This document shows, one piece after another, positions 1 to 64,000 of a stretch of 64,000 nucleotides of DNA. The notes beneath the pieces were generated by a model. That model had not been told where the DNA came from. It ran no database searches and saw nothing but the letters and a program-made list of their open reading frames with translations. Both the position numbers and the translations under genes were made by a program. Source of the stretch: a virus (Duplodnaviria; Caudoviricetes); the IMG/VR virus record IMGVR_UViG_3300047159_000056, positions 96,001 to 160,000 of that record. One strand, 5' to 3'. Position 1 is the first letter of the stretch. Each line of letters starts with the position of its first letter.

Positions 1-1381
1 TTCCCAGGGTATTATCATATAAGCTCTGGAAGGATGGTTTAGTTTTATCAGATCCACCTCCGTAATCAGAACCACCACGATAATAGTTAAATAAACCTGT
101 CCTAGTTGACTTAGAATCTGCCCAAGGCCAATTTATGTCAGCATCGAGTTCTCTTATATAGTAGTAGTAAGATATATAGCTACCATCTGCAGGATAAGGC
201 ACATTATTACAAACCAATCTAAACTTTACTTCATTTAGACCAGGAGTTGTAGAATATACGCTAACTGTTTCTTGTTTTCTAAGGCTACTAGGTAAATTTA
301 TTACATTAGCTGCTTCTGTTGCTCCTTCTTTATTTAGGTAGTAATAGATTGTACAAGCACTACCATTATTTTGACCATAGTAAGCTTTAACATTGAACGT
401 AGTATAACCAGCGCCAAATCTATAAACACTAGTTAGGTCAGTTTGTTTTTCCTGATAAATAGTACCAACGCTAGGTTGAACTAAAAGGTAGAGTTCTTCT
501 GGAATTAGGGAGAAGCTAATAGTTTTTGATGTTGTCTTAGCTAATTGGTTTTCTACACTAATTGTTATATCTACTGTAGCTGAATAGTAACCTGCATTTG
601 TATTGATTATTTCCCAACCTTCAGCAGCTCCAATTGCTTTTAAGTCTAGTTTTATTGTACCGCTCTTACTAGTTTTATCTATAGAACCTTCCTTTGTTAT
701 TACTTTGCTCTCAGTATTGAAAGTTAGTTTATATGTAGTTGTTGCAGAAACGGCTATTACATAATCAATATAGATGTCTAGACCACCAGTAGCAGCAGTA
801 GTAACAAACATCTCACCACCAAGAGCAGACTTATTATCATTTCCAAGGTAAGTAGTAAATGTATAAGACTTAGTTATATAAGAAGCTGATACCTGTTTAG
901 TTACATTGTATAAACTATCTACAGCAGTTACAGTAATAGTTGAGTTACTTCCTATTTCTATATTCTTAGTAAAAGTATAAGCATTGTCAAGATCTAGGGT
1001 AACAGTTTCATTTACAGTAATTGTTGAACCACTACTATTTACTGTATTATATTTATAGTTAACACTGAAGCTAGCTCCTTGAGGTTTTTGTATCTTAATA
1101 ACTAGTTCATATGTTCCAGTATCTCCAAGATTAATAGTTTGTCCTGATAGCTGTATACCATTAAGTGTAGAGTAGAGAGCATAGTCTGAACTTGTGGAAC
1201 TACCTGAACCAGAGCCAGATCCTCCTACACCACCATATTTATATATCCATTTTAGATAATTTTCTAACTTGGAAGTTTTAGATTGAAGCTCCCCAACCAC
1301 GTCAGAGAGCTTCTTTCCTATATTACTACCGGTTAGAGTAACATCATCGTCAAAAATAATGTTTTTACCGTTATATTTCAT
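1..1381 (-). CDS. Large putative virion fibre/appendage protein, N-terminal part (runs off the window edge)
   Basis: Not in the ORF track, presumably because its stop lies outside the window. ATG at 1381; manual translation MKYNGKNIIFDDDVTLTGSNIGKKLSDVVGELQSK...YKYGGVGGSGSGSGSSTSS, then S/T-rich beta-type sequence. Directly follows 1390..6120. Confidence 0.7.
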   Translation of the reverse strand, partial: MKYNGKNIIFDDDVTLTGSNIGKKLSDVVGELQSKTSKLENYLKWIYKYGGVGGSGSGSGSSTSSDYALYSTLNGIQLSGQTINLGDTGTYELVIKIQKPQGASFSVNYKYNTVNSSGSTITVNETVTLDLDNAYTFTKNIEIGSNSTITVTAVDSLYNVTKQVSASYITKSYTFTTYLGNDNKSALGGEMFVTTAATGGLDIYIDYVIAVSATTTYKLTFNTESKVITKEGSIDKTSKSGTIKLDLKAIGAAEGWEIINTNAGYYSATVDITISVENQLAKTTSKTISFSLIPEELYLLVQPSVGTIYQEKQTDLTSVYRFGAGYTTFNVKAYYGQNNGSACTIYYYLNKEGATEAANVINLPSSLRKQETVSVYSTTPGLNEVKFRLVCNNVPYPADGSYISYYYYIRELDADINWPWADSKSTRTGLFNYYRGGSDYGGGSDKTKPSFQSLYDNTLG

Positions 1382-1389
1382 AATTTACT

Positions 1390-4300
1390 TTAGATTGTGA
1401 ATAGAATACTTTCAGTAGAGCCCCAAACACCAAAGTTATTAGAAGCTGTTTCTGTTAAGTATTGAAGACCTACAGCATCACTAGAATAGTTTGTCTGTGA
1501 GAATCCATAATTTTTCAGAACACCAGTAACTCTAATTAGCTTGATGTCATATATTCCGCTATTAACTTTTATAATAGAGAACATTGGATATTTCTGATCA
1601 GTACTTGGGGTATCTTTATAAGTAGCTGTTGTTGCATCATAAGTACCTTTAGTCTGAGGAAGTATTCTTGAAAATTTCTGTTGAGCACTAGGTAACTCTT
1701 TATTAGATGTCAGTTTATATCCACTAGCTTGACACATGAAGTAAGTAATACCGCCAAGAAGGGTAGGTACACAAACACAAGGATAGAAGCCATTATCGGA
1801 TCTAGTACCAACATCTGCTCTTCTAGTTAGCGGGAATTTGGTTAAGTCCTTAGAATTAGCTGAATCTATAAAGTTAGCTGAGTCATTTTCCAGTGTTTCA
1901 TCCATAACCATAGGACCATCTGTAATAGAAGTCTTAGCTGTACCTGTTAGAGTATAAGTATAGTTTTCTCTAACTGGATAAGTACAAGAGTATGTATGTT
2001 TATGACCACCAATTACTAGTTTAACAGAGAAATATTCCAGGAGTCTACTAAACCAATAAATACCCTTAGGACTGCCTGTCGTATCTCCTACTTCTGTATT
2101 ACTAATCTGATTAAGGTGACTTCCAATTAGGGCACTAGCATTACTTAGAGACCTAGATATACCAGCAGCTGAGTTAAGAAGTGAGTCATTTGTTATTACA
2201 GTAAATGGCATTTCGTGACAAGCAGCTATTGTAGCCTTACTTAGAGTCTTTGCATTATTCAGTGTTCTCCATATCATAGTATAGATTGAAGTAAACTCTT
2301 TATGATATACTGATGTCTTACCAGTTATTTCAAAACCAGTATAGATATTAATAGTATTTCCTGTAGAGCTAACCAAACCAAACCAATCAGAGCAATTCAC
2401 CTGAGTAATTTCACTATTGACCATTAAGAATCTATCAGTAGCAGAATCAAAATAGTATAGTGATGGAATAAACTTAGGAGCGCCACCATCTTTTAGGTTA
2501 GGACATAGTGGATCAAATAGAGAACCAACTTCATAGCAATAGAATAGACTAAAGTAGTAGGAGTTAGACTTTCCATAATCATCACCTGTACCCAATTCAG
2601 AAGGAACTGTACCGCAAAGATCATTATTTCCAACTACATTCATTTGTTCTAGATGATCAAATAAGATACTACCTCCCTGATAATAGTCGTACCATTCATT
2701 TATTCTAGTACCATTCTGAGTCATATCACCAGTATTTACCAGGATAGGAATAATGTTACTAGCAGCTTGAGCAGTCTTTATTTTTTCATTTACTTTATTA
2801 GCTACTGCAGCCCATACTTGATATTCTACCCAGTGGAAACCTTGCTGATCTGTTACCTGAAATATTTGTGTGGTATAAGTAGATGGATAGAGAGTAAACT
2901 TCATCTCAGAACTAGTATGGTCTGGATCAGGATCACCATTTTTATCTGCTCTACCAACTACATATGTATATTCAGTTGGACTACTTACATTTGCACTTAC
3001 TATATCAACTACTACTTTATGGCTAGTATAGAAGTTATTATCTGCTGGGAATCTACCTGTCTTTCTAGCATATACATTATTGGTTATATCTGCATCAAAA
3101 AACTTCTTCATAGGATAAGTAGTTCCTGCCAAGTCATCCTCACTAGATACTAAGTAATAAGTAGAGTCAGAAGTAATTGTTGAGCTATAAGAACCGCTCA
3201 AGGTTATACTATAGATACTGCCAGAATATGTTGCACTTACTCCAGAAATAACTAGTTTATGATTTGAGTCAGCTAAGACAGTATATTTAGCTAGACTAGA
3301 TCCTGCTGTCCATCCCGTTGTAGAAACTGAGAATGATACAACAGTAGAAGTACCAGAGCTAGTGGTTGTTTCTGCTACATTAGATACTTTGATCTGTTGT
3401 ATTGGAATATATGACTGACATTTTCCCAACCAACTAGTATCACCTGTTTTCTTAATCCATACATATTCAGGATAGTAACCTACAGATACCCAGTTAAAAC
3501 ATCTTGTCTTATAGATATCAACACCAAATGAAGAAGTTACCATATTAGGAATTTCTTTACTCAGTTTCGTTTTATCTGTACAAACATTCTTTTCCTCATA
3601 AGAAGCTTTTGGAGTATAATTAGATATAGCAAATTTTCCATCTGTGTGTGGGAAAGTAATATATTCTTTACTTAGGTCAACAATCTGAAAGTCATTACTA
3701 GAATTAGACCATCTTACTCTAGAACTATCCTTTGTAGTATAAGCCTGAAAAGCCTGTTTTGCTGGATCTAGTTCAAATGTATTCTTGTATATACTATTAG
3801 AAACAATAGATGCAGCTGCGGCAGCCCAATAACCTTTACCACTATCGTCGGTAACCATCTTATAATAGTAGAGACTATCAATTAAGTTTTGGTTTAGAAT
3901 ATAAGGATAGGTTGCTTTATTTGAATCACTAATTGTTAGAGTATTTCCATTACTACCAACAATATCACCTGCTGCAGAAGCTCTATAAAGGGATGTACTG
4001 TAACTTAGGGCAACTCCATCAAAAGTATTTCCATAAGTTAGAGCAAAACCATAACCTTTAGCTTTTATTGCAGAGATATCTTGTGAATCATCTATTTCAA
4101 AAGAGACTAGATTTCCACTAGTATCATACCATTCCTGATCATAAGTTTCTACCTTAAGATAAACATTAGGGTCAGTAGTTGGAGAATGTTGTGCACCCCT
4201 GACTAAGTATGTTCCCCCTGCTGGTATAATTCCTGTTAATGCTATATGATAAACAGTTTGAATTCCATCTGATTTTCCTGGTCTTGTAAAATGTAAGTAA

Positions 4301-6120
4301 CAACCAGATAGAGCAAAATCTACATCAGCCGTATTTTCTAGTTCTACATAGGAGTGAGAACATCCATGAACAATGTCAGATTTATAAGGTGCATAGAAAG
4401 CTCCAATCTTTAATCTATCACTATAAAGTCTAGCATCTGACGTTCTATCAATTCCAGCTTCATACATTCTAACTTGTCCAATAAAACCTCTTACATCATT
4501 TCCCAAGGTTATATTGCTATTAGAACTAATTTTTGTGGCAAAGAGATCAGCAGTAGGAGCTATTTCCTGACTATGCATAATTCCCTTGTCATCAATATAA
4601 AATTTGAATTTCTTACCAGAGCTTTGATGGATGAAAGTAATATCATTTGTATTAATATTACTAAGTTCTAGACTTCCATCTGTGTCCTGAACAATGCCCA
4701 TTTCTTTAAGGGCAGCTATCATTTCTTCTTTTGTCATGCCTGTATCTGTACTAGGAGTAGAACCACTACTTCCAATTAAGGTTAATTTATATCCTGATTT
4801 TATCCAAAGTTTCTTATTAGTTTCTTCCCAAATCAATTCATTCTCAAGAAGCTGATCCTTTATAGAATTTAAAACTTCTTGTGAGGAAACTGATCTAATA
4901 GTTAGGTGAGCTGCTTTAAATTTATAAGACTCATCAGAAGGTTTACTAGCAATTACTTCTTTACTAAAATCCTGATATTTTGTATATAAGTTAAATTTAG
5001 ATAATACTGTATCCGTGAAAACCACAGAAGAGAAGTTGTATAAATAACTATCTCCTAATTCTTGAATAGTACTATATAGTTTTCCATCGCTTGTGTTGTA
5101 ATACCCTTCTGCGACTGTTGTATCTGTAGCTGGATCTCCTATTGAAACCCAGAGAAAATTCTTGCCATAATATTTCCCGTCATCTAATTTTTTCTTCCTA
5201 CTAATTACAATGAGAGAAGTATATATATTATTTTCACTCTTGGCTTTCAGGGTTATCTTGCTTAGGTCAATAGAGTCAGTAGGTTCAGTTAGCCATGTAG
5301 AAGAGGTAGTATCAGAAGTATCAATTATTCCTAGATTTGCTTTTACTCCTAAGCCATTGGTAATAAGAAATAAAAACATCTTATTATCTGTGGCTGCCAT
5401 GGTTTCACTAGTTGCTGTCCATGTTGCAGAACCAGCTATCTTTAGGTAAGAATCTTTTGTATCTGAATCAATTATTACAGTTACATTTTCTTTAGGTACT
5501 AGAGGATAGTCGTCACCAAGAGAAAATTCAAAATTCTCTATCTTACTTAAGCCGTCTTCTTCTATTGCCCAAAGCGGTTCTTCTTCTACAGAATTTGCTA
5601 AGTCAGCTTCAACAGTAGACATAGCAGTTACCTTTTCTGTATAAGATTCAATTCCATATTTAAAGGAATTTCTTAACCTAGCTACTTCAGATTGTAACTG
5701 TCTTATAGCACTAAATAAGATATCTACATAGTTTCCATTCTGTGTAGTCTTATATGTAGTAGAAGATACACTGCCATTCAAGTCAGAATCATCGGGTATA
5801 GATACATAATCTTCATTACTAGTATCTATTTGAAGATCATTTATTAATTTCTGATTATAAATAGGTATACCTCTTCCTATCTTACTTCTTACCCACGCTC
5901 CTCCTATTAGCTGATATGTATGAATTCCAGTAGAGTCATTTACAACATACGCTAACATACCTTCTTCTAATCGAGCTGCAGGTATTAAGTCCAGATCACT
6001 AACATTATCAACTGTTCTATAACCACCTTTTCCATACTTAGCTTCATGAGTCGCATAAATATCTTGATCGGTAAACGGTACTATAGGGGAGGCAATGTTA
6101 GTTCCTTTTAAGTTTTCCAT
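1390..6120 (-). CDS. Virion appendage protein with lamin-tail-like domain and C-terminal calcineurin-like (purple acid phosphatase-type) metallophosphoesterase
   Basis: N-terminal fibre-anchor-like segment (GTNIASPIVP..THEAKYGKGGYRTV..RLEEGMLAYV) and short coiled coil; LTD-like YVELENTADVDFALSGCYL..IPAGGTYLVRG; phosphoesterase motifs in order: TDQQ, TGDMT, VGNND, HEMP, GGHKH. Confidence 0.75.
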   Translation of the reverse strand: MENLKGTNIASPIVPFTDQDIYATHEAKYGKGGYRTVDNVSDLDLIPAARLEEGMLAYVVNDSTGIHTYQLIGGAWVRSKIGRGIPIYNQKLINDLQIDTSNEDYVSIPDDSDLNGSVSSTTYKTTQNGNYVDILFSAIRQLQSEVARLRNSFKYGIESYTEKVTAMSTVEADLANSVEEEPLWAIEEDGLSKIENFEFSLGDDYPLVPKENVTVIIDSDTKDSYLKIAGSATWTATSETMAATDNKMFLFLITNGLGVKANLGIIDTSDTTSSTWLTEPTDSIDLSKITLKAKSENNIYTSLIVISRKKKLDDGKYYGKNFLWVSIGDPATDTTVAEGYYNTSDGKLYSTIQELGDSYLYNFSSVVFTDTVLSKFNLYTKYQDFSKEVIASKPSDESYKFKAAHLTIRSVSSQEVLNSIKDQLLENELIWEETNKKLWIKSGYKLTLIGSSGSTPSTDTGMTKEEMIAALKEMGIVQDTDGSLELSNINTNDITFIHQSSGKKFKFYIDDKGIMHSQEIAPTADLFATKISSNSNITLGNDVRGFIGQVRMYEAGIDRTSDARLYSDRLKIGAFYAPYKSDIVHGCSHSYVELENTADVDFALSGCYLHFTRPGKSDGIQTVYHIALTGIIPAGGTYLVRGAQHSPTTDPNVYLKVETYDQEWYDTSGNLVSFEIDDSQDISAIKAKGYGFALTYGNTFDGVALSYSTSLYRASAAGDIVGSNGNTLTISDSNKATYPYILNQNLIDSLYYYKMVTDDSGKGYWAAAAASIVSNSIYKNTFELDPAKQAFQAYTTKDSSRVRWSNSSNDFQIVDLSKEYITFPHTDGKFAISNYTPKASYEEKNVCTDKTKLSKEIPNMVTSSFGVDIYKTRCFNWVSVGYYPEYVWIKKTGDTSWLGKCQSYIPIQQIKVSNVAETTTSSGTSTVVSFSVSTTGWTAGSSLAKYTVLADSNHKLVISGVSATYSGSIYSITLSGSYSSTITSDSTYYLVSSEDDLAGTTYPMKKFFDADITNNVYARKTGRFPADNNFYTSHKVVVDIVSANVSSPTEYTYVVGRADKNGDPDPDHTSSEMKFTLYPSTYTTQIFQVTDQQGFHWVEYQVWAAVANKVNEKIKTAQAASNIIPILVNTGDMTQNGTRINEWYDYYQGGSILFDHLEQMNVVGNNDLCGTVPSELGTGDDYGKSNSYYFSLFYCYEVGSLFDPLCPNLKDGGAPKFIPSLYYFDSATDRFLMVNSEITQVNCSDWFGLVSSTGNTINIYTGFEITGKTSVYHKEFTSIYTMIWRTLNNAKTLSKATIAACHEMPFTVITNDSLLNSAAGISRSLSNASALIGSHLNQISNTEVGDTTGSPKGIYWFSRLLEYFSVKLVIGGHKHTYSCTYPVRENYTYTLTGTAKTSITDGPMVMDETLENDSANFIDSANSKDLTKFPLTRRADVGTRSDNGFYPCVCVPTLLGGITYFMCQASGYKLTSNKELPSAQQKFSRILPQTKGTYDATTATYKDTPSTDQKYPMFSIIKVNSGIYDIKLIRVTGVLKNYGFSQTNYSSDAVGLQYLTETASNNFGVWGSTESILFTI

Positions 6121-6125
6121 ATTGT

Positions 6126-7631
6126 TTAAAGTTCTGTTGTTACATCAGTTATTACACTAGAGGATAAGGTGCTAAATTTCTGAAGACTAGTCCCTGTCCA
6201 AGAGTAGAAACCAGAATTATATACATAGAGTTCCCCATTTTTTATATTAGAAATTACTCCCGTCTTATCATCTATAGCCGTATATATTTTATTAGTTGTT
6301 GTATTAAAATATAGAGTACCTGGAACCATATTTTCTGTTGGATATTCTGTTACAATTCCAGCCAACTTTGTAAACGTATCTGATTTATCTTTTAAGTATA
6401 GACTCTCTGGTATTTTTCCATCATTGTCCAGTACTACCAATCCTCCAGTTCTAGTATTTCTACCTAACCAAGAATTAATAATATCAAACATGTTGGACTC
6501 ATTATCAACTATAGAGTCTGAATCATTAAATACCCAGTCTTGAGAAAAATCTACAACTGATACTGGGTCTTTCTTTAGATAAACCAGATATCTTATATTA
6601 TCTATTACTATATCTGTATCATAAATTTCGTAAGAATGTATATAATCTAGACTATTATCATCATAAATATGAGATATATAACCGTAATCTTTTGGATAAG
6701 CAAGTACAGTTTCTTCAAGATCTAGCTTAATATCACTCCACTTAAAATCTCTTCGATAGCTTAGTTTAATATTTCCTAGATTTTTGACAGCATCTATACT
6801 AGGAACCCAACCACTCTTTACCTTTCCATAGTAGAAATTATAACCAAATCTTAGTTTAAATATATTCTTGAGAGAGTAATAAATTCCATCTAAGATCTTA
6901 TATTTAGCTATTATTTCTATATCTTTACTAGTTGTCTGATTTTCTAATGTATATCTACCACCCGATACTACTATAGAGGTTCCGTTTAGGTAGAAGTCAC
7001 ATTTATCAGTTATATCAGTTCCATCTACTTTTCTAGCTCTAACAGATAAGTCTAGATTAACTAAGTCACCAACCTTAAACAGATAACCATTTAAGCTGAC
7101 AACATCTAAGGTACCATCAAGATCTAGAATAGTTTGCAAAATATTCTCTATCCTAGTAGTTGAGAAAAAGTCATCCTCTCTCTTACATACCTGATTCTCA
7201 TAAAACCATCTATAACCAGACTGAAGATCAACAAATATATATGGACCACCAGTTATTTCTTCTAAGGTTCTATCTGATTCATCTTCTTTTTTATATACAT
7301 ACATCCATTTTTCATCTGGATTCTTGTATATATAAAGCTCATTGTGAACTAGAGAAGAAACATCAGGTATTACATCAGTCACAGATCTAACCATTACAGT
7401 TCCACCAGCGCTTAATAATCTATAGTAATCTTCTCCTACACCTTCGTCAACACCAATTGCTATAAGAACTCCGATATCTGTTCTGAAATCTTTGTCTTTA
7501 TAGTAATTTTGCATCACTAACTCTCCCTTGTGAAACTTCTTATCATTAAGCTTAAGTATTGCTATTGCCCTGCTCTGCTCAATATACTGATCACGGGAAA
7601 TTTGGATTATGCTTTCTTTTTTATTTATCAT
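6126..7631 (-). CDS. Putative tail fibre/appendage-associated structural protein
   Basis: 501-aa ORF in the fibre cluster; beta-rich, with FYYG..LAYPKDYG..IYDDN segment. Confidence 0.5.
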   Translation of the reverse strand: MINKKESIIQISRDQYIEQSRAIAILKLNDKKFHKGELVMQNYYKDKDFRTDIGVLIAIGVDEGVGEDYYRLLSAGGTVMVRSVTDVIPDVSSLVHNELYIYKNPDEKWMYVYKKEDESDRTLEEITGGPYIFVDLQSGYRWFYENQVCKREDDFFSTTRIENILQTILDLDGTLDVVSLNGYLFKVGDLVNLDLSVRARKVDGTDITDKCDFYLNGTSIVVSGGRYTLENQTTSKDIEIIAKYKILDGIYYSLKNIFKLRFGYNFYYGKVKSGWVPSIDAVKNLGNIKLSYRRDFKWSDIKLDLEETVLAYPKDYGYISHIYDDNSLDYIHSYEIYDTDIVIDNIRYLVYLKKDPVSVVDFSQDWVFNDSDSIVDNESNMFDIINSWLGRNTRTGGLVVLDNDGKIPESLYLKDKSDTFTKLAGIVTEYPTENMVPGTLYFNTTTNKIYTAIDDKTGVISNIKNGELYVYNSGFYSWTGTSLQKFSTLSSSVITDVTTEL

Positions 7632-7656
7632 CTTTATTTAATTTAGAACGAAAATT

Positions 7657-7720
7657 GAGGGAATAGAATCAAAATGCTCAACTTTCTTTAAAAATTGTTC
7701 TCTTTTAACTCTATTCTCTC
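7657..7720 (-). promoter_or_regulatory. Long RNA stem-loop in the 5' leader of 6126..7631
   Basis: Minus-strand arms GAGAGAATAGAGTTAAAA / TTTTGATTCTATTCCCTC: 18 bp with one mismatch and two G-U pairs. Confidence 0.55.
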
Positions 7721-7757
7721 TATAAATTAGGATTTTGTACCTAGGTTATGCGCAAAA

Positions 7758-10700
7758 TTACAATATCAGTGAAATATCTATATTAAATACTAGATCATCT
7801 GCTGCTACTGCTGTTGGTACACCTTCAGCCGAGCAACTAACAACTACCTTTCTTTTGCTAGCATTATTTAGGGTATATACATTATTACCCTTAGTGCTAA
7901 AGTTAGATGGTCCTAGTTCCAGAAGAACAGCTGGTATATATGAATTCTTCTCAAAATCACTAGCTGTTAATACTGTTTTAACTGTATCTCCTCCAGAACT
8001 TACATCTGTATTTGGAGAATAAGTCGTATTACTAGAATAATATTTGGGAATTCCAGATATAGTAGTAGGAGCATAATCTCCAACCCTATCAGATGCTTGT
8101 GTAATCATTTCGTCGTGATAAACAGTAATTGATTTAGTTCTATCTGTATTATCTACTAAATTTAATCCAGGACTAGTAGTAGAATCATTACTAGTAAAAA
8201 TGAATTTAGTATAATTTAGGATAGACCAAGTCTTTTTTCTGTTTGTATCAACTGTACATATCCACTCATATCTAATAGGAACTAGCATAAATGCACAGTA
8301 GTATCCATAAGTTTTGAATGCTAGAGATCCATCCGGCAATAATTCTCCATATTTTTTTCCACCATTTGAATTCTCCTTATAGGTAACATATAGAGTATTA
8401 TCCAGGTTTAGTTCCGATCCATTATATACTGCAGTTACTTTATTATTAGATAAGAAATATGAGCTACCAGCTGTGTATTTAGAGTTTTCACTTGTTTCAA
8501 ATTTACCAAAATCTACATCATGAGAAACTACATTTGGACTTTCATAAGTATAAGAACCACTAGTATCTGCTACAGCTGACCATTTTCTACAATTTAAGTA
8601 GGTAGGATTAGGTGTATAAAGTTGCAATGAACCAGCCCCATATCTAGATCTCTTTACATCAGTATAATTATATTCAAACCCACTTACATCTATATAAAAT
8701 CTATTAGTAGCTAGGTATGGTTTATGTGCCATATACTTATCATTAGGTATAACAGCCCCAGATCCCCAGGTTTGATAATTTATTGTAGAAACTTTTGACC
8801 ACGGCTCTACTTTAAATAATCTATATCCTGGATGTTTAACCCCAGTAGATACTCCTGTTGTATAATCTACATAGTCTACTGTAAAATCGTCAACAACATT
8901 ACTTCCTACACCATTTATTCTGGTTTGAGATTTAATTTTGCTAGTTATTGTAGCTCTTACTGATAAACCATCTATCACCATATTTACACTAGAATCAGCC
9001 ATAGTGAGATTTCCATCGTCATTTGTGCTCATTCCAAATATACACTTATCTACTGGAGCATTAGTAGCAATATAAATATAATTATCAGGATATCTAAGAG
9101 CACCACTAGCCGAAAATGCTAATTCATCAGTAGATAATTCATTAAATGAATCAACATAATATTCACCGTCGTTTTCATTTACCCCTGTACATGATATTCC
9201 ACTAAATGCTCTTATATCAAATTGACTATTAGGTTTTATATTAAAGGTAATAGCTACTTCATTTCCATAAGTATCAGATAGAGTTACATTATAGGTTTTT
9301 GTATTATCACTATCATTTGTAGGAATACTAAAAGTTAATGGACATCCATAGGTTGAACTATAACTATGATTATTCTCTTTTGACACAGGGTTAGATGTAT
9401 CTAGATTATACTCAAGAGATGTTGAAGCTATATTTAAATTTTTCTTAGTATCTAATAGTAAGAAATTATAATGTACATCTTCAGTCTCAGTTACAGTAGA
9501 ATCATCTGTTGTTGGAAGCATAACACTTGCTACATACATAGTATAGCTTCCAGCATCATAAGATAAATCCTCAGTAAATGTATTATTTTCACCAAGATAT
9601 AATATACTAGAACTATATCCCTGTCCTCTAAGTCTTATTCCTTGAACCCAGTTTTCTTGTACTATGTCAGTCATTTCTACTTTATTTGTAGCAGTTCCAT
9701 TATCTTTTACATATACATAGAAATTAGTTTTTTCAAGAGAATTTTGATCAAATACATATTTAGATATTAGATCCGTTACAAAACTTTTATCAAGATAATA
9801 TTTATAGTTTGCAGTAGAATAATCATAGTCAATTGATATACTAATTGGACTATAATTATGTCTAGTAAGCTTATCTTTAAACGTTACAGCAAGTTCCCCA
9901 GTTTGAGAAAAATTCATAGCACTAAGATATGGAATTTCATTAAGAGCTGTACTTGTATCAACAGCGTCTCCATCATTTATTCGGTTAAGAGTAAATGTTC
10001 TAGTTTCTCCTTGTCTCTTAATAACAGAAGTGTCACCAGTAATAGAATCAGCTGAATTCTTTTGACTAAGCCTAACAAGATCTACCTTCTTTACATTAGG
10101 TGGTACTAAGTTATTTACTACATCCTGAGTATAGGTTGGTCCCACTACTAAGTTTCCTGTGCTATCTTTTATGAAATTATTACAATCAACATATGAAGAA
10201 AAAGTAAATGTTCCTAATGTTACATTTGCATCTCCAGCTAGGGTAGTATTAGAACTATCTGTTACTTTTATAGTAATTGTAGTTAGTCCAGTTGTGCTAT
10301 CTTTCTTTAGATCTGTTACCTGAATTAAGACATTTTTATTTGGACTTTGTATTATAGTACCATCTGTAGTAATAGTAACTGTTCCCGTAGAGTCAGTATA
10401 TATAATATTATAGAAACCACCAGCCTCTATACTAACTCCTACTGTTGTACTCTTTCCACTTAAGTAAGATAAGAGGATAGAATATTTTGTTACAGTTAGA
10501 GCAGGAGGAGGTAAGAGTTTATATAGGTTATAGGCTATTTTCTCCCCATTAAACATTTGAGGGTTAGTTATTCTTATCATACCTAAGTCAGAAATTGGAT
10601 ATGATTTATCAGGACTACTAGGATTATTAAATGTAATCTTAGAGTAGTGTGATATATAACCTCTAATAGCTACTGTAGATGTTATTCTGCTCCTTACTAC

Positions 10701-13700
10701 TTTTCCTGTTGAAGAATAAGTATCATAATCAAGGGTAACATTATCTCCGTCAATTATTATAGAACTGTCAGATATACCAGATGCTAAGGGAATAAATTTA
10801 GTAATTGTTTCTAGATAAGATTTATAGTAGATAGTGTGACTGCTGAGGGCTCCAGATGACGGTAAGAATATATCATCAGCTGCTCCTCCAGAAATATCAG
10901 AACTTAACATACTAATATTTGTATCTATTACAGGACTCTCAAATGAATTACCACTATCTGATTTCTTCAAGTAGTATTTTCTATGTAAGGGTATATAGAT
11001 TGAAGTATTATCCCCAAGATTTATTACCTTTATATAAGTTCTAAGAGTTTGTTCTACTACATTAAAAGTATCCCTCTCATTACCATAGAAAGAGAAACAA
11101 ACCTCTCTACCAGTTATTGTATTAAACGAACCTTCATCAACAGAAAGTATTGTTGGCTTAGGAACATTTAATTCAGTGTCATAGAAATAGAAATGATCTA
11201 GAGTATTAGTATCCTCCAAGAGAACCCTATAATTATCTGTGCTCTTTACATATATTTTATAAAGACCAATATGATCAAGTTCTAGTGGTGTTTCATCTTG
11301 TATTTCACTTAGGAGACCATCACTGCCTAAGACATAAACCTGAAGAGTAGTAGTTGGTTCTTTTCCCTCCATCTGTATAGGAAGTTCAGCTGTAGAACCA
11401 TCACTAAGCTGATTTTTCCAGTCACTAAACATTGCAACCTTAGACTCATACTTAGTAGCTATTCTTCTAATATAGAGGCTATCCATACTATAATCTTGGG
11501 AATCTTGTGGTATTGTAGTTGTACCTAAGTAAGTAACTATAGAACCATCAGGACCCCATTTAGAAGAATCTGTTCCAGTTATTAAGAGATTTCCATAGCC
11601 ATAGTTGTCTCGATCTGTTGATACTGTTACCTCTAAGTCTTTCTTAAATACTTCCCAATAATTAAGACCATCAATTGAACCAACTGTAGAAGCTATATAA
11701 AGTCTTTTTTGTCTCTTATTGTCATTGTCCTTCTGTATTTCACTATTTAGAAACTTAATGCTACTAACTTTTTCCAATGTTTCAGGATTATAGAAGCCAA
11801 TAGTATCTGTTAAGTCTGGCTTTATTATACAGTAAAATTTTTCTACTACAGCATTAGTCTCTTGATTAGTTATGGTTATACTAAATGGAGTATAAACACC
11901 AGTAGTATCTGATTTAGGATACCAAGATGTAGTAGGATATTCACTACCAAGAGTTTTAGAAGTAATCTTTACATATGTTGTTCCAGAACTTTTTGTAGTA
12001 GGATCATCATAGGAGCCAGAAGATTCTATAGAAAAATAACTATTTATAGAACTATCCTCAAGCTCCATTTTTAATCTACCCCATAAACCTACAGTAGCAC
12101 TACCATAAACTCCGGAATATCCTAGTTCATCTGTATGTACGTAGAATGTTTGAGTTTCTGAACCTGCAGACAATCTATCAAATAAGTATAGCCTATAAGA
12201 ATTTCCTGAATTATCAGTATAGAAATATTTAGTAGAACTTTCAATAGTTACATAGTTTCCAGAATCACTCTCTTTCTCCATATTAAAGTATAGGGTGCAA
12301 TCATTATCAGGACTACAATAAATTAAGTCTTCCCAATTATTCTGATCAAAGGACTTATCTGCATTTCTTCTCTTAAATGTTATACTGGCAAATGCAGTAT
12401 TTACCTTATTAGTACAGCTTACCTTTGTTAGTACATTAAAACTTTCAGATGTTGCAGGATTAGTCGTTGTAAAAATTACATTATTATTTGTATTATCTAG
12501 TATTACATCAGAGCCGTTGTTATATGTAGCTTCCCAATGATTATAATTTTCTATATAATTTGTTACATAGTTATTGGTTAGCTCTTTTACTCCTAATGTA
12601 CCTGGGAAAGTTAAATTTCTCACTCTTGTCCATGTATTGCCAATAAAAGTAGATATAGTTAGTGGATTAATTATTCTCTGTACACAATAAAATTTAGCTT
12701 CTTCTTTATCAACTTTATCCGCTCCCTCTATACTTATTGTATTTAAGATAAGAATACTAGAACCACCAGAATCTAAGGGGAACCATTTTGTACTTCCTTC
12801 TGTAGATTGGCTAGTAGTTATAGTTATTGTATATTTGTATCTTTTGTTAGTTGAGTCAAATATTCCATCACTAATAGCTGTTGTAAAGTAATTAGTAAAC
12901 GCAGTATCCGAAGAAGCATCGCCAGAACTAATCTTAATATTCTCTTTTGCTACTTTAGACTCAGAGAAAATTATAATAGTACCAGTTTTATTATCTCCGC
13001 CATCTGGATTCCAACCTTTACTTCCTTTTTCTGTATCAAATAGAAGGACTATATGATTATTTCCGCTCTCATCTAGTTGTCCAAGATTAGAGGAATATTC
13101 AACAGACCATTTTAAGTAAGTAACAAATTGAACCACATTGGATTTAATAGTTACTTGTTTTCCTTTTGTATCTCCTATTTCTGATTTAAAAGAAAGATCA
13201 GCTATGAAGTTTGTTCTTTCTACTTTATTTGAATTACTAGTAAAGGTTATTATTTTACTATTTTGATTTATACTGTAATTACTTGTAGTTGTTGTGCTAA
13301 TAGTTCCAGCCATATCGCTAACTTGAACCAGAGCAGTATTTAAGAGTCCTTCCTTACAATCTGATTTTATTAGTGTATAGTTTCCATTCTTAACACGATA
13401 TAAGTCATAAACACAAGTACCTTCTATATTGGCACTATTTCCATTACCGACATAGTAGATATAGTTTCCTGGATAATCTGGTGACTCATTTCCTATTACA
13501 TTTGAAGAGTCTATAGTAATTTTCTTATAGTGTTTATAGGTAGTTATGCTATAAACTTTCTCTCCATTTGAGTCTAAGTAAAGAGGAGAACTATTCTTTA
13601 ATGAATTTCTCTGTCTAAGATATCTACAGTATGAGTTTCTAGTTAGTAGATCTGTATTAGAAAATTCTCCCTCTACTGCTAGGAATGTATTAACTCCATC

Positions 13701-14219
13701 AGTATTAGATTTATTTTCTATATAAGCAGCGTCTTCATTATCCAAGTAACGATCAATATTAGCTACAGTAGTTGAAGGAAATCTAACAGTTATATAGTTC
13801 AATCCCTTTTCTCTGCAAAGATATAAAGGAGATCTAGCTTTTGTACCTGATACTAGGGTTTCTACTTCTCCACATAGGATAAAAGCAAGTCCAACTATAT
13901 TATCATTTAAGTCACTGTAATAAACAAAGATAACTGTTCTATATCCTCCCATACTACTAACTAAGTTTTCCTCTAGGTATAGGCTGGTATAGTTCTCATC
14001 TACAAAAGAGAGATCTAGTGTCATATTAAGGGACAGATTATCTTCATACCACAGAGACTCAAATGTTCTATAAGTATCATCCAAGATAGTTTTGCTTATT
14101 AATTCATCTAAGCTTGTATATCCCGGAACTATTTTTCCTAATCTGTAAGTAGACAACCTAAGATTACTTCCATATGTAACTAAGTTGTTCTTAAAATCAG
14201 ATGTAAAAAGTACGTTCAT
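7758..14219 (-). CDS. Very large S/T/N/Y-rich beta-structured tail fibre or baseplate appendage protein
   Basis: 2153-aa uninterrupted ORF downstream of the baseplate genes; composition typical of fibre or Ig-like repeats; no catalytic motif recognised. Confidence 0.6.
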   Translation of the reverse strand: MNVLFTSDFKNNLVTYGSNLRLSTYRLGKIVPGYTSLDELISKTILDDTYRTFESLWYEDNLSLNMTLDLSFVDENYTSLYLEENLVSSMGGYRTVIFVYYSDLNDNIVGLAFILCGEVETLVSGTKARSPLYLCREKGLNYITVRFPSTTVANIDRYLDNEDAAYIENKSNTDGVNTFLAVEGEFSNTDLLTRNSYCRYLRQRNSLKNSSPLYLDSNGEKVYSITTYKHYKKITIDSSNVIGNESPDYPGNYIYYVGNGNSANIEGTCVYDLYRVKNGNYTLIKSDCKEGLLNTALVQVSDMAGTISTTTTSNYSINQNSKIITFTSNSNKVERTNFIADLSFKSEIGDTKGKQVTIKSNVVQFVTYLKWSVEYSSNLGQLDESGNNHIVLLFDTEKGSKGWNPDGGDNKTGTIIIFSESKVAKENIKISSGDASSDTAFTNYFTTAISDGIFDSTNKRYKYTITITTSQSTEGSTKWFPLDSGGSSILILNTISIEGADKVDKEEAKFYCVQRIINPLTISTFIGNTWTRVRNLTFPGTLGVKELTNNYVTNYIENYNHWEATYNNGSDVILDNTNNNVIFTTTNPATSESFNVLTKVSCTNKVNTAFASITFKRRNADKSFDQNNWEDLIYCSPDNDCTLYFNMEKESDSGNYVTIESSTKYFYTDNSGNSYRLYLFDRLSAGSETQTFYVHTDELGYSGVYGSATVGLWGRLKMELEDSSINSYFSIESSGSYDDPTTKSSGTTYVKITSKTLGSEYPTTSWYPKSDTTGVYTPFSITITNQETNAVVEKFYCIIKPDLTDTIGFYNPETLEKVSSIKFLNSEIQKDNDNKRQKRLYIASTVGSIDGLNYWEVFKKDLEVTVSTDRDNYGYGNLLITGTDSSKWGPDGSIVTYLGTTTIPQDSQDYSMDSLYIRRIATKYESKVAMFSDWKNQLSDGSTAELPIQMEGKEPTTTLQVYVLGSDGLLSEIQDETPLELDHIGLYKIYVKSTDNYRVLLEDTNTLDHFYFYDTELNVPKPTILSVDEGSFNTITGREVCFSFYGNERDTFNVVEQTLRTYIKVINLGDNTSIYIPLHRKYYLKKSDSGNSFESPVIDTNISMLSSDISGGAADDIFLPSSGALSSHTIYYKSYLETITKFIPLASGISDSSIIIDGDNVTLDYDTYSSTGKVVRSRITSTVAIRGYISHYSKITFNNPSSPDKSYPISDLGMIRITNPQMFNGEKIAYNLYKLLPPPALTVTKYSILLSYLSGKSTTVGVSIEAGGFYNIIYTDSTGTVTITTDGTIIQSPNKNVLIQVTDLKKDSTTGLTTITIKVTDSSNTTLAGDANVTLGTFTFSSYVDCNNFIKDSTGNLVVGPTYTQDVVNNLVPPNVKKVDLVRLSQKNSADSITGDTSVIKRQGETRTFTLNRINDGDAVDTSTALNEIPYLSAMNFSQTGELAVTFKDKLTRHNYSPISISIDYDYSTANYKYYLDKSFVTDLISKYVFDQNSLEKTNFYVYVKDNGTATNKVEMTDIVQENWVQGIRLRGQGYSSSILYLGENNTFTEDLSYDAGSYTMYVASVMLPTTDDSTVTETEDVHYNFLLLDTKKNLNIASTSLEYNLDTSNPVSKENNHSYSSTYGCPLTFSIPTNDSDNTKTYNVTLSDTYGNEVAITFNIKPNSQFDIRAFSGISCTGVNENDGEYYVDSFNELSTDELAFSASGALRYPDNYIYIATNAPVDKCIFGMSTNDDGNLTMADSSVNMVIDGLSVRATITSKIKSQTRINGVGSNVVDDFTVDYVDYTTGVSTGVKHPGYRLFKVEPWSKVSTINYQTWGSGAVIPNDKYMAHKPYLATNRFYIDVSGFEYNYTDVKRSRYGAGSLQLYTPNPTYLNCRKWSAVADTSGSYTYESPNVVSHDVDFGKFETSENSKYTAGSSYFLSNNKVTAVYNGSELNLDNTLYVTYKENSNGGKKYGELLPDGSLAFKTYGYYCAFMLVPIRYEWICTVDTNRKKTWSILNYTKFIFTSNDSTTSPGLNLVDNTDRTKSITVYHDEMITQASDRVGDYAPTTISGIPKYYSSNTTYSPNTDVSSGGDTVKTVLTASDFEKNSYIPAVLLELGPSNFSTKGNNVYTLNNASKRKVVVSCSAEGVPTAVAADDLVFNIDISLIL

Positions 14220-14222
14220 ATG

Positions 14223-16163
14223 TTATAAATAATTAATCATATTTTCTATTCTATAATAAATTAACCCAGCATAACAACCAATTATCTTAAATCCACTGAG
14301 AGTTTCTGGCAGGACATTTCTTCTAAATATTCCAAGGAAACTTCTCTGTAATGTTATTGGGCTATCACTTGAACTTAAGGTCAAGTATTTTTCGCTATAT
14401 AAGTCTTCCGAATAAACTTTATAATCCTTTGACCTACTATCACCGTCGCTGTAAGTATTTTTCCCATACTCATGTTTCATATTAAAGCAAGTTGGAGTTA
14501 TAAAATATCCAGGTTCATCATATAGAGTATAAACCATAGAGCCGTCTGAGTTTTGATTCCACATTAAGAGAACCTGATCATTAACTACTATTGGTTCATT
14601 TTCGCTCATACTCATTTTTACAGATTTTGTCATATTACTGTAAATCAGAGTAGAGGCTGCATCATTCTTAAATATATACCAATCACCAATTTTTCCTACT
14701 GGTATTTCTCCACTAGTAAGAGCAAATTTAGAATCAGTATAAACTTCACTTAAGCTAGATACTTCATTAATAGACTTCTTATATGTAGACCATCTAAGAG
14801 AATCTAGACTTTGTATTCTATTGTAAATATCATATCTATCTACTATGAAGGTATTGATATAGTTAGGAGTCTTTTGGGGAATCTTAACATAGGTACCAGA
14901 TAATTTTACACTATCAGGAACATAATCTAGCTTACTATATTCTACAGCATCTCCTATTTCAGAAGGACTTAAGACCCATTCTCCACTTACATATTTATAA
15001 TAGTCATACTTATTGTAAACATTAGTATAAGAAGAGATCATCCAACCATTATTCTTATCATACAGAGGAGAACTAAGACCTATCTCTCCGCTCTGTCTAA
15101 GTATATCAAATAGGTAAAGAGTATCATCGACATTAACTACTATATATCTACCAGCAAAATATTCTATAGACTGATTTGCTCCTTCATATAAGAGAGGTAA
15201 AGAATAAATTTCATCCTTAGATATCTGTTTTCCATTCACTCCATTCTTACTAGTTGTATATGGAAGAGGACTATAATCACTAACTTCATCTCCAAAAATA
15301 CTATTCATTGATGTAGTAAGAGAGAATATAGAATAGTTATTAGAATCATCCCAGATAAATAGGGAAGGATCACCATTATAGTAACTAATCTGAGTATGAG
15401 AAAAATCTGTATACCTAGAACCCAAGAGTAAGTTTTTCTTGAAGGCCAACTTATTAAATACAGTTTTAGATCCACTATTAGAGTAGTTTATTAGTTTACA
15501 ATGAGTAGTATCTGTAAAGAAATCCTTGTAACTATAACCCTTTAGTACAGAATTAACATGTATCTCATAGTTGTTGTCGCCAGTAGTTAATTTGCTTAGG
15601 TCACTCTTAGTTGCATAGTTATAGTTTTCATCTCCAGAGTAATCCCTATTAATTCTTTGAGCTATAGCCTTTACATCGGTTAAGAGTGTAATAGTATCTT
15701 TATCTTCTCTTACATCGCTACTAGTAGAGGTAAGTTGTATGGTGATATATTTAATTAGATAAGACTTTTTTAGAACATATTGTGATGAAGTTGTAGTAGT
15801 ATTAAAACCTTGTACAGACTCAAATACAGCAAATCCAATTATCTCTGAACTAGATAAGAAGATTAGTGTATTAAATCCCTGACCACTAATATTATTTGAT
15901 CTATCATTGTCAAACTGAAATTGTAAGATATCACCAGCCCTTGTAGCTGGAGTTAAGATATATTCAGATTTAATGAGAATATTGTAAATTTCCTCAACAG
16001 TAGAAGTAGTAGGATCTGAGGATAAGAGACTAGCTGAAGACCCTAATCCTAGTCTACTTACTATACTACTATTAAGAAAAGTCTGTGAATTGTAAGCTAA
16101 AATACTATCGCTACTACTAAGACCTGTTGTTCCTAAGAGCTCTATATTTTTAGTTACAGCCAT
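14223..16163 (-). CDS. Putative baseplate/fibre structural protein
   Basis: 646-aa ORF coupled to neighbours; contains a YYKYVSGEWV module resembling the sheath insertion module. Confidence 0.5.
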   Translation of the reverse strand: MAVTKNIELLGTTGLSSSDSILAYNSQTFLNSSIVSRLGLGSSASLLSSDPTTSTVEEIYNILIKSEYILTPATRAGDILQFQFDNDRSNNISGQGFNTLIFLSSSEIIGFAVFESVQGFNTTTTSSQYVLKKSYLIKYITIQLTSTSSDVREDKDTITLLTDVKAIAQRINRDYSGDENYNYATKSDLSKLTTGDNNYEIHVNSVLKGYSYKDFFTDTTHCKLINYSNSGSKTVFNKLAFKKNLLLGSRYTDFSHTQISYYNGDPSLFIWDDSNNYSIFSLTTSMNSIFGDEVSDYSPLPYTTSKNGVNGKQISKDEIYSLPLLYEGANQSIEYFAGRYIVVNVDDTLYLFDILRQSGEIGLSSPLYDKNNGWMISSYTNVYNKYDYYKYVSGEWVLSPSEIGDAVEYSKLDYVPDSVKLSGTYVKIPQKTPNYINTFIVDRYDIYNRIQSLDSLRWSTYKKSINEVSSLSEVYTDSKFALTSGEIPVGKIGDWYIFKNDAASTLIYSNMTKSVKMSMSENEPIVVNDQVLLMWNQNSDGSMVYTLYDEPGYFITPTCFNMKHEYGKNTYSDGDSRSKDYKVYSEDLYSEKYLTLSSSDSPITLQRSFLGIFRRNVLPETLSGFKIIGCYAGLIYYRIENMINYL

Positions 16164-17061
16164 AAGTTAATACACAGTTACTAATTACACATTCATCTAC
16201 ACTACTAGATTCGGGAATAACTCTGATAACTCCATCAACATATTCTACCATCACATCTGGATCACTCATAGAACCTAGGGGACTAATAAAATCATCTCTG
16301 GTTAATTCAGGGCTTTCAGTATTAGTATATTTGAATGCCTTAAACGTTAGATCTTGACCACTAATTATTCCTTCCTTGGTGTATTTTACAGTCAAGTCTA
16401 TTTTTCCAGAAAGGTTAGCTTTAGATATTTTAGTCTCTATACCTACCAAGCTAATTGTATTAGTATACACATCATCTTCAACTAAGTCAATAGAAACAGA
16501 TCCATTAACTATATCTACGACTACTTTAGATGAACTATATAAAGTTACACCACTTTGTTCTTTCATGCTAATAACATTATTATAATATACATTGTTAAAA
16601 TTATCTATCACTGACTGATCTATTTGTGAATCTCCTATTACAAAAGAATTATCAGGATTGAATTTCCATATTTTTGAATATAGATATTCTTTTTTAGACC
16701 CGAGATTGGATAGTTTTACACCATTATCACTTACATTACCTGAAATAGAGTTCTTGGAAGTAGTTTGATACATATCTTGATATAATCTAGCAGGAGAAAC
16801 ATCAGTATCTATAAATAATCTTCCAGTTATATGATCCTGTCTGGAGTCAAGTTTTCTAATCAAGGCTATTAAAGATAGGGCTTTTCCATCACTATTTTCA
16901 TTTGTTACATATATTAACTTCTTAACACCTGTCTTACCATGAGTTGCGCCTACAAGAACTTTAGCATAATAACAAATAAAGTCACCATTGAAAAATAATT
17001 TCTTATAGTCTATAGTATCAACATTTGGTTCTAGGTCAACTATATTGCTCAGTTTTATCAT
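16150..17061 (-). CDS. Hypothetical structural protein (baseplate/fibre cluster)
   Basis: 303-aa ORF overlapping both neighbours (ATGA overlap with the upstream gene). Confidence 0.5.
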   Translation of the reverse strand: MIKLSNIVDLEPNVDTIDYKKLFFNGDFICYYAKVLVGATHGKTGVKKLIYVTNENSDGKALSLIALIRKLDSRQDHITGRLFIDTDVSPARLYQDMYQTTSKNSISGNVSDNGVKLSNLGSKKEYLYSKIWKFNPDNSFVIGDSQIDQSVIDNFNNVYYNNVISMKEQSGVTLYSSSKVVVDIVNGSVSIDLVEDDVYTNTISLVGIETKISKANLSGKIDLTVKYTKEGIISGQDLTFKAFKYTNTESPELTRDDFISPLGSMSDPDVMVEYVDGVIRVIPESSSVDECVISNCVLTYGCN

Positions 17062-18719
17062 GACATATAATAGATTTTTGTTATATTCTGTGGATCTTTC
17101 ATTACACCACCACCTGTTTGAGAGGGTACACCAATATCAATAACCTTTGTATCTGGATTAGTCTTATATACATTGACAGATATCTTAGTATTTTCCTGGA
17201 ACACACCAATTCTACAACCACTATGATAATCACTAGCATAATAATATTTTACGATTGGATTTCCGTTAGTATCTCTAGAATCAGAATGACTCCAACTATC
17301 TATGTGTATCAAGAATTTATAAGTATAAGCTACAGTTCCATTCTCATATAAATTTGTTGTTGTATTATAGACTGGTGGTATAGCTTCAGCCTCAACTAGG
17401 AGATCACAACCATTAGGATGAATTGCTGGTATACTAACTGTTGTTCCAGAAGTAGAGTCAGAAATAGAAGTAAGTTCCATATCTTTTATTCCGTTTCCTT
17501 CACCAGTTACATAAGTAGCACTAAATCCTATTTCATTAACTACGCTAAGATTAGAGGTATCACTAACCGTACTCTCATAAGTTTGTCTAAAGTAAATATC
17601 ACTAATTACACTTCCTCCAGTTGTTGTAAGAGAAATAGTATTATTAGTTCCCTTTACTAATTTAAGAAGCTTACTACCTACTATTCTATAAGTAGCTGTT
17701 TGATCATTAAGAATAAAACCTCTGATATCTACTGTTATACTATCTGTTCTCCAAACTTTAGTACTAGAACCAGTTGAAGAATTAGTAGTAGAATTTTCAA
17801 TATATTTTGTGCAAATAGTAACAGGAAAAGAGGTAGTTATATTAGAACTAGTTGTAATAGGTATAGCAGATTCAGCTGACCCATAAGATAGTGTAATAGT
17901 ATTTTCCACTGTTTCAGAATAACTGCTACTAGAATAAGAGAAAGGTATGCTCTTAAATCTAAAACCGGTTCTTAATTCATACTTCTCTCTCTCAAGATCC
18001 ATAATTCTATCTCCATAGTAACTAATAACAGAATCTACAGTATTTTTGAAATCAGGATTGACTGTTGCACTTGTCCAAGAACTAGGAGTAAAATTATTAG
18101 TGCTAGTTCCATATCTATATCTGATAATTCCAGACTCTTCATCAATTAGTTCCTGAATTCTGACAGATTTTAGTTCATCTGTGTCATAATAATAAGAAAA
18201 CTGCCTAAGTATAATATAATCAATGTCGCTACTAGTTACACCAATAAGATATTTAACTACATCTCTTTTTACTTTAAAAATTGCATTATTAATATCTGGG
18301 GCAACTAGGATTTTATCTAGGGCATTGGTATATTCACTTATACTACTAACTGTTGCTCCTGTATCATTTCCTAAGAAGTCTTTTATATAAATCTCTGTGT
18401 CTGAATTAACTGTATTAACTATCATACCAGTTTCATCAAATCCAGACATATATTTACATAATACTTTGCTTAAGAGATAAGGTGTAACTAATTTATTTGT
18501 TCCCTTAGCTAATATTTCTGAATCAAAATCATCCTCTGTTGCTATTCCATCTTCGGGATAAGTAGAAAAATACTCTGAACCTCTTTGTGGAATATTTCCT
18601 TTAGATTTTGCTGTACATATATAGATATCAGTTCCATATATTACAAAATCTTTAGGTTCAAATGTAGCATCATTAGTATATAGGTAGATTCCTCTAACAC
18701 TTTTATTATTTATTTCCAT
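17058..18719 (-). CDS. Putative fibre protein with N-terminal CBM5/12-like module
   Basis: RGIYLY..F..KDFVIYGTDIYIC resembles the small aromatic carbohydrate-binding repeat; central coiled coil; beta-rich C-terminus. Confidence 0.45.
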   Translation of the reverse strand: MEINNKSVRGIYLYTNDATFEPKDFVIYGTDIYICTAKSKGNIPQRGSEYFSTYPEDGIATEDDFDSEILAKGTNKLVTPYLLSKVLCKYMSGFDETGMIVNTVNSDTEIYIKDFLGNDTGATVSSISEYTNALDKILVAPDINNAIFKVKRDVVKYLIGVTSSDIDYIILRQFSYYYDTDELKSVRIQELIDEESGIIRYRYGTSTNNFTPSSWTSATVNPDFKNTVDSVISYYGDRIMDLEREKYELRTGFRFKSIPFSYSSSSYSETVENTITLSYGSAESAIPITTSSNITTSFPVTICTKYIENSTTNSSTGSSTKVWRTDSITVDIRGFILNDQTATYRIVGSKLLKLVKGTNNTISLTTTGGSVISDIYFRQTYESTVSDTSNLSVVNEIGFSATYVTGEGNGIKDMELTSISDSTSGTTVSIPAIHPNGCDLLVEAEAIPPVYNTTTNLYENGTVAYTYKFLIHIDSWSHSDSRDTNGNPIVKYYYASDYHSGCRIGVFQENTKISVNVYKTNPDTKVIDIGVPSQTGGGVMKDPQNITKIYYMS

Positions 18720-20755
18720 ATCTTAAATGTATAATCTTTTGTTATTCCTTTTATCTCCAATGTATAATATTTAATATCCCCTGTCGGAGGAGTTAATGTT
18801 ATATTATTAGAAACAACTGGATCTGTTTTACCACCTTTCACAGATATTATAGTGGCTCCATCCATGTCTATATTAATGTTATCAAATACTCCATCGGCTG
18901 GACTTATCTTAAATGAACTTGTTTCCCCAGATTTAACGGATAGTGTATTTGTATTTACATAGAATCCCGTATAATCTGAAATAACTAAGGTATAATAAGT
19001 CTCTGATGTACTAATATAGTAGAAATATCTTGCTGGATACTTTGCCTCACCATTTATTGTTAATGTCCCAACAGATCCATTAACCCCTACTTTAGCGTCT
19101 ACCGGATCAGTCTCAGTTTCAATTAAGTCAAATACTTGATTTTCTCCAATGGGCATTATTTTAGTATAATAGTTTAATTTTATATCGGAAGCTGAGATAC
19201 TCTCCTTTGTTATATCAAACTTATAAACTAATTTAAATTTCTTTCCAAGAGCTATGGAATCTGTAGTAACTAAGTTATTATCACTATCATACAATTCAAC
19301 ACCATTTAGAGATGAACTAGAACTCTAGCGCCGTCGTCTATTGTTCTAAGAGATATTTTATCATAATATTTATCAAATCTAAGATATTATTTCACTATCA
19401 GTACTTGTTTCAGACTTCTCTACTCACTTTAAGCTGGGATATTTCATATGGTACTATATTATTATTATATTTATAAGACCAGAACAGCCATAATTCATTA
19501 CTAATATTGATAATAATCAAATTTATAATGTATAATTTGTTCCGGTTTTCCTTGTAATATGTTCCTAGTCCATCATAAGATACAATGTATTGAGCTCATT
19601 GGTTCTGTATATACAACATATCCTTTAACCATAGTTACTTGAAATAGCAAGTCTATTTTGACTCTCCTCACTATTTAGGGTACGTACAGAAAATACATTT
19701 GGTGAGATTCTTCCTGGATATTCATTGGTTCTATAATTATTTGATTCTAAGAGTGGATCCAGATAATCATAAGCAATTGTAATAAACTTATATTTATTAT
19801 CAACACAATTTACATAATCCTCTAGGATCCAGCTGTTAGTATATATTGGTTCTTCATTTTTAGTATCACTTAGAGCTAACCAAGTATCAGAACTAGTTGT
19901 ACCTTCTGGATTATAAGTTGCTGTACTTCCTCCAATATAATTTACATTTTTATCCCACTTAGAGTCACTAGCATATTTATTAAAAAGACTAGTCATAATT
20001 GGAAAACTACTAACTGATTTATTACCAACTATAGTTCCAGAGCTAAGGTCCATCCATAAATTACTAGAAGGATCAATGGTATCAACCACATTAATTGTTC
20101 TATCTAATTCACTAAATTCATCATTTCTAACTAAGTACTGCCTCATTTTTCTGTGGGGATTAATACTGCTATTCCAAGCGTAGAAAGATAAGTTAATGTC
20201 AGATATACTCTCAGCTCCTCCCATAGTAATAACAAACCAAACTATCTTCCTACATTTAGTATCAAGACCATCTGCTATTGTTACCTTTATTGCTGCATCA
20301 GTACTAGAGATAGAAGTATCATATATATTAACCCTATTATAATTTTCAGGAATATCTAAGAGAATTAGTTTTTGCTTACCAACTGTAATAGAACCAAAAT
20401 AGCTTATTAGTTCATCATCTGAGTCTACTTCTATCCATGTCGGACAGAAAGTATCATTGATTAGTTTAATATTAGATAGCGTTTTTAAGAGATCCTGATT
20501 TTTTATAGAATGAAGCAAGTTATCAAGAGGAAAGTCTGAGTTGTAATTTAATTTTTCAACAAGAAACTTCCAACCATATTCGTCAAAATCTTCCAGGTTA
20601 ATCAATTTATCATCTGAACCATAATATCTAATTAGGTCAGGTTTATTTTGATCAATTGGTTTAGAACTTATGACTACCTTATCTAGTGTTTTAAATTTTG
20701 GATTAACATAGTCAACCACATTTTTATCATAACTAGATGACTTTATATCTATCAT
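18710..20755 (-). CDS. Baseplate/fibre protein, probably one gene broken by several indels (track ORFs 19625..20755 and 18710..19294)
   Basis: The 330-nt gap 19295..19624 reads as coding-like fragments in shifting frames; the downstream ORF has only a TTG start; the upstream part has a CBM5/12-like WDKNVNYIGGSTATYN..WLAL..EEP..SW motif. Confidence 0.5.
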
Positions 20756-20760
20756 ATTTT

Positions 20761-21318
20761 TTAGCCCTCAGGTATTTCAGCATCATATTTTTGATAGAAC
20801 CATATACCATGATTAATAGAAGCTACTGTACTATCTGTTATTTCTGTCAATACCTTATCAACAGATATATCTAGCTCATCAAAATATAATAATGCACATA
20901 TAAATTTTTCGAAATAATCACAAAATAGATCTTTATCAACTGTTATACTCTTTACTTTTACACTAATTTTTCTAGCTGAATAGGTAAGAGTGCTAGTTGT
21001 ATCTTTTGTTGTCCAGTCAGTTAAGATTCCAAAAGCTAAAATATAATCTAGTACCTTAAATGTTCCCTTTACACTATAGAATAGAGAGCTAAGGTAATTT
21101 ATTTTTTCTTTTGTTACTTCTTCACCATCTGCTTTTGCCCAACTAGTTGGATAGATAAGGTTTAAGAATTTTCTAACTGGATCTGTCTTTAGAGTATATC
21201 TATAATCACTAAATGAATCACTTTCTTCTGTTTCTTGTAATTGATACTGCCCAATCATTTCATGCAGCATCTTAATAATACCAACTTTCAGAAGATGTTT
21301 GGGTATATATACTTCCAT
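20761..21318 (-). CDS. Baseplate wedge protein, P2 gpI / T4 gp7-like
   Basis: LFYSVKGTFKVLDYIL matches the Y-x-x-KGT motif; lies immediately after the gp6/J-like gene. Confidence 0.55.
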   Translation of the reverse strand: MEVYIPKHLLKVGIIKMLHEMIGQYQLQETEESDSFSDYRYTLKTDPVRKFLNLIYPTSWAKADGEEVTKEKINYLSSLFYSVKGTFKVLDYILAFGILTDWTTKDTTSTLTYSARKISVKVKSITVDKDLFCDYFEKFICALLYFDELDISVDKVLTEITDSTVASINHGIWFYQKYDAEIPEG

Positions 21319-21321
21319 AGT

Positions 21322-22845
21322 TTAAAAATCTGTATTTGTTTGTGTAACAGTAGTAGATATAGAGTACTTGATATCAAAATAAGAAATGCTAGTATCTATA
21401 TTGCTTTCACTTACCTCTACGTTATTATTGTCTAGATAAGTAACTGTCATAGAAGAGATCTTTTTTACATTAGAGATTTTACTAATTAGAGATTTTATTT
21501 CCTCCAACTTTCCAGAATTAAATGTTATACCAAATTTTCTCTCATATGAACTCTGTAGGATATCTTCTCCAATTGTTGACTTCCAATCTGTTTCACTGCT
21601 ATTATAAAGTTCCAGTGATATATTGAAAACAGCTGTATATTTATCTCCCTTTACCACATTAATATTATCGGTTATTACATAGTAGGCCCTCTTCTCTTGT
21701 CTGAATGTAGTAATCTGTTCTTTAGTTAGTAAGACCTCTTCATTGGTAGGAATATAGTAAATAGTAACTGCACTAGTATTATTGCTTCCATAAGAGAACA
21801 TATAAGTAGTACCGCCGCTTTTTACTTCAGTTGGATAAGCTTCTTCCAAGACAGTACCAATATCTGAATTTGATCTAAGAATTGAATTAACATATCTATC
21901 ACGATTTGCTTTATAGTGTATAGTATTAATTCCGTCTATGTCAACTTCTTTTATATAGTAGATGCCTGTTGTATTTTGTTCTAGAACCATATCTGAACTA
22001 CTACTTGTCATACTTACTAATTCAGCATTTGTAAAGTCTACTAGTTCAGCTCCTTGTAATTTTAATCTCTCTAGTTCAGAAGTATTATAGTCTTCTAGGT
22101 AACTAAGTTTATAATAGTGAGCTTCAATTTCTGCATTAGTTGTCATAGGTTTTATATCCTTTGAACTTCTGCCAATAGTATCTTTATAATAATCCGCTAT
22201 ATATAATCTAGAACCAAAGCTAGGAAGAGTTAAGTCAAAGATATCATGATTTAAGATATGTTCTGCAAATAATCTTGTTCTTGGTATAATATCTCCTTGA
22301 AGCTTAACATACATATCATCACTTAAGTTTTCCTCATAACAGTCAACATAGTAAGTATTATAAGAATTAACAGTCCATGTCTCACTAACTGGTTCTTTTG
22401 CTAGGAATCCAATAATCGTATTAGTTTCGCTTGATCCTTCTACTACTGGATTAAATGTTTTAGAAGAATAAACAAACTCCCCTGTTGTAGAATCTGTATC
22501 GCTAGGTTTCCAATATCCTAAGTAATAAACACTAAAGGTTTGACTAGTTATTATTTCGTCATAAGGATTAAATGTAAGATACTTAGTTGGTTTCATTTTA
22601 ATAAGAACCCTAGGACAAGAACCTCTAAATACACTATACATATTATCTACACAGTGCTGTATCTTACTATTAATTAGAGAACATTTTTCAAGAGAAGATT
22701 CCTGCATATAAGCTACATTCTCTACTTCACCTATGTAAGAAACATTAGCTAACATTTGAACCAGAACCTCTACTCCTTGTCCAGTATATCCTAGGTTCTT
22801 ACCAATATCTCTGTACTTATCTATATAATCTTGTAAACTTTTCAT
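21322..22845 (-). CDS. Baseplate wedge protein, T4 gp6 / gpJ-like
   Basis: N-terminus GQGVEVLVQMLANVSY..ESSLEKCSLINS resembles the gp6 N-terminal motif; canonical gp25-gp6-gp7 gene order. Confidence 0.65.
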   Translation of the reverse strand: MKSLQDYIDKYRDIGKNLGYTGQGVEVLVQMLANVSYIGEVENVAYMQESSLEKCSLINSKIQHCVDNMYSVFRGSCPRVLIKMKPTKYLTFNPYDEIITSQTFSVYYLGYWKPSDTDSTTGEFVYSSKTFNPVVEGSSETNTIIGFLAKEPVSETWTVNSYNTYYVDCYEENLSDDMYVKLQGDIIPRTRLFAEHILNHDIFDLTLPSFGSRLYIADYYKDTIGRSSKDIKPMTTNAEIEAHYYKLSYLEDYNTSELERLKLQGAELVDFTNAELVSMTSSSSDMVLEQNTTGIYYIKEVDIDGINTIHYKANRDRYVNSILRSNSDIGTVLEEAYPTEVKSGGTTYMFSYGSNNTSAVTIYYIPTNEEVLLTKEQITTFRQEKRAYYVITDNINVVKGDKYTAVFNISLELYNSSETDWKSTIGEDILQSSYERKFGITFNSGKLEEIKSLISKISNVKKISSMTVTYLDNNNVEVSESNIDTSISYFDIKYSISTTVTQTNTDF

Positions 22846-22847
22846 AT

Positions 22848-23183
22848 TTAATTATTATCAAATAGATTAAACTCTATATCTTCACTAGTCTTATTTACAC
22901 TAACGGTAACTTTTACTCTAGTATCATTTATTATATCTATGTTTTCTACATTTATCTCAATTCCTTTTTTGAACTGAGTCTTTATTTTATCTACTAAAGC
23001 ATCAACCCTAAATGTAACATCAGATTTTAGTTCATCCTTTTTTGTATTAGTTAAGATAAAGTCAAAACCTACATTAGAGTTTGGTATGTCACCAGGATAT
23101 ATGAGCAGATTTAGTTTGAAAAGATCCAAGATATATTTCTCTATCTTCTCAGTTGTTTTTCCTGTACTTAATAAATATTTCAT
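22848..23183 (-). CDS. Baseplate gp25/gpW-like sheath initiator
   Basis: 111 aa with PGDIPNSNVGFD and C-terminal beta strands; located between spike and gp6-like genes. Confidence 0.5.
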   Translation of the reverse strand: MKYLLSTGKTTEKIEKYILDLFKLNLLIYPGDIPNSNVGFDFILTNTKKDELKSDVTFRVDALVDKIKTQFKKGIEINVENIDIINDTRVKVTVSVNKTSEDIEFNLFDNN

Positions 23184-23746
23184 GCTATTATTGTTTTTAT
23201 TATAGTTGCAACACCCTTAGAAGCTACTCTACTTGCTGGATATGTTGTTCCTGCATTTGGAGATGAATTTAACCAGAGCAAGATCTTTTCACAAACCTTT
23301 TCCCAAGCTACTTCCTGAGCATTTTTATTTGAATCTCCTGTTGCTGCATATAATTCTGACCTATCAATACTTAGTCCTTTTTTAAATGCTAAGGTTGGTG
23401 CTATTGGTGTAACTAGAGCAGGACCAGGTGATAAATACATTCCACTAATTATGTTAGACTCTAATGACTTTATCCAAGTATTAAAATCATTTCCCTTTGG
23501 CGGTGAAACTTTTCCCTTTACTAATTCCATATCTGCTACAACTGGATCTGGAGTTGGTGGTGTTCCTGGTATAATTCCTTTGTAAGAAACACTTATCTTG
23601 GTATTAGCAATTATATATTCCTGACATGCTTGCGCTATAGCCTGATTAGCTGTAGTCTGTGTACTTGAACTATACTTAGAACCATCAACACCAATAGAAC
23701 CAGCTAGCTTTGATATAATAAGTTTTGCAAATGCTTGTTTAGACAT
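23180..23746 (-). CDS. Hypothetical baseplate-associated protein
   Basis: 188-aa ORF directly after the spike gene. Confidence 0.5.
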   Translation of the reverse strand: MSKQAFAKLIISKLAGSIGVDGSKYSSSTQTTANQAIAQACQEYIIANTKISVSYKGIIPGTPPTPDPVVADMELVKGKVSPPKGNDFNTWIKSLESNIISGMYLSPGPALVTPIAPTLAFKKGLSIDRSELYAATGDSNKNAQEVAWEKVCEKILLWLNSSPNAGTTYPASRVASKGVATIIKTIIA

Positions 23747-23752
23747 ATACTA

Positions 23753-24446
23753 TTATGTTCCTGAAATAATTGGTCCTATATGTGGTGCACCTGAGAAAGG
23801 ACAAACTGGTATACCACAAAATCCTCCAGAACCTGTTGGGGCAGCGGTACCATTTACAGTGAGTTTTCCTCCAGTTATTTGAACATCTGGACTTTTCACT
23901 GTAGTCTTACCGCTGCTATTAATATCTGTTTTCCCTGAAGTTTCTACCTTTGTATCACCTTTGACAGTAACATCAGAATTACCAGAAATCTCTACTTTAG
24001 CATTTCCTCCAATCTTAATAGTACAATCTCCAGTTATATTTACAGTCTGCTTTCCTTCAGCATTTATATCTATGTTTCCTTTACTATCGATTTTATACCA
24101 GGATGTAGGTTTAGGAGTAGGATCTTTTCCATCTTTTTTATCATACCAAGAATTATCAGAAGGATCAAATATACCAATACTAATCTCATCCTTACTAAGC
24201 CTAACTACTTTTCCTCTAGACCTAATACCAATAAAATCATTCTCTTTTAGCTTTTTCCCATAAATAATAAGACTTATAATTGGGATCTAATTCTTTTAAG
24301 ATAACTACATCTCCAATTCTAGGCTCATCTACCTCTCCTCTTTTAGGAAAGGCAGGTAGATTCTTATTATAACCAGGAATGTCAACCTCAATCTTATATA
24401 GGTCTGGGTCAACTATTTTTACTATTTTTCCTATAAATTCGTCCAT
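23753..24446 (-). CDS. Baseplate central spike (gpV/gp5/gp138-like), split by a one-base frameshift near 24255
   Basis: OB-fold N-terminus (FIGKIVKIVDP..EPRIGDVV). Removing one A from TGG GAA AAA GCT gives a 230-aa ORF with beta-helix repeats (TVNITGDCTIKIGGNAKVEISGNSDVTVKGD) ending FCGIPVCPFSGAPHIGPIISGT* (TAA at 23753-23755). Confidence 0.75.
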
Positions 24447-24456
24447 ATAGTTTTAA

Positions 24457-25576
24457 TTATTTTGTATCAGTTGGATCATCCTCTTTACCTAAGGCCACTG
24501 AACCATCTTCTTCTAGTCCCCAAAATTTACTAATCCAAGAAAAGTTAAAACCATCTTCATCAGTCAGGTCACTCTCCTCTGTAGAATAAAATAACTCATT
24601 ACTCTTGACTAAGTAATATTTATAAGGCCAATTTATTTTAGACGCTACTCTATCTTGTCTCTTATAATTTACAACATCCCCAATCTTATATCTTGGCATT
24701 TCAAAATCTTTTATTCTGAATGTTGTATAGTAGTTGGAATTTTGATAGAGCATATTATATTTTCTATTTTCTAAGAGAGGGTAATAATCAGTCTGAACCA
24801 TCCTCATACCATCATACCTCTTAACAAGCCTAAGATTAATAGGCTCCCACTCCGTATAATCTTGAGGCTCTTTTTTACCAGTCTTATCCTCCCAACAATT
24901 ATATGGTAAGCGATAAATTTCTCTGCTATATTGATCAGCATCTTCATCTAGTTGACTCATATTAGCATTCTCTCTTAGCCATATCTTAGGTTTAGGCTTC
25001 TCATTGTTTCCATCATGATCAAGCTTTCCCATTATTTCTTTTATCATCAATCCTTCCCAGCCAAAAGAAAAGATAGATTCCCTCTTGTAAGAATAACATA
25101 ATCTACTAATAAAATCTTGATCCGTTTCATTGTTCTGAAAATATCTCAATTTCTTATTTTGTATATCTGTATCAACCCTTATATCTTTTTTACCAGGATA
25201 TAAAGACTCTATTGTACTTCTTATATTAGTCCACTCAGAAGTATGAAGGTTAAATGCAAATGCCTTATCCTTTATACATATGAAATCTATCTTGAGGTAG
25301 TTTTTTACATATTCCTTGTTAATAATAAATACAGGAATCTTATACTCTAATCCTCCCTCTTTCTCATCTTTTAACGTGATCTCACCCGTATGCTGGTCCG
25401 TTAATAGTTTCAATGCCGTATTGGAACCATCGTGAATCATACTCATTGTTCCAAAAGCTAGTTGTCCTCCTAGCTCCTCGTACATATGAACATTGGTAAA
25501 CTTATAATGACCAGCACTGGGGTCAAACCATGGCTGAAAATCTAGAGATATTTTGAAAGGTGTTTGTATATTTCAT
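24457..25576 (-). CDS. Baseplate hub protein (gp27/gpD-like); true start probably 25576 with a one-base frameshift near 25557
   Basis: YFQNNETDQDFISRL matches the Q..ETD..FL.RL hub motif. Removing one T from ACC TTT CAA joins MKYTNTFKISLDFQPWFD.. to the track ORF starting at 25485. Confidence 0.65.
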
Positions 25577-25579
25577 CTC

Positions 25580-25885
25580 TTAAATCTTATCCATCACCTT
25601 GTCTAGATCTTCCTTCTTTATCAATCTTAAGACAGTACCCTTTGAATAATTATCAAATGAAGTCCCGCAAGTTAAGAATAGGATGCCCATATATGAAGTA
25701 CTACCATAATAATCTTTTGCAATCATATCAGGCCTATATTCATACGTGTTTATCATATAATCTTCCCTTGCTAGACTAGTATCATTTAAATATTCAAGGA
25801 TAACAGAATTATAAACATCAAATCCCTCTATATAATTAGATAGATCATTCTTAGACGAATTTATTTTATCTGTTTTCTTATACAT
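25580..25885 (-). CDS. Baseplate wedge gp53/LysM-like (gpX-like) protein
   Basis: YRPDMIAKDYYG motif. Confidence 0.7.
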   Translation of the reverse strand: MYKKTDKINSSKNDLSNYIEGFDVYNSVILEYLNDTSLAREDYMINTYEYRPDMIAKDYYGSTSYMGILFLTCGTSFDNYSKGTVLRLIKKEDLDKVMDKI

Positions 25886-25894
25886 ACTCTATTT

Positions 25895-27136
25895 TTATTT
25901 TAGCTTTATTTTAAGAGTGGTATCTAATGCAGAACCAGCATCTGTAGTGTTTCCAAATAATCCTCCCTTTTCATTCATCTCATTTAAGAATTTTTTGCTA
26001 TTATCCTCGAACACTGCATTTTGAACATCGTCATCTGTGAACTGTTCTCCATGACTAGCTGCCGGAACATTATAGGATGACAATTTAGATTTATTATCCG
26101 ATCTAACCAAACTAAGATTTTTAGCCATCTCACGGTTTGTATCATCTATAATTTTCTTTGTAGCAGGAGCATTAGCATTAATAAACTCTTCCAACTTATT
26201 TCTAGAGTATTTTGTAGCTGGTTTAAACTGAAGAGTAACATCACAATACATAGGAGATATCTTTTGTCCCGTTACATATACAGAAGCACCAACAGTAGGA
26301 TCTTTAACCATTGTTTTAGAAAAGTTAAAGGTACATCCACCAATTACAAGATTATCTAGAGCATAATAAGCACCAAACCTAAGCTTCATCGTTCCTTGTT
26401 GAACCACATCTACATCTTTTATATCAGAAGCAAAGCCAGCTGGAGGTAACTGCCAAGAGGCGAACTCTTTAGCAAACTTACCAACATCTGAATCTCCAAG
26501 CTCTGTTACATCTATATAGTCACCAATTATATAAGGCATAATAGTTTTTAGTTGCTCTTTGATAGTAATAAATTGTCCACCCTCTATCTTTGGAAATAGG
26601 GTAAACTTCATTACTAGGTTATTAAAATTAAGTCCAGTTCCTCCATAATAGGAAAATCTGGTTCCTTTTACAACTAGAGCTCTATTGAGATATACTGCCT
26701 GTTTTTCTTGATTATCAGCCACAAAGTCGGTTACTTTAGCTATAGCCTCATATAGTTTATTTCCTCCGCCTTCTTTGGTATCTGCTGCCATAGTTTTCTC
26801 AGATATAGTATGCAAGGCTTGAGCAATATCCTTTAAGTAAGGTGCCATAGTTTTTTGCTCATTAAACATAGTAGAAATAGGATCACCACCAAAGTCTGAC
26901 CAAGTATTAGCTATATCAACTGAGAAGTCTTCATTTAAAACGGCTGTAGCTATGGGATCTTTACTATATCTCCAAGTATCGGTTCCCTCTTCTAAGTTAT
27001 CAGCATGATCCCAATATTCCGGACCAATTCCAGTATATTTAGTATTGGGGTGTAGGGTAACTCTCATAAGGGGATTATCTAATTGTTGATCATAGTAAAA
27101 TCCTCCAAAGCTTCCTTCAAAATTATTTATCTTCAT
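25895..27136 (-). CDS. Baseplate tube-cap/initiator protein (T4 gp48/gp54-like tube fold)
   Basis: YGGTG..MKFTLFPK..LVIGGCTFNFS..PMYCDVTLQFKP; directly downstream of the tape measure. Confidence 0.55.
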   Translation of the reverse strand: MKINNFEGSFGGFYYDQQLDNPLMRVTLHPNTKYTGIGPEYWDHADNLEEGTDTWRYSKDPIATAVLNEDFSVDIANTWSDFGGDPISTMFNEQKTMAPYLKDIAQALHTISEKTMAADTKEGGGNKLYEAIAKVTDFVADNQEKQAVYLNRALVVKGTRFSYYGGTGLNFNNLVMKFTLFPKIEGGQFITIKEQLKTIMPYIIGDYIDVTELGDSDVGKFAKEFASWQLPPAGFASDIKDVDVVQQGTMKLRFGAYYALDNLVIGGCTFNFSKTMVKDPTVGASVYVTGQKISPMYCDVTLQFKPATKYSRNKLEEFINANAPATKKIIDDTNREMAKNLSLVRSDNKSKLSSYNVPAASHGEQFTDDDVQNAVFEDNSKKFLNEMNEKGGLFGNTTDAGSALDTTLKIKLK

Positions 27137-27139
27137 TTG

Positions 27140-30100
27140 TTATTTATGTGTAATAGGTCCAACCTTTTTAACATGTACCGTAGGACCACTGACAGAATTA
27201 GCTCTAAGATTATTAACACCGTTAGCTATTGATACTCCTGTTTGAGCATTAAGTACACCAATCTTTGAGTTGTTATTAATACTATTAGAAATATTTTTAA
27301 GTCCAACATTTATTTCACCAAGGTATTTGTTTGTAGATCCTCCTGTACTAGTAAAATCACTAACTCCGACAGTTCTTCCAAACATTTTGCTTGGTTTAAA
27401 TTTCCAACTAACTCCACTATTCATGAAGTCGTTCTTTAATCCCTTGTTAAATCTGTCACCAATATCTATGGTTTTTCCTCCGAAATTATCTCCAATTCCA
27501 AAATTCTTTCGTTTCCAAAGTGGTACATTAGTAGTTACACCTCCAGCAATAGTACTTCCAGATACAGTAGAATTTCCAAAAAGATTTAGTTTCCATTGTT
27601 CCATGTCTACTTGCATAGAGTTTATAAGATCCTGAACATTCTTAGCTATCTGTCCCTGCCAACCTTCTGAAGCGTTATGGAGAGCATTAAGATATTCTAC
27701 AACTCCTACTCCATATTTTTTACCAAGTTCAGATATAGCATCATTATGAGATTTTCCTTCAGCTAGTAATTTAAAATATATATTTTCTATTTCATCTATA
27801 CTAGCTCCCATTACTTTCTCATTCTTTTCAAGTTTAGCTCTCTGTTCTGCTATTCCTTTATTAGTAGCCAAGACTTTATTTCTAAGTTTCTTATTTAGGT
27901 CAACTAATTTATCTTCCATATTAGATCTTTTTCCCATATCCATATAGTATTTCATTTGACCTTCTACTGTATTACTATATTGCATATTTCCAGGCTTAAA
28001 GTTATTCATCTGTTGGATAAGATCTTCTTTTTCTAGGTTAATATTATCAATGTCATTTAGATTTTTATCATAACTTCCATTTCTATTATCACCAGCTCTT
28101 ATACCAGAGATTTCATTATCATTAGCCCCTATAACCTTTTTCTTTCTTAATAATCCACCCTGCTTATTCTTTAACAACCTAGTAGCTACACCAAAATCTA
28201 CATGACCATTCATATCAGTAAAATCATCTTCATTTAGTCCAGCAGCCTTAAGTCTCTTAATTAAATATTTTTCTTTTGAATCTAGTTTTGCTCCATTAGA
28301 ATTAGTTATATATGCTTCACCCATTCCTAGATCTTTTAGTAATTTTTCATTATACTCTATTTTTGGATTAACACTATCGTAAGCTTTCTTATGTCTTATG
28401 TACTTATTAGCCTTTGTAAACATATCTTCAGATGATTCCCAGCTATAACCTAATTTAGAACCAAAATTTTCTTTCATTAGTTGGTGAGCTTCATCTACTT
28501 TACCAGTTAAAAGCATACCAGTTATCTGCTTATCTATATTCTCTTTTCCTGTAAAGTTCCAATTAGACTGTCCCTCTAGTTTGTTAGTCTTTCTCCATTT
28601 ATCAAAATCTAAGTGATGTTCAGTATTATATTCTTTAGCTAAACCTGCCTGATATTTAACAAAACTATTAAAATCTTTTAGTGAGTATCCAGAAAGTCTT
28701 ATAGCAAATTCCTTTTCATTCTTTACATTGCCAAAATATTCTTTTCTCATATCTTCTGGCATGCTTCTCCACATTTTTATACCTCTCTGATATATAAAGG
28801 CTTTATTCATTTCTTTCTGTCTTTGCTGTTGACTAGTACCTATCCATGATTTTTCAAACTCTTTAAAGTCTTTTCCATGAATATATCTTAGATATTGACT
28901 TCCATATTCTTTGGTTGCCTCATATTTAAGATTACTAACTTTCTTACTAACCTCCATCTGATGAGGGGTAAGAACGCTAAATGGATTATTAGCTCTCATA
29001 GTATCGCTAAAGTCAGAAATAGAATCACTAAGACTTCCAAATCCACTTCCACCATCCATTCCAGCATTAAATCCTCCATCATCTGAAAATCCTTGATCTC
29101 CTCCACCTTGCATAGGAACAGATCCTCCCATTCCTAATCTACTAAGAATTTCTTTTGCTAGTAATTTAAAACCAGCTCCAGTTAGATGGAAAGAACTATC
29201 CCCAGAAGTACTTAAGATATATTTTTGATAATTTCCAGAACTAGGAAATAGATCTATAACATTCCATTTATTAGCTGAACATGCTCTTTGTATAGCACTA
29301 TTAACTCTAGGAACGTTCTTCATTAGATCTGGTCTCTTTACCTGAATAAGCGTACAAATATAAACTTTTGCATTTCCAGCATTTTTACCACACTTTACAA
29401 AGTCATTATATAGGCTATTATCAGAATTTCCTGCTGAATTAAGACCAGCATAGATAACAATAATCTTACACTTTGACGCTGCAGCTTTTCTAACCATTTC
29501 AGCTACCTGAGAAACTGTAGCTCCACTCTTTACAAAATGAGCACCTGGAAAATGAGATCCAATACCAACACCCCAAGAATCACCACATAAAGCTAGAGAT
29601 GAAGCTCCTGTCGATAATGTAGTAGGAGTATAGCCACCGCCTCCAGAACCACCAGAGAATCCACCATAGTCTCCGCCAGAAGAATAATTTCCTCCGCCTG
29701 AGTATGAAGATCCACTATAGTTTCCACCAGATCTAGACCCGCCTCCATAACTATAATTTCCTCCACCACCTCCATAGTAACCCTCGGTGTTAGCATTGTT
29801 ATAATTATTAGTTAGGTTATAGTTAGCTCCATATGCCTCCTGTGTATATCCTCCAGATCCTCCTGCCATTCTGAAAAATGAATTAGCATATTGGATTCTA
29901 GGGATCTTCATATAGTCATATTTACTTCCCCATCTATCAAAATCTTTAAATTTTTCATATCTAAAAAAGGCTTCTGCAGCTTCCCTAGGAGTTTTTGCGC
30001 TTCTCAGTAATCTATTAACTTCTGGGATTTGACTTCTAGATCCATATTTAATTGACCCATTAAGAGTTCCAATTAAGAAGTCTGTTTGAACTCCTAAATC

Positions 30101-32614
30101 TCTCCAATCTCTTCCTTTACTAGCAGCATATTGTCTTAGGTTAGTTAGGTTACCAGCATTCCACATAGCTAGTCCACCAGACCACTTTTTATTTGAATCA
30201 ATAGTTCTTATTGATGGATTAAATGTAGATTCTTGCATTAAGTTTCCAGCAACACCGGCGGCTTGAGCTTTTGTAAGACCTAATTCTTTCATAAGTCTTC
30301 CCATAACGTATCCACCGTTTCTCTTTTGACCAGATTTTGTTATTCTTATAATTTTTCCTAGATCAGCGCCAATATTTCCAACTATATCAGCTCCAGCATT
30401 CCAAATATCTCTACCTAAACCAGCAGCATTGTTTCCTATAGTGCCCATTCTTTGAGAATAGGCATCGTTATTATCTTGAGAATTATACTGGTCCTGTTTA
30501 TTATAAAAGTCATGCAGAGATTGATATTGCTGATTGACGTCAAAGTCTTCCATGCTTCCACCATCACCATATTTTGCAAATCTAGCAGAGGCAGCTTGTT
30601 TTCCTCCAGCTTGAGTATATAATAAACGCTGAACATTTCTAACAAAACTTTCATTGGTAGAATCCATTTGCTTAGATTGGAATAGTTTAGAGGCAAGAGA
30701 ATCTAAGGCAGCTTTATCCAGTGTATAGGCATTGACAAACATCTTTCTGCCATCTTTACCAATAGCTGCTGGTCGTGGATCCTCAGCAGGAACCATTTTC
30801 ATTACATACTTATCAGCTGCAAAATTATTCATCCAGCTTGTGGCTCCTGATAAAAAGGCATCATAATATTTATTATGTCCACCACCAGCTATAATAGAGG
30901 CTGCCACTCCTAGTTTTCCACCAAATTTACTTCCGCTCTGAGCTTGTCCTATAAATCTATTTCCTCTGGCTGTTATTCCAACATTGGCAGCATATCTAGC
31001 ACCATCACTAGGTATCATATCAGTCATTGATTCAGCTCCGAATGATTGTCCAGCACCAGCAATAAATCCACCTGCATTTTCCATATCCTGTAGATCCTCT
31101 GTAGTTTTAGGAACACGAATAAGCTTCATCTGGCGATTTTTGATGTGACCAGATTTCATAAGAGGAGCAGCAGAAGAAGCAAACATTCTTCTAATAAACT
31201 CAGCATCAACCGTTACTAAGCCTTCTTTATCAGTCGTATCAGATAATCTTTGAAGACCACTAGCCATTCTAGCAGTATCTATTCTACCTGTTGTCTTAGC
31301 TTCATTCAAGGCACCAAGAATATCCATAGACTGAGACATACTAGCAGTTGTATTATTGGCTAAGTCATTACCTTTTAAAGAATTTGGTAATAATGAGTAT
31401 CTTCTTTTACCATTATACTGATTAATAATAGCTGCATCTCCTGCACTAGTGTTATCAAATCCCTGTTGTTTATCAAAGTAACTAGGTTCATTTCTCTTTT
31501 CAGAATCTTGCATAGCCCTTGTTGAACTAGTAAGACCTGCACCCATCAAGTTAGCCTTTACACTTGCCTGTATACCAGCTTTAGGATCTACAAGTGCTGT
31601 TAAGATATTGCCAAGATAACCAGCAATATTACTAAGCATTGTTGGAAAGTCACCACCTAAGGAAGGGAATTTTATAGCCTTTATAGCATCTCCCCTCAAC
31701 TCCATGGCATGATCTAATTTCTTCTTAAGGTGATCTATAATTTCTTCACCTATCTTCTTAAATAATGTAAATAGGTTATCTCTTCTAGGATCTCCACCAA
31801 AGAAACTAATAATATCTCCTCTAACACCACCACCTCTGGACATCATTCTCTTTCCATCAGCAGTAATACCAAAGTAATCTAGACCAGCTTTTACTTTATC
31901 ACCAATCCAAGATATTATTTTTAAAACTTTTGTCCAATGTTTAGCCAAGAATCTAGCAGCAAAAAGCATAAGGAGAATACGGAACTGATTACCAACTGTT
32001 TGTCCAAAATTACTTGGATTAAACGAATTAGCCATCTCACGACCAGCTGCTGTTATTTTGCTCAACATTTTATTTGAACTTCTAACTAGAGCTGATTCTC
32101 GTTTCTCGTATTCTCTTTCTCTTTTATTATTTTCTTCTTTTTGTGCTAAGAATGTAGTGGTCAGCCAGTTCTTAAATTTACCAGAACCACCTGAATCTGC
32201 TCCTGGTGATTTAAAGGCAATATCTCTACCACCAACTGGACCACTATTATTTGTTGTATTATAGTTGTTATTTGTTATTTCTATTCTGGGAGGAACAACT
32301 TTTACATCGTGTGTTGCATTTTTTACTACCCTTGGAGCAGATACACCATATTTACCTAAGACTGCAGCTGTACTAGGACCCGCACTCTCTGTAGCAATTT
32401 GAGCAGCTTGACTCATAACATCTTGCTGCTGTGTTGTTGCTTTAATATCTGCTTGACGTAAGGATAGGTTATTTCTCTGCTCTCCTTGTATAGCCTGTAA
32501 TTGTGTCATAGCTTCCTCCCTATCTGCCATTCCTTCTCCGGGTTTAATTTTATCTTTAGAAATCTCCCTAGTTCTCTTGTCTATATTATCGCTATACGAA
32601 TCTCCTTCTGCCAT
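27140..32614 (-). CDS. Tape measure protein with phage-tail-lysozyme domain and SGNH/GDSL esterase domain
   Basis: 1824 aa, helical and A/G-rich; AQAAGVAGNLMQESTFNP..GGLAMW (about 29870-30320); CGDSW..SGAT..AGLNS..DSSFHL (about 29130-29600); located between the chaperone and baseplate genes. Confidence 0.8.
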   Translation of the reverse strand: MAEGDSYSDNIDKRTREISKDKIKPGEGMADREEAMTQLQAIQGEQRNNLSLRQADIKATTQQQDVMSQAAQIATESAGPSTAAVLGKYGVSAPRVVKNATHDVKVVPPRIEITNNNYNTTNNSGPVGGRDIAFKSPGADSGGSGKFKNWLTTTFLAQKEENNKREREYEKRESALVRSSNKMLSKITAAGREMANSFNPSNFGQTVGNQFRILLMLFAARFLAKHWTKVLKIISWIGDKVKAGLDYFGITADGKRMMSRGGGVRGDIISFFGGDPRRDNLFTLFKKIGEEIIDHLKKKLDHAMELRGDAIKAIKFPSLGGDFPTMLSNIAGYLGNILTALVDPKAGIQASVKANLMGAGLTSSTRAMQDSEKRNEPSYFDKQQGFDNTSAGDAAIINQYNGKRRYSLLPNSLKGNDLANNTTASMSQSMDILGALNEAKTTGRIDTARMASGLQRLSDTTDKEGLVTVDAEFIRRMFASSAAPLMKSGHIKNRQMKLIRVPKTTEDLQDMENAGGFIAGAGQSFGAESMTDMIPSDGARYAANVGITARGNRFIGQAQSGSKFGGKLGVAASIIAGGGHNKYYDAFLSGATSWMNNFAADKYVMKMVPAEDPRPAAIGKDGRKMFVNAYTLDKAALDSLASKLFQSKQMDSTNESFVRNVQRLLYTQAGGKQAASARFAKYGDGGSMEDFDVNQQYQSLHDFYNKQDQYNSQDNNDAYSQRMGTIGNNAAGLGRDIWNAGADIVGNIGADLGKIIRITKSGQKRNGGYVMGRLMKELGLTKAQAAGVAGNLMQESTFNPSIRTIDSNKKWSGGLAMWNAGNLTNLRQYAASKGRDWRDLGVQTDFLIGTLNGSIKYGSRSQIPEVNRLLRSAKTPREAAEAFFRYEKFKDFDRWGSKYDYMKIPRIQYANSFFRMAGGSGGYTQEAYGANYNLTNNYNNANTEGYYGGGGGNYSYGGGSRSGGNYSGSSYSGGGNYSSGGDYGGFSGGSGGGGYTPTTLSTGASSLALCGDSWGVGIGSHFPGAHFVKSGATVSQVAEMVRKAAASKCKIIVIYAGLNSAGNSDNSLYNDFVKCGKNAGNAKVYICTLIQVKRPDLMKNVPRVNSAIQRACSANKWNVIDLFPSSGNYQKYILSTSGDSSFHLTGAGFKLLAKEILSRLGMGGSVPMQGGGDQGFSDDGGFNAGMDGGSGFGSLSDSISDFSDTMRANNPFSVLTPHQMEVSKKVSNLKYEATKEYGSQYLRYIHGKDFKEFEKSWIGTSQQQRQKEMNKAFIYQRGIKMWRSMPEDMRKEYFGNVKNEKEFAIRLSGYSLKDFNSFVKYQAGLAKEYNTEHHLDFDKWRKTNKLEGQSNWNFTGKENIDKQITGMLLTGKVDEAHQLMKENFGSKLGYSWESSEDMFTKANKYIRHKKAYDSVNPKIEYNEKLLKDLGMGEAYITNSNGAKLDSKEKYLIKRLKAAGLNEDDFTDMNGHVDFGVATRLLKNKQGGLLRKKKVIGANDNEISGIRAGDNRNGSYDKNLNDIDNINLEKEDLIQQMNNFKPGNMQYSNTVEGQMKYYMDMGKRSNMEDKLVDLNKKLRNKVLATNKGIAEQRAKLEKNEKVMGASIDEIENIYFKLLAEGKSHNDAISELGKKYGVGVVEYLNALHNASEGWQGQIAKNVQDLINSMQVDMEQWKLNLFGNSTVSGSTIAGGVTTNVPLWKRKNFGIGDNFGGKTIDIGDRFNKGLKNDFMNSGVSWKFKPSKMFGRTVGVSDFTSTGGSTNKYLGEINVGLKNISNSINNNSKIGVLNAQTGVSIANGVNNLRANSVSGPTVHVKKVGPITHK

Positions 32615-32630
32615 ATAATCTTATCTTATT

Positions 32631-32936
32631 TTAAAAATCAAAGAAGTCATCGCTCATATTAGATGATAACCCTTCAATTGTTCCTTTTGTTTCTTCTATA
32701 GCCTGAACCTTATTCTTTCCTTTAATTGTTTGTCCCTTATTTCCAAAATCTATCATTGGGAAATCAGGATCTAGTCCCTCTGTTTTTTCCATAAAGTCTT
32801 CATATACATCTTTCATTTTGAAGAGAGATGAAATAGAATAATGCTCTATAGAATCAACTTTCATGAACTTATTTAAATAAAATTTTAGATCCATCAATTG
32901 GGCTATTGACATAGAGGTCTCGAAAGAAATCGACAA
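32631..32936 (-). CDS. Small tail/baseplate assembly chaperone (gp51- or GT-extension-like)
   Basis: Overlaps the 3' end of 32869..33630 in the +1 frame, immediately upstream of the tape measure; alternative ATG at 32912. Confidence 0.5.
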   Translation of the reverse strand: MSISFETSMSIAQLMDLKFYLNKFMKVDSIEHYSISSLFKMKDVYEDFMEKTEGLDPDFPMIDFGNKGQTIKGKNKVQAIEETKGTIEGLSSNMSDDFFDF

Positions 32937-33630
32937 TGAGGGAATCTATACTCACTGCCACACTCCTCCTTTCCTCTGGTTTCTTATCTTTATTACATTC
33001 TGGACAATACACTTCAATAGGCTCTACTCTATCATAATATAATTCTCTAAGAGCCATGAGAAGAGTAATGTCACTATGTTTTGCTCCTAAGACATCCCTC
33101 TCTACTTGATTTCCTTTAAAGTCAAAATCTTTTATCAAGGCAATTGTTTTAATCATCTTAAGGTCTGTTATTTTCTTATACCTCAGGTAGACATTAAATA
33201 CCTTCATAAAATCATTGACTGTAGGAACAATAGTATCATAGTCATGTCCATTTAGCTTTATCTTTGCTCCATCCATAATCTTAGTATCAATCTGTTTAAA
33301 GTGTATATCCTTTTCAAATGATACTGTTTTCTCAATTTGATGACCACATACAGGACACTTAATACTAATCTCATAACTTAAGTCCTGAGAAATAGTTGAT
33401 AACTTCTTATAAAAAATTAAGAAGTCTACGTCCATAATATAACAATCCTTTATATTTTCATCATCCGCAATCAATGCTTTAATGTCATATAAATATTTTC
33501 CTAAGGGATCATCTTTTGGTTCATCTTCTAGATATTTTACTATTCCCATAAAATCTAGTGGGTTAACTCTAATTGTGGGGAAATTATAACCATATCCTCC
33601 ACTCGGTAATTGTGATACTGATATTTCCAT
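32869..33630 (-). CDS. Baseplate hub/tail assembly chaperone (T4 gp26-like)
   Basis: LPSGG.GY N-terminus, two CxxC motifs (CPVC, CPEC), DFF near the C-terminus. Confidence 0.65.
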   Translation of the reverse strand: MEISVSQLPSGGYGYNFPTIRVNPLDFMGIVKYLEDEPKDDPLGKYLYDIKALIADDENIKDCYIMDVDFLIFYKKLSTISQDLSYEISIKCPVCGHQIEKTVSFEKDIHFKQIDTKIMDGAKIKLNGHDYDTIVPTVNDFMKVFNVYLRYKKITDLKMIKTIALIKDFDFKGNQVERDVLGAKHSDITLLMALRELYYDRVEPIEVYCPECNKDKKPEERRSVAVSIDSLIVDFFRDLYVNSPIDGSKILFK

Positions 33631-33646
33631 AAATGTGTAAAATTAG

Positions 33647-33685
33647 AGACAGTCTTCCTTATTTATTCAATTTAGAAAACTGTCT
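33647..33685 (-). terminator. Intergenic stem-loop (possible terminator or processing site)
   Basis: Minus-strand arms AGACAGTTTTCT / GGAAGACTGTCT (12 bp, two G-U), followed by CTAATTTT; lies at the island/structural boundary. Confidence 0.45.
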
Positions 33686-33696
33686 TTTGTTTGTTT

Positions 33697-33873
33697 TTAT
33701 TTTATTAATTCAAATAGGTCCTTAACCCCAAAGAATATATTGTTATCAGCTGTCTTAGCTGATATTACTATTCCTCTAAATGGGTTATCTTCAACATCAA
33801 TTATCTCTCCTGGTATCTTATTATCTAAGCCAGTTAAGTCACTTGATATATAAACTTTATCTCCTACTTTCAT
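33697..33873 (-). CDS. 58-aa SH3/KOW-like small protein (not in the ORF track)
   Basis: Manual translation MKVGDKVYISSDLTGLDNKIPGEIIDVEDNPFRGIVISAKTADNNIFFGVKDLFELIK*; fills the gap after the IMPDH-family gene. Confidence 0.7.
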   Translation of the reverse strand: MKVGDKVYISSDLTGLDNKIPGEIIDVEDNPFRGIVISAKTADNNIFFGVKDLFELIK

Positions 33874-33880
33874 AATTTCT

Positions 33881-34939
33881 TTATTTGTTTATTGATTGGT
33901 ATGTATTTTCACTGATTACTACTAAGTCTACTTTCCCTATAAACTCACTTAAGCTCCTAGTTCCAGTATAAGACATAGCACTTCTTAGGTAATCTTTAAA
34001 ATTATTTGTCCAAGACCTAATAGTATATTTAATGGGCAAGTACATCTCAATTCCCTCAGATGTTTTTGTCTTCTTGCCACCTATATCTATTTGACCCTGA
34101 CCAGATGCCATACCATAGAATTTTTTATATAAGGTATGTGGAAGATCTCTTATTGTAAATTTTCCTTCTCCTGCATACTTTATATCCTCTAGGTTAGATA
34201 GCTTTATATAATTCTCATCTAGGACAGGAGCTTCACTTTCTAACATCTCATTAAAAATACTTCCTGCCATAACATAATCAGCACCTAAGGCCAGAGCTTT
34301 AATTATATCTGAATAGTTTCTAACACCACCATCAGCTACAATCCTACACTTACCACCTATCTTATCTTTTATAATCCTGGTATCTTCTATTAGTGAAGCC
34401 ATTGGATAGTGAATAGACACATTACTACTCGTTATACATCCTCTACCACTACCTATACCTACTCTAACAAAATCTACACCAGACTCTTCACAAATAGCAT
34501 AAGTTTCTGGATTAGCTATATTTCCAACCATAATAGTTAGATTGGAATACTTAGATTTTAATTTCTTAACAGTATCATAAAGATCCATCATATGACCATT
34601 AGCTATGTCTATTAAGATATTATTATTACAACCTAAGGATTCTCCCCTTACTATAATGTTTTTAGCTTCCCATAATGAAAATGCAGACCACGTTCCTTGG
34701 ATTAATTTTTTTAACCTAATAGAATAATCTACACTTCTGGGAATTATAGGAATTATACCATGATCCTCAAACTTAATATAACTTTGCAATCCTACTACTC
34801 CAGACATAGGTGCTGTAAATAATGGCAACATACCTGAACTAGTAAAAGGATTACACTCTATTCTATGTTCTACACCAGATACTTTAGCTGGAATTATAGA
34901 AACATCATTGTAACTATATTTTAATTCTTTCTTAATCAT
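33881..34939 (-). CDS. IMP dehydrogenase / GMP reductase family protein lacking CBS domains
   Basis: YNDVSIIP, TAPM, IDIANGH, VGNIA, RVGIGSGRGCITS (catalytic Cys loop), ADGG, KALALGADYVMAG, FYGMAS, LRSAMSYTG. Start placed at ATG 34939 (track start 34990 overlaps the upstream gene). Confidence 0.9.
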   Translation of the reverse strand: MIKKELKYSYNDVSIIPAKVSGVEHRIECNPFTSSGMLPLFTAPMSGVVGLQSYIKFEDHGIIPIIPRSVDYSIRLKKLIQGTWSAFSLWEAKNIIVRGESLGCNNNILIDIANGHMMDLYDTVKKLKSKYSNLTIMVGNIANPETYAICEESGVDFVRVGIGSGRGCITSSNVSIHYPMASLIEDTRIIKDKIGGKCRIVADGGVRNYSDIIKALALGADYVMAGSIFNEMLESEAPVLDENYIKLSNLEDIKYAGEGKFTIRDLPHTLYKKFYGMASGQGQIDIGGKKTKTSEGIEMYLPIKYTIRSWTNNFKDYLRSAMSYTGTRSLSEFIGKVDLVVISENTYQSINK

Positions 34940-34955
34940 AACATATATAGGGAAC

Positions 34956-35486
34956 CTAACCGATCTCAACCGCATTTTCAAACAAATCAATCACGAGAGA
35001 CCAATTTGATTTAAATAATTCCGGAGAGTGAGTTGCTATTATATATTGACTCTTAGTATGCTCTTGAATCTTCTCTAAGTTATATAGAAATCTTAACTTA
35101 ACTTCCATATGCAAAAATATCTCTGGTGTATCAATCAAGATAATAGACTCTTTAGAATTACATAAGAAACTATATAAGAGCCTTTGTTGTAATTCTCCAT
35201 CAGATAAATTCTCCATCTTAGTTCCATCATCTTCTAAGAATAACCCTATATTATTTTGTAACTCAGGAATTTCTTCTCCCATGTACTTATGCCAATACAA
35301 TTCATAAAGAGAATTATATATAGCTGAATCCTTAGGAAAACTCATCTGGATATCATTTAGACAACTAGATTTTCCGTAACCATTAGGACCTGTTATGAAA
35401 GTAATAGGTCTATCTGTAAAATCTAAATTAAATTCTCTCTTACCAACTCTACACTTAAATTTTTTAATCCACTTATTATTACCCAT
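34956..35486 (-). CDS. Compact ABC-type (AAA_15/AAA_21-like) ATPase
   Basis: Walker A GPNGYGKS, signature-like LSDGE, Walker B ILIDTPE, H-loop ATHSP. Confidence 0.8.
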   Translation of the reverse strand: MGNNKWIKKFKCRVGKREFNLDFTDRPITFITGPNGYGKSSCLNDIQMSFPKDSAIYNSLYELYWHKYMGEEIPELQNNIGLFLEDDGTKMENLSDGELQQRLLYSFLCNSKESIILIDTPEIFLHMEVKLRFLYNLEKIQEHTKSQYIIATHSPELFKSNWSLVIDLFENAVEIG

Positions 35487-35502
35487 ATATCTTTTCTTTT
35501 AG

Positions 35503-36066
35503 TCATATGTAAGGATTATAACTTAAGTCTTCTACATTTATTGCCTGATCCATATCTAGTAATCCATAATAATCAATAGGAAACTTTAAATAATTTCTTT
35601 TACAAACCATAAGAGTCCCCTTATTAACTACTATATTTCTCTCCTTATATTTAAATTCAAGATCTTCTTTGTATATTGGAAATGTAGGCCTATCAATAAC
35701 TATAGAATAATCATAACATTCAAAATCTTCTCCACCAATTACCCAGTTAGAAGAGGTACTAGAAATAATCGTATAAATTTTATCCTTTTTTAAAATTCTA
35801 TCAAAAAATTCTATTATAGGAATTACAGGAGCTTTTCCCTTCTCCATATGAACATACTTTCCTACACTAGAGGGAGGATATAAGATTGGTTTAATTTCAA
35901 GTATTGGATAAAAGTTAAACGATTCTCCTACTACATTAAGATTATCTCCTAACCTAGTAATCCCACAAAACCTGTCTATAGTATCACCTGACTTGAAATA
36001 CAAATTATTATCTACTATTAATTTTTCTTCTAAATATTTATAAAAAATTTCCATAAGGGCTTTCAA
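35503..36066 (-). CDS. Hypothetical phage protein
   Basis: 187-aa ORF with IKPILYP and IDYYGLL..AINV segments; start uncertain. Confidence 0.55.
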   Translation of the reverse strand: MKALMEIFYKYLEEKLIVDNNLYFKSGDTIDRFCGITRLGDNLNVVGESFNFYPILEIKPILYPPSSVGKYVHMEKGKAPVIPIIEFFDRILKKDKIYTIISSTSSNWVIGGEDFECYDYSIVIDRPTFPIYKEDLEFKYKERNIVVNKGTLMVCKRNYLKFPIDYYGLLDMDQAINVEDLSYNPYI

Positions 36067-36116
36067 GATCTGATTGAACAGTAGACAACATATTTCATTG
36101 TCATCTTGAAAGAATT

Positions 36117-37151
36117 TTATTTAATAAGATCTAATATTTTATATCCGTGATAAGACTTATTATTAATTTTTATAGATGTTGAATAAACAACAAAATATTT
36201 AGATATAATAGTAGAAGTGATTTTCTTTTTAATATTATATTTTTTAAATATAGTAGAAATATGATCTCTAATATAATCTCTACTATAAGTCTTCCCAATA
36301 TTAAACTGAGATATAATATCCTTTTTTATATCTTCTGTAAATTTCATCATTCTTTCTTTTTTATACATTTTATTTATTTTTCCTGAACCATTACAATCTT
36401 CTATATTTTTAACCCAGGATAAATGATTGGATAGATTAATAGATAATCTAGATAATATATTTATCTTTTCATTAGGGTTCTTATTAAACACTTCTATTAG
36501 AAATTTCATTCTATTTAACACTCCAGTAATTGATTTTAACTTATCTAAAATGTCAATAATAAATTTATTTGGTTTATTAAAACTATCTAGATATTTGTTT
36601 ATTATAACCTTATCAATATTGGTAAAACTTTTATATAAATAGCTAATAAAATCATCAAAAGTTATAATACTGGATAATTCTTTATTTATAGTTTTAATAT
36701 CTATAATTTTACTTGGATTCTCTTGCCTTAATATATAATTGTATATATTTTTTATTTTGGATAAAAAACTTACTGGTTCATATATTTTTCCATCTATACT
36801 ATAAATGTTTTCTAATTTGTTTATTAAGTTTTTATTTGGGTTTTTAAAGAAGTCAATTATCTCCTCACTATATTTATACCATTCCTTAAGGCCTCTTTTT
36901 ATTCCAATGTCAAATTTTGATAGCCTATATTTTTTAAAATATCTATGCACCCCACCTTCCTGTTTCCTTGTAACCCCAGGAATTGTATATAATAGTTTAT
37001 AAGAGGGATTGGCCGTTTTATAACTAGAAAATCTAAGTTTGTTAGTTTTTGCTTTATCTGAAGTATATCCTATTTTAAAAATGAAAAAGAATTTTACTTC
37101 TCCTGTTTTATTATCTTCTTTAAAGGATGAACTTTTTATTAAGTATAACAT
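36117..37151 (-). CDS. GIY-YIG / T5orf172-like endonuclease-domain protein
   Basis: MLYLI..FKIGYTSD..RFSSYKTANP..EWY pattern; basic, very AT-rich. Confidence 0.6.
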   Translation of the reverse strand: MLYLIKSSSFKEDNKTGEVKFFFIFKIGYTSDKAKTNKLRFSSYKTANPSYKLLYTIPGVTRKQEGGVHRYFKKYRLSKFDIGIKRGLKEWYKYSEEIIDFFKNPNKNLINKLENIYSIDGKIYEPVSFLSKIKNIYNYILRQENPSKIIDIKTINKELSSIITFDDFISYLYKSFTNIDKVIINKYLDSFNKPNKFIIDILDKLKSITGVLNRMKFLIEVFNKNPNEKINILSRLSINLSNHLSWVKNIEDCNGSGKINKMYKKERMMKFTEDIKKDIISQFNIGKTYSRDYIRDHISTIFKKYNIKKKITSTIISKYFVVYSTSIKINNKSYHGYKILDLIK

Positions 37152-37162
37152 ATTAATTTAGT

Positions 37163-37477
37163 TTATAAAAGCCATCTCCTAGCCCAATCATAGTGGTGTC
37201 TATCAATTGTATAGGCTAGGTTTGGCTCTCCGAAGTCTGCTTCTAGAACAAAAGAAATTTTCTTATATGATTCTCTTATATTCCATGTCATAGCAAATCT
37301 TAAAAGAAATTCTATAACAAACCAAATATAAAAACCAATAAATAATAATTCTTTCTTCTGCTCAAGGAATATCAAATATCTATTGAGAAGCAAATCAGAA
37401 TGCTTCTTCTCATTGTAGATCATGCACCATGGCCAGAGACAAATAATGAATAGAACATTCTTACTAATCAGCTTCAT
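37163..37477 (-). CDS. Small membrane-associated protein, zincin-like family with degenerate metal site
   Basis: LWPW..LLNRYLIFLEQKKELLFIGFYIWF..ISFVLEA; hydrophobic central helix. Confidence 0.45.
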   Translation of the reverse strand: MKLISKNVLFIICLWPWCMIYNEKKHSDLLLNRYLIFLEQKKELLFIGFYIWFVIEFLLRFAMTWNIRESYKKISFVLEADFGEPNLAYTIDRHHYDWARRWLL

Positions 37478-37585
37478 AACTTTCAGACTGTTCTATTTCT
37501 GTAACTGAACCTGGTGACTTAATTATCTTCTTCCTATCAAAGGAGACATTGTGGTTCTTTTTATTTTTTCGTAATAATATCATAA

Positions 37586-38920
37586 TCAAATACCAAATAT
37601 TTTTTTAATGGATTCACGCACCATTATAGCCGATGATTCCCAATATACATTCTCTTTTAATTCTGGATAATTATATATTAGATATGGTTGATGATTCTTA
37701 TCAAGAGCCATATTTAGTTTATTAAAATGATTATATAAATTTTTTCTGCAACTCACAGGCGTAGCTAGATATGAATTGCATAAATCTTTGGAAATTTCTA
37801 TATTTTCATCAACATTAGATCTTGAATAAACCATATTTTTATTTACGTAAGCACTTATATTGTTATTCTTCCATATATTATTCTTGCCTCTTATTCTTCC
37901 AGAAATATAATATAAATCTTGAGAAATATTATAAAAGATATCCAAATTATCACAGAGAATACATAACTTAGTAGAATCATTAGTATAAAGATCAATTCCT
38001 GTAGATACTTCTTTAGTACATAGAGTTATCGTATTATCTATAATCCCATCAGTTTTTGTACATGCATTTCCTAGTTTACTAATTAATTTATCCGTATTAT
38101 AGTCAGTGCTGTCACAAATTATGCTAGTGTTAGATTTTGATAAGTTACTAGCTATCATAAGATTTAATAGTTCATCTATATTATCAAGATATACTATCAA
38201 ATGTGATCCTGGATATTTTCCATCTCTATATTCTTCAATTAGAGATACTATTTCTTTTTTAGGATCTTCACTCATTAATATTTTAGGATTTGGCAATGAA
38301 TCTTTTTCCTCCCAATCTAATTCATATAGTGGAAAATTAGATAACTCTGGTATATCTAATATATGATTCTTTATAATTTCAAAACTATCCTGAATTACAT
38401 AAACTATGCTATTTACTCCTAAAGTTGATTTTATAAAAGAATCTATTTCATTTCCTCTATAAAGATTTGGATTAATAAATACATCTTGAAAATCATCTAC
38501 TACTGTTTGAAAGATATCTAACAATCCCATGTTTTCTAATATTTTCCTGACAATATAGTAAGACTCGTAGGTAACTATTATTTTACATGGCTTTTTAAGT
38601 GAATAACAATCATCTATCCATTTTTCTAACTCAGCTTGTAACTCTTTATACTTTTGAAATTTATAATTTATGTTTTTACCGACATCAACACTTAATACCT
38701 CTCCTTGGTGTTGATCTGTTTTATTCTGAAGCAATATTCTTCTAGGACTACATAAGATAACATTTAGACCTTTACTTCTTATGCACCATTCTGTATAGCC
38801 ACATCCAGGAATTTGTTTATCCAAAATATGCGGATAGTCATATAAATATTTTTCTTGATAATCCTTCCAATCACTAATAAATCTAATTCCTCTAGGTACT
38901 ATTATTTTTGTTCTACTCAT
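37586..38920 (-). CDS. Degenerate SF2 (DEAD-like) helicase-fold protein
   Basis: PGCGYT (Walker A-like, no Lys), ILCSPRRIL (motif Ia), IVTYES, VVDDFQ (Walker B-like), TGIDL, ISGRIR (motif VI-like). Confidence 0.6.
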   Translation of the reverse strand: MSRTKIIVPRGIRFISDWKDYQEKYLYDYPHILDKQIPGCGYTEWCIRSKGLNVILCSPRRILLQNKTDQHQGEVLSVDVGKNINYKFQKYKELQAELEKWIDDCYSLKKPCKIIVTYESYYIVRKILENMGLLDIFQTVVDDFQDVFINPNLYRGNEIDSFIKSTLGVNSIVYVIQDSFEIIKNHILDIPELSNFPLYELDWEEKDSLPNPKILMSEDPKKEIVSLIEEYRDGKYPGSHLIVYLDNIDELLNLMIASNLSKSNTSIICDSTDYNTDKLISKLGNACTKTDGIIDNTITLCTKEVSTGIDLYTNDSTKLCILCDNLDIFYNISQDLYYISGRIRGKNNIWKNNNISAYVNKNMVYSRSNVDENIEISKDLCNSYLATPVSCRKNLYNHFNKLNMALDKNHQPYLIYNYPELKENVYWESSAIMVRESIKKIFGI

Positions 38921-38953
38921 TTTAAATTATTTAAATTCTTCTATAAATAAGGA

Positions 38954-39208
38954 TCATTTATTCTCTTCATCAGCATTTCTGTAATATTCATCTATGTCAT
39001 CCTCATCGTCGTCTTCTTCAAACTCATCTGAATCATAATATTGCTGCTGAGTCTGTTGAGGAGGAATAACTGGCTTTCTTATCTCTTCCTCTTCTGGCTG
39101 CTCTGGTTCACCCTCTTTCTTCTTAAATATTAGAGGATGACCAGTTACACCAGTACCTTTTATTTTAATTTCAGGATAAGAAAATTGTTTTATCCTAGGT
39201 AATATCAT
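38954..39208 (-). CDS. KxFS-leader protein with acidic/Gln-rich tail
   Basis: MILPRIKQFS leader; D/E-rich C-terminus. Confidence 0.7.
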   Translation of the reverse strand: MILPRIKQFSYPEIKIKGTGVTGHPLIFKKKEGEPEQPEEEEIRKPVIPPQQTQQQYYDSDEFEEDDDEDDIDEYYRNADEENK

Positions 39209-39978
39209 AATTTCTGCTTAATTAATCTTATGTACTCTTTAACTACAGGATTGTTCATATATGGCTTATAAACTTTAATTAATGCTTCTTTCAAACCACT
39301 TATCTTAGTTCCACCATCAATATCATCTCCTATACTAAACACATCTTCATTGTTCTCACCATTTGCATAAGGAAACCAATTTATAGTATCATATTCACAT
39401 CCTAATATTATAATACTATCATTTTCATCGTCTGAATATTTTGTCCAATTATTTTTAAACTCATTCAAGCTTTTCCTAGTTATTACCGGAGTCATTAGTA
39501 TATAAAGATCTTCATCATTATAACCATTGTCTTTGTAATTCTTAACTAGAGTCGGTACCATTTTTATATTGATATCCATTAGACTTTGAACTTCAGGTGG
39601 AACAGAAAGAGCGTTAATATCTTTCTTATCCTGGTTAAATCTACTAAGTAAAGAAGATTCAGGATTTGTTTGGAATTCATATTTTTCCTTCCTTAACTTG
39701 TTATCTCTATCAATTGCCTTGTTAGATGTATTTGACCAAGTAGATCCTGCTCCAAGTGCTCCTCCAGCTAATGCTCCTATACCAGCACCTATAGCAGCTG
39801 AACCCTTTCTTATACCTTTGCCACCTGCAATTCCACCTATAACTCCACCAGTTAAACCACCACTAAGAGAACCAAGTAAACCATTTCTAACTGTTTGCCC
39901 AATTCTTTGTTTTGTAGTTAGGTGGGATTTGGGTATATATTCTGGAATAGCAAATAATTTTATCCTAGGTAATATCAT
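39205..39978 (-). CDS. KxFS-leader glycine-zipper protein
   Basis: MILPRIKLFA; two GxxxG-rich helices; C-terminal domain paralogous to neighbours. Confidence 0.75.
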   Translation of the reverse strand: MILPRIKLFAIPEYIPKSHLTTKQRIGQTVRNGLLGSLSGGLTGGVIGGIAGGKGIRKGSAAIGAGIGALAGGALGAGSTWSNTSNKAIDRDNKLRKEKYEFQTNPESSLLSRFNQDKKDINALSVPPEVQSLMDINIKMVPTLVKNYKDNGYNDEDLYILMTPVITRKSLNEFKNNWTKYSDDENDSIIILGCEYDTINWFPYANGENNEDVFSIGDDIDGGTKISGLKEALIKVYKPYMNNPVVKEYIRLIKQKL

Positions 39979-40733
39979 AATTTAGCTCTTATTTGTTTTG
40001 AAAATTCTCGTATCATAGGATCGTTATTTCCAATATAGTAAGAAGTTAGCGCTCCCTTAAGTGACCTATAGTCTCCATCTATATCATCTAACATAAATCC
40101 AAATGGCATATCTGAATCAGGAAACCAAGATAAACAATCAGTATTAAACTTGTTCATCTTCAGAATATTAATACCAAAAATAGCGCCATCCTTAAATTTC
40201 TTCAGATCATTATTTATTTCATAAGACTTCTTTGGTATAGGAAGATTATCACCTAGGCAATCTACATCATGAGTCTGTTCATAATATTTCATCATAGTAG
40301 GAATAAAACTAATTTCAATATCCATTAGCTTAATCAAATCTCTACCAGGACCACCAAACTCAATCTTATATAGGTCTCTCTTTCTAATATTAAGTGCCTC
40401 TCTTACATATGGCTCTGGATCTCTAAGAAACTCTCTATATTTTTCTTTGGCTAAGTTTCTGGCTTTTACTGCATTATTACTATCACCAAAGTAAGTCATT
40501 AGAGCAGCAGGTATACCAAGAATAGCACTACCGAGAGCCGCACCTCCAAAGATACTAGACTTCTTTCCTTCTCCAGCACTCCAACCAACTGTAGCTCCCA
40601 TACCAGCACCAACTGCAGCACCTCCTAGACCAGCTAATGAAGCCCTCCTAAGACGATCTTTCTTACTAACAAATTCTTCATCAACTATATCCTCTGGTCT
40701 GACTATATGTGAAAATCGTTTTAAATATATCAT
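39975..40733 (-). CDS. KxFS-leader glycine-zipper protein
   Basis: MIYLKRFS; AGLGGAAVGAGMGATVG; paralogue of 39205..39978 (shared WFP..DDIDG..LK.AL). Confidence 0.75.
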   Translation of the reverse strand: MIYLKRFSHIVRPEDIVDEEFVSKKDRLRRASLAGLGGAAVGAGMGATVGWSAGEGKKSSIFGGAALGSAILGIPAALMTYFGDSNNAVKARNLAKEKYREFLRDPEPYVREALNIRKRDLYKIEFGGPGRDLIKLMDIEISFIPTMMKYYEQTHDVDCLGDNLPIPKKSYEINNDLKKFKDGAIFGINILKMNKFNTDCLSWFPDSDMPFGFMLDDIDGDYRSLKGALTSYYIGNNDPMIREFSKQIRAKL

Positions 40734-40744
40734 AATTTATTTAT

Positions 40745-41380
40745 TTATTTTCCTGTTAATAGGTAAGAGAGATAATCTATGTATTCACTAAGACTCCACT
40801 TTTTATAACTCTTACTGCCAACTATATATTTTGGATCTATATCTTCACCTGATACAAATACTTTTTTATCATAGTCGGGATCAAAACTAAGATAAGCTCT
40901 TTTATAAATATCAGTTTTTCTAAATCTTTCTTTTAATGGTAGTTTCTTAATAGATGGACTCTGCTTTTCTAATTCTAGGTCTACCTTATCTTTAAATCTT
41001 GGTATTTGAGAATAGTAATTAGAAATCCAATAATCAGCAAATTGTTCTGGTGATTGACTAGTATATTTGGAAATAGGATCTCCAACATTCTTCCAAGATT
41101 CATAGACTTTCATAGGTACACTAAGCTTAATAAGAGATTTTCCTTTCCCTGGTTTCATTGGTAAGAAAGATCTTGACTTACTTAAGTATATTCTATCTTT
41201 CCTTTCCTCATCCTTTAGACCAGATCTAGAGGAAGCAGTACCAGGTTTTAAAGTCATCTTCTTTAATAATCCCTTAGAATATATAGAGTCTACATTCTCA
41301 TCTTTTGTCATATGATATAGATTCTTTCTACCACTAATATGCTCCCAAATAGAAAAATCTTTATTTCTTAGCAATATCAT
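40745..41380 (-). CDS. KxFS-leader protein with ADP-ribosyltransferase/Tpt1-like domain
   Basis: MILLRNKDFS; LYHMTKDENVDSIYSKGL, IYLS, DIDPKYI match the H-x-T / [VI]YLS / I.P.YI pattern of ART-fold NAD-using enzymes. Confidence 0.6.
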   Translation of the reverse strand: MILLRNKDFSIWEHISGRKNLYHMTKDENVDSIYSKGLLKKMTLKPGTASSRSGLKDEERKDRIYLSKSRSFLPMKPGKGKSLIKLSVPMKVYESWKNVGDPISKYTSQSPEQFADYWISNYYSQIPRFKDKVDLELEKQSPSIKKLPLKERFRKTDIYKRAYLSFDPDYDKKVFVSGEDIDPKYIVGSKSYKKWSLSEYIDYLSYLLTGK

Positions 41381-42045
41381 AATACTCTATTTACATGTTT
41401 TATATATGCCTTAGATAGTCTACTTTCACTATTATATGGATTTTTATAATAATCATTCAGAGCTTCTTTCAAAGACTTATATGATTTATCAGTTCCATAA
41501 TTATAAGTTTTACTCTTAGTATTATAGTATAGTGCGTCATCAGGATTATCCATCTGAAGAGCCTCTATATCATTGCTCCCAGTATATGTTGGTTCAAATG
41601 TTCCCATAACTGGTATATTAACATAGGCTCGTGGATCTTTAGTTATTCTATATTCTTTAACTATTTCTGGAGTAAATTTCTTTTGATTTTTCATTAACTT
41701 CAGATAATCACTGGATAAATTATATCTTTGGGGAACTATGAATTTTTTGTAGTCGTAGTCATATTTATTGTTGAGACTATTTTCCGCGTCACTCCAATCA
41801 ACATCGGGAGAAACATCGTCATTTCTATGTCTATAAGCATCAATTCCTCCATGTATAGCACCAATAGTTCCACTAATAGCCGATCCAATTAAGGCACCTT
41901 TTCCACCGTCATTTACTGCCCAGCTTCCTATGCCTCCTCCTATTAGTGCACCTCCTATAACTCCGGGAATTGCTTGTATATATGCACCCTTTGCTACTTT
42001 TTTAAATGTACTATCAGAGAAATTTTTTATTCTTGGTAATATCAT
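41377..42045 (-). CDS. KxFS-leader glycine-zipper protein
   Basis: MILPRIKNFS; glycine zipper; close paralogue of 42042..42707. Confidence 0.75.
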   Translation of the reverse strand: MILPRIKNFSDSTFKKVAKGAYIQAIPGVIGGALIGGGIGSWAVNDGGKGALIGSAISGTIGAIHGGIDAYRHRNDDVSPDVDWSDAENSLNNKYDYDYKKFIVPQRYNLSSDYLKLMKNQKKFTPEIVKEYRITKDPRAYVNIPVMGTFEPTYTGSNDIEALQMDNPDDALYYNTKSKTYNYGTDKSYKSLKEALNDYYKNPYNSESRLSKAYIKHVNRVL

Positions 42046-42707
42046 AATACTCTATTTACATGTTTTATATATTCTCTGGATAATCTATCTTTATTTTCTT
42101 TGTTTTTATAGTAATCATTTAAAATGTCTTTTAATGACTTAAATGATTTGTCAGAACCATAATTATAAGTTCTTGTATCCATATTATAAAAGATAGCGTT
42201 ATCTGAGTTTGCCATTTTTAAAAGGAATATATCTTTACTTCCGTTATAGATAGGAGCCAAACTTCCTATTACTGGTATATTAAGATTAGAACTAGGATTT
42301 TTAGTTATCACATATTCTTTAATTATTTCAGGAATAAATTTCTTTTGATTTCCCATAAGCTTAATAAAATCTCTTGGAAGGATATTCTGTTTAGGCATTA
42401 TGAATTTTTTGTAGTCATAATCATACTTACCAGTTAGGCTATTTTCTGCATCATCCCAGTCAATCTTATCGTATCTATGTTTATAAGCATAAATTCCTCC
42501 CAAAATAGACCCAGCTAATCCAGCCCCTGTTCCTACTAATCCTGAGCCTATTAATCTATGGGCCCTTTTTCTTTTGTCCTCTCTATTGGCTGCTTTTTTT
42601 AACTTATTAGCCCACTCCTCATCTTTCTCATCCCAATCTTCTGGTAGAGAATTAGTAAATGTTTTAATTCTCTTATCATTATCAGAGAATAATCTTCTAA
42701 GTATCAT
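42042..42707 (-). CDS. KxFS-leader glycine-zipper protein
   Basis: MILRRLFS; shares DW.DAENSL..KYDYDYKKFI and YIKHVNRVL with 41377..42045. Confidence 0.75.
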   Translation of the reverse strand: MILRRLFSDNDKRIKTFTNSLPEDWDEKDEEWANKLKKAANREDKRKRAHRLIGSGLVGTGAGLAGSILGGIYAYKHRYDKIDWDDAENSLTGKYDYDYKKFIMPKQNILPRDFIKLMGNQKKFIPEIIKEYVITKNPSSNLNIPVIGSLAPIYNGSKDIFLLKMANSDNAIFYNMDTRTYNYGSDKSFKSLKDILNDYYKNKENKDRLSREYIKHVNRVL

Positions 42708-42876
42708 CGCTCCCTGTTAAAAAGTTAAACCCTTTTCTAATAGCTCTCTTGGTTCTGGCACCAGTTCTTACTTCGTTCTCATAGGATTTATAAACTTTTC
42801 CCATAATTCCTCCGCTTCCAGTACCAGCTCCAAGGGTATTATCTTCTGTAAAATACTTTCGTCTCTTAATTAGCAT
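42697..42876 (-). CDS. 59-aa KxFS-leader protein (start reassigned from 42987)
   Basis: ATG at 42876 gives MLIKRRKYFTEDNTLGAGTGSGG.., matching the leader and removing most of the overlap with the upstream gene. Confidence 0.65.
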   Translation of the reverse strand: MLIKRRKYFTEDNTLGAGTGSGGIMGKVYKSYENEVRTGARTKRAIRKGFNFLTGSDDT

Positions 42877-43288
42877 AGTTATTATCACACAGGCTAAACA
42901 GATATTTATATTTATTGATTTCTTGAATAAATGTTTCTGTTTCACTTGATAGACCTTTATATACTGTATCACTAGGGATAGACTCATAAAAATCTGTAGC
43001 TGCGTCTAGAACCTCATCAATGAAAGATACTGCGTCAGATGCTGCTGCTGGAACTGCTTCTACATCATTTGGTCCCATTTTTCCTAAGATTCCCATATAA
43101 CCTTCTGCTACTGTATCCTGATAATCTGATACAATTCCAAGAAAATCATCTAAGTAAGTATGAATATTTTTCTTAGGTGCTGCCCAATGAAGGTTTTTAC
43201 ATTTTGTTTTAAAGCCTTCAAGTTTACCAATGTAGTCTAGGAAAACTCTATTGTCTTCACTATACTGAGTTTGTTTGAATTTAATCAT
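42866..43288 (-). CDS. KxFS-leader (variant) ferritin/Dps-like four-helix-bundle protein
   Basis: MIKFKQTQYS; NLHW..IHTYLDDF..YQDTVAEGYMG matches the Dps-type H-W..H..D..E spacing. Confidence 0.65.
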   Translation of the reverse strand: MIKFKQTQYSEDNRVFLDYIGKLEGFKTKCKNLHWAAPKKNIHTYLDDFLGIVSDYQDTVAEGYMGILGKMGPNDVEAVPAAASDAVSFIDEVLDAATDFYESIPSDTVYKGLSSETETFIQEINKYKYLFSLCDNNYAN

Positions 43289-43290
43289 TT

Positions 43291-43824
43291 CTATTTTATA
43301 TTTTTACATTCTTTTATTAGGGAGATTAAGTAGTCTGTATACTCAATCACCGGGAGATCCACTTTTGATTTTGGATCCCTATTTACTTTTGGTCTATCAT
43401 AATCTTGCTCCCAGTCAGCATTAAGTCGAAACTTTTTATAATTTCTAGAATAAAAACTAATTAGATTTTCTTTAGTTATATCTTCTAGTCTCCCATCAAC
43501 TAACATCATAGGTTTTTCATCTTTTTCGTTCCAAACTATAAGATTATCTGTATCATCGTCCATCACTTCCATGTCTAGCAAGATAAGACAACCAGAATTA
43601 ACTCTCACATCAAAAGAACAAGATTTCTGTAGAACAAATACTGGATCTGTTTCATATACTATGTCAGGTATTTTCTGATATAGACTTTCCAGTTTTTGAT
43701 TATTCATTACCTCTACCAAGTCACTTACTATAGGATTATTTCCAATTAAGCTTTGAGAATTAATAGAACCTTCAACTAGTTTCTTAGAATATGTATCTGA
43801 GAAGTTAATTCTTTTTAGTATCAT
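43291..43824 (-). CDS. KxFS-leader protein, soluble domain distantly like the neighbours' C-terminal domain
   Basis: MILKRINFS; DNLIVWN..LISFY..EYTDYLI; TAG stop. Confidence 0.65.
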   Translation of the reverse strand: MILKRINFSDTYSKKLVEGSINSQSLIGNNPIVSDLVEVMNNQKLESLYQKIPDIVYETDPVFVLQKSCSFDVRVNSGCLILLDMEVMDDDTDNLIVWNEKDEKPMMLVDGRLEDITKENLISFYSRNYKKFRLNADWEQDYDRPKVNRDPKSKVDLPVIEYTDYLISLIKECKNIK

Positions 43825-44419
43825 TTTCTTTCTTTTCTTTTTTTACAGTATGTTTTCCTATAATTTTTCCAATCTGTCTTGCACCATAACCTAGAGCTAT
43901 TGGAACTGCTACTCTAGCCACAGCATTTTTTACAAGTTCAGATTTTCCAAGTCTCTTTGCTTTTTCCAGTTATAATAGTCTTTCCTATATTTTTCCATTT
44001 CTTTTTCATGCTTTTTATACTTATGTAATTGTTTTGCATAGGCATAAGCAGCTAAGCCAATTGGAATAGAAGCTCCTAAGATAGCTCCCTTTCTTCCCGC
44101 TTTTTTAGTTCTTTCACTATTATTTACTTTAATATCTAGAACAGAATCTATTAGTGGTTTCTTTTTATTAATATAGTCCTTTACATTTTCTCCAGCCCTA
44201 TTTACCATGTCATAGAATTCTTTTTTCTGACGTTTCTTAGAAATTGATCTTGCGAGTTGACTAACATTATAAGCACTATAAGGTGTAGTAGGACCAGCTA
44301 ATAAAACTAATCCTGTAGCTGCGGCTGATGGATTTAAAACTCGCTTAGGCATTCTTGGTTTACCAGATTTTTTAGTTTCATCATTAGACTTAGAAGAAAA
44401 TCTTTTTTAGTATTATCAT
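43821..44419 (-). CDS. KxFS-leader membrane protein, broken by two homopolymer indels (track ORF 43930..44352)
   Basis: Removing one A at 44403-44408 gives MIILKRFSSKSNDETKKSGKPRMPK..; adding one A near 43961-43965 extends to ..VAVPIALGYGARQIGK..KERK*, whose TGA overlaps the next ATG (ATGA). Confidence 0.65.
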
Positions 44420-44444
44420 AAGTTTTTATTTTTAAGAGGATTGG

Positions 44445-44469
44445 GAGAAGGGAAGTTAGATCCCCTCTC
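44445..44469 (-). terminator. Stem-loop downstream of the tail tube gene
   Basis: GAGAGGGGA-TCTAACT-TCCCTTCTC (9 bp, one G-U); no clear U-tract. Confidence 0.4.
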
Positions 44470-44479
44470 TTTTTTCCTT

Positions 44480-45073
44480 TTAGATATTCTTATGCTCTCT
44501 ACTATAATGTTCAAATGTAAGAGTCATAGAAACGTCTGCACGATCGGTTTCACTATCAACCTCACCATTTTCATTTAGTGGAGCATCCTGGAATTGACAG
44601 TTATAGAAGTTAAGAACCTTAACATCAATACGCTGTGCATTGGTAATGATTAGTTGCCAGTCAGATACTAGGTCATCCTTTCTGAATGAATATCTTGTCT
44701 CTGGATCAGCAATTTTATTTCTCCAGTCTGTTGCGAAATAGGTAATAGAAGCATCCTCACGATCAACGAAACTCAGGGTAAGAGTTCCACTGGTGTTCTG
44801 ATTTGTTCTTTGTTCTATTCTCCATCCACCTCTCATTTGTTTTGTAATACCAGTTGCTGAATAATCAATACCTACCTGTACGCTATTCAATCTGGCGTTA
44901 ATAATGTCATCACCTGGATAGTAAACGATTTTAGGGGCATTAATACATTTTAACTCCCACATATCTCCTCTAAGGAATTCTTTATTATTATCCTTATAGG
45001 TATTCAGGTAATCGATAAATTGCATACGTCCACTATAATCTTTTGAACGTACTAAACTAGCTACTGTTGCCAT
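44480..45073 (-). CDS. Tail tube protein (T4 gp19-like)
   Basis: 197 aa; GTLTLSFVDRED..DW..FYNC..LTFEH tube-fold pattern; directly after a sheath-like gene. Confidence 0.75.
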   Translation of the reverse strand: MATVASLVRSKDYSGRMQFIDYLNTYKDNNKEFLRGDMWELKCINAPKIVYYPGDDIINARLNSVQVGIDYSATGITKQMRGGWRIEQRTNQNTSGTLTLSFVDREDASITYFATDWRNKIADPETRYSFRKDDLVSDWQLIITNAQRIDVKVLNFYNCQFQDAPLNENGEVDSETDRADVSMTLTFEHYSREHKNI

Positions 45074-47355
45074 AGTTCTCTATTAAAATTTATTGTTATG
45101 TCTAGGCTAATGTCATTCTTTATGAGATCGCTCATTTTTGTGTCTAGACTTAATGTTACTTTATTATCGTAATAATCCAAATCCATGTAGACTATTGTAA
45201 TTGATCTAATGATAGAAAAATTATCAACAACTCTATCTAAGATTTTTTGTATATTGTTCTGAATCTTACCAGACATTTTTTCTCCAAGATAATTCCACTT
45301 ATTCTTTTCCAGTTCCCTAGAAATTTTACTTAGGACAAATCTTTGAAGTCCTGTGTTTTCTGGCTTTGTTCCGTCAAGATACGTTTTATAATAGTATTCC
45401 AGTCCATTATCTATTAGGTAATTAGACTTTTTCTCTTCGAGTTTCTTAATTAAGTCTGGTTTATCATTATATGTGTCTACTTGTGTTGCATCCATCGGGG
45501 TATCATAAACTATATTATCTGTTGTAATAGAATAGATATCACCCAATAGACCTTGTAAAAACATATAATATCCCGGCCTATAGTAACCATTTCCAATATA
45601 CATACTATTATAGAAATATACTAACCTATTATATGTATCTCCTATATAATTATACGTGTAATTGGTTGAGTTATTTTCTATTAAGATCTGGCAGTCTTTT
45701 GTTTCTGCTAAGTCTCCTAAGTCTTTATATATTTTATAATAAGACTCTTGGTAAATTGTATTGTCATAGTTTCCTATATTTGGCATTAAGAAAAAGTCGA
45801 ATATTATAGTGGAATCAAATAGTTTATCCAAGGATGTTCTGTATGAATCAGTTGTGTAAGATTCTTTCCATGACCTGGCTAGAACCCATGACCCTTCAGG
45901 TAATTCATTCTCTTCAACAACATATTTAATTTTTTCACCATCAGAATTTGTCCAGTAATTATTTAGTTTACAATAGACAAGTTTACTATTTTTGGATATT
46001 ACATAATCAAGTCTTTCTTCTCCTGTTTCAAAAATATATCCTTCATATATCTCAGAATAATCATACCTAGATATTGAAATTCTATAATTGTCTGTATCTA
46101 ATTTCTCTATACTAATTGTGATATCAGATTCAGGTCCATCCGTTCCAATAGTTTTACTCCAAAATTCTATTCTACTAGTATTTTCTGTATAGTCAGTTAA
46201 GATATCCTGTGTTTTGTCAAAGCTTGGTTTTAAATCTAGTATTGACATCTTATAGAAATATGTAACTGGGCTAGGAAAATCAGATACAATAAGAGTTTCC
46301 TGAGTTTCACTATCTACTGTTAAGCTATATCCTAGTTTCTGAATTTCTTCTATTAAGTCATCTGATGTACTTACTTCTACTGATTTATTATAATATTTTG
46401 GATCTACACTTCCTGTATCTCCATGCTTTATCATAACATAATTGCCTAAGTAATCTTTCAGAATAATATAATCTCCTTCAACTAGGGTAGTCCCTTTTAA
46501 GTTAAATGAATAAGCATAAGTCTGATAACCGTCCTTTATTTTATCTAAGTTTATTCCTTCTGTATTTATTATTTTATTGCTCTGAGAATAATTTATTTTT
46601 GCTATATCTCCACTAGTTGGATTTACTACTATGCTTTTTAGTTCTCCTAGTGATGATGCTGTATAATTGTAGCCATTAGGTATAGAACCCATTAAGACCC
46701 ACTTAGAATTATTATAGATGTAGTATTCTGTATAGTCTCTCTTAGCATACTCATGACCAAATGCTGGATGACAATAACTAACGTCTGTTCCAACTTTACA
46801 TAGTCTTAATGTATCCCTATTAAGAGAAGATGCAGAATTAACCCCAGTATTTTGAGAGAGATCATCTACATTTACATAGTTTTCTTGATCACTTAGCCAA
46901 ATTAATTTATCATACTTTAGCGCAGATAATCCAACATCATATTTTCCAGATTCTCTAATTACTTTATATATAATTTCGGGAGAGCCTACTTCTGGTAATG
47001 ACGAAAAAGAGTATTCACCTATTGTACTTCCTGTAAATGAAAAATCAGATTCAGTATAGTATAAATGTTCTACATTATTATAGATACTAAAATCTATATA
47101 ATCTTTTTGCCATTCATTAGGCTCCTTTGAGATTGGTTTATACAAAAATAATGTTACACCAGATAATAGGAGCTCATCAAAATAGTTTCTCTCTTTAAAA
47201 TTCTTTCCAAACCATATATCCAATTCATCTTTTGTATGAATAAGAATTGGCTTCTCATAGGACATATAGATATCTGGAACTTCTGCAAATATCATGAAGT
47301 CATCATATTCAGCAGTAACATAATTTATTTTTGTATTTCCTAATCTGATATACAT
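45061..47355 (-). CDS. Divergent second tail-sheath-like protein
   Basis: YEKPILIHTKDELDIWFG (sheath N-terminal P.L..S..E...FG pattern), FWSKTIG..ITISIE, C-terminal FVLSKISREL..IQKIL..; adjacent to the tube gene. Confidence 0.55.
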   Translation of the reverse strand: MYIRLGNTKINYVTAEYDDFMIFAEVPDIYMSYEKPILIHTKDELDIWFGKNFKERNYFDELLLSGVTLFLYKPISKEPNEWQKDYIDFSIYNNVEHLYYTESDFSFTGSTIGEYSFSSLPEVGSPEIIYKVIRESGKYDVGLSALKYDKLIWLSDQENYVNVDDLSQNTGVNSASSLNRDTLRLCKVGTDVSYCHPAFGHEYAKRDYTEYYIYNNSKWVLMGSIPNGYNYTASSLGELKSIVVNPTSGDIAKINYSQSNKIINTEGINLDKIKDGYQTYAYSFNLKGTTLVEGDYIILKDYLGNYVMIKHGDTGSVDPKYYNKSVEVSTSDDLIEEIQKLGYSLTVDSETQETLIVSDFPSPVTYFYKMSILDLKPSFDKTQDILTDYTENTSRIEFWSKTIGTDGPESDITISIEKLDTDNYRISISRYDYSEIYEGYIFETGEERLDYVISKNSKLVYCKLNNYWTNSDGEKIKYVVEENELPEGSWVLARSWKESYTTDSYRTSLDKLFDSTIIFDFFLMPNIGNYDNTIYQESYYKIYKDLGDLAETKDCQILIENNSTNYTYNYIGDTYNRLVYFYNSMYIGNGYYRPGYYMFLQGLLGDIYSITTDNIVYDTPMDATQVDTYNDKPDLIKKLEEKKSNYLIDNGLEYYYKTYLDGTKPENTGLQRFVLSKISRELEKNKWNYLGEKMSGKIQNNIQKILDRVVDNFSIIRSITIVYMDLDYYDNKVTLSLDTKMSDLIKNDISLDITINFNRELWQQ

Positions 47356-47359
47356 AATT

Positions 47360-50300
47360 TTATAATATATTTTTTATCTTAGGCAGGGATGAGGTTTTAT
47401 TTAATATAGATTTAGTATTAAAAGATTCTCGCTCCTTTTTAGCTTCATTTGATGCCTTACTAAATATACTTTTCATACTACCAATCTTACCTACAGATAT
47501 TGCTTCTCTAGGATTTTCTCCAACAATACTAAATGTAAGATTAAGATCGCTTCCACCTGGATCTATATCTCCAGATCTTTCTTCACTAAAATCTCTAAGA
47601 ACAACTAGGAGATCATACTTAGATATAGTTTCTAGTTGTGGAGTTAAAGAATATATAATACATCTAAATGTCACATTCTTGTACAAGGCTGGACAAATAA
47701 AAGATTTATCTATTGAAGTCAGTGCTCTTAATTTAACTGGTGTATAGTTTCCATTAGAATATCCATAATACCCTTGATCATGTGGTTCACTACTATAAAC
47801 AGAAGCATCAGCGCATCTTTCAAAGTATGTTCTCCAGGATTTATACTGATCATCTGCTATTGTTAGTCTCAGTTCATTTGTATATTCCATAGAGATAGGA
47901 TAATTTATTTCTCCATCATATAGCCCAAGAGATTTAGAATTCATCTTGCTCTTACTTAGATCAAATGAGGTGAATGGTATCCATTTATTATAGTCAGTAT
48001 TTACTCCATAATGAACCATATTCCAAACATTAATCTCATCTATACTTGGTAGATAAGAATAATATGCATTTTCATAACCAACAAAAGGATCAAATACTAT
48101 TTCCCAGAAAGAATTATCGTCTAAGGTATATACTCTTCCTCCTTTTGCTATATTGGCATTTGAAGTTGAAAATTTATCTACAGTTGTTGAGAATAAACTA
48201 TTTTTTAGAGTATCTTTTAAGTCTTCTACGGATTTTATATCAGATGGATAGGAACCACATAATTCTTGTAGAGTTGTTGTCATTCCCCAAGAGCTAATAT
48301 AATTCTCATGAAAAGTATATGGAGTTTCAGGTATATATCCTAATAATCCTTTACCAAGAGCTGCCTTAGCTGCATTTATTACTTTCTTGAAAAAACTTGT
48401 CTTAGCTACACTAGTTGTAATAGAAGTATCAGTTACATTTGAATGTTTAGTATCATGAATAGAAGTATTTATTCTGTTATTTCCATATTCCCATCCCTCA
48501 GTAGGAGTTTTCTTTTGAGGTCTATTTAATGGGGCCTCAGTATCTACCATAGAACTAGAAGATGCACTTTTCTTTACACTACTTATGATACTTGATAATG
48601 CTCTCTTACCAGCTAATACTACATCACCACTTTGAGCTAAATTTTGAATTACACCAGAATCTTTTCCAGGAAGTCTATCTCTATTGGATTTAGAAGCAAC
48701 TTCACTTACTCTTCTTGCAGCAACTAAGGCCATAAGAACAGTATCGAGCGCCTCTTCTCTAATATTAGTAGTAGTGTCTCCCGGTTTACTTCCTAAAGCC
48801 CACGTACCACTTTTACCAGGAATCCAACTAACAGATTTTTCAGCTAACCATCTAAGATATGTACTGGCGCTTAAGGCATTGCTCCAAGATACATTTAATT
48901 TATACTTAGCCATTTGAACAGTTCCTTGGTCTCTTATTATAGTTCCAAAAAGTTCTGATTCAAATTGCTCTACTTTATCCTGTGTAAGTTCCCCTCCGCT
49001 CAAGTATCTGCTCATAAGAGTTTTTACCTTACTAGCCCAACCTGTATCTAAGTTTTTATTATCTGCAAAATGAAGTAAGTTATCATAGTAAGAATCTAAG
49101 TTATCTCTAGAATTAAATACTTTCTCTAGTTCTTTCTCTTCATCATTTGCAGGACTAATTACTTTTGGTCTAACAGCTTCATCTACATTTCTGCTGGTTA
49201 TTGTTTCTAGTAATTCTTCTTCGCTCTTATCTTTTCCTGTATCTAATCTTGGTTTATCTTTATTTTCTAATCCAGTTTTTACATCTTCTGGACTATAAGA
49301 ATTTACTTTATCTTTTAGGAAATCTTCATCTAAGGTACCATTAGTTGCTTTATCTACTTTCTCATAACTTTTATCTAACTTATCTTGAAATCCAGTATGA
49401 GTAAAATCATCCCTTGTAGTATCTGTTTCAGAATCTCTTTTAAAATTACCTCCAAGGTTTGTTTTAGAAGTATCATCTTTTGAAGCATCCACTAAGGTAC
49501 TACTAAGACTATCTATTGGTGTTTCTTTATCTATATCTTTTACACCAAGTCTAGTATCATAAAGTTGACCATCACTTATATTCTCAAATTGTCCATGATC
49601 AGCCTCACCATTTGTATTAAGCTTACTAGTATCGTCTTTTGTAGCATCTATTAGAGTAGTACTAAGACCAGAATCAGTAGCTTTATTAGTTTCATCTCCT
49701 GGATTAATGGTATGTTTGTCAGTATCAATTACGTCATCCAAGAAAGTACTAAGTGGAGACTCTTTATCTTCTCCTATTACATCTTCTAGCTTATCACTAA
49801 GAGGAGAATCTTTATCACTACCTATTACATCATCTAAGAAAGTACTAAGTGGAGACTCTTTGTCACCTCCTATTATATCTTCTAGATCAGTACTTAAGGT
49901 AGCTTCATCAGGATTTGTTCCAGATGTTGTACTTTGACTAATATTCTCTAGGTCTGTACTAAGAGGATTATTACTTTCTACATAATTATCAACTGGCTCT
50001 AGTTTTGTACTTAGACTAGAGGGATCATTACTATCTCCCTGAACCTTTTCTACATTTCCCTCTAAGCTAGGATCTTCTCCTGGGTCTATCTTACTAACAT
50101 AGTCACTAAGAGGGGATTCTTTATCTTCTCCAAGTAAATTTTCTACCTCAGTACCTAGTGGGACATCTATATTAGTTGTTCCTATTATATCCTCTCGCTC
50201 TGTACCTAAGGGAACATCTATATTAGTGGTACCAATAATATTCTCTCGCTCTGTACCTAAGGGAACATCTATATTAGTAGTACCAATAATATTCTCTCGC

Positions 50301-52033
50301 TCTGTACCTAGTGGGACGTCTATATTAGTAGTACCTATTATATCCGGTCTCTCTGTACCTAAGGAAACATCTATGTTGGTAGTTCCGATAATATTAGGTC
50401 TTTCACCATCTAGATTTGTTATACTATCATTTCCATTTCCAGGATCTAATTTTATAGATTCTGTTTTAAATTTATCAGAAACAGTAGTATCTAAGGTATC
50501 AGAATTTCCAGCACCTAATTTCTCTAAGGTTCCAGATATATTGTTATCCGATTCAGTATAATTCTCTACTTTTTCACTAGGTTCAGATCCAAGTTCTATA
50601 TCACTAGGCTTAGGTTCTATATCTATTAAGTTTGCCTTAAGAGAGTCTAAGTCTTGAGGATTTTCTATTTTTTCTACATCTGTACCTAGGGGAACATCAA
50701 TGTTAGTAGTACCTATTATATCCGGTCTCTCTGTACCTAAGGAAACATCTATGTTGGTAGTTCCGATAATATTAGGTCTTTCAGTACCTAGAGAAACATC
50801 TTTATCTTTTCCTACAACTTTTTCTAATTCTGTACCTAGGGAAGTATCTTTATTTGTTCCAACTATGTTTTCTAAGTCAGTACCTAAGGGAACATCTATA
50901 TTAGTAGTGCCCTCTATATTTTCCAAGATAGAATCTAAAGAAGTATCAGAAATAGAACCAACTATCTTTGATGCATCTGTTCCTAAGCTAGTATCCTTAA
51001 TTGAACCTAGGATAGAATCTTTTTCACTACTAAGACTTACTTCTTTCTTACCCGATTCATTAAGCTTTTGTAGTTCTTTTCCAAGTTCTGCATCGCTTGT
51101 CTCACCATTGATATTTTCTCTGATCCCGCTAAGTGAAGTTGTCTCATCTTTGGTATTGGAAACTTTATCGAGAAAGGAGGATAGTGAATCACCACTTTCT
51201 TCCCCTCCAATTATATTTTCTCTTTTACCTTCTAGACTAGGATCTTCTGACTTTCCAGTTATTTTCTCTAAGTCTGTTTCAAGAGCTGTTTCTGTTTGTT
51301 TACCTAAGACTTTATCTATAGTTCCAGATAATTCTTTGGGATCATTAAGTTTATTTTCTACTTTTTCTAAGTCTCCATCTAAGGAAGTTATCTTAGTATC
51401 TTTCCCTTCTATCCTAGTAACCCCTTTTTCGAGACTACTAGGGGAATGTGTACTTCCAATAAGCTCAGATGCACTAGAACTTTTAATTTCTTTCTCCGCT
51501 AAAGTCTCAGAACTCTTAGAATTTTTTATTTTTTCAATTTCTGATTCTAGAGTCTTTAACTTATCCTTTGAATTTATAATAGGAGAGACTTGTTCTGATA
51601 GTGTATTATCTTCCTTTGGTGAGAGTATTTCTTTAAACTTGCTAAGAGACTCAATATCTTTAGTACCAGGCTCTATATCCTCTAAGTTATTTCCTAGAGA
51701 AGGGTCTTTTCCTATATTTATATCAAGTCTCTTTCCTTCAAGTTTATCTATATTTTTATTAGAGGCTATCCACTCTTTTTCACTAACTAATTTGGAAACC
51801 TCTTTACCACCTTTATTTAAGACTTCTAATTTATCACTAAGGCTATTTATTTCCTTAATGGAACCGTATCTTCTTCCACTTACCTCTAGATTATCCTTTC
51901 CGAGTTCAGTGTGTTCATCTACTAGTTCTCTATTTTTCTTTAAATATTTACTAAGGGCTAGTATTTCCTCTGGTTTTGTAAATCTATCACAACCTGTCTG
52001 GATCTTATTTTCTTTTCTAATTTCTGTATCCAT
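47360..52033 (-). CDS. Giant acidic repeat protein with C-terminal tube-fold-like domain
   Basis: 1557 aa; many 16-17-aa repeats (GTERENIIGTTNIDVPL; DKESPLSTFLDDVIG); C-terminal ELRLTIADDQYKSWRTYF resembles tube-family proteins. Confidence 0.7.
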   Translation of the reverse strand: MDTEIRKENKIQTGCDRFTKPEEILALSKYLKKNRELVDEHTELGKDNLEVSGRRYGSIKEINSLSDKLEVLNKGGKEVSKLVSEKEWIASNKNIDKLEGKRLDINIGKDPSLGNNLEDIEPGTKDIESLSKFKEILSPKEDNTLSEQVSPIINSKDKLKTLESEIEKIKNSKSSETLAEKEIKSSSASELIGSTHSPSSLEKGVTRIEGKDTKITSLDGDLEKVENKLNDPKELSGTIDKVLGKQTETALETDLEKITGKSEDPSLEGKRENIIGGEESGDSLSSFLDKVSNTKDETTSLSGIRENINGETSDAELGKELQKLNESGKKEVSLSSEKDSILGSIKDTSLGTDASKIVGSISDTSLDSILENIEGTTNIDVPLGTDLENIVGTNKDTSLGTELEKVVGKDKDVSLGTERPNIIGTTNIDVSLGTERPDIIGTTNIDVPLGTDVEKIENPQDLDSLKANLIDIEPKPSDIELGSEPSEKVENYTESDNNISGTLEKLGAGNSDTLDTTVSDKFKTESIKLDPGNGNDSITNLDGERPNIIGTTNIDVSLGTERPDIIGTTNIDVPLGTERENIIGTTNIDVPLGTERENIIGTTNIDVPLGTEREDIIGTTNIDVPLGTEVENLLGEDKESPLSDYVSKIDPGEDPSLEGNVEKVQGDSNDPSSLSTKLEPVDNYVESNNPLSTDLENISQSTTSGTNPDEATLSTDLEDIIGGDKESPLSTFLDDVIGSDKDSPLSDKLEDVIGEDKESPLSTFLDDVIDTDKHTINPGDETNKATDSGLSTTLIDATKDDTSKLNTNGEADHGQFENISDGQLYDTRLGVKDIDKETPIDSLSSTLVDASKDDTSKTNLGGNFKRDSETDTTRDDFTHTGFQDKLDKSYEKVDKATNGTLDEDFLKDKVNSYSPEDVKTGLENKDKPRLDTGKDKSEEELLETITSRNVDEAVRPKVISPANDEEKELEKVFNSRDNLDSYYDNLLHFADNKNLDTGWASKVKTLMSRYLSGGELTQDKVEQFESELFGTIIRDQGTVQMAKYKLNVSWSNALSASTYLRWLAEKSVSWIPGKSGTWALGSKPGDTTTNIREEALDTVLMALVAARRVSEVASKSNRDRLPGKDSGVIQNLAQSGDVVLAGKRALSSIISSVKKSASSSSMVDTEAPLNRPQKKTPTEGWEYGNNRINTSIHDTKHSNVTDTSITTSVAKTSFFKKVINAAKAALGKGLLGYIPETPYTFHENYISSWGMTTTLQELCGSYPSDIKSVEDLKDTLKNSLFSTTVDKFSTSNANIAKGGRVYTLDDNSFWEIVFDPFVGYENAYYSYLPSIDEINVWNMVHYGVNTDYNKWIPFTSFDLSKSKMNSKSLGLYDGEINYPISMEYTNELRLTIADDQYKSWRTYFERCADASVYSSEPHDQGYYGYSNGNYTPVKLRALTSIDKSFICPALYKNVTFRCIIYSLTPQLETISKYDLLVVLRDFSEERSGDIDPGGSDLNLTFSIVGENPREAISVGKIGSMKSIFSKASNEAKKERESFNTKSILNKTSSLPKIKNIL
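49730..49895. repeat. 48-bp coding repeats (DKESPLSTFLDDVIG type)
   Basis: aagaaagtactaagtggagactcttt occurs at about 49740 and 49836 (96 bp apart), with a variant unit between. Confidence 0.75.
50151..50405. repeat. Five tandem 51-bp coding repeats (17 aa)
   Basis: Unit approximately tctgtacctaagggaacatctatattagtagtaccaataatattctctcgc; related units continue at 50681-50920; 50325..50405 is identical to 50703..50783 (81 bp). Confidence 0.9.
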
Positions 52034-52036
52034 ACA

Positions 52037-52483
52037 CTATTCATCCAACGTTTCAGCAAGACTCATTAAGGTATAGTAATAAATTACATCTGCCGTCTCT
52101 GAGTATCCCTGTTTTTGTGTTATTTTAAATCTATAGGTTCTTTTCTCTCTAGTATATTGAAGTTCATCTCCAACCTCAAGAGAACCATCATTTGTTATGG
52201 ATTCTATACTATCTCTGTTTCGATTCCATACATCTCTCATTTCCCCTAGATTTATAATTAGTTTAGTTGTAAATTGATCATAATCATTTTCCAGAGTACT
52301 ATCAGAAGAATATGTTCCTCCAAAGACTTGTTTCCATTTAGAATTATCTTTTGGTCTGAGTACCACAAAGTCTGTTCCTATTAAGTATAACTGAATCTTA
52401 ATGGCCTTCATTCCTATTGAGTAAAGTTTATTGGCTTTATCTAATTGGGAATTAACCATTCCTTCTTTTCCCCCTGTTGTCAT
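52037..52483 (-). CDS. Possible head-tail joining/closure protein
   Basis: 148 aa with LEVGDEL.Y..RFKIT beta-barrel-like pattern in the structural cluster; function inferred from context. Confidence 0.35.
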   Translation of the reverse strand: MTTGGKEGMVNSQLDKANKLYSIGMKAIKIQLYLIGTDFVVLRPKDNSKWKQVFGGTYSSDSTLENDYDQFTTKLIINLGEMRDVWNRNRDSIESITNDGSLEVGDELQYTREKRTYRFKITQKQGYSETADVIYYYTLMSLAETLDE

Positions 52484-52485
52484 AA

Positions 52486-52872
52486 TTATTTCTTAAGATT
52501 TATATCCACAATAGAACAAAACCCCTCAAGTTCTATAATTTTCTTAACTAAGCCAAGAATATCTTCATACTTTAAGGTTCCATTCATTGTCATAAGTAGC
52601 ATAGTTCTTGTTGCATTCCCAGTATTTGTTCTTATGAATCTATTTGCACTTCTAATATAGTCATCTATATCATATTGATCGTAGTCCATATCTTCGGGAA
52701 TATATATCTTTATGCCATCTTTCACTCTTTGATCTGGAATAATACTAATTGTGTCAGTAGGGATTTTTCCAACTACTTCATAATCTTCTATCTTTTCCTT
52801 ATCCAGATCCCTAACTAATTTATCTATCATTGCTCCAGATGAGTAAGAATATATTTTTTCTAAGATCATCAT
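52486..52872 (-). CDS. KxFS-leader (variant) protein
   Basis: MMILEKIYS; resembles 63034..63417 (LDKEKIEDY vs LDDERIGY). Confidence 0.6.
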   Translation of the reverse strand: MMILEKIYSYSSGAMIDKLVRDLDKEKIEDYEVVGKIPTDTISIIPDQRVKDGIKIYIPEDMDYDQYDIDDYIRSANRFIRTNTGNATRTMLLMTMNGTLKYEDILGLVKKIIELEGFCSIVDINLKK

Positions 52873-54164
52873 TTTTCAAATATATTAGGTTTCTCTCCAC
52901 TAGACATAAGTTTCTTTAAGACAAAATCAAACTCATTTCTGTTTTGAATACAATATGTATATACTGTAGCTTTACCAATAGTGGACTTTTTTACTTTTCC
53001 ACCAATTAATCCTTTAAATGATTTTTCTACTTTTTCTTCTTCCTTACTTCCACTAACTACTGAAACCATAAAAACTCCAGATACTAGAGAAATATTAATA
53101 GGACATTTAGTATCACCAATTGTATAATTAAATCCCTCAATATAATGTAAGTTGCCTAATCTTGATTTTAGAAATTCGTTATTAAAGTCCTGTGCTCTTG
53201 CTGGGAGACCTGCTTTAATTGCTTCATCGTTTCTAAGTTTACTAACACCAGAGTTTAGCATTTCAATTACTGATTCAGAAATAGCTTCTTTAGGACCACC
53301 TCCAAAACCAAAACCTCCTACTAAACTACCAATACCATTAGAAATAATTTTAATGATATCGTATTTATTCAATCTTCCAAGTCCACCAACATTAAAGCTA
53401 AAGGTTTTTTCTTGATCACTTCCATCTCCCCCAGCTAAGTTTTCTTGATTTGGATATTGAAAATTAGTAGATGCATCCTCTAATCTTCTAGATATAATTG
53501 CGTTATTATCAAGAAGATTAATTCTAGTTCCAAGTGTACTGCTAAGCTCCATTATAAAGTTACATATCACCTGATAATTAGTAAAGGTTATATCTACTGC
53601 ATAGGCCAAAGCTCTAGCATTTATTACTTTAGAGCTATATTCCATACTAAAATATTTCTTGCAATAATAGTCTAGAGTCTTATCTACTTTGTTAAATTCA
53701 TCTTTAGTTAAGCCAAATGTATATAAGGTAACTGTATTGTCGTGAATAGCTATGTTAATTTTATATTTAGAAACATCCCTATCGTTAAATTCAAATTTCT
53801 CACTTATATTAGCTCTTCTATCTATACTATCTCCAACAGTGATGCCAGATACTTGATAAACTCCAAATTGTCTTCTAATGGCTTTATCAACTTCCTGATA
53901 TTTAACATGATTCATTGGCTTGTGAAGATAATTAACAAAGAATTTAGCTGCTATACCAGATAGAAAACCAGCCTTAGCTCCAGTTATTGCATCGCTTATA
54001 ATATGACCATCTCTGGATATTCCACCAACTAAGCCACCAATTCCAGCTCCTGCAAAAGTTCCCTTCGCTGCTAGTTCTGCTGCTCCAGGTATGTCTTCCA
54101 TATCTTTAGGACCAGTATAGTGTCCCTCGGGTATAGTATAATTTTTTATTCTAAACTTAATCAT
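52869..54164 (-). CDS. KxFS-leader two-unit glycine-zipper protein
   Basis: MIKFRIKNYT; glycine zipper plus domain; internal QEKTFS followed by a second Gly-rich segment and a domain resembling 58821..59507. Confidence 0.75.
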   Translation of the reverse strand: MIKFRIKNYTIPEGHYTGPKDMEDIPGAAELAAKGTFAGAGIGGLVGGISRDGHIISDAITGAKAGFLSGIAAKFFVNYLHKPMNHVKYQEVDKAIRRQFGVYQVSGITVGDSIDRRANISEKFEFNDRDVSKYKINIAIHDNTVTLYTFGLTKDEFNKVDKTLDYYCKKYFSMEYSSKVINARALAYAVDITFTNYQVICNFIMELSSTLGTRINLLDNNAIISRRLEDASTNFQYPNQENLAGGDGSDQEKTFSFNVGGLGRLNKYDIIKIISNGIGSLVGGFGFGGGPKEAISESVIEMLNSGVSKLRNDEAIKAGLPARAQDFNNEFLKSRLGNLHYIEGFNYTIGDTKCPINISLVSGVFMVSVVSGSKEEEKVEKSFKGLIGGKVKKSTIGKATVYTYCIQNRNEFDFVLKKLMSSGEKPNIFEK

Positions 54165-54173
54165 AATATATAT

Positions 54174-54800
54174 TTATCTTCTTACAGGTACCATTCCAGT
54201 TGGTACACTCATCCTACCATATCCACTTTCCATAGTATTACCTATAGACTTAATGGTTGTCTTATTATTTCTTAGAGATTTGCTAAAGTTAGTTTTGCCA
54301 TACCTATCAGATACTTTTTTCATAGCCCTAATGGCTCTATTTGGCATAAGAGGAACTTTTTGAACTACTGGAATTGCTGCACTATAACCAGGAGCAGTTA
54401 ATGCAGCGCCAACAGGACCACCAATAGCTAAACCAACTGGAGTAGTTACTTGAGATGCAGCAGCTACTATTGCTACGTCAGGTCTTTGTATAGCAGTCTT
54501 TATTCCATTATCAACTACTCTTCCTATTGGAGTATTAACTACATTATTTACTCCTTGTTTTATTTCTACTGCTTCCCTATTAAGAGCCACTCCCTTTTTA
54601 GGAGAAAATCTAAATGCATCCGCAGGACTATTAACTGGCCTCTTTCCAAACATCCCTTTTACAGTTCTTTTGACAGAATCTCCAGCTCTTAAACCAGCAT
54701 TATCTATCTTAGTCATGGTATTAGAATTGGCTAGTTTTCTATATTGTCTTACTAATCTTAGCGATTTGCTAGAATAAGTTTTATCTCGTAATATTATCAT
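54174..54800 (-). CDS. KxFS-leader basic membrane-associated protein
   Basis: MIILRDKTYS; paralogue of 54807..55421 (MTKIDNAGL, VVNTPIG.VVD.GI, RPDVA, VQK.PL). Confidence 0.75.
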   Translation of the reverse strand: MIILRDKTYSSKSLRLVRQYRKLANSNTMTKIDNAGLRAGDSVKRTVKGMFGKRPVNSPADAFRFSPKKGVALNREAVEIKQGVNNVVNTPIGRVVDNGIKTAIQRPDVAIVAAASQVTTPVGLAIGGPVGAALTAPGYSAAIPVVQKVPLMPNRAIRAMKKVSDRYGKTNFSKSLRNNKTTIKSIGNTMESGYGRMSVPTGMVPVRR

Positions 54801-54806
54801 AATTTT

Positions 54807-55421
54807 TTAATATGCTACAGAATTAGGTATAAATCCAGTGGACATAGGCATATGAGAAGCTCCTTTACTAATTCCTTGTCCTATAGTCTTTAAAGAAGCT
54901 TGACTATTATTTAATGTCTTACTCATACCAGTCTGACTATATTTTGTTGCTAATTTATCTAAAGAACCAAGGGCTTTCTTTGGAAGAAGTGGATGTTTCT
55001 GTACAAAACCAGCTGCCGCTTCTAAAGGTGCAGCACTCATGGCAACTCCAGTAGTTCCTCCAACAATTCCTGGGGTTAATTCAGCCGCTACTAAGGTTCC
55101 AGCTACATCTGGTCTTCTAATGGTTGCTTGTATACCTTTGTCAACCACACCACCAATAGGAGTATTAACTACCTTAGACGCTGTATTTTTCATACCAATA
55201 GTTTCTCTCCCGATTTGAGTTGCAGATTTTGGAGCTAATTTCTCAAGCTTATTCAATGGACGCCCACCACCTCGAATTGTATTTTGTAATGCCTTATTTG
55301 TTGCTAGACCGGCATTATCTATCTTAGTCATGGCTTTATTCGCCACAGTTTTTGCGCCAGCTATTAGTTTTGTAAGGGCAGCTGAGTATTCCTTTTGTTC
55401 TTTATGTCTTAGTAGTATCAT
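54807..55421 (-). CDS. KxFS-leader basic membrane-associated protein
   Basis: MILLRHKEQKEYS; paralogue of 54174..54800. Confidence 0.75.
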   Translation of the reverse strand: MILLRHKEQKEYSAALTKLIAGAKTVANKAMTKIDNAGLATNKALQNTIRGGGRPLNKLEKLAPKSATQIGRETIGMKNTASKVVNTPIGGVVDKGIQATIRRPDVAGTLVAAELTPGIVGGTTGVAMSAAPLEAAAGFVQKHPLLPKKALGSLDKLATKYSQTGMSKTLNNSQASLKTIGQGISKGASHMPMSTGFIPNSVAY

Positions 55422-55427
55422 AGTTAT

Positions 55428-56198
55428 TTACATTAAGAGTTCGCCATACCAACCAGACTGTAGGGCATATTGATCACATCTACCCCTTAATTCCTGATAA
55501 GCACTATCTATATTTGCTAATATATCAACAGCAATGTTAGTTATATTAATACTTGCTTTTAATTGTCTAATATAATCAAAAATATTCATCATGATTAAGT
55601 CAAGAAAGTAATTACCTCTAGCTCCGCCATCTTCTACATTCATCCAATAAATAGCACTAGTTTCTGAATCCTCATTAAATTCCTTTACCTTATCACTTTT
55701 CCAGTCAGGTACTATAGGTCTAGAACATATTGCCCTAAGATAAAATTCATCGGGAAGATTAGATATAAAAAGATATGGTCTCTGATAGTCTAAGCAAGTT
55801 TCATAAGATAATGCTTGTGGATATGATGCTGTACCTCCAAAAGATGAGTAAGTTACACCATTACTAGATATTCTCCACATAGGTATAGCATTAGGAACAA
55901 GAATAATTTGATGTTCCGATATCATACATTTTAAGTAAAGTAAAAAATTAGATTTAACCTCACCATAACCCTCACGTCCAAAACAAGTTCCCAGTTGACT
56001 CTTGTTAACAGGCATTTCTAGAATAAGAGGACAAGTTATTTCAAATTCTCTTAGGGACTTCTTTATAATTTCTAGAATGATCTCATCTGCTGTAAGATAG
56101 TCATTTAGTCCAAGTATATCTTCAAGTCCGCTTAATGATATAAGGCTTGATCTTATAAATATTTTCTTCTTAAGATCTACTAGAAGTGTTTTTTCCAT
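55428..56198 (-). CDS. Putative neck/head-tail adaptor (T4 gp13-like)
   Basis: Helical N- and C-termini (LKKKIFIR..IILEIIKKSLREF; IDSAYQEL) around a beta insert; adjacent to the sheath gene; weak support. Confidence 0.4.
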   Translation of the reverse strand: MEKTLLVDLKKKIFIRSSLISLSGLEDILGLNDYLTADEIILEIIKKSLREFEITCPLILEMPVNKSQLGTCFGREGYGEVKSNFLLYLKCMISEHQIILVPNAIPMWRISSNGVTYSSFGGTASYPQALSYETCLDYQRPYLFISNLPDEFYLRAICSRPIVPDWKSDKVKEFNEDSETSAIYWMNVEDGGARGNYFLDLIMMNIFDYIRQLKASINITNIAVDILANIDSAYQELRGRCDQYALQSGWYGELLM

Positions 56199-56220
56199 AC
56201 TTAATCTATAAATTAAAAAT

Positions 56221-56258
56221 AGAGTAATACCCCATAAATCAATATGAGATATTACCCC
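56221..56258 (-). terminator. Rho-independent terminator-like hairpin after the sheath gene
   Basis: GGGGTAATATCTCATA-TTGATT-TATGGGGTATTACTCT: 16 fully paired positions including four G-U, followed by ATTTTT. Confidence 0.75.
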
Positions 56259-56270
56259 AAAAAGTATATA

Positions 56271-58788
56271 TTAAATTTGTCCAGTAAATGCAAGACCCAT
56301 ATCCAAAGCTTCATTGTAAACCTCAATGAACTTAAGACTTCTATTGAATCTGACTTCTATTAGAACTTTCATCCTGTTTGCTCTCTTATCCTCGTCTGTA
56401 TTTAGATCTGCGATTGTAATTCTATAATCGTCAATCGTGTACTGCATCGGTAGGATATTCTGAATAAACCAGTAATCGATCACACTATATGCATCAGAAT
56501 AAAGAGTATCCGTAATATGTCTTCCATGGAATTGACGTAACAGTCTTGGCATTGATTTACTAATTCTAATCATAAGTCTAGAATTACCATCTTCGTCAAG
56601 GATATTATTTTCACTTTCCTTTGTATAGGCATCATTCATAACCCAAGTCTGAATTTGAGTATCCCACATTACTGTATTGATTCTCTTAGAGAGTAGAAGC
56701 TGTCTTTGTCTCTTATTAAATTCAACAACAGGAGACTGCATCTGTGCAACTGCTCTCTGACCAAACATAGACATGAACTCTCTATCAAGTCCTCTATTTC
56801 TATTAACTGATTCCCAATAGATTGTTGAAGGAGCTGCATAGAACTTAAATCCTACTGTGCCAGTATCAACATCCCAAGGAGCTGAGCAATATAATTTATA
56901 GTGGTCTTTAGCCAATCTATTTACTGAGTTTGCAATAGCTAGATAGTTAGTACTATTTACAGTAGAAGCTGCATAGAAGTAGTTACTATTAATAGCCATG
57001 TTAGCCATATAAGACTGGAAAATGCCATTAGTATTTCCAAGGTCTGCTAATCCTTCTGTCTGATATACCTCGTCATCATCAATCTTATCGAGAGCTTTGA
57101 GAAGGTTAATATCAGTTACATTCAAGATATCATACTTAGTTGGATTGATGCTAAGATCAACATAGATTTCCTCAGGTTCAACATCAGTTACCACCTTATA
57201 CTGATAATAAGTTCCAGCAACGTCAGTACCAATCTTAGCGTAATCTCCTTCTTTAGGATTAGTTACAACAGTTGTTAGTTCTGTTTGAGAAGTTGCAGTA
57301 TAGCTAATTGTACCAGAAGCTGTAGTGATATCAGTTAGAGTCGTAGGAACCCACTGTCCACTTGTATACTTAAGATATGTTGCGTTAACTTTACCAACTA
57401 GAGCATAATCACCTTCTTTTGGATTAGTAATATTAGCCAGAGTCTTCCTTAGTTGATACTGCATTCCCATCAGCAATTGTTACACCTGTTGGAGCCGTAG
57501 TAAGAGCAACCCATCCTGTTTTCTTGTCATCAGATACATAGCCATAATAGTCAAGACCTAAGTCTAACATATTATCTGGCAGCTGAACCTGGATCATATT
57601 TAAGAGAGCATTAAGTTCTGCCTCTGTCATATCTCCACGACCAGTGATCTTACCAACATTATAATATTCAGGAATTCCACTTACACTAGGATCTAAGATA
57701 GCTAGCTCATAGAAGTCACGATCAGTAATTGTTGTGCTTAAGACACCACCATTAGCTGCCTTGCTCTTTGCATATGTAGCCAGGACTGATTCTAGTACAA
57801 TATAAGGAGAGTCACCACCAGCATCTGCACTATTTGTACTTAGTTCTTTTGTAACTACTGCATCATGATTGAATCTACGAATTCTAAGCTTAAGATCGCT
57901 ACTAGAATTATAAGCATTAGTTGCATAATTAGGAACATCATCAAAAGAAGATACTGTTACTAAGTCAACTAAGTGCTGATTCTTATTTGTTTCATAAGTC
58001 CAATCAGGTTCACAGATAACTACATAAGATACACCATTAGGGCATCTTGAATCAGTTGTATCAAGGAAGTCCGAGCCAATGTAAACTTCACTAAAGATTA
58101 CACTAGTTGCTGCTGTTGTAACTGAACCGTCTGCATTAATAGCAATTTCTGAAGTACCCTTTTCGTCAGAGTAGAACTTATAGCTAGGTGAGAAGAACTT
58201 AGGAGAATCATTTAAGAAATCAACAAGTTCCTGAAGGTTCTGTACATAATAGTCATACTGAGCACCGGCATCAGTAGTTCTATTACCAATTACACCAACA
58301 TCACCAACTGCAAGACCCCAACCGTCTGTGCTATGTTCTGCGCTATCCTTATCTTCATCAACCACAATCTTGAAAGACTGAACTTTCTTAAGTAATTGAC
58401 CATCTTTTAGGATATATACATTTTTATCTGTCTTACTAAGTGGTTTAGCAAAGTAGATATTGTCACCTTTGAATGCTCTAACAATCAGCAAATTACCAGC
58501 ACCAGCTAATCTATAAGCATTAAGCCACATAGTAGATGCAACAGTGTCTTTACCATTTCCATACAGTGTATCAATAGCTGTCATATAATCTTCTGTTAAA
58601 TCTTTAGAAGCATATGTAGCCAAGAACTCTTTCTGGGATGTAATAAGTGTTGGAGTACTTGGACCAGCATCAGATACAATAGTACATCCGACAATTAGAT
58701 CTTCTCCAGCTGTAGGATTGATAGCAGCAGTTCTAATTTTCTCATGAACGTGAATATACGGTTCAAGAGTTTCTTTCCATTGTGCCAT
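56271..58788 (-). CDS. Major contractile tail sheath protein, split by a one-base insertion near 57440 (track ORFs 57433..58788 and 56271..57476)
   Basis: N-terminal EPYIHVHE..AGPSTPTLITSQKEF; C-terminal RINTV..NSRLMIRI..NRMKVLIEVRF..LKFIEV. Removing one base in GAA GAC TCT GGC TAA gives STKEDLANITNPKEGDYA, matching the downstream repeat TELTTVVTNPKEGDYA; 838 aa. Confidence 0.85.
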
Positions 58789-58820
58789 ATTTAATTTATT
58801 TCTTTCTTTTTATACATTAT

Positions 58821-59507
58821 TTAACCAACCTCTACTATATAAATGGGATAGCCAGACTTAATAAATGAATTAGCAATCTCTGATACTAGATCTGAATCAT
58901 TTGTCTTTCCTCCCGATATGGTAGATACAACTATTTCATTGAATTTATCTGACGTGGTATTTGTTTTAATCGCTCCATTAGGTACATTCTTAGAAATTTT
59001 GTCAGTTAATGTTTTTAGTTTATAGTCATTTACAGTATTAATTAAGATCTTTAGGTCATTACTGTATTTATAGATAGCAATGCATACCTTCGTCTTAAGT
59101 TCAGATGCAGCCTTGGGATCTCTTGTAAAATCAATTCCTTCTCTGAATCCTTTTCTCTTAAGATCTGAGATAATTTCTTTCATCATTCTATTATCTACAG
59201 TAGTTGACCTATTGAACTTTTCATTAATATCTCTAACAGCACCACATAAAGCTCCTAATGCTGCTCCAAGGATTAATCCACCACCAGTGATAGCTAAAGA
59301 TCTACGATTAAATCCTCCGCCCATTTGATCATTCTTCTCATTAGAATCTGTCTTTAGGTACTTACTGAGGAATGGTATCTTATCACCAAGACTAGTATGA
59401 CCTAGGACAGCAGAAGATAATGCTCCTGTAGCTGCACCAATCTTAGCCCCATTTAATGTATCAGAGATAATATGACTACTAAATTCTTTTGCTCTAAATT
59501 TAATCAT
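58821..59507 (-). CDS. KxFS-leader glycine-zipper protein
   Basis: MIKFRAKEFS; GAKIGAATGAL and GGGLILGAALGALCG. Confidence 0.75.
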   Translation of the reverse strand: MIKFRAKEFSSHIISDTLNGAKIGAATGALSSAVLGHTSLGDKIPFLSKYLKTDSNEKNDQMGGGFNRRSLAITGGGLILGAALGALCGAVRDINEKFNRSTTVDNRMMKEIISDLKRKGFREGIDFTRDPKAASELKTKVCIAIYKYSNDLKILINTVNDYKLKTLTDKISKNVPNGAIKTNTTSDKFNEIVVSTISGGKTNDSDLVSEIANSFIKSGYPIYIVEVG

Positions 59508-59525
59508 AGTCTTTTATACTAGGTA

Positions 59526-59765
59526 TTAAGGATTGGTTGTTGTAGTACCTGATCCTGTTGTTTCTGCTTTAGTTGTACCAATCATAGATACAGTACCATT
59601 GTTATTCTGCTCTTTAACAGCTACGTCAAGAATATCAGAAATAACTTCATCATTGTTTACATCTTCCACAGTAGCAGAAACGATTGCATCATTAACAGTA
59701 GTAGTTGCAGTTCCACCAACAATGTAATACTTCTCTTCGTCGGCGGTTAAACTTCTATTTTCCAT
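59526..59765 (-). CDS. Small acidic Thr-rich protein without the leader
   Basis: 79-aa ORF filling the gap between two leader-family genes. Confidence 0.55.
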   Translation of the reverse strand: MENRSLTADEEKYYIVGGTATTTVNDAIVSATVEDVNNDEVISDILDVAVKEQNNNGTVSMIGTTKAETTGSGTTTTNP

Positions 59766-59782
59766 AATAGTTTATATTTTAT

Positions 59783-60163
59783 TTAGTTATTATCATTACC
59801 AATTCTTCTATGTCTACCTAAGAAACTAGAATTCTTCTTTTTCTTTGGTTGCTGAACTGGCTCCTCTACATGATTTTTATTGAAATTATCCATTGAAGAA
59901 CTAACTCTATTCATTGTAGATGATGTATTCTGTAATTCATTAGTTAGTTTATTCATGGCATCCAACTGCTTATCTTGATAAATTTTATCACTTGCTTTTT
60001 TGTGCTTGGCATCTAGATAGTAAGCTGTTGATAAACCTAAAGAACCCATACCCATAATAGGAGTACCATATTCTTTAAAGGCTCCCCAACCTTTTTTTAA
60101 TCCGCCCTGTACCTTTTTACCAATAATAGCGGCTGAGAATTCTTTTGCTCTGAACCTTATCAT
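59783..60163 (-). CDS. KxFS-leader single-helix membrane/coiled-coil protein
   Basis: MIRFRAKEFS; GTPIMGMGSLGLSTAYY then a coiled coil. Confidence 0.75.
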   Translation of the reverse strand: MIRFRAKEFSAAIIGKKVQGGLKKGWGAFKEYGTPIMGMGSLGLSTAYYLDAKHKKASDKIYQDKQLDAMNKLTNELQNTSSTMNRVSSSMDNFNKNHVEEPVQQPKKKKNSSFLGRHRRIGNDNN

Positions 60164-60181
60164 AATTCTTTGCTTTTGAGA

Positions 60182-60598
60182 TTAATAGGAGTATCCATCT
60201 CTATTAACCATATTATTTACCCAGTCTTTTCTTTCTCTTCTACCAGCTTGTCTCTTAGCATATGCTAGTCTACTATTAAAGAAATTATTTTCCTGAGCTT
60301 GTTTTCTGCCTTTCAAGTAGGATAGGCCTGCACCAATACCTGCACCTAAGAGAGCTCCCTTCTTAGAACCTAGGAGCATGCCTTTACCAATACCTCCACC
60401 AGCTTTTGAAAATCCTCCCAATACTGTACCAACTGCGGCACCACCTAGAGTACCAGTTATAGCACTTCCGGCAATATCTCCATAATTATGTGTTGGCCTT
60501 TTCTGAGTAGCTAAGATATCGGCATCTTTCATTCTCTTGAGATTGTCTGTATCATCCCATTGAGTAAATATTTTCCTTTTTAAAGTATATTTTGCCAT
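60182..60598 (-). CDS. KxFS-leader glycine-zipper protein
   Basis: MAKYTLKRKIFT; two glycine-zipper helices. Confidence 0.75.
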   Translation of the reverse strand: MAKYTLKRKIFTQWDDTDNLKRMKDADILATQKRPTHNYGDIAGSAITGTLGGAAVGTVLGGFSKAGGGIGKGMLLGSKKGALLGAGIGAGLSYLKGRKQAQENNFFNSRLAYAKRQAGRRERKDWVNNMVNRDGYSY

Positions 60599-60612
60599 AA
60601 TTATTTACTTAG

Positions 60613-61848
60613 TTATTGAATAGGAGGTTGATAGTATTGCTGCATATCTTGTTGCTGCTGTTGAACTTGTTTATCTTTAAAGTCTTGATACTTGAATGCA
60701 TTAGGATCAATTGCTCTAGTAGCCTTATCCATAGCCTTCTGTCCGCCTTCCCATCCTACTTTCATCATACCCATACCAACAGGAATAGAAGCAGCCAAGG
60801 CAATCTTAGAAGGCTGAACAACTCCATTCTTATCCAGGAAAGTCATTTTCTTAGCCATAGCCTGTGTCCAACTAGATTTTCCATGTAGTTTAAGATCTTC
60901 AGCAACTGCTTTTACCCCGGCCTTTCCACCTCCCATTGAAAGGTTGGATGCCGTTCCAAGAAGTGTTTGCGCAGGATGATCTCTAAATGTTTTAAATCCA
61001 CTTTTTGTAGCATTCCAGGCAGCCGATGCTCCCTTTTTTATATTTGCTGGTCCATTTTTAAAGAAATTACTAGCTACTGATTTTATTCCATTCATTCTAA
61101 CTAGCCTCATTACTGATGCAGGACTAGCATACTGTTTCTGCTGAGGACCACTAATACCGCTAAGAACTGAGCCCACTTGCTGATCTGGTAATTCTGTGCT
61201 GGCTAATTGATCTTTTATAGCTCTCTTGTCAGCTTTATATGCCATTACAGCAGGAATTGCAGTTAAACCACCAAAAGCTAGAGTCGAAGTCATATTATTT
61301 TTTATAGCTCTTCTTCCAACTTTTAGCCCTCTCCTAGTTGTATCTCCCATAAGTGATGCAAGAGAATATGATTTAGTTCCCGGTTGACTTTGATCTTCGC
61401 CAGTCATAACATCTGTAAGACCACTTTTCTTCATATCATGCTGTATATATTTATTGGCACCATAACCTGCTAATGACATTCCAGCACCAGATACTAAGAG
61501 CCCAGCCATTTTTCCTTTATGTCTACTAGCTAAACCAACCATATCCTTTACAAATAGTTTTCCATTCTTCAGGGTAGTTGGATTAATTAGACCATAAAAT
61601 TTTTCGTGTGGTTTATTTTGCATAATATCTGGAATTTGTCCAACTGCGCTAGGATCTTTTCCAACCTTCTCGGCAATATTATCCAATCTTCTATTCTGTT
61701 CTTTCATAAGATCTGCTTGTCTACTTGCTTCTTCTGCATTTTGTTCATCTGATTTCTTTTGCTGAGCTACACCTAATAATGAACTACCAACTAAGGCACC
61801 ATTTATTAGGAGAGGCAGGAAGAATATTTTTTGTCTGTACCTTATCAT
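60613..61848 (-). CDS. KxFS-leader multi-unit (polyprotein-like) membrane protein
   Basis: MIRYRQKIFF; internal EKFYG, TKSYS and QKQYA each precede a basic amphipathic segment and a hydrophobic helix. Confidence 0.75.
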   Translation of the reverse strand: MIRYRQKIFFLPLLINGALVGSSLLGVAQQKKSDEQNAEEASRQADLMKEQNRRLDNIAEKVGKDPSAVGQIPDIMQNKPHEKFYGLINPTTLKNGKLFVKDMVGLASRHKGKMAGLLVSGAGMSLAGYGANKYIQHDMKKSGLTDVMTGEDQSQPGTKSYSLASLMGDTTRRGLKVGRRAIKNNMTSTLAFGGLTAIPAVMAYKADKRAIKDQLASTELPDQQVGSVLSGISGPQQKQYASPASVMRLVRMNGIKSVASNFFKNGPANIKKGASAAWNATKSGFKTFRDHPAQTLLGTASNLSMGGGKAGVKAVAEDLKLHGKSSWTQAMAKKMTFLDKNGVVQPSKIALAASIPVGMGMMKVGWEGGQKAMDKATRAIDPNAFKYQDFKDKQVQQQQQDMQQYYQPPIQ

Positions 61849-61868
61849 ATATTTCCCTCCTATTTTAT

Positions 61869-62165
61869 TTAGCTCTGGAGAGAATCACTTGCAGACTTTA
61901 GACCTTTACCTAATCCTCTTACAGCAGCACCTTCTACACCAGCACCAACTACACGTCCTAAGATTTCTCCTCCTGGAACACCTAGTCCTGATAGAGTCGA
62001 TCCTATAAATCCACCTACTGGACCCATAGCACCGTGAGCTGCACCAGCAATAGCAGCAGGGGTAGAATCAAGAGCTTTGCCAACTCCTCCAGCTACTCCA
62101 CCTATTGTATTTTGAGCCGCCTCAGCAAATCCAAATGTTTTTCTTTTTAAATGATATGTTGCCAT
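61869..62165 (-). CDS. KxFS-leader glycine-zipper protein
   Basis: MATYHLKRKTFG; almost entirely G/A-rich helices. Confidence 0.75.
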   Translation of the reverse strand: MATYHLKRKTFGFAEAAQNTIGGVAGGVGKALDSTPAAIAGAAHGAMGPVGGFIGSTLSGLGVPGGEILGRVVGAGVEGAAVRGLGKGLKSASDSLQS

Positions 62166-62167
62166 AA

Positions 62168-62398
62168 TTATTCTTTCAAATCATTTATGTTAATTCCTCT
62201 ATTCATCATGGAATTCATATTTCTGACCTCTTTACCAATATCCCCTATTCTAGATAATTCACGATGAGAAGTTTTCATTCTACCAAGACGATCGAGGTCT
62301 GTATCATACTTTCTTCCCTTAATAAATCCAAACTGTGAACCAGCATTAGTATTTAATATCTGATTACTAGAATATTGTTTATTTCTTAAGATAATCAT
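62168..62398 (-). CDS. KxFS-leader small basic protein
   Basis: MIILRNKQYS. Confidence 0.7.
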   Translation of the reverse strand: MIILRNKQYSSNQILNTNAGSQFGFIKGRKYDTDLDRLGRMKTSHRELSRIGDIGKEVRNMNSMMNRGININDLKE

Positions 62399-62402
62399 TA
62401 TT

Positions 62403-63047
62403 TTAATCCCCCAATAAATATATCTTATAGTTAAGCCCGAACGGTAATATATTAAGAGCAGCTATTGCATCTTGTATACTGTCAAACTCTAGCACTAATG
62501 ATCTGCCAGGCTTATCATATTTTATTGCATCTCCTAAGAGTTTATGCACTGTCTTAGTTACATTGAAGTTTGGAGAGAATCTTGCGGAAGTAAATGGTGC
62601 CGGACCTTTCTTTTTATCATCAAAGCACTTAGTAGTAGGTCCATTAATAGACTCAGTTTCACTAAATTTCTTTCCACCCTTTCCTTGATTCTGGTTGTTA
62701 TTATTATCCCCACCTGGAGCTTTCTTTGCAAACAATCCATTATCAATATTTAAAGATAGGTTACCAAGTCTTTCGTCATAATATTTACCAGGTAGTCTTA
62801 CTTCATCTGGCATCTTAGCTCTTGCCCCAATCTTTAGATACATTCTGTATTTATCTTTTCCAAAGAAGGAAGTGCTAATTACAAAACGTTCTATTACTAT
62901 ATTATTTCCTCTGAGTATAGGAATAAGAGAAGATTTATCTATAATAGGAAATCTCTGTTTATCATAATTTGTCAGCTTCATAAGTTCCACATATAGTGAT
63001 CTCATAGCATCATACTCAGAAAATGTCTTTTCTCTAAATTTTATCAT
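62403..63047 (-). CDS. KxFS-leader soluble protein
   Basis: MIKFREKTFS; internal GGKKFS after an N/Q/G-rich linker. Confidence 0.7.
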   Translation of the reverse strand: MIKFREKTFSEYDAMRSLYVELMKLTNYDKQRFPIIDKSSLIPILRGNNIVIERFVISTSFFGKDKYRMYLKIGARAKMPDEVRLPGKYYDERLGNLSLNIDNGLFAKKAPGGDNNNNQNQGKGGKKFSETESINGPTTKCFDDKKKGPAPFTSARFSPNFNVTKTVHKLLGDAIKYDKPGRSLVLEFDSIQDAIAALNILPFGLNYKIYLLGD

Positions 63048-63417
63048 AAACTAATGATAAGTTAAAATGTGGATTCAAACCTAAGATCTCTATAATATCT
63101 AGAGCTATTCCTATGAAGTCTGTTTCCGCTGTTATTATTCTTTTGGAAGTATCAATATCAGTTATTCTCATTCTGAATTTCTCGGTAAGTAATTTTTTTA
63201 CATACCCGTATACCTCTTTGCTCTGAAGCTTTATCTGATAGTATCCCTTTCCTGTCTTAATAAACGATAATAATACCATTGCCTTAGAATTTAGTTTACT
63301 AGTCTTGTCAGCTTCATCTAGAGATATCTTATTATAACCTATTCTCTCGTCATCCAGTCTTTTAATAGCTTCTGGCATTAGATCTTCCTCAAGAGTTTTT
63401 GGTCTAAATTTAATCAT
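63034..63417 (-). CDS. Protein with variant KxFS leader
   Basis: MIKFRPKTLE. Confidence 0.6.
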   Translation of the reverse strand: MIKFRPKTLEEDLMPEAIKRLDDERIGYNKISLDEADKTSKLNSKAMVLLSFIKTGKGYYQIKLQSKEVYGYVKKLLTEKFRMRITDIDTSKRIITAETDFIGIALDIIEILGLNPHFNLSLVYDKI

Positions 63418-64000
63418 TTGCTTTTTAATATCTGGTTATCTTCAACCTTATTTTTTCCACTTATATCTTCACTATCAAGCTCTAGATTTATTTCCTTTAA
63501 GAACTCATATCTAGAATCTTTGACCTCATAAAAATTAAGCTCACACCTAAATTGACATTGATGAGCGAAATTAGCACTATCATCTTGTTGATAGCTATTT
63601 CCATTCTCAAAATTATCAGTAAGATTAAACCACTTAACTGCAGCAGTCCATCTTTCTCCATACCGATCTGTAGTCTTAAACTCTACTAGATTTGTTAAAA
63701 GATCTACATTGGAATATTTATTTTTAAAATCATGAAACAAAACCATATCAGGAGTATGTAATGTAAAATCTACTCCTTGCCTATGAGATATTATTCCATT
63801 CTCAGTATCACGTCTTTTAGGGTGGGAATATAAGATTGGTGTTTGATTAAATTGGTATGTTATATAAGATGTTTTTACCAGTGAAACCTCTTTATTAAGT
63901 CTAACTAGCTCTACGCCATAATCATCAAGAATTCTTCTCATTTCAAGAATAAACTGATCTTGATAATCAACCTCTCTTATAACATAGTCATTATATCGTT
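63414..64000 (-). CDS. Hypothetical structural protein (possibly tail-terminator-like), 5'-truncated by the window edge
   Basis: Frame stays open upstream of 63941 to the edge (RYNDYVIREVDYQDQFILE-MRRIL..). Confidence 0.55.
   Translation of the reverse strand, partial: RYNDYVIREVDYQDQFILEMRRILDDYGVELVRLNKEVSLVKTSYITYQFNQTPILYSHPKRRDTENGIISHRQGVDFTLHTPDMVLFHDFKNKYSNVDLLTNLVEFKTTDRYGERWTAAVKWFNLTDNFENGNSYQQDDSANFAHQCQFRCELNFYEVKDSRYEFLKEINLELDSEDISGKNKVEDNQILKSK

Follow-up and report, generated by a model that had tools for sequence, protein, structure and literature searches.

A Shared N-Terminal Leader as a Candidate Head-Loading and Cleavage Signal in an Uncultured Giant Phage

Leader-Bearing Genes in the Window

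The window, that is, the whole 64,000-nucleotide stretch analysed here, derives from a giant phage that has not been cultured and has relatives among the abundant phages of the human gut. On its minus strand, 22 genes in three blocks encode proteins that begin with a common leader of about ten residues. The N-termini listed in an earlier sequence-only reading were all found in the blocks to which it had assigned them, and the family that it described is real.

38954..44419, minus: block 1, ten consecutive leader genes, from leader profile and N-termini; starts 39208, 39978, 40733, 41380, 42045, 42707, 42876, 43288, 43824, 44419
38954-39208, minus: leader gene with an acidic tail
40745-41380, minus: possibly ART-like leader gene, a lead only
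42866-43288, minus: Dps/ferritin-like leader gene (phrog_858, E 1e-10)
43930..44419, minus: leader gene broken in the assembly by an erroneous extra base at 44403
52486..55421, minus: block 2, four leader genes; starts 52872, 54164, 54800, 55421
58821..63417, minus: block 3, eight leader genes and one without a leader; leader starts 59507, 60163, 60598, 61848, 62165, 62398, 63047, 63417
59526-59765, minus: block 3 gene without a leader
60613..61848, minus: apparent polyprotein, 411 aa, with the leader and three internal K/R-x-F/Y-small sites
63034-63417, minus: gene keeping only the first half of the leader, no F/Y-S
63414..64000, minus: last part of a leaderless 378-aa gene, at the window edge

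The leader consists of Met, two to four aliphatic residues, Arg/Lys and then K-x-F/Y-S. In the logo of 34 leaders, Lys occupies position −2 in 30, Phe or Tyr is present in every one, and Ser follows at +1 in 23; a conserved Glu, as in a Leu/Ile-x-Glu ending, is absent. Pfam, PHROGs and NCBIfam hold no model of the leader, and targeted literature searches, whose coverage excluded most subscription journals, found no paper describing the motif.

How far does the leader extend beyond the genes that define it? A profile was trained on the window leaders, with the genes beyond the window as the held-out set. All 15 held-out leaders (genome 160.5–179.2 kb) scored at least 12.4, the best-scoring non-leader gene reached 3.0, and about 200 other genes of equal composition yielded no leader. 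The original figure of about 22 genes holds for the window, but the set is larger overall: besides these 15, two additional leaders beyond the window are broken by poly-G runs, and about 40 unrelated proteins of the phage carry the leader (36 intact). A strict leader pattern occurs in 28 of 58 ORFs of the head/neck region versus 3 of 201 others (Fisher p 3e-18), and in 11 of 27 held-out genes beyond the window versus the same 3 of 201 (p 2e-9). The leaders are confined to the head/neck module.

The bodies behind the leader are largely unrelated, as had been noticed, with the 36 intact genes falling into 27 BLASTP clusters (counted with low-complexity masking, so that over-splitting is possible). 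The Dps-like assignment is supported, as are the glycine zippers, which are shared by four related block 1 proteins (PF13441, E 7e-7); glycine-zipper and Gly/Ala-rich bodies are common among the leader proteins. The sheath and tube labels given to other genes were not confirmed by Pfam. Paralogs start at 54800 and 55421 in block 2, and also at 41380 and 42045 in block 1, where the two have upstream sequence in common. The proposed indel repair of the gene starting at 44419 proved correct: the extra base at 44403 is absent from short-read contigs of three other runs, and without it a 162-aa ORF with a leader is restored.

Block 3 contains its eight genes, although interrupted by the leaderless one, and five of them (starts 60598, 61848, 62165, 62398 and 63047) are conserved across relatives. 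Several leader proteins belong to the conserved gene core, and these may serve as structural components of the head or neck instead of being cargo for ejection. The internal sites of the apparent polyprotein lie near residues 85, 161 and 240, and its orthologs keep a similar number (33 seen versus 10.6 expected in 11 sequences). The gene at 63034-63417 is real, but it cannot be counted as a complete leader; its orthologs likewise lack F/Y-S, and its product is a candidate targeted-but-uncut protein.

The Motif in Head-Core Proteins Beyond the Window

Beyond the window, we give genome coordinates (window coordinate = genome − 96000).

161316-162770, minus: major capsid protein, 484 aa
162794-165322, minus: acidic scaffold, 842 aa from ATG, probably starting at a GTG six codons upstream
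165351-166226, minus: Zn-ribbon core protein
166213-167454, minus: gp21-fold prohead protease, with H49, S134, D160 and four linker sites
170076-171770, minus: portal candidate
174415-176283, minus: terminase
between 160551 and 179177, minus: 15 further leader genes

The scaffold, protease, capsid protein, Zn-ribbon protein and portal candidate, all outside the window used for motif definition, together contain 20 K/R-x-F-S sites versus 0.7 expected, whereas tail and baseplate genes contain 3 versus 6.0 expected. Ten of the sites lie in the scaffold (0.09 expected), and the scaffolds of 16 relatives have 7–14 apiece. The capsid site (residues 57–60) falls in a disordered linker at the end of a predicted helical N-terminal prodomain; it is kept in 15 of 15 family members, where it separates a variable N-terminal part from a nearly invariant body. 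A Glu four residues after it is also conserved in close relatives. The two checks proposed earlier, whether capsid and scaffold carry the motif and whether a prohead protease can be found, both gave a positive answer just past the window edge. In the portal candidate, the family comparison showed no conserved site. Co-variation of Lys and Arg between leaders and scaffold sites was also examined, the numbers being too small for any claim.

The folds of the protease and the capsid protein were evident from their models. Structurally, the capsid model most closely matched the P1 head, and the first match of the protease model was T4 gp21 (5JBL; Z 12.7, rmsd 2.5, 133 residues aligned), followed by many other prohead proteases. 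All 89 homologs keep the putative catalytic residues H49, S134 and D160; the four K/R-x-F-S sites after the catalytic domain, which fall in low-confidence parts of the model, are nearly invariant. Pfam, PHROGs and NCBIfam gave no useful match for the capsid protein, protease or terminase, and their scaffold match stayed below threshold; the protease alignment, used as a profile against the PDB, gave no match, and an Atlas search with a conserved 214-aa protein gave no usable result. Co-folding of the protease domain with capsid residues 42–72 scored 0.06, which is evidence neither way.

The motif layout is retained in 18 relatives, some of them gut phages that show the Jug-phage signature. Across these 18, the tag occurs on 178 of 453 ORFs near the protease, in more than 100 sequence families (again possibly over-split by the masked BLASTP comparison).

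A Candidate Load-and-Cut System

There is good support for reading the motif as a head-protease site. The leader is most likely a signal to load a protein into the head and then cut it, because the leader's end also marks the capsid protein, the scaffold and the head protease. We estimate a probability of roughly 0.7 for a T4-like capsid-targeting and prohead-protease system in which a basic-x-aromatic specificity replaces Leu/Ile-x-Glu. The leader would act as a short propeptide that delivers late proteins of unrelated sequence to the core of the prohead as it assembles, where the gp21-fold serine protease would cleave at K/R-x-F/Y-S. The same cleavage would shred the acidic scaffold and the Zn-ribbon core protein, remove about 59 N-terminal residues from the capsid protein, detach the C-terminal part of the protease from its catalytic domain and divide the one polyprotein at its motif sites. 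The mature proteins would remain in the head alongside the DNA, many of them probably being ejected on infection. For cutting, targeting and ejection, we infer from the precedents of T4, P1, phiKZ and SPN3US. The cleaved bond would probably follow the aromatic residue; cleavage after Lys/Arg appears considerably less likely. For the capsid protein, cutting at Glu is also possible, given the conserved residue past its site. An N-degron reading, with the cut before Phe/Tyr, was dropped since it would destabilise the capsid protein.

In T4, the capsid-targeting sequence is found on IPI–IPIII, gp21 processes gp22, gp67, gp68, gp23 and Alt, and during maturation the scaffold is cut at many points, the protease processes itself, and both the capsid protein and the internal proteins have propeptides, those of the internal proteins being 10 residues long (PMC9026906). 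The phage studied here similarly has a propeptide-like leader of about ten residues on unrelated late proteins, a gp21-fold protease in the head operon, a three-residue P3-x-P1 style motif that recurs in the scaffold, where the capsid propeptide would end and behind the protease domain, a predicted capsid propeptide of similar length and, as predicted from site positions, a similar pattern of self-processing. The suggestion that the leader is analogous to the T4 sequence yet different from it was right: the motif is basic-x-aromatic-small rather than Leu/Ile-x-Glu, about 40 genes are tagged compared with a handful in T4, many bodies are glycine zippers, and the capsid protein, protease and terminase have diverged too far to be matched by Pfam or PHROGs. 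The predicted trimming of many head and ejection proteins at redundant sites also recalls phiKZ and SPN3US, with the head maturation proteases gp175 and gp245 (PMC9026906, PMC10052503), and P1, with its Pro protease and DarB packaging signal (PMC9024508). SPN3US likewise favours Ser at P1', and the P1 cut is E120-S121. However, all three phages cut after Glu, and SPN3US propeptides are mostly long, without a short common leader.

Alternative Explanations

Could the motif be a docking site that binds the capsid, the scaffold or the helical bundle of the protease during assembly and is left uncut, or be cut without any targeting role? Short motifs that recur in scaffolds can serve for binding, one conserved gene retains the leader front without F/Y-S, and some leaders end in F-F or F-G, unlike the core-protein sites. 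The positions of the sites at the capsid prodomain boundary, after the protease domain and at polyprotein unit borders nevertheless resemble cut sites, and those of the capsid and protease lie in disordered linkers typical of them, so that we regard docking as unlikely. Cutting by another protease seems less probable still. A ClpP gene (genome 181.6–182.3 kb; PF00574, E 9e-50) adjoins the module, but it is the gp21-fold protease that sits in the scaffold-capsid operon and itself bears four sites. The host cysteine protease Prp cuts L27 and the capsid and scaffold leaders of staphylococcal phage 80alpha, at Phe-Ala in L27-type leaders with the motif M-L-x-x-(D/N)-L-Q-(F/L)-F then A (PMC9405229). 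The short leader and predicted aromatic-small cut resemble this, since the Prp motif also places an aromatic residue at P1, near residue 9, and a small one at P1', but our leaders lack the Leu-Gln-Phe-Phe core and have Lys at −2, and dozens of phage genes plus internal sites are involved here versus few Prp-cut proteins. The phyla listed in PMC9405229 do not include Bacteroidota, the likely host group. For Prp (PF04327), the phage record, estimated to be 56% complete, contained no match.

A route to the host membrane or secretion machinery is very improbable. The leader is basic and many bodies have glycine zippers or hydrophobic helices, but the basic residues follow the aliphatic ones and no h-region comes after them, in contrast to Sec, Tat and lipoprotein signals, which the sequence-only reading had rightly set aside; in nearly all leader proteins, the best hydrophobic window lies downstream of the leader, and it is weak in many. 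Soluble bodies (Dps-like, acidic) are also tagged, and the scaffold and protease are saturated with the same core. Thus, of the two destinations first proposed, the capsid address with a cleavage site is well supported, whereas the membrane compartment is unsupported, because the motif is common to soluble head-core proteins and has no h-region. The least probable reading, already largely refuted here, is a DNA- or RNA-level by-product, such as gene starts duplicated at the DNA level or translation starts rich in A/U because the genome is AT-rich. It would fit the upstream sequence common to some paralogs (starts 41380 and 42045). However, Phe is encoded by both TTT and TTC, Tyr replaces it, and Ser is encoded by the disjoint TCN and AGT, so that the constraint acts on the protein; about 200 genes of the same composition lack the leader, the internal copies are in frame, and orthologs in relatives alter the leader letters yet keep the motif.

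Implications and Relationship to Gut Phages

More tentatively, the load-and-cut reading might extend to a widespread jumbo-phage family, including gut Jug phages, in which a Phe/Tyr-cutting prohead protease and one tag load dozens of rapidly exchanged proteins, many of them glycine-zipper helices that would mature in the head and be ejected together as membrane-active equipment. Such equipment might, for example, provide a path through the host envelope or disable defences. If the load-and-cut reading itself is right, a four-residue rule would label the virion-internal proteome of a large, mostly unannotated uncultured phage family and predict exact mature N-termini to seek in existing gut virome proteomics. 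The prohead protease would have an apparently new specificity, assayable without phage culture, and the T4 tag-and-cut logic would work at a much larger scale with different chemistry.

Searches found neither a cultured member of the family nor a virion proteome. Among cultured phages, we found only a C-terminal capsid match and terminase matches of 24–28%; distant capsid queries found nothing. The nearest by terminase and capsid, IME392, has Glu-Ser repeats and no leaders, so no precedent was found for the basic-x-aromatic specificity. A phiAGATE protease match (E 0.03) was an unrelated gene, and a link to Gratiaviridae suggested by the Dps gene was not borne out by the published description.

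Jug (jumbo gut) phages infect Bacteroides/Phocaeicola and have 360–402 kb genomes with RpoC; a term search of the main text of their description found no leader or cleavage motif (PMC12880540). RpoC (PF00623) had no match in our 207-kb fragment, estimated to be 56% complete. We consider the studied phage a Jug relative because it comes from sludge and wastewater runs and its capsid protein is 77% identical to those of putative Jug loci (about 95% or more within Jug groups); Bacteroidota is the likely host group, judging from these relatives. The putative Jug loci are 350–400 kb records whose capsid proteins are 99.8% alike and terminases 41% alike. The Jug-like relatives carry the same leaders and sites as the studied phage and include a 95% capsid outgroup with a P-type ATPase. 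Their protease and portal genes are split; at three gut loci, Rfam detected no group I intron in the interrupted protease genes. In a more remote relative, whose capsid is 36% identical, glycine-zipper genes bear a leader variant of their own, and the scaffold contains ten F-S/A sites.

Leader peptides of the head and neck genes

All 22 leader N-termini described by the sequence-only reading were found at their positions. Its indel repair of the gene at window position 44419 also held: with one base taken out of an A run, the gene encodes 162 aa and begins with a normal leader, and the surplus base is missing in contigs of three other runs. Past the stop of this gene, window 43822–43930 looks coding in another frame and may be a degenerate gene end; no indel is listed there by the other assemblies (a repeat adjoins).

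A leader profile trained on 21 window leaders was applied to all remaining ORFs of the record, and 15 genes at genome 160.5–179.2 kb scored 12.4–21.1, compared with 3.0 for the next best ORF. By this profile, the leader marks the head/neck module only. Similarly, a strict leader pattern matched 11 of 27 held-out head-region genes versus 3 of 201 elsewhere (p = 2e-9). The leader logo reads Met, aliphatic residues, Arg, any residue, Lys (30/34), any residue, Phe or Tyr (34/34), and then Ser (23/34) or some other, mostly small, residue. The bodies of the 36 intact leader genes fall into 27 clusters, among them the glycine-zipper proteins and the Dps-like protein noted earlier; the possible ADP-ribosyltransferase is a lead only. 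These results indicate that the leader system is real and coherent.

One conserved gene carries the front half of the leader only; this single case would agree with a leader whose targeting and cutting elements are distinct, as they are in the T4 sequence. Five paralogs at genome 167572–176849 have a longer leader of ~30 residues, consisting of two tandem sites with an acidic spacer between them, and relatives have 2–4 copies of these paralogs. A GNAT acetyltransferase within the head module (genome 179158–179817) has a site in a C-terminal segment fused to it; its homologs in relatives (protease-containing loci L004, L005, L006 and L023) begin with a leader-like front half.

Gene layout and the protease

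The source record is linear, 207 kb long, with 32% G+C and an estimated completeness of 56%; the metagenome runs containing it come from bioreactor sludge and wastewater. The window holds minus-strand tail and neck genes, and the head genes start just past its end.

Head genes beyond the window (genome coordinates above 160000, minus strand)
Terminase
Portal candidate, assigned by position only
166213–167454, 413-aa protein, gp21-fold protease
Zn-ribbon protein, 291 aa
Acidic protein (scaffold), 842 aa
Capsid protein, 484 aa

Other genes
Window 56271–58788, putative sheath gene, one gene whose split near 57440 is an assembly error of one base; the extra base is absent from four other assemblies
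Window 47360–52033, 1557-aa protein containing acidic repeats of ~15 residues in a long array; the C-terminal part may be tube-like
Window 33881–34975, IMPDH/GMP reductase-like gene
Genome 40783–41070, IF-1-like ORF, assigned by eye
Genome 181562–182266, ClpP gene

The 413-aa protein supplies a candidate for the prohead protease, sought as a check on the sequence-only reading. In its predicted fold (pLDDT 83), residues 1–185 have T4 gp21 as the best PDB match and also match prohead proteases among viral models; His49, Ser134 and Asp160 are invariant in the homolog alignment, and four linker sites are kept in 84–89 of 89 homologs. There are 263 homologs, many on 200–385-kb contigs, and 75 viral loci. 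At its C-terminal end (residues 257–405), the protein has a conserved bundle of helices, a candidate for binding scaffold or leaders; structure comparison yielded no clear match for this fold (best Z 7.2). Shorter homologs, 199 and 256 aa long (cluster P0015), lie on contigs as long as 599 kb; their genes may be split by introns, or they may come from much larger phages.

The motif in head-core proteins

We counted K/R-x-F-S after residue 16 in the five head-core proteins (terminase excluded) and found 20, compared with 0.7 in shuffles. Because the motif was defined from the window leaders, this enrichment is an independent test. The capsid and scaffold proteins, which the earlier reading proposed to check, do carry the motif: the scaffold has 10 copies (0.09 expected), and the capsid protein has a site at 57–60. 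The tail and baseplate genes, on the other hand, showed 3 versus 6.0 expected. The closest shells to the 484-aa capsid protein by structure comparison are those of P1, S6 and T4; in its model, helices span residues 3–58 and the site lies in a disordered stretch (51–64). The K/R-x-F-S sites fall at the same kinds of place that the T4 protease cuts (PMC9026906): they are spread along the scaffold, follow the protease domain and close the capsid prodomain. Among the relatives compared, no site is conserved in the portal candidate. A 411-aa window protein (60613–61848) has three internal sites that are found again in ten orthologs (33 sites against 10.6 expected), as would be expected of a polyprotein.

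Conservation in relatives

Of 453 ORFs lying no more than 10 kb from the protease in 18 representative loci, 178 bear the leader. Together with those of this genome, these leader genes form 112 families, of which 92 are singletons and about six are conserved; among leader orthologs, the letters vary and the motif is kept. K-x-F-S lies at the capsid boundary in 15/15 family capsid proteins, and scaffolds have 7–14 sites each. In far more distant capsids (20–40% identity), the boundary mostly retains F/Y plus a small residue, but the group farthest away lacks the basic one. One distant phage carries a leader variant of its own on glycine-zipper genes, and its scaffold contains ten F-S/A sites; another has 18 F-S/A sites with no fixed basic residue. 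By terminase, the closest cultured phage is IME392, which has Glu-Ser repeats and no leaders.

Among the gut loci, capsid proteins are 99.8% alike while terminases are 41% alike, with a 95% outgroup carrying a P-type ATPase. Many of these loci appear to fit the Jug phages (PMC12880540), identified by signature rather than accession; Jug phages reportedly have IF-1A and ClpP as well. The genes for protease, portal and terminase carry short interrupting insertions in the putative Jug loci L019, L020, L023, L037 and L070 (around 10001–11600), and an Rfam search of these yielded no group I intron model.

Proposed mechanism and alternatives

Could the gp21-fold protease cut the K/R-x-F/Y-S motif? 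The motif occupies positions typical of maturation cuts, adjoins this protease and is conserved across the family, and we consider such cutting probable (about 0.8). That the leader would additionally direct proteins to the prohead makes a joint claim that is still likely, if a little less so; ejection of many leader-gene products is a more tentative proposal. Alternatively, the motif could be a docking motif that stays uncut, or be cut by another protease, the phage ClpP or the host Prp; the maturation-type positions next to the gp21-fold protease point to cutting by that enzyme. The leader could also be a membrane sorting signal or a nucleotide-level by-product. The motif is, however, a protein-level one, limited to the head/neck module and common to leaders and head-core proteins, and the varied leader codons (TTT and TTC for Phe, TCN and AGT for Ser) argue for selection on the peptide.

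With cutting by the gp21-fold protease, the system would work like T4 capsid targeting, yet without Leu/Ile-x-Glu, which agrees with the earlier "analogous but different"; since Leu/Ile-x-Glu was not found, it is a variant rather than a member. Our literature searches for the leader or cleavage motif found no paper describing it.

The aromatic-small pair is the stable core, as it is mostly kept in distant capsids and scaffolds, in some of which the basic residue is lost or not fixed, and a cut between these two residues is therefore favored. This parallels SPN3US and P1, whose sites read P3-x-P1 and then Ser. A cut after Lys is possible. HK97 and SPO1-like phages cut after Lys.

G/C runs near leader genes

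The only long G/C runs of the record (genome 177534–177545 and 180795–180805, beyond the window) are 12 and 11 G long when read on the coding strand. They come directly after the leader codons in two related genes and break the frame of both, which would be due either to an assembly error or to phase variation. Relatives (L004, L005, L022, L032, L034 four times, and L053) show runs of 8–12 G at 40–60 bases upstream of their leader genes, and these are often followed downstream by a C-run able to pair with them.

Follow-up and report, generated by a model that had tools for sequence, protein, structure and literature searches.

The window analysed here is a 64-kb stretch belonging to a 207,396-bp contig. 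It is AT-rich (about 30-39% GC), and its minus strand carries nearly all of the long ORFs, among them one encoding 411 amino acids, the ATG of which lies 8 nt downstream of AGGAGG, a strong Shine-Dalgarno-like site (window 61849-61870, minus strand). This ORF is located within a block of leader-tagged genes, one flank of which is the head module, with capsid, scaffold-like, protease, portal and terminase-like ORFs (read in locus L001), and the other a long "MAQW.ETLEPY" gene. About 28 ORFs of the virion region start with one or another leader type, i.e., MI[KLI][FLP]R.K.[FY]S, MA.Y.LKRK.[FY] or MYIRRK[VL][FY]S. Gene order is kept across 67 related loci from IMG/VR, on contigs of up to about 400 kb, and in all loci read the 411-aa gene has a fixed syntenic place between the capsid gene and the long tail-side MAQW gene. 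The genes of the block that matter most for what follows are these:

60613-61848, minus strand: the 411-aa ORF, starting MIRYRQKIFF
60182-60598, minus strand: leader-tagged gene of 138 aa, next downstream; in locus L002 its orthologue and the 411-family gene form an in-frame fusion
59783-60163, minus strand: leader-tagged gene, 126 aa; fused to the orthologue of 58821-59507 in most related loci
58821-59507, minus strand: leader-tagged glycine-zipper gene, 228 aa (PF13441, 29.3 bits); the downstream half of the fusion in relatives

Some peculiarities of the surrounding genes deserve mention in their own right. In the window, the 126-aa and 228-aa genes are separated by an extra ORF, acidic, Thr-rich and leaderless (59526-59765, 79 aa). 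The L002 orthologue of 61869-62165 (L002:3231-3599) starts MGTFILKRFSTANTTPKSYKLKRKVF, that is, with two tandem leader-like motifs at its N-terminus. On the tail side, ORFs 57433-58788 (451 aa) and 56271-57476 (401 aa), both on the minus strand, overlap by 44 nt in different frames and jointly match a single 850-886-aa MAQW.ETLEPY ORF found in related phages (in the L012 protein, residues 1-434 and 447-850). As they match the two halves of one ORF, the MAQW.ETLEPY gene is evidently split by a frameshift in the window's genome, for which an assembly error, a pseudogene and a programmed shift are all possible explanations.

An unannotated family with the leader core inside

A word-indexed search produced 10 relatives of the 411-aa protein, and an exhaustive search produced 131 representatives (50% clustering, E<=1e-3), mostly of 320-450 aa. 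From these, 114 full-length homologues, all from uncultured jumbo phages, were aligned with MAFFT; both the alignment and the AF2 model use the cluster representative P0001, which appears to have one residue unlike the window translation (S260G). Judged by sequence, the 411-aa ORF is the founding member here of an unannotated family in such phages. A scan of the ORF and its nine neighbours gave no Pfam or PHROG match for the ORF, including none to the glycine-zipper families PF13441 and PF13436, and a PHROG scan of all 114 family members gave scattered and inconsistent single matches, two of them weak matches to a spanin PHROG. The PDB held no sequence match, and Foldseek with the model (pLDDT 66) returned nothing at E<=0.001, just long-helix noise. 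A tblastn search of 50,697 phage records had no match for the 411-aa ORF, its 451-aa neighbour or the protease described below, so that no cultured relative was found there, and a text search of the literature with the leader strings and "KxFS" found nothing relevant.

The leader is followed within the chain by three further copies of its core, at the positions where the earlier note had placed them from the letters of the window:

61819-61848, minus strand: N-terminal leader MIRYRQKIFF, residues 1-10; family consensus M-I-K-F-R-Q-K-x-F-[FIV]
61591-61605, minus strand: internal site 1, EKFYG, residues 82-86 (HEKFYG, 61591-61608); family [QE][KR]x[YF][SAG], in a low-pLDDT coil, 73-88
61363-61377, minus strand: internal site 2, TKSYS, residues 158-162; family Q[KR]x[YF][SA], in a low-pLDDT region, 155-195
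61126-61140, minus strand: internal site 3, QKQYA, residues 237-241; family QQ[KR]x[YF][SAG], in low-pLDDT stretches 230-234 and 236-261

In the one sequence, three matches to [KR]x[FY][SAG] against 0.86 expected from shuffles (P 0.056) is a count for which chance is not excludable from the 411-aa sequence alone. It is the family that settles the matter: the motif occurs in at least 20% of sequences at exactly three aligned positions, 83 (78 of the 114), 159 (73) and 238 (99), and since it is conserved at these positions in homologues, coincidence was rejected. Strict matches at the aligned columns are found in 64-87% of sequences per site, the third site being the best conserved, and all three sites are kept in 54 of the 114 when Met or Trp is also accepted at the aromatic position. 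The motif columns have an entropy of 1.1-1.8 bits and 1% gaps, against 2.7-2.9 bits and 29-63% gaps in the flanks, so that each internal site is a low-entropy island directly after a variable, gap-rich linker, and the median spacing from site to site across the family is 76 residues. The linkers were noticed earlier as rich in Q, P and G, and so they are, with a length that varies; in the AF2 model, which is all helical, the sites lie in low-confidence coil between helices. The earlier note had itself named in advance a lack of conservation of the internal motifs in homologues as a finding that would count against its reading, and in the 114-sequence alignment they are kept.

The N-terminus and the three internal sites have in common Q/E at -3, K/R at -2 and F/Y at 0. 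At +1 the internal sites and most other leaders have S, A or G, and the N-terminal copy of the 411-aa family has F, I or V; the leader of the 411-aa protein may for this reason escape removal. Few parts of the family are as well conserved as a different motif, D-[PK]-N-A-[YF]-x-Y-[QE], which does not resemble the leader core and may be a second interaction motif:

60685-60708, minus strand: conserved C-terminal motif, residues 381-388; D381, A384 and Y387 in at least 90% of sequences

Between the sites, the protein is divided into four units:

61606-61818, minus strand: unit 1, residues 11-81; a long acidic to neutral helix, 27-78, after the hydrophobic segment 8-26
61378-61590, minus strand: unit 2, residues 87-157; basic repeat of unit 3, its Gly/Ala-rich helix ending GYGANKYIQHDMKK
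61141-61362, minus strand: unit 3, residues 163-236; basic, homologous to unit 2
60616-61125, minus strand: unit 4, residues 242-411; 18-kDa basic helical C-terminal domain

The earlier note had regarded these as four like units, each with a hydrophobic helix and each mimicking the stand-alone gene 59783-60163, a description that stands only for the middle of the protein. Profile-profile comparison showed that only units 2 (86-157) and 3 (162-236) are true repeats (hhalign probability 89.5%, E 2e-6, 53 columns in register); unit 1 matches none of the others, and the second half of unit 4 weakly resembles units 2 and 3 (E 0.005-0.02). Hydropathy is transmembrane-like only at residues 8-26 (Kyte-Doolittle 1.87), the other Gly/Ala-rich segments reaching about 1.0-1.2. 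The likeness to gene 59783-60163 was not sustained either: BLASTP of the 411-aa protein against the 126-aa product gave a non-significant E of 0.077, with the match in register just after the motif in both, and the unit profiles did not match that gene at all. What they did match, weakly, was a pair of small Gly/Ala-rich proteins with leaders, encoded in the same genome (E 1e-4 and 1e-3), and, at E 0.037, the downstream neighbour. Nor did the units prove to be equivalents of stand-alone genes. Each of the 66 loci encodes the 411-family protein as one ORF, and no split form was found among the 131 representatives, in these loci or in a search for shorter proteins; for units 2-3 that search gave no shorter homologue, and the short matches of the representative search are truncated fragments without leaders. 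What the alignment and the AF2 model do suggest is a polyprotein-like arrangement, with conserved candidate processing sites in linkers between units that would fold separately.

The motif in the head module and inside natural fusions

The motif [KR]x[FY][SAG] is enriched in the virion region as a whole (134-185 kb of the 207-kb genome, 86 seen against 33 expected) and only there, the other three regions being near expectation (55 seen against 60.7 expected, 33 against 25.7 and 14 against 13.7). An acidic, scaffold-like protein of 848 aa has 13 sites where 0.54 would be expected (P 3e-14), a 291-aa protein has five, and a 413-aa protein has four. In the capsid protein of the window's phage the sites occur only in the first ~60 residues, and the same confinement was seen in eight of nine diverse relatives read, the ninth (L063) having one further match at residue 307. 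In the portal-like ORF of 564 aa (L001:11076-12770, minus strand) three copies (QKVFG, SNVFS and NRMFS) lie within the first ~50 residues, which suggests that its product has an N-terminal propeptide; such a propeptide has been reported for giant-phage portals (PMC10052503).

The 413-aa protein is of particular importance:

L001:7213-8454, minus strand: protease-like protein, 413 aa; AF2 model from 35 homologues

It has no match at the sequence level, including in PDB searches with both sequence and profile, and its model matches the T4 gp21 protease (5JBL, probability 1.00, TM 0.60), followed by herpesvirus assemblins. H49, H85 and S134 are invariant, and the disordered linker that joins the protease domain to a helical C-terminal part has four [KR]xFS sites, which are conserved. 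On the strength of this predicted fold, the phage encodes a gp21/assemblin-fold protease in its head module. When the protease domain (1-190) was modelled together with residues 150-250 from the 411-aa protein, the score of 0.01 counted neither way.

The 411-aa protein thus carries a short motif that is common to the propeptide-like region of the capsid protein, the scaffold-like protein and the protease's own linker. The earlier note had offered either a protease site or a repeated docking site as the function of the motif; its presence in the first 60 residues of the capsid protein, along the scaffold-like protein and in the linker of a gp21-fold protease fits better with the former, and the docking alternative fared less well.

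A second line of evidence comes from genes that have become joined. In L002:3614-5521 (P0010) the orthologue of the 411-aa protein is fused in frame to that of 60182-60598 with the leader MNKKYNLKRKTF kept internally, a case that is found on a single 6.4-kb Logan contig. More widespread is the joining of the orthologues of 59783-60163 and 58821-59507, which are one ORF in 60 of 66 loci (L003-L068, at about 11400-12470 in each), a count of contigs that are mostly close relatives and not of independent events, with at least three sequence lineages represented. Its junction reads ...[KR]K[IF]FS-(6-7 aa)-MI[NT]FR[KR]K[DE]FS..., in which a second site precedes an intact internal leader. Long members of the 411-aa family likewise contain VIRFKRKGFS and IKFRQKNYA internally, each after KSYS-type sites. 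In-frame fusions that keep a leader inside the protein indicate that the tag tolerates internal positions, and if the motif is a cleavage code then fused and split genes would yield the same mature products, provided that both flanking sites are cut.

The notion that the leader is a mere translation-start signal was rejected, given that its core is conserved internally and inside fused ORFs. The earlier claim that the motif works independently of its position has, by contrast, gained support, from three internal linker positions in more than 100 homologues and from the whole leaders inside natural in-frame fusions, and the sequences support the view that this short linear motif is conserved and functions, or at the least is tolerated, at any position in the chain.

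Probable maturation cleavage and its alternatives

With the sites, their conservation and location in linkers, the specificity of the motif for the head module, the fold of the protease and the leader-internal fusions in hand, we consider the 411-aa protein to be, rather probably, a leader-tagged core or internal protein in the prohead of a jumbo, myovirus-like phage, diced at its three linker sites by the gp21-fold protease. Three conserved copies of the tag core in flexible linkers make cutting into four pieces the most likely fate of the chain. In this scheme, the 10-residue leader M-I-K-F-R-Q-K-x-F would most likely bring the protein into the prohead, by analogy with the capsid targeting sequence of T4, and the leader core Q-[KR]-x-[FY]-[SAG] in the linkers would most likely be the recognition site of the protease. 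Head maturation would then cut the protein at about 85/86, 161/162 and 240/241. The scissile bond would lie between F/Y and the small residue, for which the Ala/Ser sites of assemblin and the preference of SPN3US gp245 for Ser at P1' are analogies. The predicted pieces, all helical, are of 8.3 kDa (pI 5.8, near neutral), 8.0, 8.4 and 18.4 kDa (the last three with pI 9.7-10.2). The basic charge of units 2-4 would favour their retention on DNA, as with T4 internal proteins, and it is our tentative guess that the basic pieces would stay with the DNA as internal peptides, the N-terminal piece having been the core-binding part. Some points tell against cleavage: conserved helical units would also suit a structural protein that is never cut, the motif is unlike every measured specificity of the gp21 family, it is not kept in every homologue, and its N-terminal copy has no small residue at +1.

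There are precedents. T4 gp22, gp67 and gp68 are cut by gp21 into multiple fragments, most of which leave the head, the propeptide of gp23 is 65 residues long, the protease processes itself, and the measured specificities of the gp21 family all cut after Glu (PMC9026906). As in T4, there is here a gp21-fold protease in the head module and a short motif repeated along a substrate, and the N-terminal ~60 residues of the capsid protein, the scaffold and the protease all carry the same motif; its confinement in the capsid protein matches the gp23 propeptide. T4 differs in cutting after Glu in L/I-x-E, a residue absent from the cut position of the candidate sites here, [QE]-[KR]-x-[FY]-[SAG]; the three T4 proteins have no sequence similarity to the 411-aa protein, which is basic, whereas the scaffold-like protein of its own phage is acidic. 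The conserved sites thus conform neither to the T4-type code nor to the phiKZ-type code (S/A/G-x-E), and, lacking Glu at P1, they make the 411-aa protein a candidate to act like a T4 core protein but not by T4's code.

The leader also has its counterpart in T4, where the capsid targeting sequence is a 10-residue N-terminal tag on IPI-III and Alt (Mullaney and Black 1996, via PMC9026906 and PMC5694885). In both cases a leader of about 10 residues is common to otherwise unrelated proteins of the head module and overlaps a presumed protease site. In those accounts the T4 tag is described only at N-termini, whereas here the core is internal as well and whole leaders lie inside fused ORFs; about 28 genes are tagged here, against a handful in T4.

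Among the giant phages, the propeptide of SPN3US gp53 is cut at no fewer than three sites and the protease cuts itself (PMC10052503, PMC5694885). What is shared with phiKZ (gp175) and SPN3US (gp245, with the inner-body and ejection proteins gp53 and gp54) is that many of a jumbo phage's head proteins would undergo processing, with cuts at multiple sites in some substrates, and the difference is again that their cleavage motif ends in Glu (ALE, ARE). Furthermore, the SPN3US cuts fall in an N-terminal propeptide that is long, and they leave one mature C-terminal domain, while here the sites come about every 76 residues between conserved units. Herpesvirus assemblins, which ranked just below gp21 among the matches to the protease model, are similar in the joining of the protease to a helical, scaffold-like C-terminal part via a linker with cleavage-type sites. 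Assemblin has only two cleavage sites, where it cuts between Ala and Ser, and we know of no multi-unit assemblin substrate of the kind represented by the 411-aa protein.

An alternative with the same cuts and a different purpose is that the 411-aa protein is a true polyprotein that delivers four functional membrane-active peptides into the capsid and then to the host envelope, where, e.g., a DNA channel could be built or opened. Units 2 and 3 are a duplicated module with the motif at the same offset in each, leader-tagged neighbours include a bona fide glycine zipper (PF13441) and proteins with weak tape-measure-like PHROG matches, and fusion and fission of leader and cargo are common in the clade. 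The weak profile matches to small stand-alone proteins point the same way, or may reflect composition only. We think this reading unlikely, since no separate genes for the units turned up in the 131 representatives, the 66 loci or the search for shorter proteins, the 411-aa protein has no glycine-zipper match and a single transmembrane-like segment, and the T4 substrates with cuts throughout their length are proteins of the core, most of their pieces being discarded (PMC9026906). It can be given a bolder form, in which leader plus cargo is a freely recombining module, the leader being both capsid address and cut mark wherever it stands in a chain, so that genes would fuse or split at leader boundaries with their mature products unchanged, and the 411-aa gene would encode a fixed polyprotein of four modules, by which small basic membrane-active peptides would be loaded into the head in a set ratio and then ejected into the host. 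We would give it the same low standing.

Still less probable is that the motif is a repeated docking element, with copies that bind scaffold, core or the inner surface of the capsid, raise avidity or cross-link the core, and leave the protein whole. The T4 capsid targeting sequence is primarily a binding tag (PMC9026906), the N-terminal copy here is without the small +1 residue of the internal sites, and full leaders, beyond their cores, persist inside some long family members. A binding tag gives no reason, however, for the propeptide-like sites of the capsid protein, the 13 sites of the scaffold-like protein and the conserved cluster in the protease linker; the motif stands at the classic places of maturation cuts, with which a pure docking tag fits poorly.

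The remaining readings are disfavoured. That the motif is a structural feature of an internal repeat (e.g., a helix cap) or a coincidence with no shared recognition factor would suit the repetition of units 2 and 3 and the P of 0.056 for the single sequence, but it is highly improbable when the units bordered by sites 1 and 3 are not homologous, the model has the motif in low-confidence coil, and the same motif is found in many unrelated head proteins and as an N-terminal leader. Equally remote is a membrane or secreted protein outside the virion, its N-terminus a signal peptide or anchor and its role in lysis or at the site of assembly, for although MIRYRQK and the ensuing hydrophobic stretch (1.87) ending GVA-QQ resemble a signal peptide, and two family members have the weak spanin matches mentioned above, the same leader is on many proteins without a hydrophobic stretch, the place of the gene between the capsid and MAQW genes is fixed in all loci read, and the PHROG matches are scattered and inconsistent.

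Returning to the predicted dicing of a core or internal protein, head maturation by multi-site cutting of core proteins and a 10-residue capsid tag were both known already. What is new is a motif with an aromatic and a small residue instead of Glu at the predicted cut, a family that lacks annotation, and tagged genes that fuse and split at leader boundaries. For the 411-aa ORF alone the gain is modest: a conserved gene without annotation becomes a predicted substrate for protease cutting at multiple sites. Natural fusions that have a leader in their interior bear on whether a capsid tag functions away from the N-terminus, and on the use of such tags to load phage heads with foreign proteins. 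The gp21/assemblin family would, if the cuts are real, gain a specificity with an aromatic residue, and not Glu or Ala, at the cut, and for a large clade of uncultured jumbo phages, with contigs of 200-400 kb, the mature head proteome would become readable from sequence.
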